NCBI RefSeq assembly: GCF_000016745.1
Contig: NC_009483.1
Span: forward strand, 3,690,001-3,722,000
Length of the DNA: 32,000 nt
Direction of reading: 5' to 3'
Source of the DNA: Geotalea uraniireducens Rf4
Lineage (GTDB): Bacteria; Desulfobacterota; Desulfuromonadia; Geobacterales; Geobacteraceae
Under the pieces are notes generated by a model that searched no databases, had not been told where the DNA came from, and worked only from the letters and a program-made list of their open reading frames with translations. The position numbers and the translations under genes were made by a program. Of this stretch, positions 1 to 32,000 are shown in pieces. Within the stretch, counting starts at the first letter, position 1. Each line of letters opens with the position of its first letter.

Positions 1-1450
1 ACAACTCGTAAGGCAATTTTACCCAGTCGGCGGTCATGCCGTCAAGGGAATTGACCGCCCTCAGGGCCACGGTGTTTTCGTAGGTTCGGGCATCTCCCAT
101 GACGCCGACGGTCTTCACCGGCAACAGCACGGCAAAGGATTGCCAGATTTCCCGGTAGAGCCCTGCTTTTCTGATCTCGTCGATAACGATGGCATCCGCC
201 TCGCGCAGGATATCGAGATTCTCCCTGGAAAGTTCGCCGATACAGCGAATAGCCAACCCCGGGCCTGGAAACGGCTGACGGTAGATGACCTCGTCCGGCA
301 TCCCCAGTTCCTTCCCCAGGAGGCGAACTTCGTCTTTGAACAGTTCGCGGACCGGCTCCAGGAGTTTCAGATTCATCTTCTCCGGCAGACCGCCCACGTT
401 GTGATGGCTCTTGATGACCGCTGACGGCCCCTTGGTGGAGACCGATTCGATGACGTCGGGATAGAGAGTCCCTTGGGCCAGGTAGTCGACCTTGCCGATC
501 TTTTTCGCCTCTTCCTCGAACAGGTAAATGAACTCATTGCCGATGATCTTCCGTTTTGTTTCCGGATCGGAAACGCCGCTCAGTTTTTCCAGGAAACGAT
601 CGCTGGCGTCCACATAATCGAGGTTGATGCGGAAATGCTTGCTGAACAGGTTGACGACTTTCTCTGCTTCACCTTTGCGGAGCAGGCCGTTGTTGACAAA
701 GACGCAATGGAGCTGGTCGCCTATCGCCTTGTGAATGAGGACCGCCACGACCGAAGAATCGACGCCGCCGGAAAGTGCGCAGAGAACCCTGCCGGTCCCC
801 ACCTTGCGGCGGATGGACTCGATCTCTGTTTCGATGAAGTTGGCCATGGTCCAGGTGGGTTCACAACCGCAGATATTGAAGAGGAAGTTGCCGAACATCT
901 CGTCGCCGCGCGGGGTGTGCACCACCTCCGGGTGGAACTGGACGCCGTAGAAATGCCGCTTCTCGTCCTTCATTGCCGCAACAGGGCAATGCTCGGTATG
1001 GGCGATCACCTGGAAACCGGCCGGCATCTCCTCGATCCGGTCGCCGTGGGACATCCAGACATCCGCAGCTCCGTCGAAACCAGCGAACAGGTCGCTCACA
1101 TCGTCAAGCTGCAAGGAAGAACCGCCGAATTCGCGCTTGTCCGAGCGCTCAACCTTTCCCCCGAGCTGCTGGGTCATCAGCTGCATGCCGTAGCAGATGC
1201 CCAGCACGGGAAGCCCCAGGTCAAACACACCGAGATCGGAGTGGGGCGCATCCTTATCGTAAACGCTGGAAGGACCGCCGGAAAGAATGATCCCCTTCGG
1301 GGCGAACTCCTTGATTTTCTCAAAACTCATGGAGTAAGGATGAATTTCGCAGTATATGCTCTGCTCCCTGACCCGCCGGGCAATCAACTGGGTCACCTGG
1401 GAGCCGAAATCAAGGATGAGAATTTTTTCGGAGTGTATGTCGGTAGTCAT
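1..1450 (-). CDS. guaA: GMP synthase (glutamine-hydrolysing); C-terminus lies outside the window
   Basis: Absent from the ORF track because the frame runs off the window. My reverse-complement translation from the ATG at 1450-1448 reads [38 protein letters not shown]... It contains the class-I amidotransferase nucleophile motif LGICYGMQ and the ATP-pyrophosphatase P-loop LSGGVDSSV. The frame stays open to position 1. The plus-strand ORFs 140-424, 473-1483, 735-950 and 973-1290 are antisense shadows of this gene. Confidence 0.93.
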
Positions 1451-1542
1451 ATATATCCTTTCAAATTTCAAACGAATTTGTAAAAAGTTCCATATGCAAG
1501 GCTTGCGAGCATAACGCCGCAGATGGACTTTTTTCGAATTCG

Positions 1543-3045
<1,503 letters not shown>

Positions 3046-3131
3046 TTAACCTGACAAGCTAGTACAGGCAGTCGCCCAAGTCAAGTTAAAAGGGGTTAAA
3101 CCTGCATACATTCTTACCCTTCTTCAGTCTC

Positions 3132-4202
3132 TCAGCTCGGGATAAATGTCTGTTTATCCGTTATTCGCGCCAGAGTCGCGACAATCAGCCTGACGGCGTT
3201 TTCCAGATCGGCCAAAGAAAGTACCTCCACAGGAGTATGCATGTAGCGGAGGGGTATTTTCACCAGGGCCGTGGCAACACCGCCGCGGGATATCTGCATG
3301 ACGTTGGCATCGGTGCCGGTCGCCCTTGGGATGCCGGTAAACTGCACCGGTATGTTCTCGCGCGCCGCCGTATCGGCAAGAAGCTCGAACAGGACAGGGT
3401 TTATGTTCGCCCCCCGCGGCAGAATCGGTCCCTTGCCGATCCCCACTTCACCGTTGTGCTTTTTATCAACGTCCGGCTGGTCAGTGGAAAAATCGACTTC
3501 GACACAGATACCGATATCAGGATTCACCGTATAGCTGCTCGTTGTTCCTCCTCGCAGCCCCACTTCCTCCTGCACCGATGACACGCCGAAGAGATCGACC
3601 GGCAGTTTTGCGCTTAACGCCGCCACCTGCCGCAACACCTCCGCAACGACAAAACTCCCCGCCTTGTCGTCGAAACCGCGGGAAGTGACCCGGTCGCCAT
3701 GAAGCTTTTCCAGGCCGACGGCAAAGGTCACCGGGTCGCCGACCCGGACCAGCGTTTCCGCCTCTTTCCTGTTAGCAGCGCCGATATCTATGTACTGGGC
3801 ATCGAGCTTCACCACGGTCTCCCGCTCCTTGGTCTCCATCAGATGGATCGGCTTCTTGCCGATCACCCCCGGAACAACCCCCTTGCAGCCATGGATATTC
3901 ACCCGCTGACCGGGGGTAATATGAGGGTCAACCCCACCGATGGCGGCGAAATAGAGAAAGCCGTTGTCGTCCAAGTACTTGACCTGAAAACCTATTTCAT
4001 CGGAGTGACCGACCAGCATGACCCGCGGCCGCTCCACACCAATGCCCTCGATGGCACCGAAGACATTACCCATGACATCGGTGCTGACTTGGGCAAAGGG
4101 GGCGATGTAAGCGCGGAATATCCGCTGGGCCGGTTGCTCGTATCCTGACGGACTGGGAGCCTCCAGCAGTTTCTGTAAAAATTCAAAGGATGCATCGCGC
4201 AT
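3132..4202 (-). CDS. M42-family metallo-aminopeptidase (FrvX/YsdC/endoglucanase-M-like)
   Basis: The sequence FLQKLLEAPSPSGYE...MLVGHSDEIGF...GFDDKAGS...QEEVGLRGG is typical of M42 peptidases. The ORF-track start at 4205 is a TTG. The next codon, ATG at 4202, sits 6 nt after a GGAGG, so I place the start there. Confidence 0.8.
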   Translation of the reverse strand: MRDASFEFLQKLLEAPSPSGYEQPAQRIFRAYIAPFAQVSTDVMGNVFGAIEGIGVERPRVMLVGHSDEIGFQVKYLDDNGFLYFAAIGGVDPHITPGQRVNIHGCKGVVPGVIGKKPIHLMETKERETVVKLDAQYIDIGAANRKEAETLVRVGDPVTFAVGLEKLHGDRVTSRGFDDKAGSFVVAEVLRQVAALSAKLPVDLFGVSSVQEEVGLRGGTTSSYTVNPDIGICVEVDFSTDQPDVDKKHNGEVGIGKGPILPRGANINPVLFELLADTAARENIPVQFTGIPRATGTDANVMQISRGGVATALVKIPLRYMHTPVEVLSLADLENAVRLIVATLARITDKQTFIPS

Positions 4203-4256
4203 CAACCACCTCCATAAAATATTTTCAAACCATCAACCGCCGACCGCCGACCGCCT

Positions 4257-4757
4257 CTACATCGGATACTTCCCCATCGCAGCAGGATCGAGATTTTCCA
4301 GAAAATCCACAAAACGGCGTGCATCGGTTTCCCGGGAAAAATGCCCTTCATTCAAATCAAGCATGGGTGCCTGCTTCACAACCTCTTCATGCACCATTAC
4401 CGGCAGTTTATACTTGAGGGCAGCCATCATCGCCTCGCTGACACGCACATCGACCAGATGTTTTTTGCTTTTGCCGCCGAACTTGACCGATGCGGCAAAC
4501 ACGCCGTCCCGCAGACTTTCGATGGCAATCTTTTCAATCCTCATCCCCATCTGCTGCATGAGAACCGTCAGCAAGTCGCCCCGCCCGCTCTGGAAAGATA
4601 TGTCCCGACTGATAAGCTCGACAGCAAGCGAGACGGATTCTTGAGTGCTGATCCAGATCGGCACCGAATTCTCACCCGCATCATCCTTCAGGATTATTAC
4701 CGGCATTTGCGCGATGGCATCCAGGGCAAAACCGAATATTTTCATCTCGTGATACAT
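4257..4757 (-). CDS. Bifunctional-nuclease (BFN/DUF151) domain protein
   Basis: The 166-aa ORF has the pattern PVIILKDDAGENSVPIWIS...GDLL...IESLRDGVFAASV...VDVRVSEAMMAAL, which matches the DUF151 fold family as I remember it. It sits immediately downstream of miaB after a 39-nt gap. Confidence 0.7.
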   Translation of the reverse strand: MYHEMKIFGFALDAIAQMPVIILKDDAGENSVPIWISTQESVSLAVELISRDISFQSGRGDLLTVLMQQMGMRIEKIAIESLRDGVFAASVKFGGKSKKHLVDVRVSEAMMAALKYKLPVMVHEEVVKQAPMLDLNEGHFSRETDARRFVDFLENLDPAAMGKYPM

Positions 4758-4796
4758 ATTACCTCACTGTTAAATAGTTTAAAACCACCAATAGCA

Positions 4797-6119
4797 CTAC
4801 CGGCAGAGCTCCCCCTGCAACGAATTCTGATCACCGCGGGTAATCATGACATTGACGATGCTTCCTACCAGGGAGACATCTGCTGCGAGGTTAACAACCC
4901 TGTTCCCCGAAGTCCGGCCGTAAAACTGTCCCCCCCGCCTGCTCTCCCCTTCGATGAGGACCTGCTGAACGGTGCCGACAAAGCTCTTGTTGGTTTCCAG
5001 GGTGATGCGCCGCTGAAGATCCAGCAAGCGGCTGAGACGCCCCTGCTTTTCATCCTGGCCGACTTCGTCTGCATATCCGGCCGCCTTTGTTTCCGGCCGT
5101 TTTGAATAGATGAAGGAGAAGACATCGGTATACCTCACCTCCTCCATGAGCGACAGGGTTGCCTGGAAATCCTCCTCCGTTTCGCCGGGGAAACCGACGA
5201 TGATGTCGCCGGTTATCTGGATCGAAGGACATGCGGCCTTCAGGCGGGCAATCGACCCGAGGTATTCCTCGCGGGTATACCCCCTGTTCATTGCCGCCAG
5301 CACCGCGTTGCTCCCCGACTGGGCAGGCAGATGAATATGTCTGCATAGTTTGGGGATTTCGGCAAAACAATCGATCAGCGGCTGAGAAAAATCCTTGGGA
5401 TGGGAAGTGGTAAAGCGGATGCGCTCGATGCCCGGGATCAGCGACACCTCTCGCAACAGGGCGATAAAGCTCATCTCGCCGGAACTTTTGAGACCGTAAG
5501 AGTTGACATTTTGACCCAGGAGGGTCACTTCCTTGACTCCATTTCCCGCCATTCCCCTGACCTCGCCGAGGATGTCTGCCGAGCGGCGGCTGATCTCCCT
5601 TCCGCGCACATAAGGGACGATGCAGTAGGAGCAGAAATTTTCACACCCCTGCATGACGGTGACGAAGCGGGAGACCCCGTCTGTCCGTTCATCAACGGGA
5701 AAGAGATCAAGCCTGGTTTCGTTGTCGATAAAACCGACTTCCGCAAGCCGCTCCCCCTTCTCCGCCGCTCTGACCAGCTCCGGCAACAGGTGAAGATTGT
5801 GGGTTCCGAATACGATGTCCAGATGTGGGACATTTGCCAGCAGCCGCTCACCCTCCTGTTGGGCAACACAGCCGCCTACCCCGAGAATGATGCCCGGTTT
5901 TTTCCGTTTCAGCCCCTTGTACTGGACAAGATGATTGTAGACCTTCTCTTCCGCTTTCGCTCTGACACTGCAGGTATTGAGAATTACAAGATCAGCCTGA
6001 GATGAGTCCTGGGTGGGAAAATAACCGATCCCTTTCAGCAGCGCTGCGATTTTTTCCGAATCACTGACATTCATCTGGCAGCCGAAAGTTTCGAGGTACA
6101 GCAGTTTTTCTCTTGTCAC
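4797..6119 (-). CDS. miaB: tRNA-i6A37 methylthiotransferase (radical SAM)
   Basis: The N-terminal UPF0004 motif is LYLETFGCQMNVSDSE. The radical-SAM cluster motif is CENFCSYC. A C-terminal TRAM-like region is present. The start codon is GTG (plus-strand cac at 6117-6119), with AGGA upstream. Confidence 0.93.
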   Translation of the reverse strand: MTREKLLYLETFGCQMNVSDSEKIAALLKGIGYFPTQDSSQADLVILNTCSVRAKAEEKVYNHLVQYKGLKRKKPGIILGVGGCVAQQEGERLLANVPHLDIVFGTHNLHLLPELVRAAEKGERLAEVGFIDNETRLDLFPVDERTDGVSRFVTVMQGCENFCSYCIVPYVRGREISRRSADILGEVRGMAGNGVKEVTLLGQNVNSYGLKSSGEMSFIALLREVSLIPGIERIRFTTSHPKDFSQPLIDCFAEIPKLCRHIHLPAQSGSNAVLAAMNRGYTREEYLGSIARLKAACPSIQITGDIIVGFPGETEEDFQATLSLMEEVRYTDVFSFIYSKRPETKAAGYADEVGQDEKQGRLSRLLDLQRRITLETNKSFVGTVQQVLIEGESRRGGQFYGRTSGNRVVNLAADVSLVGSIVNVMITRGDQNSLQGELCR

Positions 6120-6370
6120 GTTGTTCCTTTACCGCCCTGATTTGCGTTAAATAGTACGCAATTTGTCCGCACCACGTCAACTAATTTCCTCCCTTAAACA
6201 GCAGCACAACATTTACAGGTCCGACCGAATCGTTAACGTCATATAGCCGAGAACAATATAGTTATTTGGCAAAATGGGCACCGTCGCCACACATATAATT
6301 ATCTGAATATTTTGATATTATTCAAATAGGCACATATATTGCTACATCCATATAAACAGGACATTATATC

Positions 6371-6400
6371 TTGACAACATTATCCCCCTGCAAATATAGT
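6371..6400 (+). promoter_or_regulatory. Candidate sigma70-type promoter for the outer-membrane protein gene
   Basis: TTGACA (6371-6376), an 18-nt spacer, then TATAGT (6395-6400). It sits in an AT-rich intergenic region about 150 nt upstream of the ATG at 6548. This is pattern matching only. Confidence 0.35.
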
Positions 6401-6547
6401 CACGCCTTAATTAACGGCGCTCTAATCACGGTTTTTTCCATAAAAGGAGGTGATTGCTAGTTCTGGTTTATAGGCTATCAGCCGATGACAACAAATTCCC
6501 AGTAAACAGGTTTGCAGTTGTTGTAAAAAAATAGAAAAGGAGAAAAC

Positions 6548-8236
6548 ATGAAAAGCATCTCGAAGAAAATCCTGTCAAGCACTCTGCTGCTCGCCCTCTC
6601 CATGCCCCTCACAGCATTGGCCGCAGACCAGGACCTGCAACAGAAAGTCGATTCAATGTCCAAGGAACTGGAAACCCTGAAACAGCAGGTGAAAAGGACC
6701 GAGGACAAATCCCTCGGCAAATGGTTGACCATCGGCGGCGATTACCGGTTCAGGATTGACTCTTTGCAGGGAAAAACCAAAGCATTCACCGATGTGAACA
6801 GAACCTTTTCCTTTGCCCAGCAGCAAATGAATAACGGCTTTTTGTCAGATCCCGTTAATTTTGGCCCGTCAGTACTTGCATTTTCCAACTTTGCCGCTGG
6901 CATGAATCAGGTAAGGACTTTCAATGGAGCGAATGCGTTTCTTGGTAATCCAGCCAACCAGGCGATGCTTGGGCAGCTTCAGAACTTTGCACAAATGGTC
7001 CCTGCTCAAACCGTCAAGAATGACACCCTCTACACCAATCGCCTCGGCCTCGACCTCCACGCCAAGGCCACCAAGGATGTAACCGTCAATGTCCGGCTCG
7101 TTGCCTACAAGACCTTCGGCTCACTGGACGACAGTGCAGTGACCGGCAGCGGCGGCACCCCCTTCTTTGCAGACCGGGTCGGCGTATTTGACGGCACCAT
7201 CGGGCACGTTCCTTCCAGCGACTTCCTCGGCGTTGACCGCGCCTATGCCACCTGGTCCAACATCGCCGAGCAGCCTGTATGGTTCTCGGTTGGCCGCCGC
7301 CCCTCCACCAACGGCGTACCCAGCCATCTGCGGATGAACAATGAAAAACCGGGGAACGGCGGCACCCCTGCCCTGCTCGTGGACTATGCCTTTGACGGCA
7401 TGACACTCGGCTGGGCCCCGGACTTCGACATGCTCCCCGGCGCCTATGCCAAGGTCTGCTACGGCCGCGGATTTGAAGCCGGAGTTGATACGCCGAACAG
7501 TTCCGGCAATACCCTTCGTGATACCGACATGCTTGGCGTGGCGGTCATCCCTTACGACACTGACCCGCTGCGCATCAGTTTCCAATGGAACCGCGGCTTC
7601 AACATCTTCGACTTCCCGGTCATGAACAACACCGCCTTCGGCGACACCGCCCCTACAGTGGAACTCGGTTCCATAGACTGGTACGAACTGGGCGCCCTCA
7701 GCACCCAGAAAAACATTGGCCCAGGCACTCTCAACCTGTTTGGTTCTTTCGGCCTGAGCGTCACCCATCCAAACGACAATGTATCCGCCAATGCCGGTTT
7801 TCAGGGACTCTTGACCGGCCAGTTCTTCAACCCCGAGGCGCCAACCGACAAGACCGGCTGGGCCGCCTATGTGGGCGCACGTTACGACTACACCCCGACC
7901 CGCACAAAACTCGGTTTTGAGTACAACCACGGCTCCAAGAATTGGATCACCTTTGCACCGGCAGCAGACGATATGTGGACAAGCAAAGTCGGAACAAGAG
8001 GTAATGTCTACGAAGGATACGTGATCCAGGAGCTGAATCTGCAGCCGGTTTCTTCCTATCTCAGCAAGACATTTTTCCGCCTCGGCTACCAGTACTATGA
8101 CTTCGAGTATACCGGCAGCAATAACTGGGTAGGCGCTCCGCAGAAGATTGCCGATTTGCAAGCATCCAGCATGCAACTGCTGGCACCGCTGAAAAGCGCC
8201 CAGAACATCTACTTCACCTTCGAGGTTAAATTTTAA
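6548..8236 (+). CDS. Outer-membrane beta-barrel (porin-like) protein with N-terminal coiled coil; possibly DUF3373-type
   Basis: An AGGAG RBS precedes the start. The signal peptide is MKSISKKILSSTLLLALSMPLTALA/AD. A heptad-like segment, DLQQKVDSMSKELETLKQQVKRTEDKS, follows. The rest is long and rich in Gly, aromatic and Asn residues with alternating hydrophobicity. It ends in the typical OMP C-terminus YFTFEVKF. The DUF3373 family assignment is from memory and is not verified. Confidence 0.75.
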   Translation: MKSISKKILSSTLLLALSMPLTALAADQDLQQKVDSMSKELETLKQQVKRTEDKSLGKWLTIGGDYRFRIDSLQGKTKAFTDVNRTFSFAQQQMNNGFLSDPVNFGPSVLAFSNFAAGMNQVRTFNGANAFLGNPANQAMLGQLQNFAQMVPAQTVKNDTLYTNRLGLDLHAKATKDVTVNVRLVAYKTFGSLDDSAVTGSGGTPFFADRVGVFDGTIGHVPSSDFLGVDRAYATWSNIAEQPVWFSVGRRPSTNGVPSHLRMNNEKPGNGGTPALLVDYAFDGMTLGWAPDFDMLPGAYAKVCYGRGFEAGVDTPNSSGNTLRDTDMLGVAVIPYDTDPLRISFQWNRGFNIFDFPVMNNTAFGDTAPTVELGSIDWYELGALSTQKNIGPGTLNLFGSFGLSVTHPNDNVSANAGFQGLLTGQFFNPEAPTDKTGWAAYVGARYDYTPTRTKLGFEYNHGSKNWITFAPAADDMWTSKVGTRGNVYEGYVIQELNLQPVSSYLSKTFFRLGYQYYDFEYTGSNNWVGAPQKIADLQASSMQLLAPLKSAQNIYFTFEVKF

Positions 8237-8278
8237 TATTGATATATATGGTATTTTATATTATTGTAGTTTTATTGA

Positions 8279-8305
8279 GCGAGGGGGTAGCACCCCTCGC
8301 TTTCT
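8279..8305 (+). terminator. Rho-independent terminator after the outer-membrane protein gene
   Basis: The stem is GCGAGGGG (8279-8286) paired with CCCCTCGC (8293-8300). The loop is 6 nt and is followed by TTTCT. Confidence 0.6.
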
Positions 8306-8394
8306 CACGATATATTTAAAGGTATTACGGCATGGTGCCGAATATATAAAATGAATCGCGGTTCAACAATCTCAACAAGAAAAAGGAGCAGCAG

Positions 8395-8721
8395 ATGAAA
8401 AAGTTGGTTTCTCTCATGTTACTGTTCGCCATAGTCGGTCTTGCCAGCCTGTCATTCACCTCTGTCGCCAGCGCAGAAGAAGTGAAGATGGTCGGCGTCA
8501 TCACCAAGATCGAGATAGCGGGCAAAGACGCAAAAACAGCCACGGCAACGTTGAAGGACAACAAAACGGGAAATCTGGTCGTGATTACTGTTAACGATGA
8601 ATTGACACTGGACAAATTCAAGGACCACCGCATTGTCGAAGGCGATGAAATACGCTGTAAATACGAGACGGAAAACGGCAAAAACGTCAGCAAGCTTTTC
8701 AGGAAAACAGCCGGCTGTTAA
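8395..8721 (+). CDS. Small secreted protein of unknown function (about 80 aa mature)
   Basis: The AAGGAG RBS sits 6 nt before the ATG. The signal peptide is MKKLVSLMLLFAIVGLASLSFTSVASA/EE. The mature part is Lys/Thr-rich and beta-strand-like, and ends in ...TAGC. I recognise no family. Confidence 0.7.
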   Translation: MKKLVSLMLLFAIVGLASLSFTSVASAEEVKMVGVITKIEIAGKDAKTATATLKDNKTGNLVVITVNDELTLDKFKDHRIVEGDEIRCKYETENGKNVSKLFRKTAGC

Positions 8722-8760
8722 GTGGAATAGTTTGTTCTCTTTCAACACTATAATTTAAAT

Positions 8761-8793
8761 CGCTGTAGTTCGAACAATTGCAGCGTTTTTCTT
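8761..8793 (+). terminator. Rho-independent terminator after the small secreted protein gene
   Basis: CGCTG (8761-8765) pairs with CAGCG (8781-8785). Five inner pairs (two of them G-U) surround a 5-nt loop. The tail is TTTTTCTTT. Confidence 0.55.
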
Positions 8794-8868
8794 TACCGCA
8801 CATATCATTGTATTTGAATATTTATATATAATACAATTTTTACCAAACTCTATTTAACGAGGTCACCC

Positions 8869-10242
8869 ATGAAACTTCACGGATTTGTCACTACATTTAT
8901 GGTAGCTTGCCTTGCCTCTGCCCCGGCGATGGCCAAGGACCATCCGGGCAAGGAAGCAATCGAGAAAAACGGCTACAAGGGGCCGGCTACTTGCGAAGAA
9001 TGCCATCCCGGCACGGCCAAAGGCTTTCTGGACAGCGTCCACTGGAAACATGCATCAAAGGTAAGCAATGTCGAGGGATTAGACCCCAAAAAAGAATACG
9101 GCATGAAAAACCGGATCTATACCATGTGCAACGGTAATGATATCGTCAACAACCTTAAAGAGATCCCGAAGAGCCCGGAAACGGGCAAGACCAAGTTCAC
9201 CGGATGCAACACCTGTCATCCTGGCAACCATCTGAGCGATGTGGGGAGCACCGGCGAAGCCGCGGAAAACGCCATCGATTGCCTGGTCTGCCACTCCACC
9301 GACTATGATTTCAGGAAACGAAAGCCTTACAAGGACGAAAAGGGGCAGATCGTCATGGGCCAGGACAGAAGCACAAAGGCCGCCCTGGCGATCAGCAAGC
9401 CTACGGTTAAAAACTGCATGGTCTGCCATGAAGCTGCCGGCGGGGGCGTGCTCGTCAAAAGAGGGTTTGCCTTCACTGCAGAGACCGATGCCCATGCAGC
9501 CAAGGGAATGGTCTGCGTGGACTGCCACACAGCCAAAAACCACAAAATCCCCACAGGTTATGACCCTAACAACTGGGCAAACGATGGTGTACGTATTTCC
9601 TGCGCCGACACGGCGTGTCATGGCAATAAGCCCCACAAGGATGCTGACCTGAATCGCCATACGGCAAGAATCGCCTGCCAGACCTGCCACATTCCCAGGA
9701 CTGGCGGCGCCTTTGCCAAGGACTTCACCAAGTGGGAACAGAGCCCTGACAAGTTTTATGAGCCGACAACCCTGAAGAAAGAAGCCAATGAAACCGTGCC
9801 GGTCTATGCCTGGTACAATAATACGGTAAAAAACACCCCGACCTTCATCGGCCCGAAAGGGAACAGAAAAGACAAGACCAGCAAGATCTATCCTTTCAAG
9901 ATCTTCCAGGGCAAGGCATTCTTCGACAAAAAGACCGGCAAGCTCATGTCCATGGATTTCGCCCCGCCCATGGCAACCGGCGATACGCTGGCAGGCGTGG
10001 CATCGGCTGCCAAGACCTTGGGGATCAAGAACTATACACCTGTTCCTGGATGGCAAACCATCTATTTCGGCAGCAATCACCTGGTCACCAAGAGCAAGGC
10101 GTTTTCCTGCGCAAACTGCCACGCACCCAACGGAGTTCTTAATTTCAAAGATCTCGGTTATAGCGAAAAGGAAATCCTGCGGCTGACCAGCCCCGCGATT
10201 TATATGGAAAGCATGGTCAAAAAACAGAAAGAAGAGTGGTAA
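8869..10242 (+). CDS. Secreted octahaem c-type cytochrome (7 CXXCH plus 1 CX4CH)
   Basis: A GAGG RBS precedes the start and an N-terminal signal sequence is present. The haem motifs are CEECH (aa 42), CNTCH (113), CLVCH (138), CMVCH (183), CVDCH (216), CADTACH (245-251), CQTCH (270) and CANCH (414). The cleavage type is ambiguous: either a lipobox-like MVAC at Cys14, or AMA/KD cleaved by signal peptidase I. Confidence 0.9.
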   Translation: MKLHGFVTTFMVACLASAPAMAKDHPGKEAIEKNGYKGPATCEECHPGTAKGFLDSVHWKHASKVSNVEGLDPKKEYGMKNRIYTMCNGNDIVNNLKEIPKSPETGKTKFTGCNTCHPGNHLSDVGSTGEAAENAIDCLVCHSTDYDFRKRKPYKDEKGQIVMGQDRSTKAALAISKPTVKNCMVCHEAAGGGVLVKRGFAFTAETDAHAAKGMVCVDCHTAKNHKIPTGYDPNNWANDGVRISCADTACHGNKPHKDADLNRHTARIACQTCHIPRTGGAFAKDFTKWEQSPDKFYEPTTLKKEANETVPVYAWYNNTVKNTPTFIGPKGNRKDKTSKIYPFKIFQGKAFFDKKTGKLMSMDFAPPMATGDTLAGVASAAKTLGIKNYTPVPGWQTIYFGSNHLVTKSKAFSCANCHAPNGVLNFKDLGYSEKEILRLTSPAIYMESMVKKQKEEW

Positions 10243-10298
10243 TAAATCTTCACCGACTTAAAGCACAACCCCACCCCAACCTTCGTTGGATGCAATTC

Positions 10299-10327
10299 GG
10301 GCGGCCAGATCGGCCGCCCATTTTTTA
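10299..10327 (+). terminator. Rho-independent terminator after the octahaem cytochrome gene
   Basis: GGGCGGCC (10299-10306) pairs with GGCCGCCC (10312-10319). The loop is 5 nt and is followed by A and then TTTTTT. Confidence 0.75.
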
Positions 10328-10347
10328 CATTGGAATTTGATTTTCCC

Positions 10348-10377
10348 TTGACAGCAGTTTCCTCCAAGTGGTATAAG
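10348..10377 (+). promoter_or_regulatory. Candidate sigma70 promoter for rpsT
   Basis: TTGACA (10348-10353), an 18-nt spacer ending in an extended -10 TG, then TATAAG (10372-10377). It lies about 50 nt upstream of the rpsT start. Confidence 0.5.
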
Positions 10378-10428
10378 TTTAACTTTCGAAAATTATCCAA
10401 CAATTTTAAAATACATCGGAGGTGTAGT

Positions 10429-10692
10429 TTGGCAAATCATAAATCGGCACTCAAGAGAATCAAGCAGACAGAAAAAAGAACAGAAAGAAACCGACATGTC
10501 CGCTCGACCCTGCGGACTTTCATAAAGCGTGTTCGTGAAGCAGCAGCGGCAAAGGATGCAGCCCTTGCCAAAGAAGCACTGGCAGCAGCTATTCCCGTTA
10601 TCGACACCGCGGCTTCCAAGGGTGTTATCCACTCCTCCAATGCCTCACGCAATATCTCAAGGCTCACCAAACTGGTAAACACTCTGGGCTAG
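10429..10692 (+). CDS. rpsT: 30S ribosomal protein S20
   Basis: [34 protein letters not shown] is a classic S20 N-terminus. The true start is the TTG at 10429, 6 nt after GGAGG (10418-10422). The ORF-track N-terminal extension from 10330 is spurious. Confidence 0.93.
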
Positions 10693-10731
10693 TAACGGCT
10701 CGCAGCAACAGTCACCATCTGAAAATTAAAA

Positions 10732-10754
10732 GGGATTCCGTGTCACGGAATCCC
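10732..10754. terminator. Bidirectional terminator between convergent rpsT and holA
   Basis: GGGATTCCG and CGGAATCCC form a 9-bp stem with a TGTCA loop. It is flanked by AAAA on the left and TTTT on the right, so it can terminate transcription from both strands. Confidence 0.7.
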
Positions 10755-10783
10755 TTTTCTTCATCCTTCATCCTTCACTCTTC

Positions 10784-11779
10784 TTACCTCTTGCCGCACA
10801 CTTCCATGGTCAAACGCTCCATGAGGGCAGCAGGTTTCCCCCCACCCGTCTTTAGCGCCAGGTCCAGATCGAATAACCGTTCAAAAACCCCTTTGAGTTC
10901 GGTGGTACGATAATTCCGTGCCTGTTCGATCACTTTTTTCAGGAAATAAGGATTGATACCGGCGGCCTTGCCGATTTCATTGGTGGGAATCTTGCGATCC
11001 AACAACTCCCTCACCCGCCAGAGCTGGCGAAAATGGCGGGACAGCATTGCCAGCACCAGCAGAGGGGCTTCGCCGTCGCGCAGAATGGTATAGAGGGTGC
11101 GCAATGCCTTGCTGAGGTTCTTTTCTCCAAAGGCGTCGGCCAACTCGAAAACAGTGTCGACCTTGGTATCGGATACGATCTCCTTTACATCGCCGACAGT
11201 TATGCTTTCCCGCTTGCCGCTGTATGTTGCAACCTTCTCGATTTGCGACGCCAGTTCCTGGAGATTGTTGCCGACCATGTACGCCAGGAGGTCTGCAGCA
11301 GCAGGTTCGATGCGTTTACCGTACGCCTTTACCTCTTCACGGATAAACGGCCCTAACTGGTTCTCGTAAGGACGCTTGAATTCCACCAGCTCGCCCGTTT
11401 TTTTCATTTCCGTGAAGAATTTTTTACGCTGGTCAATCTTCTCCCCCTGGAAAATCAGGCAGGTTGATGGGGAAGGATTCTGGACATAGCCCGTCAGGAC
11501 TTCGAGGGTTGCTGCGGACAATTCATGACTTTTTTTCACCAGAATAGCGCGCCGCTCGGAAAACATCGGCAAGGTTTGCGCTGCGCTGAATATTTCCTCC
11601 CCCTTGCATTCATTGCCGTAGAACACGTTCAGGTTGAAATCACGGAAATCAGGTGATACCACCTGCTCCAGCAGTCGCTTTACCCCCCTTTCGATCAGGT
11701 AAGGTTCATCGCCATACATATAGTAAAGGGGACCGATGTCCCCTTTTTCCAGAGCCCGTGCAAACTCTTCCGGCTTCAT
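10784..11779 (-). CDS. holA: DNA polymerase III delta subunit
   Basis: The 331-aa ORF starts MKPEEFARALEKGDIGPLYYMYGDEPYLIE, with later segments ...LIFQGEKIDQRKKF... It occupies the conserved leuS-lptE-holA position. Confidence 0.85.
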   Translation of the reverse strand: MKPEEFARALEKGDIGPLYYMYGDEPYLIERGVKRLLEQVVSPDFRDFNLNVFYGNECKGEEIFSAAQTLPMFSERRAILVKKSHELSAATLEVLTGYVQNPSPSTCLIFQGEKIDQRKKFFTEMKKTGELVEFKRPYENQLGPFIREEVKAYGKRIEPAAADLLAYMVGNNLQELASQIEKVATYSGKRESITVGDVKEIVSDTKVDTVFELADAFGEKNLSKALRTLYTILRDGEAPLLVLAMLSRHFRQLWRVRELLDRKIPTNEIGKAAGINPYFLKKVIEQARNYRTTELKGVFERLFDLDLALKTGGGKPAALMERLTMEVCGKR

Positions 11780-11812
11780 AAAATCGTACCCCTAACCCCG
11801 ACGAACGGGATA

Positions 11813-11869
11813 AGTCCCTTCACGAAAAATTCTTCGCAAAAAACATGCAAATAATTTTTCTAAGGGACT
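11813..11869 (-). other. Long interrupted hairpin spanning the lptE stop codon and the lptE-holA spacer
   Basis: AGTCCCTT (11813-11820) pairs with AAGGGACT (11862-11869), and GAAAAATT (11824-11831) pairs with AATTTTTC (11853-11860). That gives 16 bp in total with small bulges and a 21-nt loop. No U-tract follows on either strand. Confidence 0.4.
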
Positions 11870-12407
11870 AAAAGTCTTCCTGTGTCTTCTCGTGAATCTG
11901 TTCCGCCAGCCGACGGCATATCTCCCTGACAGCGGCATCTTCGCTGTTTTGCTGTAAGGCAAGGTTCGAGTTTGCCGGATAGTCCTGACTCCCGGAAAGC
12001 TCCCCCTTCCAGAGAACCTTCCCGCTCTGCCTGTCGGACAAGGTCGCAACGACCTTGATGGTCAAACGGTACTCCCTTATCTTGTCGGCGGCAGTATATG
12101 AAACAGGGGTAACCGCATAGGAAAGAACCGCGCCGCTCAGGACAAGCCGAGCAGCGGCTTCGTCCACGGCCTTCCCCCCGCTGCGCCTGGCAAACTCGTC
12201 GACCAGGTTTGAAGTAAGGACGGTTTCCAGTCCGGGATGGTAACTCTTGTTGGCAAAGACAGGAATATGAACCCCGTCCTTCCCCCCGACAGGCGAACCA
12301 GCCACACTTCCGACATGGTGATAACCGCAACCGTTCAGAGCAATACCGACAATCATCAAAAGCCAGAAGGCAAAAAACCTGTGCAAACCAGTAGTCCCCT
12401 TATTCAT
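11868..12407 (-). CDS. lptE: LPS-assembly lipoprotein LptE (RlpB)
   Basis: The lipoprotein signal contains the lipobox LNGC ([27 protein letters not shown]). The size is about 180 aa. Its start overlaps the leuS stop (TAATG at 12405-12409). The position between leuS and holA is canonical. Confidence 0.8.
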   Translation of the reverse strand: MNKGTTGLHRFFAFWLLMIVGIALNGCGYHHVGSVAGSPVGGKDGVHIPVFANKSYHPGLETVLTSNLVDEFARRSGGKAVDEAAARLVLSGAVLSYAVTPVSYTAADKIREYRLTIKVVATLSDRQSGKVLWKGELSGSQDYPANSNLALQQNSEDAAVREICRRLAEQIHEKTQEDF

Positions 12408-14881
12408 TAACCTACAACGATGTTAACCAGCTTGCCGGGAACATAGACAATCTTCTTTACACTCTTCCCTTCAATAAACGGCTTCACCCGCTCGTCGGCA
12501 AGGGCGGCGCCTTTTACGTCATCTTCCGAAGCGGTAACGGCAACGGTCAGCTTCCCGCGCAGCTTGCCATTAACCTGAACAACGACCAGCAGCTCTTCAT
12601 CAATTGCCGCAGCTGAATCAAATGCCGGCCAGCCTGCCTGCTCCAGGCTTTTATTGTTACCGAGCTGGGCCCACAGCTCTTCGGTGAAATGGGGAACAAA
12701 GGGGGCAAGCAGCATCACTACCGATTCGATTGCCTCCTTGAGCACCGGTGCATTTTGCGGACTGTTTTTCGGCTCAAACGACTGGATGGTATTGACCAGT
12801 TCCATTGTGGCAGCTATGGCCGTGTTGAAGTGGAACCGTTCCTCGATATCTTCCGTCACCTTCCTGATGGTCTTGTGCACCTGGCGGCGCAACCCCTTCC
12901 CTTCGTTGGTCAACCCGGCAGGATCGAGAGCTCCCGCACCGCCGATGATGGGCAGGGTATCGTAGACCAGTTTCCATACACGGTTGAGAAAACGGAAACT
13001 GCCGTCAACCCCCTGATCGCTCCAGTCCAGGTCCTTTTCCGGCGGCGCAGCAAAGAGAGAGAAGAGTCGGGCCGTGTCAGCACCGTATTTATCGATAAGG
13101 GCGTTGGGGTCGACCACATTCCCCTTCGACTTGCTCATCTTCGCCCCATCCTTGATCACCATCCCCTGGGTGAGAAGGTTGGTGAACGGCTCGTCGATGT
13201 CGCAATAGCCCAGATCGCGCAATACCTTGGTGAAGAAGCGCGCATAGAGCAGGTGCATGACCGCATGCTCGATTCCGCCGATATACTGGTCCACCGACAT
13301 CCAGTATTCGGTCTTCTCCTTGTCCAGCGGCCCGGAAACAAAGTCGGGGCAGCAGTAACGGAGGAAATACCATGAGGATTCCACAAAGGTGTCCATGGTG
13401 TCGGTCTCCCTGCGGGCGGCTTCGCCACACTGGGGACAGGTCGTATTGACGAAGGAATCCACCTTATCCAGTGGATTACCCCCCTCACCGGTAAACGTGG
13501 CGTCCATGGGAAGAACCACCGGCAGATCCGTTTCGGGCACGGGCACCGCTCCGCAAAGGTCGCAGTAAATCATGGGAATAGGGTTCCCCCAGTAGCGTTG
13601 CCGTGAAATCCCCCAGTCACGCAGACGGTAATTGACCGTCTTCTTGCCGATGCCCTCCTTCTCCAGATAATCGGCAATCTGCTCTTTGGCCGCGCCGCTT
13701 TTCAGGCCGTCAAACCTGCCGGAGTTGACCATGATCCCTTCAGCAGTGAAAGCTTCCGCCATCGTCTGCGGGTCCAATGCCTCCCCTTCCGGCTGGATCA
13801 CCACACCCATGGGGATATCGTATTTCCGCGCGAACTCGAAATCGCGCTGGTCATGGGTCGGTACCGCCATAACCGCCCCGGTGCCGTAGTCGGTCAGGAC
13901 AAAATTGGCGAGATAGACCGGCATCCGTCGGTTAGTGACCGGATTTATGCAGTACGAACCGGTAAACACCCCTTCCTTTTCAAAGTCTTCTGCAGTGCGC
14001 CGGATACGATCGGTCTTCTTGACCTTCTCGATAAAAGCCGCTACAGTTGCCATGTTTTCAGGGGTAGTCAACTCCAGTGCCATGGGATGTTCCGGCGCCA
14101 GAGACATGAATGTGGCGCCGAACAGGGTATCCTGACGGGTGGTAAAAACCTTTATCTTGTCCATTTGCCCTTCGATGGGGAAATCTATTTCGCAACCGGT
14201 GCTTCGCCCTATCCAGTTGCGCTGCATGGTCAGGACACGCTCCGGCCAACCGGGGAGCTTGTAGGTGTATTCCAGGAGTTCCTCTGCATAGTCGGTTATC
14301 CTGAATGACCACTGCTCAAGTTCCTTCTGATCCACATTACTGTCGCACCGCCAACAGCAGCCGTCTTCAACCTGTTCATTGGCCAGAACAGTTTCACATT
14401 TGGGGCACCAGTTAACGGAAGATATCTTTTTATAGGCAAGACCCTTTTTATACATCTGCAGGAAAATCAACTGCTCCCATTTGTAGTAGTCCACGTCGCA
14501 GGTCGCAAGTTCCCGATCCCAATCATAGGAAAGGCCCATTTTTTTCAATTGGCCCCGCATATAAGCGATGTTTTCATAGGTCCATTTGGCAGGGTGGCTC
14601 TTGTTCTGGATCGCCGCGTTCTCTGCCGGCATGCCGAAGGCATCCCACCCCATGGGATGAAGGACATTAAAGCCTTTCATCCTTTTGAACCGGGCTATCA
14701 CGTCGCCGATCGAGTAGTTGCGCACATGCCCCATGTGAATGCGCCCCGAAGGATAGGGAAACATTTCCAGAAGATAATACTTTTCCCTCGTCTTATCCTC
14801 GGTTGCCCTGAAGCTCTTATTGGCTTCCCAGAATTTCTGCCATTTCTCCTCAACCCTGCTCGGGAGATACTTTTCTTCCAC
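12407..14881 (-). CDS. leuS: Leucyl-tRNA synthetase
   Basis: The 824-aa ORF has the class-I HIGH-type motif [11 protein letters not shown], the KMSKS motif AKMSKSKGN, and a CP1 editing insert. The start codon is GTG at 14881, 5 nt after GGAGG. Confidence 0.97.
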
Positions 14882-14921
14882 ATCAACCTCCTGGCCCGGT
14901 CATGCCGGGGCAATAGAACTG

Positions 14922-14948
14922 AAAAAAAGCATTTCAGCACGGAAACGC
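14922..14948 (-). terminator. Intrinsic terminator-like hairpin between the 27-haem cytochrome gene and leuS
   Basis: The minus-strand RNA reads GCGUUUC-CGUGCU-GAAAUGC followed by U7. The stem is 7 bp including one G-U. It sits 140 nt downstream of the cytochrome stop and only 41 nt upstream of the leuS start. Confidence 0.5.
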
Positions 14949-15088
14949 AGCAAACACGGTGAAAATCACAGGGTCAGGCTTATATGCTTCGATAGCGAGC
15001 GGCATTGCCTGAATCCACCGACATCCTGATTTTTCTTTGCGTTCTTTGCGGCTTTGCGTGAGTAAATGCTTTCCACTATGATACGTAA

Positions 15089-17308
15089 TTAATTCGGCGG
15101 CATACCTTCCTGGAACTGGGGAATATCGCCGGAGCGGCCACCATGGCACCTGCCGCAGCTACCCTGGTCCTTGACGCTGAAGGCCATTGCAGCCCCGTGA
15201 CAGGCGCCGCACGATTTACCATCTTCCATATCCTTCATCTTATACTGTTTCCTGGCGACACCCGGTGCAATGAGATTGTTGTGGCAGTCACCACAGTTGT
15301 ACCCCTTCGAAATATGCAGTTTGTGACTGAACAAGACACTGCCGGTATTGGCCGGCAGTTCATATTTCACCGCCCTCGTCACGTTGTGACACTTGCTGCA
15401 ACTGCCGGTAACCGCAAAGGCAGTGTTCGATTCGTGACAAGCGCCGCAGGACCGCCCCTTTTCCATGTCGGGCATGGTGTAACGCTTGTTCCCCTCACCC
15501 GGAACGAATAGCTTGGAGTGGCAATCGTTGCAGCGGTAAACACCCAGATGAAACTTGTGGCTGAAGAGCGCTCCCGATTCCTTGAACTGGATCTCTTTAA
15601 CCGGATGGCACTTTTCACAATTTTCTTTTACCGTAAAAGCGGTTTTCGCGTCGTGACATGCGCCGCAGGACTTGCCACCCTCCATATCAGCCATTTTATA
15701 GCGTTTGGCTGCCACACCGGTAGTGAATATACCGTTGTGGCAGTCACCGCACTTGTACATGCCGATATGAAATTTATGGCTGAAGTAGGTGATGCCGGTT
15801 TCGGGAACTTTGAAGGCCACTTCAATGGTCGATTTATGACACTTGTCGCAATCACCCTTGACCGAGAAGCCGGTGCTCCCTTCATGGCAGGCGCCGCACG
15901 ACGCCCCTTTTTCCATATCAACCATCGTACGCCGCTTATTGTCCGGTCCGGCAACAAACAGTTTGCTATGGCAGTCACCACACTTGTACATCTCCAGGTG
16001 CTTTGTGTGACTGAAACGGGCGTCATCCGTAAAGGTGATATCCTTGACAGGGTGGCACTTGCCGCAATTGGCTGCCACGCTGAAAGCTGTCTTCCCCTCA
16101 TGGCAGGCACCGCAGGACTTACCCTTTTCCATCTCGGCCATGGGAAAGCTCTTTCTCGCCACCCCCGTGGTAAAAACCTTGTTGTGACAGTCATCACACT
16201 TGAACATGCCCAGGTGCAGCGAATGGCTGAAGTTCACCGGACCGATATCGGGTATGGTGAAGGTGATATCCTTCGTGCTTTTATGGCATCTGTCGCAACT
16301 GCCGTTGACGGAGAAAGCGACATCACCTTCGTGACAGGCGCCGCATGATTTCAGCTTCGCCATGTCGGCCATGGTATAGCGTTTGCTGTTGACGCCACCG
16401 ACAAAGAGGCCGCTGTGGCAGTCATTGCAGTTGTACATGCCAAGATGGAATTTATGACTGAAAAGCGCATCGCTTTTCTTGAAAGGGATATCCTTGGTAG
16501 TCTTGTGACATTTTGCGCAATCGCCCTTGACTGAAAAACCGGTGCTGCCGTCGTGACAGCCACCGCAAGACCTCCCTTGTTCCATTTCACGCATGGAATA
16601 ACGTTTGCTGTTCGGACCGGCAACAAAAAACTTGCTATGGCAGTCCCCGCATTTGTACATCTCCAGGTGGAATTTATGGCTGAATAAGGCATCGGCGGTG
16701 AACGCAATGTCCTTCACGGTATGACATTTGGTGCAGTTTTCCTTGACGGTAAACGCCGTTTTCCCATCATGGCAGGCACCGCACGACACTCCGCCCGCCA
16801 TCTGCGCCATGGAAACGTGGGGGTTGCCCGGGCCCGGCTTGAACAGCTTGTTGTGACACTCGCCGCACCCGTACATACCAAGATGAAAATTATGGCTGAA
16901 GATCAACGTGCCGAAGTCGGGTATTTCGATGGGAACTTCTTTAACGATGTGACATCTTACACATTCAGTAAGGGCAAAGGCCTTGGTTTTGTTATGGCAG
17001 GCACCGCACGATTTCCCCTTTTCCATTTCCGCCATGGTCACGGGCGGCACCTTCTTGGTGATGGGAAAGATGGTCTTATGGCATACGGTACAATTACTGC
17101 CCAGTTTATTCAGATGGACATCATGGTCAAACACTACCTTACCGGCGTTCTCAGTTTTAAAAGTAACTACCTTGAACTCCTTGGCAAACAACAAAACCGG
17201 AATCATAAGCAGTAACATCAACGGCAGTAAAAAGCGTTTCACAGACTTTTCCCTCTGTTTCCTGAAATTGTGATCTTTATTTCCAAGCACATGTCGGAAA
17301 GACACCAT
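15089..17308 (-). CDS. 27-haem periplasmic cytochrome c made of nine tandem c7-type trihaem domains
   Basis: There are 27 CXXCH motifs, arranged as 9 repeats of three. Each repeat contains F(S/D)HxxH, the first CXXCH, MxxMxxxxSCGxCH and a third CXXCH. A signal-peptide-like h-region (LLPLMLLLMIPVLLFA/KE) is present. The start is ambiguous: either the ATG at 17308, or the GTG at 17242 preceded by GAGGG at good spacing. Confidence 0.95.
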   Translation of the reverse strand: MVSFRHVLGNKDHNFRKQREKSVKRFLLPLMLLLMIPVLLFAKEFKVVTFKTENAGKVVFDHDVHLNKLGSNCTVCHKTIFPITKKVPPVTMAEMEKGKSCGACHNKTKAFALTECVRCHIVKEVPIEIPDFGTLIFSHNFHLGMYGCGECHNKLFKPGPGNPHVSMAQMAGGVSCGACHDGKTAFTVKENCTKCHTVKDIAFTADALFSHKFHLEMYKCGDCHSKFFVAGPNSKRYSMREMEQGRSCGGCHDGSTGFSVKGDCAKCHKTTKDIPFKKSDALFSHKFHLGMYNCNDCHSGLFVGGVNSKRYTMADMAKLKSCGACHEGDVAFSVNGSCDRCHKSTKDITFTIPDIGPVNFSHSLHLGMFKCDDCHNKVFTTGVARKSFPMAEMEKGKSCGACHEGKTAFSVAANCGKCHPVKDITFTDDARFSHTKHLEMYKCGDCHSKLFVAGPDNKRRTMVDMEKGASCGACHEGSTGFSVKGDCDKCHKSTIEVAFKVPETGITYFSHKFHIGMYKCGDCHNGIFTTGVAAKRYKMADMEGGKSCGACHDAKTAFTVKENCEKCHPVKEIQFKESGALFSHKFHLGVYRCNDCHSKLFVPGEGNKRYTMPDMEKGRSCGACHESNTAFAVTGSCSKCHNVTRAVKYELPANTGSVLFSHKLHISKGYNCGDCHNNLIAPGVARKQYKMKDMEDGKSCGACHGAAMAFSVKDQGSCGRCHGGRSGDIPQFQEGMPPN
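15143..17179 (-). repeat. Intragenic tandem array of nine diverged c7-domain repeats, period about 72-81 codons
   Basis: The His residues of the third haem motif fall at aa 120, 196, 268, 342, 419, 491, 568, 641 and 722. Identity at the DNA level is limited to short stretches, for example TTTATGGCTGAA recurring near 15775 and 16674, with one mismatch (TTTATGACTGAA) near 16451. Confidence 0.9.
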
Positions 17309-17339
17309 TACCCTTTGTATGCCTTGCCAGTCTCGATAA

Positions 17340-17717
17340 TCAGGTAATCTTCAACAGTCCCTTTGCCACATCCAGTATTCTGTTCGGCTGGATAGGCTTG
17401 GTGATGTAATCGTTGGCGCCCAGAGCAAGGGCACGCTCCCGGTCCTCCTGCGCCCCCTCGGTGGTGATGACGACGATCGGCGTATCCTTGTAGTTTGCGT
17501 CATTGCGCACCAGACTTACAAGCTTTAAACCATCCATGATCGGCATGTTTATGTCGGTCAGAATGAGGTCGAATCTTTCAGCGGAAAGCTTTTTCAGCCC
17601 ATCGACACCGTCATTGGCTTCCACGATCCGGATGCCTCTCAATCTTTTAAGGGCAAAAGATATGAGTTGCCTCATCGTGGGCGAGTCCTCGACTATCAGG
17701 ATATTATATTGCAACAT
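17340..17717 (-). CDS. cheY: CheY-like single-domain response regulator
   Basis: The 125-aa ORF has the receiver signature IVEDS...LILTDINMP...VITTEG...YITKP. GGAGG sits 7 nt upstream of the ATG. Confidence 0.9.
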   Translation of the reverse strand: MLQYNILIVEDSPTMRQLISFALKRLRGIRIVEANDGVDGLKKLSAERFDLILTDINMPIMDGLKLVSLVRNDANYKDTPIVVITTEGAQEDRERALALGANDYITKPIQPNRILDVAKGLLKIT

Positions 17718-17802
17718 ATGTTGTCCTCCGATTATTCCACGTATCTTTCATCCATTCCAGAGGTAACCCATAGGAGCGTGCAGGGACACATACCCGATAC
17801 GG

Positions 17803-18627
17803 TTACTTTGTCAGGAGATCGATGAATCCCTGAATAGTTGAAAGCTTGCGTTCGGAATCATTGTAGAGCCTTGAGCTGAAAATGGCAGTAGCCGCATGTC
17901 CAGCCAACAGGGTGAACAGTTCGTAGTCGACAGCAGCAAACGTCGTTTTTTGCACCAACAGTTTGTAAATCACCAGCACGCCGATCACGTGTTCCTTGAT
18001 CTTGAGCGGGATGCAGACCATGGGTTGATGGAGATCCTGAACATAAGTGCTGACGTTCTCCACAAAGTAATTCTCGCCGGTCTTGGCAACTTCGCCAATA
18101 ATGCCTTTGCCAAGCTTCACATGGGGAATATTGTCCCGGAGAATGCCTTCACAGGCGACAGCCTGAATTTCATTGCTCTTTTCGTCAAGGAGCATGATTG
18201 CGAATTCTTCGGCGCCGATCAGGTTTATGATGATCTCGGTAATTATCTGCAGGACCTCTTTGAAATCGAGGGTGGAATGCAACTGGTAACTGGCAATGTA
18301 GAGGTTTGCCAGGTTGTTGTTTTCTTCCTCGATTTCTATATATCGGGCAGCAAAATCCTGATTTTCCGCCTCCACCTGCTTGATCCGCCCGAGGATCTCA
18401 TCCTTTTCCCGTTCCAGCTCCTCAATTCGCTGAAACAGCTTGCGGTTTTCATCAGTCGAGGCAGGAACCCCCTCCAGGTTGGACTGAGATTCCTCCAGTT
18501 GGATAATCCGATAGCGGAGCCGTTCGTTTTCCCTCATCAACTCCTGGGTAAACTCGGCCCCTTTTTTGAAGACCTGCAAGAACTCTTCAGCCCTTCCATG
18601 AACGCCTTTATCTTCTTCCTTTGACAT
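17803..18627 (-). CDS. Coiled-coil plus GAF-domain protein
   Basis: The N-terminal roughly 110 aa are heptad-rich and charged (ERLRYRIIQLEE..., ELEREKDEILGRIKQVEAENQD...). The C-terminal part has a GAF-like pattern (LIGAEEFAIMLLDE...GKGIIGEVAKTGE...VCIPLK...VIGVLVIY). Confidence 0.8.
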   Translation of the reverse strand: MSKEEDKGVHGRAEEFLQVFKKGAEFTQELMRENERLRYRIIQLEESQSNLEGVPASTDENRKLFQRIEELEREKDEILGRIKQVEAENQDFAARYIEIEEENNNLANLYIASYQLHSTLDFKEVLQIITEIIINLIGAEEFAIMLLDEKSNEIQAVACEGILRDNIPHVKLGKGIIGEVAKTGENYFVENVSTYVQDLHQPMVCIPLKIKEHVIGVLVIYKLLVQKTTFAAVDYELFTLLAGHAATAIFSSRLYNDSERKLSTIQGFIDLLTK

Positions 18628-18650
18628 ATTCCACTCCAGTCTCTGTTATA

Positions 18651-19736
18651 TCAGTCCCTGTTATGTAAAATTCCGCAATGCGAAGCGATTTCATTGGCCA
18701 TCCTGTCGATGGGCGCCACCTTGTCAACCAGCCCGGTGGCTATTGCCTCACGGGGCATGCCAAAAACAACCGCCGATTCTTCAGACTCAGCGAGTATCCT
18801 GGCGCCAGCAGCCTTGGCCGTCTTAACTCCGCGGCTTCCATCATTTCCCATGCCGGTAAGGACCACCGCCAGCAGGCGTGAGCCATAGATTTCAGCACAG
18901 GAAGCAAGCATGGCATCCACGGAAGGTATATATTTATCCGTCGGCGCCGGGTCGACCACCCGGACTATTACTTTCCCATCAAGAGACTGAAGCACCATAT
19001 TTCGGCCCCCCGGAGCAACCAGAACCCTTCCGGGCAAAACGGCATCACCGTCTTTAGCCTCTTTGATCTCAAAACCTGATGTACGATTCAGTCTTTCGGC
19101 AAAAGCCCTGGTAAATCCCGCGGGCATGTGCTGGGAAACCACAACAGCAACCGGCAGCGGCTCTGCGAACGCGGAAAAAATGCTCTGGAGAGCCGGTGGA
19201 CCTCCGGTAGAAGCTCCAATGGCGACAATATCGACTTTGGATTTGACTGTTTTTGCGGTCGGAAACAACGCCGGCTTCTTTTCCTTTTTTGCCTTTGCCT
19301 CCTGGATAAACAATGACTCCCGTCTTTTGATCCCCGCCATATTGAGGTTAAAAACACTCCGCACCTTTTTCTGGAGATCGTCCTGAATTTTCAGAAGTTC
19401 ATCGGATATCGTCCTGGTCGGTTTCGCGATAAAATCAACAGCGCCCAGTTCAAGCGCCTTAAAAACCCGCTCGTCCTCACTCCCGGAACTGATCACGATA
19501 ACCGGCGTAGGACAGCTGCTCATGATGATGCGCAACGTAGTAAAGCCGTCCATTCGGGGCATTTCAAGATCAAGAGTAACGAGATCGGGACTTAGATCGA
19601 TAACCCGCCTGATTCCCTCCTCACCATTGGCAGCGTAGCCTACAACCTCAACCTCCGGCACCTCTTCAAGCATCTTGGTAATAGTACGTCGATTGTAAGC
19701 CGAATCGTCTATGACCACCACCCTCACCTTCTTCAT
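18651..19736 (-). CDS. cheB: Chemotaxis-type protein-glutamate methylesterase (REC plus CheB domain)
   Basis: The receiver domain shows VVVIDDS...LVTLDLEMP. The esterase domain shows [12 protein letters not shown] and HMPAGFT. I moved the start to the ATG at 19736: GGAGG lies 7 nt upstream, and this ATG forms an ATGA overlap with the cheR stop at 19733-19735. The track start at 19760 is over-extended. Confidence 0.93.
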
Positions 19737-20608
19737 GCAAAACCTCCGAATTCCGCACATTCAGGCTTGTGGTAGACCATGTCGTTTTTCAGGTGTTTGA
19801 GAGCAAAGGCAGTAGAAATATTCATCAACGATTCGGAATGGCCGAGGAGAAGATACCCTCCCTCGCGCAATGACTTGTAAAATGATTCCACAACCCTCTT
19901 CTTGGCGATCTGATCGAAATATATGATGACGTTGCGACAGAAAATCACATCCATCTTGCCGAGCAATGCAAGCCGGTTCTGATCAAATAGGTTGAGATGG
20001 CTGATAGTTACAAGCTCCCGGACTTCATCGTTTACTTTGAACATGCCTTCCTGTTCTTGAAAATATCGTTTAATATATATTTCTTCTGTTGATCTGAATG
20101 AAGATTTGCCGTAAGCAGCCTTTCGTGCCTGTTGCAGCACCCTCTGGCTGATATCGGTGCCGATGATTTCCACGCGCCAGCCTTTTATACAACCCATTTC
20201 CAGAAGAAGCATGGCGATCGTGTACGGCTCTTCACCCGTAGAACAGCCAGCACTCCAGATCCGCAATGTGCGATCGCCCCTTTTCGCCTTTACGTTCATC
20301 AACTCGGGAATTATTTCGTCGGTAAATGCCTTCAACTGAAACGCTTCGCGGAAAAAATAGGTCTCGTTGGTGGTCAGGATATCCATTATGTCGGAGAGTT
20401 CCTGATCCCGCTTTCTGTCATATTTCAGAAAATGATAGTAATCCCTGAACGCCGGAAGTTGATGATGGGACAATCTCCGGGCAAGACGTTTTTCCAGCAG
20501 ATACTTGGAGTCGTTATCAAAATATAGACCACAATGTGTATAAATGAGATCCCTGATAAGGCGAAACTCATCATCGGTCATCAGTACTTCAGGTTCAGAG
20601 CAAAACAT
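19733..20608 (-). CDS. cheR: Chemotaxis-type protein-glutamate O-methyltransferase
   Basis: The SAM-binding motif is [20 protein letters not shown], preceded by a CheR N-terminal helical region. Its start overlaps the stop of the upstream HEAT gene (TAATG at 20606-20610). Confidence 0.92.
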
Positions 20609-22632
20609 TAGAAGAACCTATCCATTAATTCCACGATCTGCCCCTTTACCGATTCATCCGACTCGGTTTCCAGGGCCGAACGCAGATATGGCAATGCCTT
20701 CTCACCCATCCGGGCAGCCATTGCCTTAACAAAACTGCTCCTTACATCCCAGTGCGGATGGGACAGAAGTTTGTTCCGGTATGCATGAATCCACCCATCG
20801 CCATTCAGAGAAAGGATGTTGATGGCAGCCTTGACCACTTCTTCATCGTGGTTTTCAAGCGCCCTTTCAACCAATGCGGTCCCCTTGTCTCCGCCGATCT
20901 GGGCAACAGTATCCAGCACGGAGATCAAAACGAGCCCTTCAGCACTCTCAAACAACTCGACAATCGCCGGCAAGGCGGCATCGTTGCGCAGATTACCAAG
21001 GCTCTTCAGTGCTGCGCACTTAACCCAGGGATCGTCATCCTTAAGCGCCAAGAGTAAAGGATCGAGGACGTCATCCCCGCCGATATCCCCGAGAGCGCCT
21101 GCTGCAGCAATACGGACATCAGGATCCTCATCAACCAAAGCCATGACGAGGTGCCCGACGCTCGCCGCCGACTTGAGCTTGGCCAACGAACTGACCGCGG
21201 TTTTGCGTACGGATGCGTCTTCATCCTTGATAAGGAGCGAAAGTTTATCGGTGTCGGAGAGTGCCGTGCAAAGAATCGCCGCATTACGCCTTTTTTCAGA
21301 AACTTCGGAAGAGGCAAGTTTGCCGGTAATTTTTGCTACGGCTACCCTGTCCGCTTCGACAAGGCGATAAAGGGCTTCAATTGCCCCTTCACGGACATCC
21401 GGCTCACTGTCTTCGAGCAGATGGGCGATTTCGTTGATAAACACAACAAGGCCGGTCTTACCCGCAGCCTGCACCGAGGCTTTTCTCAGCCGGGCATTGG
21501 AGTCGAGCAGCCCTTCGCTTAATAGGGAAACGCACCCCTTGTAGCGCAATTCTCCGCATACATAAACGATGAAACAGCGTTCATCGTCATCCGCGGCAGG
21601 ATATGCTTCAACCAGAGATGCTGCTCCGCCCTCCCCCATGGCCTTGAATGCCTGCAAGCAGTGCCTGCGGAGCCTGTCGTCACAGCAGCCGCGAAGCAGA
21701 TGGCCAGACGCACGATCATCCCCGATGATGCCGAGAATTTTGACCAGTGACTCTCTCAAACTGCTCTCGGAAGTTTCAAACGAAGCAAGCAGACCTTCCA
21801 CAAACGGAGTTCCCTTGAACCTCCAGAGCCTCTCATCCACTGCACGTTCAGCGATTTCGGAGGGGAGGCGGTCCCTGAGCGAAACAAGCCCCATCGCCGC
21901 TGCCTCACGGGCATTCTTCACCCTGTCCTTCAATCCCTCCACAAGAAGCGGCACCGCCTCCACATCGCCAATCGCACCGAGACAGTCGTATATCGCCTTT
22001 TTCAGGAGATTTTCCTTGGCAAGCGGTACAATCGCGGCCATAGGCACCGGTTTACCGATTTTGCCGATGGACTCGAGAATGGTGAACCTCAGCCAAACGT
22101 CATTTTTTGCCAAGGCCTGCAAAAGAGCCGGTATCGCCTGCGCATCCCGAATCTTTCCCAGATTTTCTGCAGCTGCAGCACGAACGTTGGCATCGGAGTC
22201 ATCGAGCGCCTTTATCAAATGCGGCACAAAAGCAGGGTCGCAGATGTTCCCCATGATGTCGACAATGAACTTCCGCACATCATGGTCGTCATCCCCCACA
22301 TGACGGCAAAGGGCATGTGTAGCCTGCCGCCCGAGCTTTTCCAGGGATTCCACGGCGGAATTGCGCAGGCCTGCATTTTCCTGGGATCTGAGCATATCGA
22401 TCAGCTTTTCCTCCAGGATTACAGCACCAGTACCGGTAGCAGCGGCCACAAGTATATCTACCGCCTCTTTGCGGACACGCCAGCTTATATCGCCCAGAGC
22501 ACGAAAAAGACTTTCTTCAATCTGGTCAAGGGGATACCCTCCCAGGCCGACCACTGCCAGTCTCCGTTTTTCCTCATCAGGCGAACAGAGTTGTTCAGTA
22601 AGGGTATGCAGTTTTTCCACTACGCGCTCCAA
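20608..22632 (-). CDS. HEAT-repeat (PBS-lyase-type) protein, 674 aa
   Basis: DxDxxVRxxAxxALGxI-like units recur many times, for example DDDHDVRKFIVDIMGNI, DSDANVRAAAAENLGKI, DEDASVRKTAVSSLAKL, DEDPDVRIAAAGALGDI and DDDPWVKCAALKSLGNL. The track start is a TTG at 22632. A GTG at 22620 has a better-spaced GGAG. Confidence 0.85.
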   Translation of the reverse strand: MERVVEKLHTLTEQLCSPDEEKRRLAVVGLGGYPLDQIEESLFRALGDISWRVRKEAVDILVAAATGTGAVILEEKLIDMLRSQENAGLRNSAVESLEKLGRQATHALCRHVGDDDHDVRKFIVDIMGNICDPAFVPHLIKALDDSDANVRAAAAENLGKIRDAQAIPALLQALAKNDVWLRFTILESIGKIGKPVPMAAIVPLAKENLLKKAIYDCLGAIGDVEAVPLLVEGLKDRVKNAREAAAMGLVSLRDRLPSEIAERAVDERLWRFKGTPFVEGLLASFETSESSLRESLVKILGIIGDDRASGHLLRGCCDDRLRRHCLQAFKAMGEGGAASLVEAYPAADDDERCFIVYVCGELRYKGCVSLLSEGLLDSNARLRKASVQAAGKTGLVVFINEIAHLLEDSEPDVREGAIEALYRLVEADRVAVAKITGKLASSEVSEKRRNAAILCTALSDTDKLSLLIKDEDASVRKTAVSSLAKLKSAASVGHLVMALVDEDPDVRIAAAGALGDIGGDDVLDPLLLALKDDDPWVKCAALKSLGNLRNDAALPAIVELFESAEGLVLISVLDTVAQIGGDKGTALVERALENHDEEVVKAAINILSLNGDGWIHAYRNKLLSHPHWDVRSSFVKAMAARMGEKALPYLRSALETESDESVKGQIVELMDRFF

Positions 22633-22659
22633 CGTTCCTGTGCAGAATGCATGATGCCG

Positions 22660-23634
22660 TCACAATCTCAATTCCTGTTTTTTCCTGGCAATTAATTCCT
22701 CGAAAGCATCTTCGAGATAAGATGTATCGTTTCTGATCGACTCAGACACACGGCGCTCGTAAAGAGCCGTCCCTTCCCGTATATCGTCTTCCAACAGTTT
22801 ATAAAAAGTGTTGTTTTTGACACCCTCTTCCACCTTGGTCTGATTGTAAAGGGTGATATCCGAGACGATAATGCGGGCTAGCCGCCGGGCCTTTACATGC
22901 GCATCGGGTAATTGCCGGGGTGCTGTGTATGATACCTGGGGAGTAGTCTCGCGTTCCTCATCCTCCTGAATTTCCTGGCGGACAATCTCCTGGGCGTCGA
23001 TTTCGGTGCTTGAGAGTTGTTGCGGAGCCGCCTGGCCCTCCTCTTGCCGGGAAACCTCTTCAGGGGCTGCAGCCTCAACGGGTTTCTGGCCGGACACCAG
23101 CCGGTATATCATGGAGGACAATGAATCCGGGATATGATGCTTTTCTATATAATCGTCGGCGCCATAGAGTGAATTAGGCGACCGCTTGTACCTCGTCTTA
23201 TCGTAAACAGATGCAATGAGGATAATTTTAACGGCAGCCAACGCCGGATCATTCCTGATTTTTTCACATACCTCAAAGCCGTACATCGAAGGGAGCGCCA
23301 CATCAAGTAAAACCACATCGGGACGCAAACGTTCGACAGCATCAAAGGTTTCCTTCCCGTCATTAAACGTGAAGACCGTAAACGACTCCGGCTCCAGCAC
23401 TTTTTTCACCGCCGTACAAAAGGCTGCGCTTTCATTTGCTATAACGACTTTTATCCCGGCAGTTGCAACAGAAGGAGAAACGGCCGGCCGCGAGGCAGCA
23501 ACCGGGGGAGGGATCTTTCTGGTTACTTTGAAAATCGCACGACATTTACTGCACCGCAGTTTAATGCCTTCTGCACCCACTTTAGTATCGTCGAAACTGA
23601 ATTTTGCCTTACAACTCGGACATACAATCAGCAT
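22660..23634 (-). CDS. Zinc-ribbon (MJ0042-type) plus receiver-domain protein with an uncharacterised C-terminal module
   Basis: The N-terminus is MLIVCPSCKAKFSFDD...LRCSKCRAIFKV, that is CxxC...CxxC. The receiver has an intact acceptor (VVLLDVALP), S in IASV and K in YIEKH, but NE replaces the usual DD pair. An acidic linker follows, then a C-terminal roughly 90-aa helical segment (KARRLARIIVSDITLYN...). Confidence 0.8.
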   Translation of the reverse strand: MLIVCPSCKAKFSFDDTKVGAEGIKLRCSKCRAIFKVTRKIPPPVAASRPAVSPSVATAGIKVVIANESAAFCTAVKKVLEPESFTVFTFNDGKETFDAVERLRPDVVLLDVALPSMYGFEVCEKIRNDPALAAVKIILIASVYDKTRYKRSPNSLYGADDYIEKHHIPDSLSSMIYRLVSGQKPVEAAAPEEVSRQEEGQAAPQQLSSTEIDAQEIVRQEIQEDEERETTPQVSYTAPRQLPDAHVKARRLARIIVSDITLYNQTKVEEGVKNNTFYKLLEDDIREGTALYERRVSESIRNDTSYLEDAFEELIARKKQELRL

Positions 23635-23657
23635 GCAAACCCTTTCAATCTCAATAG

Positions 23658-24140
23658 TCAGCCATTAACTTCCATGTCGCCGATACTGCCGAGTTCTGAA
23701 GCCTCATGGGCCGTCAGGATAGTGTCTATGTTCAGCAATATGATGAGAGATTCCTTCGCCAGACAGACCCCCACGAGATATTTGGCGCCAATTCCTCCAA
23801 CGACCTGTGGCGGCGGTTTTATGTCTTTGACGGGGATTGTGATAACCTCAGTGACGTTATCCACGACCAACCCGAGAAGCTGCTTCGACACCCTGACGAT
23901 CAGCAGCCTGACCCCGGAATCAAATTCGCGTAGAGGAAGATCAAACCTCTTGCGAAGATCGATAACCGGAAGCACGCTGCCTCGCAGGTTTATCACCCCT
24001 TCAACAAAGGGGGGAGCCTTGGGCAGGCTGGTCAACTTCTGCGGCCTGATGATTTCCCTGATCCGCATGATGTCAACCGCATAGAGGTTTTCACCTATGG
24101 TAAAGCAAGCGACCTGAATTTCATTAATGTCCGAATACAT
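23658..24140 (-). CDS. cheW: CheW coupling protein
   Basis: The CheW-domain pattern is ACFTIGENLYAVDIMRIREIIRPQKLTSLPKAPPFVEGVINLRGSVLPVIDLRKRF. The ATG at 24140 (AAGGGA 5 nt upstream) is preferred over the GTG at 24143. Confidence 0.9.
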   Translation of the reverse strand: MYSDINEIQVACFTIGENLYAVDIMRIREIIRPQKLTSLPKAPPFVEGVINLRGSVLPVIDLRKRFDLPLREFDSGVRLLIVRVSKQLLGLVVDNVTEVITIPVKDIKPPPQVVGGIGAKYLVGVCLAKESLIILLNIDTILTAHEASELGSIGDMEVNG

Positions 24141-24196
24141 CACTATCCCTTATGAGTAAGGATTGAAACATTGATACAGGCCGATCTCCCCGCCTG

Positions 24197-24571
24197 TTAC
24201 TGTTTACCGATCAACCCTTCAATGACTTCCATGACCCTGGCGGATCTGAACGGCTTGGTAATGTAAGCATCCGCGCCAACCTGCCTTCCCCGCTCAACAT
24301 CCTGGTTGCTCTTCTTGGCCGTCAACATTACCACAGGAATACTTTTGGTTTCATTATTTTCCTTGATCCGTTTGCAGACCTCGAAACCATCGATCTCCGG
24401 AAGCATGATGTCCAGAATTACAAGATCAGGCCTGTTCGTCTTGATCTCTTCAAGCGCCGCTCTGCCATCCATAACCCCGGTAACTAAATAGCCTTTCGAA
24501 GTAAGAAGTATGCTTTCCAGTTTTAAAAGACTTTCCTCGTCTTCGACAACGAGAATCTTGTTATTGTTCAT
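24197..24571 (-). CDS. cheY: CheY-like single-domain response regulator
   Basis: The receiver signature is LVVEDEES...LVILDIMLP...VVMLTAK...YITKPF. The track start at 24583 is a TTG. The ATG at 24571 sits 6 nt after GGAG and is preferred. Confidence 0.9.
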   Translation of the reverse strand: MNNNKILVVEDEESLLKLESILLTSKGYLVTGVMDGRAALEEIKTNRPDLVILDIMLPEIDGFEVCKRIKENNETKSIPVVMLTAKKSNQDVERGRQVGADAYITKPFRSARVMEVIEGLIGKQ

Positions 24572-24588
24572 GTTCGTCTCCAAATGTC

Positions 24589-25377
24589 TCAGAAGAGGGT
24601 TACATCCAGAATCTTTTCCATGTTGAGCAGAATGAGCATTCGACCGCTAAACCTGCCTATTCCGTTGACGAAATCCCGATCAATCCCTTCCAGAACAGTC
24701 GGCGGCGGCTCAAGGTCTTTCGAGTCGATCCGTACGACCTGGATTACTTCATCCACCAGTATCCCGCAAAAACCGTTGTCACCGTTCTTGACTACGATTA
24801 TCCTTTCCTTGCCTGACGAGGCCCCACCAACAAGACCAAGCCTGACTCGCATATTGAATATCGGAATGATAATCCCGCGCAAAGAAAGAACCCCGGACAC
24901 AAACGAAGGAACGCGCGGAACTTCGGTCACCTCTCGTGGCTTGATGATCTCCTTGATGTCCATGATATTGAGGGCGTATTCTTCTGTTGCCACCCTGAAG
25001 CATAGAAGCTCCTGGGAATCGCGGTTGTCGACCTCCGTCATCAATGTAGGACCAAGAAATGCATCTTCATCGCAACCGGCTCTTTCACGCCCCTGCAGCA
25101 GGACAGCAAGAGGATCATATGGTGAAGGGGCTGCCTCTTCCACCGCGAGAGAGTGCATGCGGCTCTCCAACGGCAGTGCAAAAGGAGCTTCGAGGGGTTG
25201 TCGACGTGGTTCCATGACGGGCTCGGGAAAGGTTTCAACAGGATCGGGATGCATCCCGACAGGCTTGCTCCCCTTTTCCATCGGCTCGACAGCCTGACGT
25301 ACCGTTTCTACCGGCAAGGCACCCTGTCGTTCGTCCTTTTCCTGCTGCGCTTTTTTTCTGATCTCGGCTAAATTCAT
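24589..25377 (-). CDS. CheW-domain protein with a roughly 110-aa Pro/Glu-rich N-terminal extension
   Basis: The C-terminal CheW domain reads LLCFRVATEEYALNIMDIKEIIKPREVTEVPRVPSFVSGVLSLRGIIIPIFNMRVRLGL. The N-terminal region is low-complexity and acidic/Pro-rich. Confidence 0.85.
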   Translation of the reverse strand: MNLAEIRKKAQQEKDERQGALPVETVRQAVEPMEKGSKPVGMHPDPVETFPEPVMEPRRQPLEAPFALPLESRMHSLAVEEAAPSPYDPLAVLLQGRERAGCDEDAFLGPTLMTEVDNRDSQELLCFRVATEEYALNIMDIKEIIKPREVTEVPRVPSFVSGVLSLRGIIIPIFNMRVRLGLVGGASSGKERIIVVKNGDNGFCGILVDEVIQVVRIDSKDLEPPPTVLEGIDRDFVNGIGRFSGRMLILLNMEKILDVTLF

Positions 25378-25395
25378 CTCAAACCTGCAATGGGT

Positions 25396-26196
25396 TTAAA
25401 TGGACAGTTCATCCTTGATTTCTTCTATGATGGAGGCGTCAATCAATGCCGCATCCTTGCCGAAACCGGTAAGAAGGGCATTTGTAGCCACAGCGTTTAT
25501 TTTCCTCGGCACACCGACCGTGATCTCATATATCCGTTGGACCGCATCGGGAGAAAATAGCCCGGCGCCCCCCCCGGCCACCTCCATCCTGAAATCAAGG
25601 TACTCCTGGGTTTCTTCCAGGCTCAGGGGATGAAGATGGTAGTTGATGGCAACACGCTGCCTGAACGGTTCATACAGGGGAGCGGAGATAATCTTGCGCA
25701 GCTCCGGCTGTCCCATGATAACAACACTGAGAAGGTTCCTGTCGTCCAGCTGAAAATTGGTGAGCAGCCTTATTTCGTCAAAGATCTCCCGATCCGGAAT
25801 CAACTGTGCCTCATCTACGACAATCACCGGGCAGCGTCCTTGATCGTGAAAGTGATAAAGCGCCTCGGTTATCTCTCCCAGCAGGCAATCCTTGGCGGTC
25901 GACGGGGTTTCCACGTCCAGATTTGCAGCAATGACACGCAGGAACTCCAGGGCAGTCAGACGCGGATTAAAGATAAAGCAAAAATGGTATGCATCACCCA
26001 TGGTATCCATGAGTGCACGGGAAATAGTTGTTTTGCCGCAGCCGATCTCACCGGTGAGAAGCGCCAATTCCCGTTCTTCGAGCACATACTGGAGCCTTGC
26101 CAGCGCCTCCCGGTGACCGGCACTCATATAGAGAAAACGCGGATCCGGGGTCTTACTGAAAGGCTTCTCATGAAAACCGTAGAACGTCTTGTACAT
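25396..26196 (-). CDS. ExeA/GspA/MshM-like AAA+ ATPase (AAA_22-type), ATPase core only
   Basis: The N-terminus FYGFHEKPFSKTPDPRFLY is typical of ExeA-like proteins. Walker A is GEIGCGKT and Walker B is VIVVDEAQ. At 266 aa it has no C-terminal peptidoglycan-binding region. Its ATG (26196-26194) abuts the cheA TAA stop (26199-26197). Confidence 0.8.
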   Translation of the reverse strand: MYKTFYGFHEKPFSKTPDPRFLYMSAGHREALARLQYVLEERELALLTGEIGCGKTTISRALMDTMGDAYHFCFIFNPRLTALEFLRVIAANLDVETPSTAKDCLLGEITEALYHFHDQGRCPVIVVDEAQLIPDREIFDEIRLLTNFQLDDRNLLSVVIMGQPELRKIISAPLYEPFRQRVAINYHLHPLSLEETQEYLDFRMEVAGGGAGLFSPDAVQRIYEITVGVPRKINAVATNALLTGFGKDAALIDASIIEEIKDELSI

Positions 26197-28212
26197 TTAA
26201 GCCCCGCCCCTGACAGCCTCGTTGATAATTCCACCAACATCGAGCACAAGGATCGTGCGTTGGTCGCCAAGGTCGGCAGCGCCGGAAATCCCTTTGAACC
26301 CCTTGAAGGTTTCACCAATGGATTTAATAACAATATCCTGCTGCCCCAGAAGATCATCCACTACCATGCCGAGGCGCTTTTCCGCTGCACCAACCACGAC
26401 TACATAGAAATTTTCCTGCTGTTCCCCTTGTGTCTCCGTCTCGAAAAATTTGCCGAGGCGAAGTAAAGGCAGCGTATTCTCCCGCAACTGTATGACTTCT
26501 TTCTTTTCCACGGTGCGGACGTCCTTTCGCTCCACCAGAATCGTCTCAAGAACCGACGTAATGGGAAGGGCATAGGTGCGGCCGACCGAAGATATGATCA
26601 GGGCTTTGATGATGGCAAGGGTTATGGGAAGCGTGATGATCATGCTGCTCCCTTCCCCCGGGTAGCTCTCGACATCAACCATGCCGGAAAGCGCTGCAAT
26701 ATTCGTTCTGACCACATCCATGCCGACACCGCGGCCGGAAATCTCGCTCACCTTGTCGCTCGTGGAAAAACCGGGGAGGAATATGAGATCCAACGCTTCC
26801 TTGTCATGGATAGCTTCAATGCTGGGAATAAGTCCCTTTTCCAAAGCCTTGCGCTTCACCTTTTCGATATCTATACCGGCGCCGTCATCCTCCACCTGAA
26901 TGACCACGTGGTTCCCTTTCTGATAGGAAGAGAGCTTTATGACCCCCTTTTCATCCTTTCCGGCCAGGATACGTTTTTCGGGTGTTTCGATGCCGTGATC
27001 AATGGAATTTCGGATGATGTGCATCATCGGATCGGAGATATCTTCAATTATCAGCTTGTCCAGCTCGGTGTCTGCGCCGAACATTTTCAGCTCGACCTTT
27101 TTCCCCTGCTCTCTGGAGATTTTGCGGACGATGCGCGCCATTTTTTCAAAAAGCTGACCAACGGGGATCATGCGGATTTCCATTACTCCCTTCTGCAGTT
27201 CAGTCAGCTTTCGCTCCAAACCTTTGGCAGCCTTGGTCAGTTCTATGGAAGGGGCCGAATAACCGTCCAATCTCATCCGGCCGGCCAGTTGGCTGATTGT
27301 TGAGTGGGAAAGAACCAGTTCTCCGACGATGTTCATGAGCTCGTCGAGTTTGCTGATATCCACACGCACTGTGCGGCTCATGCTCTTTGCCGTCATGGAG
27401 GCTTCCGGGGCCAGGGAAGGCGCCATTTCCTGCATTTCGGCCGGCTGGGAAGGAGACTCCCCACCAAGGAGCATTACCGTTATATTGTCCCGGTCAATCA
27501 GAGCCGTTACTTCTGCGCTGACCTTTTCCGAACCGAATAAAATTTCAAAATTTATGGAGGATTCCAGCCCCCCCCCTGCACTCGGCAGGGTACTGATAAC
27601 CTCTCCCGCGCTTTTCAGGACGTCGGTCAACTCACCCAGATCCTGGTCGAATGTGGCGAGACTGAAGGATGCGAGAATGGAAAAGATCCTGCGCCCCTTT
27701 TTTACGTTCTCAAGAAGCCGGTGCTCTTCATACTCGGTAAGCGAGCCGAGCACTCGTTCAGAGAGCCCGAGTTTTGCCAACGGGGAAACTGATTCCTCTT
27801 TTTGTACCGCGCAGACACAGGAGCTGATACGTGCCACGGCCTGAGAAATGTCATGCAACTGCCGATCGGCAGTTCCGGCGCTCTGGACCAGCGTACCCAG
27901 CAATTCCATGGACTCGAAAAGAACGCTGATGGTGTTCTGGCTGAGCGACACCTTCCCGAGACGCAGTGAGTCGAGCAGGTTTTCCATATTGTGCGACAAT
28001 TCGGCGATATCGGTAAAACCGAACATACCGGCAAGACCCTTCAGGGAATGGGCTCCGCGGAAAATGGAATTAACCAGGTCAGGATTGAAGTCGCCACCGT
28101 CAGCACAGTCACTGAGAGCGACAAGGTCCAGACTCAACTGGTCGATAATCTCCTCAGCTTCTGCCAGAAAATCCTTGGCGGCTTTACCTATGGCATTGTC
28201 AACACCGGTCAT
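26197..28212 (-). CDS. cheA: Chemotaxis-type histidine kinase CheA
   Basis: The Hpt domain has the phospho-His box FRGAHSLKGLAG. A dimerisation region is present. The N-box is HIIRNSIDHGIE, G1 is VEDDGAGID and G2 is GRGVGMDVV. A C-terminal CheW-like P5 domain is present. Confidence 0.96.
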   Translation of the reverse strand: MTGVDNAIGKAAKDFLAEAEEIIDQLSLDLVALSDCADGGDFNPDLVNSIFRGAHSLKGLAGMFGFTDIAELSHNMENLLDSLRLGKVSLSQNTISVLFESMELLGTLVQSAGTADRQLHDISQAVARISSCVCAVQKEESVSPLAKLGLSERVLGSLTEYEEHRLLENVKKGRRIFSILASFSLATFDQDLGELTDVLKSAGEVISTLPSAGGGLESSINFEILFGSEKVSAEVTALIDRDNITVMLLGGESPSQPAEMQEMAPSLAPEASMTAKSMSRTVRVDISKLDELMNIVGELVLSHSTISQLAGRMRLDGYSAPSIELTKAAKGLERKLTELQKGVMEIRMIPVGQLFEKMARIVRKISREQGKKVELKMFGADTELDKLIIEDISDPMMHIIRNSIDHGIETPEKRILAGKDEKGVIKLSSYQKGNHVVIQVEDDGAGIDIEKVKRKALEKGLIPSIEAIHDKEALDLIFLPGFSTSDKVSEISGRGVGMDVVRTNIAALSGMVDVESYPGEGSSMIITLPITLAIIKALIISSVGRTYALPITSVLETILVERKDVRTVEKKEVIQLRENTLPLLRLGKFFETETQGEQQENFYVVVVGAAEKRLGMVVDDLLGQQDIVIKSIGETFKGFKGISGAADLGDQRTILVLDVGGIINEAVRGGA

Positions 28213-28275
28213 AAAATCTCACTTGATGGATAAGGGCGAATTGCGTTCGTCCAACAGCCGGACATGCCACGCGCC

Positions 28276-28641
28276 CTACCCCAGATATGTGCCGATCAGT
28301 TCCTGAAGTTTGAGAGGATCAAAGGGTTTTACCAGGTATTCGTTGGCTCCGAGCGCCAGTCCCTTCTCCAGATCCTTGTCACTGCTTTCAGTGGAGATGA
28401 TAAAGAGTGGAATGTCCTGATAGTTGGGATTGTTTCTCACATAGCTGATCAATTCAAGGCCGTTTATGTCGGGCATGTTTATGTCGGTTATGATAAGATC
28501 CACCTGTTCCCGCGGCAAAAGGCGCAACGCCTCAAAACCGCTGGCAGCCTCAATGATTTCATATTTTTCCAGGGAATCAATGGTTGAAACGAGCAGAGAG
28601 CGCATGGTATTGGAATCTTCGGCTATCAGTATCTTTTTCAC
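28276..28641 (-). CDS. cheY: CheY-like single-domain response regulator
   Basis: The receiver signature is LIAEDSN...LIITDINMP...FIISTES...YLVKPF. The GTG start at 28641 sits 4 nt after GGAGG and overlaps the upstream gene's TGA stop (GTGA). Confidence 0.9.
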   Translation of the reverse strand: MKKILIAEDSNTMRSLLVSTIDSLEKYEIIEAASGFEALRLLPREQVDLIITDINMPDINGLELISYVRNNPNYQDIPLFIISTESSDKDLEKGLALGANEYLVKPFDPLKLQELIGTYLG

Positions 28642-30341
28642 AACTCCTCCCGGCTTTTATCCTTTAATCTACGCTGTAAAAGAGCTTTTTCCATCGCCAA
28701 ACCCGCTTGCGAAAGGAATATTTCCAGCGAGTCGGTGTCCCCTATCGGTTTCATTTCAGGGAGATTGTCACCATACAATACCGCAACCACCTTGCCTTCG
28801 CTGACTATCGGACCGACAAAGGATTCCGCCGGTTGCTCGCCGCCCAACTGCTCGATGAAATATCGATTCCACTTTGAATCATCGGGTTTCGCCTTGACCG
28901 GCAGCAAAGTCTCAACAACCTCGCTGAACAGCGAGGTCTCTCCCTTGGGGATGCGCATGGATCTGATTTTTGAATCGGCAAGCCCCTCGCTGTCGTTGAT
29001 GCCGAACTGCCCGAGGCCGGCAATTTCGTCTTTTTTAACAATGAGGACGACGGCGCGATTCATGAACTCGGAAGCGAAGCGGAGCACCAGCAGAATGATT
29101 CCACCGCCGAGAGACGGATTGTTCAGTTCGTCGAGCATTCCCCGCAGAAGGGAAATACCGGTACTCTGTTCAACCGGCTTGGCAGGCGGATAAAGCCCTT
29201 CCCCCATTTCAAGGCGCAGTTCATCGCCGATATTGACCTTGTCGCTCGGTACAGCCATTCCTCCGCAGGATTCAACCCGGGCCAATTCCGGGAGAAGACC
29301 GGCCTTGAAAGTCCGGAGCAAGGCCGGATCCTGGATCTCCGTCTTGCGCGGCTTCATAATGATGGGAAACCCCATCGCCTTTACCTTCCGTTCTGCGTCG
29401 CTGTTGTGATAGTCAGTCAGTACGAGCACGGGAAGAGCCGCAAAGTTATTACCAATCAGTTCAAGAAGTTCCAATCCCCCCAGAATTCCCGAGCCGTCCA
29501 TCCTCGGCATGATCAGATCCACGAGAACCGTCGGATGACGGCCATCGCGGCACAGAGTGTCAATCTTTATCAGGGCCTCTTCACTCTTCTCAAGGGCGCA
29601 TACTTCATATCTCCCGCCTTCAAGGAGAGAAACAAACGCGTCGCGGGTATCGGCGTCGTCATCGACCAACACCACCAGCCGCCGTTCTCCCTGCTCGGAC
29701 AGAACGGACTCCGGTTCCGGCGCAGACTCAGGGGATTGCAACAGGTCAAAAGCAAAATCGACACTCTCTTCAGCCTGAACCGGTGCCGGTTGAGACTGCT
29801 CTGCATCTTCCAGGGATTCGCCGCGGTGTCGTTTTTCATCGATGATCCTGGAGCCTTCCATGGCCAGGAACTGGGGGTTGAGTCCCTGTTCCAGCATGAA
29901 CTGCATCGGGTCCATCCTGGTATGATCGACCGCTTCGACCGTATCCTGAAGTTCGAAATCGAAAGAGCCTTCTGCCCATGCAAAAAGGGAATAGACGACA
30001 GATTCGATCTGCTCGTGCACTACCCCTTCAATGGCCTCGGAACTGACATTGAATCGCTTTATCAGGATGGTTCCCAGCAGCTCGGAAAAACCTTCGTCTT
30101 CCTGAATGCTCAGCGCCTGTTTGAGGGTAGTGAGATCGATAATCCCTTTCTGGATCAAGACCTCGCCCAGGTTTTGCTGATAAGAGCTTGAGCTGGCACG
30201 GATAACCTGGCCGCTGCGGAAGATGATTCTCGCTTCACGCCCCCTGCTGTGCAAGGCAAGAATCCCCGACTTCCGGCTCAGGCTTACTATCTGCAAAATT
30301 TCGCCGAGCCCCAGATCTTCCAAATTTCCGACAAGACTCAT
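28638..30341 (-). CDS. PATAN (DUF4388) - receiver - GAF-like three-domain protein
   Basis: The N-terminus MSLVGNLEDLGLGEILQIVSLSRKSGILAL...GEVLIQKGIIDLTTLKQAL matches the PATAN/DUF4388 pattern. The central receiver reads LVVLVDDDADTRD...TVLVDLIMPRMDG...VLVLTD...IIMKP. The C-terminal roughly 170 aa are GAF-like (RAVVLIVKKDEIAGLGQFG...VVAVLYGDN...FLSQAGLAMEKALL). Confidence 0.8.
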   Translation of the reverse strand: MSLVGNLEDLGLGEILQIVSLSRKSGILALHSRGREARIIFRSGQVIRASSSSYQQNLGEVLIQKGIIDLTTLKQALSIQEDEGFSELLGTILIKRFNVSSEAIEGVVHEQIESVVYSLFAWAEGSFDFELQDTVEAVDHTRMDPMQFMLEQGLNPQFLAMEGSRIIDEKRHRGESLEDAEQSQPAPVQAEESVDFAFDLLQSPESAPEPESVLSEQGERRLVVLVDDDADTRDAFVSLLEGGRYEVCALEKSEEALIKIDTLCRDGRHPTVLVDLIMPRMDGSGILGGLELLELIGNNFAALPVLVLTDYHNSDAERKVKAMGFPIIMKPRKTEIQDPALLRTFKAGLLPELARVESCGGMAVPSDKVNIGDELRLEMGEGLYPPAKPVEQSTGISLLRGMLDELNNPSLGGGIILLVLRFASEFMNRAVVLIVKKDEIAGLGQFGINDSEGLADSKIRSMRIPKGETSLFSEVVETLLPVKAKPDDSKWNRYFIEQLGGEQPAESFVGPIVSEGKVVAVLYGDNLPEMKPIGDTDSLEIFLSQAGLAMEKALLQRRLKDKSREEL

Positions 30342-30385
30342 AGTGACGGAACTCGATAAAAAAAGGAATTTAGTAACAGGCGCTC

Positions 30386-30414
30386 ATACTAAACTATCCG
30401 ACAACCTAAGTAAA
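30386..30414 (-). promoter_or_regulatory. Candidate sigma70-type promoter for the Che-like operon
   Basis: The minus strand reads TTTACT (30414-30409), a 17-nt spacer, then TAGTAT (30391-30386). It lies in the 81-nt der / first che gene spacer. No terminator follows der, so read-through from era-der is equally possible. Confidence 0.3.
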
Positions 30415-30422
30415 GAGGAGAT

Positions 30423-31748
30423 TTACGCCCTTTTACGGCTCTCTCGACCCTTGAAAAGCAGGCGCATGGGTGTGCCGGTGAAGCCGAAAGCCTCCCTGAA
30501 CCTGTTGACAATGTACCGCTCGTAGGAAAAATGCACTCCATCGGGACGATTGGTGAAAATAACGATCGAGGGGGGTTTTGTTCCTACCTGGGTGGCGAAA
30601 TAGAATTTGACCCGCCGTCCCTGGTAGAGCGGGGCATGGTGCTCCTCGGTAGCCGTGCTGAATACCCTGTTCAGATCGGAGGTGGTGATACGCCGGGCAA
30701 ACTGCTCCATTACCGCATCCACTTCGGTCATGATCTTGCCGAGTCGCTGGCCGGTCTTCGCCGAAACAAATACTATGGGCGCAAAGGGGAGGTATTTGAA
30801 CTCCATGCGAATTTTCTCGATAAACTTGCCCATGGAGGCGTTATCCTTGGTCAGGGTATCCCACTTGTTGACGACGAAAATACAGCCGCGGCCGGCTTCA
30901 TAGGCATAACCGGCGATCTTCGTATCCTGCTCCGTAACACCTTCTTCCGCGTCTATGACGATAAGCACCACATCGGCACGCTCGATACTGCGCAGGGAGT
31001 CCACCACGCTGTATTTCTCGATTTTCTCGGTGGTCTTCCCTTTTCGTCTGATGCCGGCCGTGTCGATAAGCAGGTAGCGCTTGCGGTTACAGGTAAAATA
31101 CGTGTCAATGGAGTCCCTGGTAGTGCCGGGAGTTGGGTTGGCCACCACCCGTTCAATACCGAGCAGGCGATTCACAAGCGTCGATTTCCCCACGTTGGGA
31201 CGGCCGATCACCGCTATTTTAGTCACCTCTTCGTCCGTATCAGCCGCAGAACCTTTGGGCAAGGCCTTTATGACCTCATCCATCAAGTCGTTCACGCCAC
31301 GGTTGTGCTCAGCAGAAACAGTGAAAATGGTATCCACGCCAAGCGTGTAAAAATCGCCAATGGCTGTCTCCTGCTTGTCGCCGTCAATCTTGTTGATCAG
31401 GTAAAAAATCGGCTTATCCACCCGACGCAGCATTTCGACAACCTCCACGTCAGCCGGGGTCAGACCATCCCTCCCATCCATAACGAAGAGTATGACATCG
31501 GCCTCTGCCATGGCCAGCTGCGACTGCTCACGCATCTGCTGCAACAGCCGGTCGTTTGTTTCCGGTTCGAAACCGCCGGTGTCAATAAGAATAAAGGGAA
31601 CGTCAAAACGGTCAACGTTGGCATAGTTGCGATCGCGGGTCACCCCAGGCATATCGTCAACCATTGCCTTACGCCGGCCGACAATCCGGTTGAACAGGGT
31701 CGATTTACCCACATTTGGCCGTCCAACTATAGCAATCAAAGGTCTCAT
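30423..31748 (-). CDS. der: Ribosome-associated GTPase Der (EngA), two tandem G domains
   Basis: There are two P-loops, [13 protein letters not shown] and [13 protein letters not shown], plus a C-terminal KH-like domain. I moved the start to the ATG at 31748 ([16 protein letters not shown]). This ATG forms an ATGA overlap with the era stop at 31745-31747. The track start at 31790 is over-extended. Confidence 0.95.
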
Positions 31749-32000
31749 TCGTAACCAAACTCCTTCAGCATTCGCGTATTTTCGCTCCATTCCTTGCTCA
31801 CCCGCACAAACAGCTCAAGAAAAACCTTTGTGTCGAGGAGTTCTTCTATCTCCCGGCGTGCCTGCATGCCGATCCTCTTCAGCATCTCCCCCTTCTTCCC
31901 GATCACAATCCCCTTCTGCGACTCCCGCTCCACGTTAATGGCAGCCGCAATGGAAACAAGCCCGTCAGCGCGCTCCTTAAAGCTCTCCACCACGACCGCC
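31745..32000 (-). CDS. era: GTPase Era, C-terminal KH-domain part only (N-terminus outside the window)
   Basis: [22 protein letters not shown]...[13 protein letters not shown]...LKEFGYE is the Era KH domain. The frame stays open upstream of the track's internal GTG, through position 32000. Confidence 0.9.

Follow-up and report, generated by a model that had tools for sequence, protein, structure and literature searches.

The der–leuS chemosensory block of Geotalea uraniireducens Rf4, a very probable orthologue of the Geobacter beta-group (Esn) cluster

INTRODUCTION

The closest described relatives of the locus analysed here are che clusters of Geobacter. The beta-group cluster comprises cheA, cheW, cheB and cheR without an mcp or an HD protein gene, and it was listed for the Geotalea daltonii FRC-32 genome by Tran et al. 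(2008, PMC2577667), who also reported extracellular matrix regulation (PMC2577667). In G. sulfurreducens, the genes encode EngA (GSU2225), a response regulator (GSU2224), CheY (GSU2223) and CheA (GSU2222), with GSU2224 lying between EngA and CheY/CheA (PMC8242959). GSU2221 is an ATPase, the CheW GSU2220 is EsnB and the CheA GSU2222 is EsnC (PMC5585712), and GSU2210 carries 27 haems (PMC10138318). Deletion of esnA, esnB, esnC or esnD causes a defect on electrodes and none on Fe(III) oxide (PMC5585712); with fumarate or Fe(III) oxide, the esn mutants show normal growth, but they fail on electrodes (PMC5585712). The cognate receptor, EsnA (GSU1704), is an orphan class-40H GAF-MCP (PMC5585712) with a transmembrane domain, which was omitted from the two-hybrid constructs, and it binds EsnB and EsnC in that assay (PMC5585712). 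Disruption of esnB alters cyclic-dinucleotide signalling in G. sulfurreducens.

Related arrangements occur in other lineages. The che8 cluster of Myxococcus xanthus has been stated to be conserved in Anaeromyxobacter and G. sulfurreducens (PMC2330069), and the Che8 operon is also without an in-cluster Mcp (PMC3945109). In the Tax1 system of Synechocystis, the PatA-type regulator PixG, when phosphorylated, binds to PilB1, a protein of the pilus motor, and the CheY-like PixH counteracts PixG (PMC11181946; bioRxiv 10.1101/2021.06.11.447907).

RESULTS

Gene content and layout

Within the window, i.e., the whole 32-kb stretch of DNA analysed, 14 collinear genes occupy the minus strand from 30341 to 15089, and ORF and Pfam searches placed every ORF and its domains in the order given by the sequence-only reading. 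The features run from der to leuS as follows.

30423 to 31790, minus strand: der/engA, ORF of the upstream housekeeping flank, outside the system
30386 to 30414, minus strand: promoter-like element TTTACT-N17-TAGTAT between der and the PATAN gene, ~45 nt before the first start codon
28638 to 30341, minus strand: PATAN (DUF4388)-REC protein with a tentatively GAF-like C-terminus; DUF4388/PATAN 102 bits, REC 38 bits; GSU2224 counterpart
28276 to 28641, minus strand: CheY1; REC 96.5 bits; overlaps the PATAN gene stop; GSU2223 counterpart
26197 to 28212, minus strand: CheA; Hpt, H-kinase_dim, HATPase_c and CheW-like P5 (Pfam); EsnC/GSU2222 counterpart
25396 to 26196, minus strand: short ExeA/GspA-family AAA_22 ATPase; AAA_22 75.5 bits; abuts the cheA stop; GSU2221 counterpart
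24589 to 25377, minus strand: CheW with a long N-terminus; CheW domain at residues 123-258, 123.6 bits; EsnB/GSU2220 counterpart by position
24197 to 24583, minus strand: CheY2 (accessory); REC 106.5 bits
23658 to 24143, minus strand: second CheW, of canonical size; CheW 134.8 bits
22660 to 23634, minus strand: zinc-ribbon-REC (ZnR-REC) protein (accessory); Zn_ribbon_4 54 bits, REC 61.6 bits
20608 to 22632, minus strand: HEAT-repeat protein of 674 aa; HEAT_2 and HEAT_PBS (Pfam)
19733 to 20608, minus strand: CheR methyltransferase; CheR 199 bits plus CheR_N
18651 to 19736, minus strand: CheB; REC plus methylesterase (Pfam)
17803 to 18627, minus strand: GAF protein of 274 aa (accessory); GAF_2 56.5 bits
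17340 to 17717, minus strand: CheY3 (accessory); REC 106 bits
15089 to 17242, minus strand: 27-haem c7-type periplasmic cytochrome; nine Cytochrome_C7 stretches; GSU2210 counterpart
14919 to 14948, minus strand: terminator-like hairpin and T-run after the cytochrome gene and before leuS; 7 pairs, then TTTTTTTC
12407 to 14881, minus strand: leuS, ORF of the downstream housekeeping flank, outside the system

The four stop-start overlaps or abutments noted earlier are all in place: GTGA at 28638-28641 (cheY1/PATAN gene), TAAATG at 26194-26199 (the cheA stop TAA abutting the ATPase start ATG), TAATG at 20606-20610 (HEAT gene/cheR) and ATGA at 19733-19736 (cheR/cheB), where the cheB start ATG at 19736 overlaps the cheR stop and is preceded by a GGAGG Shine-Dalgarno sequence. 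Intergenic gaps of -4 to 85 nt, as originally given, hold for the block save at the cytochrome gene. Its ORF reaches 17308, but translation most likely begins at GTG 17242, a codon with a GAGGG Shine-Dalgarno sequence that is kept as the start in orthologues; the gap after cheY3 is therefore ~97 nt, not 31. For CheY2, the gene caller placed the start 4 codons later (124 aa) on an identical contig (L001). Minus-strand terminator-like matches within the block all lie inside coding sequence, in a number near the shuffle expectation, and the same scan found no terminator-like site in the CheY3-cytochrome gap, in line with the claim that the block contains no intrinsic terminator. The hairpin at 14919-14948 is a weak consensus match. 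The TTTACT-N17-TAGTAT element, which scores under the 9-of-12 threshold of the consensus scan, may serve as the promoter: the motif cTTTACTt...TTTAkkAT is kept in 10 of 12 diverse Geobacteraceae loci, and its flanks diverge.

Core and accessory genes

The block is flanked by der and leuS, and 80 Geobacterales/Desulfuromonadales genomes share its gene order. All 80 related loci can be written as der-PATAN-CheY-CheA-AAA-CheW-(CheY)-CheW-(ZnR)-HEAT-CheR-CheB-(GAF-CheY)-(cytochrome)-leuS; a der-type GTPase precedes the cluster in those loci that reach that far, and leuS comes after the cluster or the cytochrome. In Geotalea daltonii FRC-32 (CP001390.1), all 14 genes recur in an identical order, preceded by era-der. 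The 14 genes are nevertheless not one fixed unit: only about 10 form a core across the 65 loci that span the region, to which all presence counts refer. CheY1 (median identity 78%), CheA, the second CheW, CheR and CheB were found in 65/65, the HEAT protein in 64/65 with the lowest conservation (median identity 47%), and the PATAN protein in 61/65. The accessory genes are those for ZnR-REC (36/65), the GAF protein (38/65; median identity 75%), CheY3 (42/65; 88%), which travels with the GAF gene, CheY2 (54/65) and the cytochrome, present in at least 30/65 and lacking in about half.

Signalling proteins

The PATAN protein has intact receiver residues (DD/D/T/K), and both its PATAN and REC domains were confirmed. 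The GAF-like part of the earlier description stays tentative: GAF_2 scored 18.4 bits, under the cut-off of 28.6, and among 31 orthologues it reached E <= 0.01 in 19 and the cut-off in none, while hhalign of the C-terminus against the cluster's own GAF protein was negative. The GAF domain of the latter protein is sound, whereas its coiled-coil was judged from composition only, the N-terminus being Glu/Leu-rich and helical by that measure. CheA carries the phospho-His motif HSLKG at residue 55. The N-terminal 120 aa of the first CheW are Pro/Glu-rich, fast-evolving and without a domain match; across 78 orthologues this region is 24% identical compared to 66% for the CheW domain. The ZnR-REC receiver is atypical (N12, E13, A87). 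Counting the block products gave six receiver domains for one CheA, as previously stated, and D57 and K109 are kept in all six. In none of the signalling proteins does a hydrophobic stretch free of charged residues reach 18 aa. Residues 525-543 of CheA were flagged by a pure hydropathy window and rejected as a membrane span, because a Lys lies inside (ITLPITLAIIK) and the longest charge-free stretch is just 15 aa. The cytochrome signal peptide FLLPLMLLLMIPVLLFA is thus the sole strongly hydrophobic segment in the block products, which bears out the original observation.

Chemoreceptor genes

No product of the window matched MCPsignal in Pfam, and a phmmer search with a Tsr fragment query found no MCP in six-frame ORFs of at least 50 aa; the absence noted for the block thus extends to the entire window. 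The query itself scored 170 bits against PF00015 and detected MCPs in three positive-control loci (L085-L087), and it returned 0 matches across 1.5 Mb of related loci. One of the controls, L087, is a homologous cluster that is Thermodesulfovibrionales-like by its ATPase, which shares 90% identity or more with the ATPase of a Thermodesulfovibrionales genome. It encodes two MCPs between its two cheW genes, one with an Mcp40H-20_sensor domain and the second with a tip, QAGEYGKSFSVVADEIRNLS, nearly identical to that of EsnA. Because L087 has these two MCP genes in cis, "MCP-less" is a matter of gene location and not of a receptor-free pathway; the term is right for the gene content of the window and wrong if read as receptor-free, as the receptor acts in trans in G. 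sulfurreducens. The EsnA signalling-domain sequence from the supplement of Tran 2008 retrieved a discrete GAF+MCPsignal family from Geobacteraceae and Desulfuromonadaceae at ~53% identity or higher, beyond which identity drops sharply to 41% or less. The EsnA-type gene adjoins panB/panC, and che genes are absent nearby.

ATPase and cytochrome

The ATPase, annotated as ExeA or general secretion pathway protein A in the source genomes, has intact Walker A (GEIGCGKT) and Walker B (VIVVDE) motifs and was found in 65/65 loci at 67-94% identity, the FRC-32 protein being 84% identical and that of a Geobacter sp. MAG 94%. Its counterpart GSU2221 had a Tn-Seq effect of -2.1 (PMC5585712), which may be a polar effect on the downstream esnB. 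The cytochrome contains exactly 27 CXXCH motifs in its nine Cytochrome_C7 stretches, so the count of 27 haems was accurate, and all 18 complete orthologues have 27 as well.

DISCUSSION

The block is an already known cluster, not a new one. It is very probably the orthologue of the catalogued Geobacter beta-group che cluster, GSU2210-GSU2224, part of the Esn electrode-sensing network with a receptor encoded in trans. For equating the block with GSU2210-2224, cluster 5 and Che8, we relied on annotations in the literature, on the order of the genes and on the locus of FRC-32. The sequence-only reading had cautioned that the gene set might already be catalogued, and rightly so: it is the delta-proteobacterial beta group, with cheA/W/B/R and without mcp (Tran 2008). 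Its proposal of a Che-like pathway with a non-motility output agrees with the G. sulfurreducens esnB and esnC deletions, which lose electrode colonisation and not Fe(III)-oxide reduction. By analogy, the receptor and phenotype described in G. sulfurreducens would hold likewise in this organism.

In the mechanism that we propose, one or more 40H-class chemoreceptors whose genes lie at other places in the genome would form a complex with CheA and both CheW proteins. These receptors would be of the EsnA type, anchored in the membrane and equipped with a cytoplasmic GAF sensor, and CheR and CheB would methylate and demethylate them for adaptation. CheA would pass phosphate to CheB, the three single-domain CheYs, PATAN-REC and ZnR-REC. 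The output would be surface colonisation and biofilm physiology, not the flagellar motor, with c-di-GMP as the route (EsnD in G. sulfurreducens) and the PATAN-REC and HEAT proteins as probable further ones. The ExeA-like ATPase is a core subunit that, as a guess, may assemble or remodel the signalling complex; like this role, those of the HEAT and PATAN proteins are inferred.

The sequence-only reading implies a receptor-free Che pathway, in which CheA would take its input from soluble GAF, PATAN-GAF or HEAT proteins in place of MCPs. Such a pathway would fit the absence of MCPs from the window and the 80 related loci and the cluster's conservation of a HEAT protein and of two modules that are GAF or GAF-like, yet we consider it very improbable. 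CheR and CheB are universal among the 65 loci and, to our knowledge, MCPs are their only known substrates. Additionally, a mutant of the orphan MCP EsnA has the phenotype of the cheA and cheW mutants in G. sulfurreducens and EsnA binds both proteins, L087 carries MCPs in cis, and the GAF protein cannot be an obligatory input because it is accessory. The lack of an MCP gene in the block does not mean that the GAF, PATAN and HEAT proteins must be the inputs, given the EsnA receptor and the in-cluster MCPs of a relative. Even harder to credit is a conventional flagellar chemotaxis operon with MCPs dispersed in the genome. The complete CheA/W/Y/R/B set and the general dispersal of Geobacter MCP genes speak for it; however, no flagellar genes lie near the cluster in any locus, the non-canonical ATPase, HEAT and PATAN genes belong to the core, the esn mutants fail on electrodes and are normal on Fe(III) oxide and fumarate, and Tran 2008 sets this cluster type apart from E. 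coli-like clusters.

The remaining alternatives concern the output and the boundary of the system. The main output could be twitching or surface motility through the motor of the type IV pilus, driven by the PATAN-REC/CheY pair as in cyanobacterial Tax1/Pix and not via c-di-GMP, as the first two genes encode just such a pair, phosphorylated PixG binds PilB1 in Synechocystis, and insertions in pilB and pilC were recovered in the G. sulfurreducens screens that also gave esn genes. We regard this as unlikely, since neither the window nor the 80 related loci flanked by der and leuS contain pil genes and the PATAN protein is missing in 4/65 loci; it is compatible with the Esn-type explanation, not exclusive of it. 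A stronger case, although still one that we lean against, is that the cytochrome, perhaps with GAF-CheY3, is an independent neighbour between the che core and leuS and not part of one 14-gene unit. It was detected in 30/65 loci with or without GAF-CheY3, the largest gap in the block precedes its gene, it is a secreted periplasmic protein without a signalling domain, and we found no literature link between GSU2210 and Esn. Against this, its matches all fall at one position across loci, the 18 complete copies agree exactly in haem motifs, and the gene shares the strand of the che genes across a gap without a terminator-like site.

Comparison with known systems

In Myxococcus xanthus Che7, CheY7 acts on the HEAT-repeat protein Cpc7 with a non-motility output, and the operon carries a desaturase. 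The block shares with Che7 a HEAT/PBS-lyase-type repeat protein (HEAT_PBS match) and a non-motility output, but it has no desaturase. Che7 also has its own cytoplasmic Mcp7 in the operon (PMC3945109), unlike the block, and published work links the Geobacter cluster to Che8 and not to Che7 (PMC2330069); Che7/Cpc7 as the Myxococcus relative is thus not supported. Che8 (MXAN_4751-4759) encodes CheY, CheA, two CheW, CheR, CheB and CheY without an Mcp, like the block, and its CheR has 290 aa compared to 291 aa here. Its gene list contains no cytochrome, and it may lack the ExeA-like ATPase because the locus-tag numbering leaves no gene between cheA8 and cheW8b.

Cyanobacterial Tax1/Pix (PixG PATAN-REC, PixH CheY, PixL CheA) combines a PatA-type regulator with a CheY, as do the first two genes of the block, whose PATAN protein has an extra GAF-like C-terminus. 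Tax1/Pix is without the ATPase and HEAT genes of the block, and we know of no CheR or CheB in it. It has an in-cluster photoreceptor MCP, PixJ, and a CheA with its own C-terminal receiver (PMC11181946), and the block has neither. The ATPase resembles the ExeA/GspA (MshM) AAA_22 ATPases of type II secretion and pilus systems in its AAA_22 match and intact Walker motifs, and hundreds of ExeA-like proteins of 500-800 aa share ~40% identity with it along the entire ATPase module. However, with 266 aa it is without their long C-terminal part, and it sits beside cheA in a che operon, whereas ExeA-family kin adjoin secretin or pilus genes. The cytochrome matches GSU2210 in haem count, and GSU2210, GSU1996 and GSU0592 (12 haems each in the latter two) are multi-domain c7-type "haem nanowire" cytochromes; the block protein shares their build, with nine tri-haem modules, 27 CXXCH motifs and a Sec signal peptide, and no difference was noted.

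The closest match is the beta group, G. sulfurreducens cluster 5 (Tran 2008; Chan et al. 2017), with cheA, two cheW, cheR and cheB and without mcp or an HD protein gene. We detected no architectural difference between it and the block: the G. sulfurreducens order of EngA, response regulator, CheY, CheA, ATPase and CheW is the order of the block, and a 27-haem cytochrome stands at the far end of both.

Gene content and organization of the block

Fourteen consecutive ORFs occupy the minus strand between der and leuS (30341..15089), and Pfam matched each of the domain assignments that the sequence-only reading had made for their products, with a single reservation for the C-terminus of the leading PATAN protein.

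Genes of the block and its flanks, with Pfam content and occurrence in 65 region-spanning loci. Related loci are the best 80 of 463 ATPase relatives, ranked by ATPase identity.
30423-31790: der, flank upstream of the block
Gene 1: DUF4388/PATAN and REC, GAF_2 below threshold (PATAN); 61/65
Gene 2: CheY (CheY1); 65/65
Gene 3: CheA with Hpt, H-kinase_dim, HATPase_c and CheW; 65/65
Gene 4 (25396..26196, minus strand): AAA_22 ATPase; 65/65
Gene 5: CheW with a domain-free N-terminus (long CheW); 65/65
Gene 6: CheY (CheY2); 54/65
Gene 7: CheW; 65/65
Gene 8 (22660-23634, minus strand): Zn-ribbon and REC (ZnR-REC); 36/65
Gene 9: 674-aa HEAT_2/HEAT_PBS protein (HEAT); 64/65
Gene 10: CheR; 65/65
Gene 11: CheB; 65/65
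Gene 12: GAF protein; 38/65
Gene 13: CheY (CheY3); 42/65
Gene 14: cytochrome with nine c7-type stretches; at least 30 of 65
14948-14919, minus strand: terminator-like match after the cytochrome gene, the sole intergenic one
12407-14881: leuS, flank downstream of the block

The leading protein has the architecture of a PATAN response regulator, since its N-terminal PATAN/DUF4388 domain scores 102 bits against a cut-off of 25 and the receiver that follows retains the D/D/D/T/K residues. Its C-terminus had been called GAF-like. GAF_2 reaches E <= 0.01 in 19 of 31 orthologues, which favors the label; against it, the Pfam matches are sub-threshold only and a comparison with the block's own GAF domain by hhalign was not significant (Prob 0.3). 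Sub-threshold Pfam matches are thus the sole basis on which this C-terminus may be termed GAF-like. Residue inspection found the phospho-acceptor Asp and the conserved Lys intact in all six receiver domains, and the only departure from consensus is in ZnR-REC, where N12, E13 and A87 replace the usual acidic pair and Thr/Ser. This receiver may accept phosphate poorly or in an atypical way. The phospho-His motif of CheA is HSLKG. In the long CheW, the first 120 residues are rich in Pro and Glu; orthologues share 24% identity over this stretch and 66% over the CheW domain, in keeping with the earlier description of the N-terminus as disordered. As had been noted, the only strongly hydrophobic segment is the signal peptide of the cytochrome; uncharged stretches resembling a membrane span are absent from all of the signaling proteins.

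The cytochrome contains exactly 27 CXXCH motifs, the number first read from the sequence, in tandem tri-haem c7 domains, which makes it a c7 multihaem protein of the GSU2210 type. Cytochrome matches in related loci occur in this single slot only, and each of the 18 copies that are complete likewise has 27 haem motifs. Translation probably starts at GTG 17242, a codon that orthologues share and that a GAGGG Shine-Dalgarno sequence precedes; with this start, the gap before the gene is about 97 nt. The four stop-start overlaps or abutments reported between genes read as claimed, and at the ATGA junction the cheB start (19736) has GGAGG in front of it as a Shine-Dalgarno sequence.

The absence of an intrinsic terminator inside the block also held. 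Minus-strand terminator-like matches there all lie within genes, and their number is near the shuffle expectation. In the gap between der and the PATAN gene, the motif TTTACT-N17-TAGTAT/TATGAT (30414-30386, minus strand) is kept in 10 of 12 diverse Geobacteraceae loci and may serve as the promoter of the che block; it scores under the threshold of the consensus scan. A search of the same gap for the sigma-54 consensus found no site, with a count below chance. Rfam and tRNA scans of the whole window gave no match, and thus no riboswitch ahead of the cytochrome.

A catalogued cluster class

The class to which the block belongs is already known. Tran et al. (PMC2577667) divided che clusters into an alpha group, which has an HD protein and occurs in Geobacteraceae only, and a beta group with cheA/W/B/R and neither mcp nor HD protein, whose conservation across delta-proteobacteria takes in Geobacter sp. 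FRC-32 and Myxococcus. The block has the beta-group gene content according to Pfam analysis of its 14 products, with no MCPsignal in the window, and the HD domain had no Pfam match in any of the 14. The FRC-32 chromosome (CP001390.1) carries all 14 genes in an identical order, with era-der in front of them. Because the HD protein is absent and the FRC-32 locus is matched, the block is assigned to the beta group. Its conservation likewise extends beyond Geobacteraceae, to Desulfuromonadaceae/Desulfuromonadales loci and to three loci of other lineages (L087, L088 and L091). The suspicion in the sequence-only reading that the gene set had already been listed was therefore correct.

The Geobacter sulfurreducens counterpart can be followed through published annotations: EngA GSU2225, response regulator GSU2224, CheY GSU2223 and CheA GSU2222 (PMC8242959), ATPase GSU2221 and CheW GSU2220 (PMC5585712), and the 27-haem cytochrome GSU2210 (PMC10138318). 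Compared with GSU2210-2224, the window has the same order of EngA, response regulator, CheY, CheA, ATPase and CheW, with a distal 27-haem cytochrome. From these annotations and the gene order we infer that GSU2210-2224 is cluster 5 of Tran et al., whose text gives no locus tags and reports preliminary evidence that this cluster regulates extracellular matrix (PMC2577667). Chan et al. (2017) named GSU2220 EsnB and GSU2222 EsnC within the electrode-sensing network Esn (PMC5585712). Deletion of esnA (GSU1704, an orphan class-40H GAF-MCP), esnB, esnC or esnD, which encodes a diguanylate cyclase, abolished growth on electrodes, whereas the mutants still grew on Fe(III) oxide, and EsnA interacted with EsnB and EsnC in two-hybrid assays (PMC5585712). 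In a later G. sulfurreducens study, disruption of esnB shifted cyclic-dinucleotide signaling. The electrode phenotypes of the esn deletions support the proposal of a Che-like pathway with a non-motility output.

The observation as a whole is confirmed and its interpretation partly supported. As a discovery the block matters little, given that the class was catalogued in 2008 and genetic work on Esn has already dissected part of the G. sulfurreducens orthologue; its use lies in clarifying where the receptor is, a core of about ten genes, and a Che8 counterpart. The remaining interest rests on the core ATPase, HEAT and PATAN-REC components.

Core and accessory genes

The block is better described as a core of about ten genes with accessory modules than as the fixed 14-gene operon originally proposed, because presence counts differ between genes (table) and the complete 14-gene form occurs in only 14 of 65 loci. 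Relatives were scanned with one genome per GTDB species, giving 463 ATPase relatives, the best 80 of which served as loci; these 80 are all from Geobacterales or Desulfuromonadales. All 80 share the order der-PATAN-CheY-CheA-ATPase-CheW-(CheY)-CheW-(ZnR-REC)-HEAT-CheR-CheB-(GAF-CheY)-(cytochrome)-leuS. ZnR-REC co-occurs with the GAF-CheY3 pair, being present in 36 of the 38 GAF-bearing loci. Closer to the window, two Logan contigs carry an identical CheA within the same order of genes, and identity of the ATPase is 84% with its Geotalea daltonii FRC-32 counterpart and 94% with that of a Geobacter sp. MAG.

Median identity is 71% for the ATPase, 74% for der and 77% for leuS, so that the ATPase is about as conserved as the flanking genes, and the fastest-evolving products are HEAT (47%) and the long CheW (49%); the ranking of loci by ATPase identity biases these comparisons. 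In the metagenomic locus L091 (13038-14856), HEAT_2, CheR_N and CheR lie in one 497-aa product, which is followed by a 121-aa CheR fragment. A frameshift, an assembly artefact or a genuine fusion could account for this product; a genuine fusion would be a hint of HEAT working together with the methylation machinery.

Probable location of the receptor

No product of the window contains MCPsignal, nor does any six-frame ORF, in agreement with the sequence-only reading. A Tsr signaling-domain fragment found 0 matches in six-frame ORFs of the window and 82 related loci (1.5 Mb), although the query had been validated against PF00015 (170 bits) and retrieved the MCPs of control loci at about 1e-15. 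The remaining window products (IMP dehydrogenase, M42 peptidase, bifunctional nuclease, MiaB-like enzyme, DUF3373 protein, multihaem cytochrome, S20, holA and lptE) include no MCP. An MCP gene adjoining the block was not encountered, and the block is flanked by housekeeping genes in related loci.

The implication that the pathway is receptor-free is not supported, as G. sulfurreducens has the orphan EsnA and a homologous cluster has MCPs of its own. The signaling domain of GSU1704, taken from the supplement of Tran et al. (2008), retrieves a discrete family of GAF and MCPsignal proteins that are roughly at least 53% identical and are hosted by Geobacteraceae and Desulfuromonadaceae; beyond the family, identity falls steeply, to at most 41%. 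In two unrelated contigs (L085, 1503-3299, where panC also adjoins; L086, 8001-9191), panB is immediately preceded by an EsnA-type GAF-MCP gene, a conserved housekeeping context with che genes absent nearby. The cluster at L087 (2976-17327), whose ATPase clusters at 90% with a Thermodesulfovibrionales MAG protein, reads PATAN-CheY-CheA-ATPase-CheW-MCP-PBP-MCP-CheW-HEAT-CheR-CheB, with two MCPs and a periplasmic-binding-protein gene between its two cheW genes. One of these MCPs has a Pfam Mcp40H-20_sensor domain fused to a PBP-like domain, and both receptors are 36-37% identical to EsnA in nearly gapless alignments. In the second, the tip (QAGEYGKSFSVVADEIRNLS) is almost the same as that of EsnA (QAGEYGKSFGVVADEIRNLS) and carries the EsnA-like AGEYGKSF. 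Because this homologue carries MCPs resembling EsnA, the cluster type works with MCPs. The MCP-less form recurs in the other lineages of L088 and L091. In Geobacterales, the receptor gene of the cluster probably just lies elsewhere in the genome, and the missing receptor becomes a question of gene location, with an orphan EsnA-type MCP in one case and in-cluster MCPs in relatives in the other.

The ExeA-like ATPase

The ATPase is the most interesting item of the block: it is invariant, abuts cheA and is retained in distant lineages. Its AAA_22 domain scores 75.5 bits (cut-off 27) with intact Walker A and B motifs, and with 266 aa and no second domain it lacks the C-terminal extension of ExeA/GspA-type proteins. 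When 1.8 billion cluster representatives were searched in full with HMMER, it fell into the ExeA/GspA family, a very large one in which most members have 500-800 aa and share about 40% identity with it; a few short relatives (41-52% identity) also emerged. No link to secretin or pilus assembly genes was seen, the neighbors being cheA and cheW in all of the best 80 of 463 loci. The gene abuts or overlaps the cheA stop and also sits beside cheA in distant lineages, including L087. Its position at the cheA stop, its presence in 65/65 loci, its conservation similar to that of der and leuS and its retention in distant lineages are why we put forward, as a possible though rather unlikely reading, that the ATPase serves chemosensory complexes of this class as an integral, ATP-dependent subunit or assembly factor. 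To our knowledge, such a role of an ExeA-like ATPase has been described for no Che system, and the best-ranked literature matches for ExeA and che did not mention ExeA.

The short ExeA-like form is not exclusive to Che clusters, because a 264-aa ATPase (43% identity) at L090 (10001-10795), which clusters at 90% with a Candidatus Desantisbacteria protein, is not among che genes; its neighbors are an HD-domain protein and polysaccharide-export genes. Modeling the ATPase with AlphaFold2 on an alignment of 13 sequences gave poor confidence (mean pLDDT 61), and a PDB sequence search with the ATPase profile gave P-loop-level matches to midasin only. The only functional datum is the Tn-Seq score of GSU2221, which may reflect polarity on esnB (PMC5585712).

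Other genes in the window

Outside the block, a DUF3373 protein with a signal peptide (6548-8236, plus strand; 535 bits) is followed by a 457-aa cytochrome (8869-10242, plus strand) with seven CXXCH motifs, one CXXXXCH and its own signal peptide. The two may form an envelope electron-transfer pair. The plus-strand ORF at 473-1483, in window positions 1-1540, has no Pfam match, and we suspect that it mirrors, in antisense, a minus-strand gene that continues past the end of the window; our guess is guaA, because guaB lies at 1543-3012.

Proposed mechanism and comparison with known systems

In the best-supported model, an EsnA-type receptor would assemble with the two CheW proteins and CheA, and CheR and CheB would supply adaptation. 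Phosphate would pass to CheB, the three CheYs, PATAN-REC and ZnR-REC, and the output would be surface colonization and biofilm control, partly via c-di-GMP. For G. uraniireducens itself, we infer both the receptor identity and the phenotype.

The Myxococcus xanthus counterpart of the block is Che8 rather than the Che7/Cpc7 system initially invoked, because the che8 cluster has been stated to be conserved in G. sulfurreducens (Thomas et al. 2008, PMC2330069) and because of the published gene list of Che8, namely CheY8a, CheB8, CheR8, CheW8a, CheW8b, CheA8 and CheY8b without Mcp8 (Moine et al. 2014, PMC3945109). By gene lists and this literature statement, CheY-CheA-CheW-CheW...CheR-CheB-CheY without an operon MCP is also the composition of the window. 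Che7, in contrast, has its own cytoplasmic Mcp7 inside the operon (PMC3945109), and the block has no MCP. As to the HEAT/PBS-lyase-like partner of a CheY that characterizes Che7, the observation here is the presence of a HEAT_PBS/HEAT_2 protein in the block.

A further parallel is offered by the Tax1 system of Synechocystis, in which the phosphorylated PatA-type protein PixG binds the pilus motor protein PilB1 and the CheY-like PixH counteracts it (PMC11181946). This precedent suggests a possible pilus-motor output, in which the leading PATAN-REC/CheY pair may couple the pathway to the type IV pilus motor in the manner of PixG/PixH, which, if true, would tie electrode and surface sensing to pili.

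Follow-up and report, generated by a model that had tools for sequence, protein, structure and literature searches.

A nine-domain, 27-haem c7-type cytochrome encoded in a conserved slot between the che40H/Esn chemosensory cluster and leuS of Geotalea uraniireducens

The largest c7-type polymer cytochrome described for Geobacter sulfurreducens is GSU2210, in which nine trihaem domains hold 27 haems (PMC10138318). Its gene lies between leuS (GSU2209) on one side and cheY40H-4 (GSU2212) on the other, with cheA40H (GSU2222) and der (GSU2225) upstream. GSU1996, a dodecahaem protein (PDB 3OV0, 3OUE and 3OUQ; domain C, 1RWJ), has four domains of the same type, each with the FxHxxH and MxxMxxxxSCGxCH signatures and one His-Met haem. 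It is periplasmic and has a proposed role in electron storage, and c7 polymers have been proposed to act as a capacitor or relay (PMC10138318, PMC13591261). Cytochromes of the PpcA family share the trihaem fold, the haem order (I, III, IV) and the two distal His residues in the FxHxxH position, but they consist of a single domain in which all haems are bis-His. The genes upstream of GSU2210 form the beta-group che cluster (che cluster 5, 'che40H', Esn network), and published descriptions of this cluster do not discuss the cytochrome downstream of it (PMC2577667, PMC5585712).

Here we analyzed a stretch of 32,000 nucleotides from Geotalea uraniireducens Rf4 (the window), in which an initial reading of the DNA had predicted a 27-haem cytochrome as the last gene of a Che-like operon. 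The features of the locus are collected in Table 1.

Table 1. Features of the cytochrome locus in the window, with the evidence for each assignment.
Feature	Coordinates	Strand	Evidence or position
leuS	12407..14881	(-)	next same-strand gene; GSU2209 position; lptE and holA follow
cytochrome-to-leuS spacer, 207 nt	14882..15088	(-)	terminator scan, fold, comparison
27-haem nine-domain c7-type polymer cytochrome (predicted)	15089..17242	(-)	717 aa from GTG; motifs, family models, 3OV0 match
Sec signal peptide (predicted), MKRFLLPLMLLLMIPVLLFA	17183..17242	(-)	hydrophobicity; GTG-Lys-Arg start kept in orthologues
cheY3-to-cytochrome spacer, 97 nt	17243..17339	(-)	GAGGG Shine-Dalgarno; no recognisable signals
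cheY3, stand-alone receiver	17340..17717	(-)	Pfam Response_reg; GSU2212 (cheY40H-4) position
GAF-domain protein, coiled-coil N-terminus	17803..18627	(-)	GSU2213 position
cheB methylesterase with receiver domain	18651..19760	(-)	GSU2214 position
cheR methyltransferase	19733..20608	(-)	domain match
HEAT-repeat protein, NblB/CpcE-like	20608..22632	(-)	domain matches
Zn-ribbon and receiver protein	22660..23634	(-)	GSU2217 (cheY40H-3) position
cheW	23658..24143	(-)	domain match
cheY2	24197..24583	(-)	GSU2219 (cheY40H-2) position
long CheW-like scaffold protein	24589..25377	(-)	GSU2220 (esnB) position
AAA_22 / ExeA-like ATPase	25396..26196	(-)	GSU2221 position
cheA histidine kinase	26197..28212	(-)	GSU2222 (esnC, cheA40H) position
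cheY1	28276..28641	(-)	GSU2223 (cheY40H-1) position
DUF4388 (PatA_N) and receiver protein, first cluster gene	28638..30341	(-)	domain match

Domains, predicted haem ligands and start codon of the cytochrome

The original prediction described an ORF of 739 aa at 15089..17308 on the minus strand with 27 CXXCH motifs. We counted exactly 27, where an arithmetic estimate expects about 0.002 in a random protein of 739 aa, and a motif scan of the ORF found no CX3CH, CX4CH or CXXCK variants. The scan also recovered F[SD]HxxH and MxxMxxxxSCGxCH in nine of nine trihaem units, as had been claimed. Nine stretches matched Pfam PF14522 (Cytochrome_C7; E=5e-174, 565 bits, cut-off 24.8) and nine matched NCBIfam TIGR04257 (nanowire_3heme; E=1e-234, 759 bits, cut-off 40), which bore out the assignment to nine-domain c7-type polymers of the G. 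sulfurreducens kind; the tandem domains measure about 72-75 aa and each scores above the curated cut-off of the trihaem model. The protein matched PDB 3OV0 with E=3e-94.

Two starts had been considered for this ORF, ATG 17308 and GTG 17242, and we found them to lie, as stated, 31 and 97 nt past the cheY stop codon (17340-17342). GTG 17242 is almost certainly the real start, because it opens a Sec signal peptide, has a Shine-Dalgarno sequence (GAGGG, 17251-17255, 8 nt 5' of the GTG) and is conserved across genera; the gene is therefore taken to span 15089..17242. The GTG and the Lys and Arg codons after it are kept across genera, while the 22-codon extension from the ATG is not, and the orthologue of G. 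daltonii is annotated at 718 aa. The signal peptide is of the classic Sec type, with cleavage predicted after MKRFLLPLMLLLMIPVLLFA and before KEF, and it contains no lipobox Cys; it is also the highest hydrophobicity peak of the protein (Kyte-Doolittle, 19-residue window, 2.16 at residue 1). The mature protein would have about 697 aa, with a computed mass of about 76 kDa for the apoprotein and about 93 kDa for the form carrying 27 haems. We thus predict that the protein is exported by the Sec system and is soluble in the periplasm, as a chain of nine trihaem domains of the c7 type.

The initial reading had also noted that all nine domains lack the His found in PpcA four residues before the second haem motif, and this proved correct. 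In PpcA this residue is His47 (position -4 of the second CXXCH), which aligns opposite a Lys of the cytochrome; here position -4 is never His, and the predicted ligand is a Met at position -9. Across 98 orthologues there is no variation in the 27 CXXCH motifs, the 18 distal His residues or the first Met of any MxxM; the second Met is constant in just six of the nine domains. The axial Met ligands of GSU1996, Met209 and Met287 (PMC10138318), align with the first Met of MxxM, suggesting that this residue, nine positions before the second CXXCH, is the ligand. By analogy with GSU1996, each domain probably holds two bis-His haems and one His-Met haem, and a sequence-based prediction of one His-Met haem per domain agrees with the earlier comparison to the known G. 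sulfurreducens polymers.

An AF2 model of the cytochrome had a pLDDT of 81.9, and one of its domains superimposed on 1RWJ with a TM score of 0.84 and an rmsd of 1.9 A, so that in the model a single domain has the c7 fold. The whole chain, modelled without haems, reached a pTM of 0.44 and matched 3OV0 with a TM score of 0.41 and an rmsd of 15.7 A; for hexahaem fragments the TM scores were about 0.5. The model is good per domain and carries no reliable inter-domain geometry or overall shape.

We also looked at the surroundings of other c7 polymers. None of the 12-haem paralogues examined adjoins this che cluster, in contrast to the 27-haem gene; one of them, L071 of G. hydrogenophilus, is found with genes for a sigma54-dependent response regulator and for two further cytochromes, one of b type and one multihaem. 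Divergent polymers with 15 haems, with 30 haems, or with 27 haems at 42% identity have unrelated genes around them. At one locus, L061, a 15-haem c7 polymer ends an unrelated array of CheB-CheR-CheA/REC, GGDEF, partner-switching and MshE genes. Such a context is absent from the other 15- or 18-haem loci examined, and it therefore stays an anecdote.

Synteny with GSU2206-2225 and the chemosensory cluster

The window corresponds gene for gene to GSU2206-2225, in the order rpsT, holA, lptE, leuS, cytochrome, che40H/Esn cluster and der, and the gene order of G. daltonii is identical. As judged from this synteny and from a named G. daltonii protein with '27 heme-binding sites', the cytochrome is the positional orthologue of GSU2210. 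The closest named relative among the matches listed is the orthologue of G. daltonii FRC-32 (82% identity); an orthologue from Geobacter sensu stricto, in G. hydrogenophilus, is 62% identical. The arrangement is already known from the published G. sulfurreducens order of leuS (GSU2209), GSU2210 and cheY40H-4 (GSU2212).

The cluster upstream has cheA, cheW, cheB and cheR and follows the order of GSU2212-2224, which places it in the beta-group (che40H). From its first gene it reads DUF4388-REC, cheY, cheA, ATPase, CheW, cheY, cheW, Zn-ribbon-REC, HEAT, cheR, cheB, GAF and cheY, identical in content and order to the G. sulfurreducens cluster, from which it does not differ. The window's che cluster contains no mcp gene, and that of G. 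sulfurreducens is likewise MCP-less. A Kyte-Doolittle scan with a 19-residue window found no convincing transmembrane segment in the che-cluster proteins, in agreement with the original prediction, which had pointed to the missing physical link between the compartments. This is no puzzle, because the cognate class-40H chemoreceptor, EsnA (GSU1704), which in G. sulfurreducens interacts with the cluster's CheW and CheA, is encoded elsewhere and has a transmembrane domain (PMC5585712).

Linkage, loss and expression of the cytochrome gene

We then asked how general the adjacency of cheY and the cytochrome is. A genome scan listed at least 600 candidate stretches, and 44 related loci had enough flank; species missing from the listing, such as G. 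sulfurreducens and Geomonas, were not counted as lacking the cytochrome. The adjacency was kept in all 44 loci, from dozens of species, and hence the proposed linkage is not refuted by a lack of conservation outside this genome. No cytochrome in these loci was without a che cluster upstream. The gap had a median length of 42.5 nt, a terminator-like hairpin occurred in it in only 5 of the 44 loci, and the adjacency held with either cheY or cheB as the last che gene. Taken together, these data make co-transcription plausible.

The reverse case, a cluster without the cytochrome, was searched for on long contigs obtained with the cluster-specific ATPase. Among the 120 ATPase matches listed, all at least 72% identical, there was no che cluster from a distant taxon. 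The full che cluster is present in L084, L085, L087 and L088, four close relatives in which leuS comes directly after cheY3 and the cytochrome is missing, so that the cytochrome does not accompany the cluster obligatorily. They fall in two places on a neighbour-joining tree without support values, implying at least two losses. These loci are metagenome contigs and only the contigs themselves are covered, so some 'losses' could be relocations; the sampling of cytochrome-less loci was also biased towards absence. The full cluster in these relatives indicates that it works without the cytochrome, and the suggestion that the Che pathway controls the cytochrome is unsupported or overstated.

On its other side the cytochrome is linked to leuS just as closely. 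The first terminator-like site downstream was confirmed to lie 140 nt past the cytochrome stop, at 14948..14929, as a weak hairpin with seven consecutive U after it; the combination of hairpin and U-run is not kept in L041 or G. daltonii. A short hairpin at 14895-14910 is kept and sits just 5' of the leuS Shine-Dalgarno sequence, and the fold of the spacer was unremarkable (z = -1.74). Across loci the median gap to leuS was 54 nt, with few terminator-like hairpins. The cytochrome had been regarded as the operon's terminal gene, but in most orthologous loci leuS, lptE and holA continue on the same strand at equally close spacing. Since the gap to leuS is as short as that to the che genes, the same criterion would place housekeeping genes in the 'operon'.

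In the window, cheY3 and the cytochrome gene lie on the same strand, 97 nt apart, and a terminator scan bore out the statement that no terminator-like site lies between them; over the window, terminator consensus counts were near those of shuffled controls. No sigma70 consensus was found in the gap, with scan counts again near shuffled controls, and a sigma54 motif search of the window gave 10 matches where about 16 are expected by chance, none of them in a relevant spacer. An Rfam scan of the whole window found no family, hence no riboswitch such as GEMM ahead of the cytochrome. The spacer sequence differs between genera, and no regulatory element, whether promoter, riboswitch or of another kind, is conserved at the junction.

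We consider it probable that the cytochrome is a 27-haem relay of the GSU2210 type that is transcribed by read-through as an accessory passenger of the che array, and not an obligatory component of it. The position of its gene, with leuS on one side and the MCP-less beta-group cluster (che40H/Esn) on the other, would be ancestral, and transcription would most likely reach it from the che genes, within the long co-directional array from der to holA. Such co-transcription is plausible from the spacing and from the lack of any recognisable signal in the gap. By analogy with the four domains of GSU1996, the 27 closely packed haems may form a linear relay that would be charged by PpcA-type carriers or by quinol oxidoreductases of the inner membrane and could store, or hand on, up to 27 electrons, as a 'capacitor' or periplasmic wire; electron storage is thus inferred from GSU1996. 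Close relatives would have lost the gene, as a passenger, on at least two occasions.

Alternatively, the cytochrome could be an independent gene, regulated separately from a promoter of its own that lies either in the spacer or at the cheY3 3' end; its adjacency to cheY would then be an inherited order in a stable block of the core genome. The whole region from der to holA is indeed syntenic across the family, the cytochrome appears cleanly deletable in the relatives that lack it, with undisturbed neighbours, and the terminator-like hairpins in 5 of the 44 gaps would fit as well. The unconserved spacer is 97 nt long here, ranges from 53 to 115 nt in several relatives and reaches 507 nt in L004, and consensus scans may leave room in it for a promoter of an unrecognised type. 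However, neither a sigma70-like nor a sigma54-like site nor an Rfam element was found in the spacer, and in many orthologues the gap measures -4 to 45 nt, which leaves too little room for a promoter and a leader. We regard independent regulation as rather unlikely.

A functional tie between the cytochrome and the che cluster is plausible from their arrangement, and in its stronger form the cytochrome would be a dedicated partner or output of che40H/Esn, its storage capacity being made together with electrode or biofilm-commitment signalling. In favor of this, the adjacency persists in 44/44 loci despite turnover at the end of the cluster (GAF and cheY3, cheY3 alone, or cheB directly), the cytochrome never occurs in them without the cluster, and most loci of the cheB-adjacent clade have gaps of only 18-69 nt. 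The cluster's esnB and esnC are needed for growth of G. sulfurreducens on electrodes (PMC5585712), and L061 offers an unrelated locus where a 15-haem polymer ends another chemosensory array. Nonetheless, the cluster persists without the cytochrome in four close relatives, and leuS is linked equally tightly, so that tight spacing here need not mean shared function. No other 15- or 18-haem locus examined repeats the L061 context, the genes that PMC5585712 lists in its main text as important for electrode growth do not include GSU2210, and beta-group che clusters are present in myxobacteria too (PMC2577667). A dedicated module therefore seems unlikely to us. Least probable, and very doubtful in our judgement, is that the polymer serves the 'electrode-sensing' che40H/Esn pathway as a true accessory output, promoterless and made only with the chemosensory operon.

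Possible significance for electron storage in the family

Multi-domain c7 cytochromes have been proposed to keep Geobacter respiring when the external electron acceptor is out of reach, and the function of the 27-haem form is not addressed in the literature searched. If the accessory-output reading were true, the conductive-biofilm programme would set the amount of periplasmic charge storage, or a periplasm-spanning wire of about 27 nm, a length extrapolated from about 3 nm per domain in GSU1996. Lineages without the cytochrome would then differ in their electron-storage phenotype, and the c7 polymer that follows the chemosensory/c-di-GMP array at L061 would be a convergent case. If expression were tied to Esn, which is required for electrode colonisation, signalling would be linked to electron-buffering capacity, and the tie would offer a concrete engineering target for current-producing biofilms.

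Both the cytochrome and its genomic position are of a known kind, and no new kind of system is added. The window contributes an orthologue that is well conserved, and comparison gives a clear picture in which the gene keeps a constant slot, has been lost repeatedly, and is linked equally to leuS and to the che genes.

The 27-haem cytochrome

The 739-aa reading frame that begins at ATG 17308 has exactly 27 haem motifs, all of them canonical CXXCH, together with nine copies each of F[SD]HxxH and MxxMxxxxSCGxCH, as originally predicted. Pfam Cytochrome_C7 (E=5e-174) and the curated NCBIfam domain TIGR04257 'nanowire_3heme' (E=1e-234) each match it nine times. The nine domains span 72-75 aa each and are joined by linkers of 4, 0, 2, 5, 0, 5, 1 and 6 residues, so that domains 2-3-4, 5-6 and 7-8 are almost fused. 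None of the nine has a His at position -4 from the second haem motif, an absence noted before; in a pairwise alignment with PpcA, His47 of PpcA lies opposite a Lys.

The last cheY stop had been placed 31 nt before the ATG and 97 nt before a possible alternative start, GTG 17242, and our own scripts, from which all ORF starts and intergenic gaps were derived, gave the same distances. Translation from the GTG yields MKRFLLPLMLLLMIPVLLFA followed by KEF, a predicted textbook Sec signal peptide, and a GAGGG Shine-Dalgarno sequence lies 8 nt 5' of it. The GTG-AAA-CG start is kept in G. daltonii, Geomobilimonas, G. hydrogenophilus and one groundwater MAG, in none of which the extension to the ATG is conserved, and the G. 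daltonii orthologue is annotated at 718 aa. These features make GTG 17242 almost certainly the real start, an alternative that the original prediction had allowed for. The mature protein is predicted to have ~697 aa, a mass of ~76 kDa as apoprotein and ~93 kDa with 27 haems, and a pI of 8.7.

Among proteins of known structure, the best match is the dodecahaem GSU1996 of G. sulfurreducens (3OV0, E=3e-94); among named proteins, the nearest is 'cytochrome c, 27 heme-binding sites' from Geotalea daltonii FRC-32 (82% identity). The nine-domain architecture occurs in ~100 protein clusters of 700-750 aa from Geobacteraceae and Desulfuromonadaceae. Across an alignment of 98 nine-domain relatives, no CXXCH motif and no His of FxHxxH varies (27 motifs and 18 residues, respectively), nor does the first Met of MxxM in any domain; the second Met is fixed in just six domains. 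The axial Met residues reported for domains C and D of GSU1996 are Met209 and Met287 (PMC10138318), and both align exactly with the first Met of MxxM. The prediction for each domain is thus two bis-His haems and one of His-Met type, and the tally of 18 His and 9 Met for 27 haems fits. The protein family, a nine-domain member and the His-Met haems are already published.

The comparison with c7 polymer structures that had been suggested bore out the single domain. An AlphaFold2 model built from the 98-sequence alignment had a mean pLDDT of 81.9 and a pTM of 0.44; one model domain superposed on 1RWJ, domain C of GSU1996, with a TM-score of 0.84 (1.9 A), and the four-domain 3OV0 superposed poorly (rmsd 15.7 A). 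The model thus confirms the domain fold, and its overall shape is uninformative.

The literature already counts GSU2210 (27 haems), GSU0592 and GSU1996 (12 each) among periplasmic 'nanowires of haems', thought to be electron-storage devices (PMC10138318; PMC13591261). GSU2210 has the haem number and gene slot of the cytochrome studied here, and on this synteny the two are judged orthologous. Uncultured Desulfuromonadales encode c7-type polymers with 30 and 36 CXXCH motifs (10 and 12 domains, 792-962 aa; loci L045-L047 and L050-L052), so 27 haems are not the ceiling of this architecture. The one 30-haem locus whose neighbourhood was examined (L081) is surrounded by toxin-antitoxin and mobile-element-like genes.

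Gene neighbourhood

The block containing the cytochrome runs from der through DUF4388-REC, cheY, cheA, an AAA_22 ATPase, a long CheW, cheY, cheW and Zn-ribbon-REC, and on through a HEAT-repeat protein, cheR, cheB, a GAF protein and cheY (cheY3) to the cytochrome, leuS, lptE and holA. Synteny of the block extends to G. daltonii, to many MAGs and, via locus tags, to G. sulfurreducens, where GSU2206 to GSU2209 are rpsT, holA, lptE and leuS, GSU2212, GSU2217, GSU2219 and GSU2223 are cheY40H-4, -3, -2 and -1, GSU2222 is cheA40H and GSU2225 is der (Chan et al. 2017, supplementary tables); GSU2220 is CheW/esnB and GSU2221 the ATPase (PMC5585712). The two orders agree gene for gene, and the cytochrome occupies the slot of GSU2210.

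The che genes form the 'beta-group' che cluster 5 (Tran et al. 2008, PMC2577667), part of which is the Esn network, which cells need to colonise electrodes but can do without when reducing Fe(III) oxide (PMC5585712). None of the nineteen block genes is an mcp gene, and the original prediction had worried that no membrane link joins the two compartments. This concern is answered by the partner chemoreceptor EsnA (GSU1704): its gene lies elsewhere in the genome, the protein has a transmembrane domain, and a two-hybrid assay detected its interaction with EsnB and EsnC (PMC5585712).

Coordinates of features in the window and in related loci
Feature	Position	Strand	Remark
DUF3373 protein (562 aa) and multihaem cytochrome (457 aa)	6548-10242	+	beyond rpsT
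Co-directional block der to holA	10784-31790	-	nineteen consecutive genes, short gaps
Short hairpin CCCCGG-CATGA-CCGGG	14895-14910	-	directly 5' of leuS Shine-Dalgarno sequence
Cytochrome ORF from ATG	15089-17308	-	739 aa
cheB, longest ORF	18651-19760	-	overlaps cheR by 28 nt
cheR	19733-20608	-	
HEAT-repeat protein	20608-22632	-	674 aa
che-cluster ATPase	25396-26196	-	GSU2221 position
DUF4388 (PatA_N)-receiver protein	28638-30341	-	cluster head
DUF3373 and multihaem cytochrome genes, G. daltonii	L001:16791-20199		one strand, small ORF between
Signalling array ending in 15-haem polymer, Desulfuromonadales MAG	L061:24-11254		co-directional
12-haem paralogue locus, G. hydrogenophilus	L071:5268-12032		

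Several cluster proteins have further resemblances. The ATPase, required for growth on electrodes according to Tn-seq, scores 234 bits against TIGR03015, the XrtA/PEP-CTERM system-associated ATPase, short of the 324.5 cut-off; this resemblance fits an unpublished claim that extracellular matrix is under the cluster's control. Residues 58-111 of the DUF4388 protein give a sub-threshold match to an MshE-related cyclic-di-GMP-binding motif (31.5 bits, cut-off 38). The HEAT-repeat protein is most similar to NblB/CpcE-type (bilin-lyase-like) proteins (NblB, 126 bits, below cut-off) and is reminiscent of Cpc7, a HEAT protein in the Che7 system of Myxococcus. The true cheB start is probably an internal Met, which would give a 4-nt overlap typical of translational coupling. 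Outside the cluster, the 457-aa multihaem cytochrome belongs to the Cytochrome_cB family and has a weak c7-like region.

Conservation and probable loss of the adjacency

A scan of species-representative genomes, annotated by BLAST against the window's own proteins, gave at least 77 loci. Wherever a listed locus encodes a 27-haem orthologue (identity 54% or more) and its flanks are long enough, the order is che cluster, cytochrome, leuS-lptE-holA, so the adjacency is not peculiar to this genome. The gene just 5' of the cytochrome varies: GAF with cheY3, cheY3 without GAF or, in a large clade (L019 and L021-L038), cheB directly. With alignment-anchored starts, che cluster and cytochrome are separated by a median of 42.5 nt (n=44 listed loci, range -4 to 507), and only five of the 44 have a terminator-like hairpin there; none of the 44 has the cytochrome without the che cluster. 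Among the loci examined, no paralogous polymer with 12, 15, 18, 30 or 36 haems adjoins this che cluster, nor does a 27-haem protein at 42% identity.

The original prediction made the cytochrome the terminal gene of the operon, a position that is not clearly supported. Its gap to leuS is equally short (median 54 nt, n=45 listed loci, range 20-199) and mostly lacks terminator-like hairpins, so the cytochrome is not clearly terminal; by spacing alone, the housekeeping leuS-lptE-holA genes are as 'operonic' as it is. In the window this gap is 207 nt, and the first terminator-like hairpin does lie 140 nt past the cytochrome stop. The gap's weak hairpin and run of seven U are not conserved in the nearest relatives, and its fold is unexceptional (z = -1.74). 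The short hairpin before leuS matched no T-box or other Rfam family and may act as a leader or translational element of leuS; it is kept in L041, and its stem is shortened (CCCG GATA CGGG) in G. daltonii and G. toluenoxydans.

The che-cytochrome junction itself appears to carry no regulatory mark: orthologue alignment of the cheY3-cytochrome spacer revealed no conservation beyond the ribosome-binding site, consensus scans of the window found no sigma70-like or sigma54-like site there, and an Rfam scan found no family.

We also examined the reverse case in six contigs with the cluster-specific ATPase and no listed cytochrome match, a sample deliberately biased towards absence. In four, the cluster is complete from der through GAF-cheY3 and leuS comes immediately after it, with cheY3-leuS gaps of 171 (L084), 61 (L085), 76 (L087) and 197 nt (L088); the gaps of L084 and L085, the two checked, hold no cytochrome remnant. 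Of the others, L083 has the cytochrome and L086 ends at a contig edge. L085 and G. daltonii are equally close to the window (for L085, LeuS 85% and CheY3 90% identity). In a neighbour-joining tree of AAA22, CheR and CheB, drawn without support values, the cytochrome-less loci occupy two positions, each nested among cytochrome-bearing lineages, which implies that the cytochrome was lost at least twice. As these loci are metagenome contigs, the gene may instead have moved elsewhere in the genome.

Possible read-through or partnership

We propose that the cytochrome gene was inserted ancestrally between the che cluster and leuS and then passed down vertically within the family, with read-through from the che genes as its probable means of expression. 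Such expression would explain why the cytochrome is never found elsewhere and why the gaps stay short. Judging from the gene's distribution, the cytochrome appears dispensable for the chemosensory system and repeatedly lost.

The cytochrome may yet be a genuine functional partner of the Esn pathway, and three observations hint at this. The adjacency outlasts turnover of the terminal che genes, and dependence is asymmetric, the cluster being found without the cytochrome and never the reverse. The third is one independent case: in L061 a second, unrelated signalling array (CheB, CheR, CheA-REC, REC-REC-GGDEF, REC-SpoIIE phosphatase, anti-sigma kinase, STAS and MshE-type ATPase) ends in a c7 polymer of 15 haems and five domains, 48 nt downstream of the preceding gene. 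However, no other locus examined has such a context, and the 12-haem paralogue of L071 comes directly after genes for a multihaem cytochrome and a protein of the cytochrome b561 type, with a sigma54-dependent response regulator nearby on the opposite strand, a respiratory and not a chemosensory setting that we take to correspond to the cbcBA/GSU0592 region of G. sulfurreducens. A receiver-domain gene lies nearby on the opposite strand at the 12-haem loci L071, L062, L064, L068, L074, L078 and L079.

The gene order is already known from the G. sulfurreducens reference genome. The literature searched nowhere connects GSU2210 with che genes, so co-expression is a hypothesis rather than established knowledge, and the window leaves a modest, testable regulatory question: whether the cytochrome is co-expressed with the che genes.
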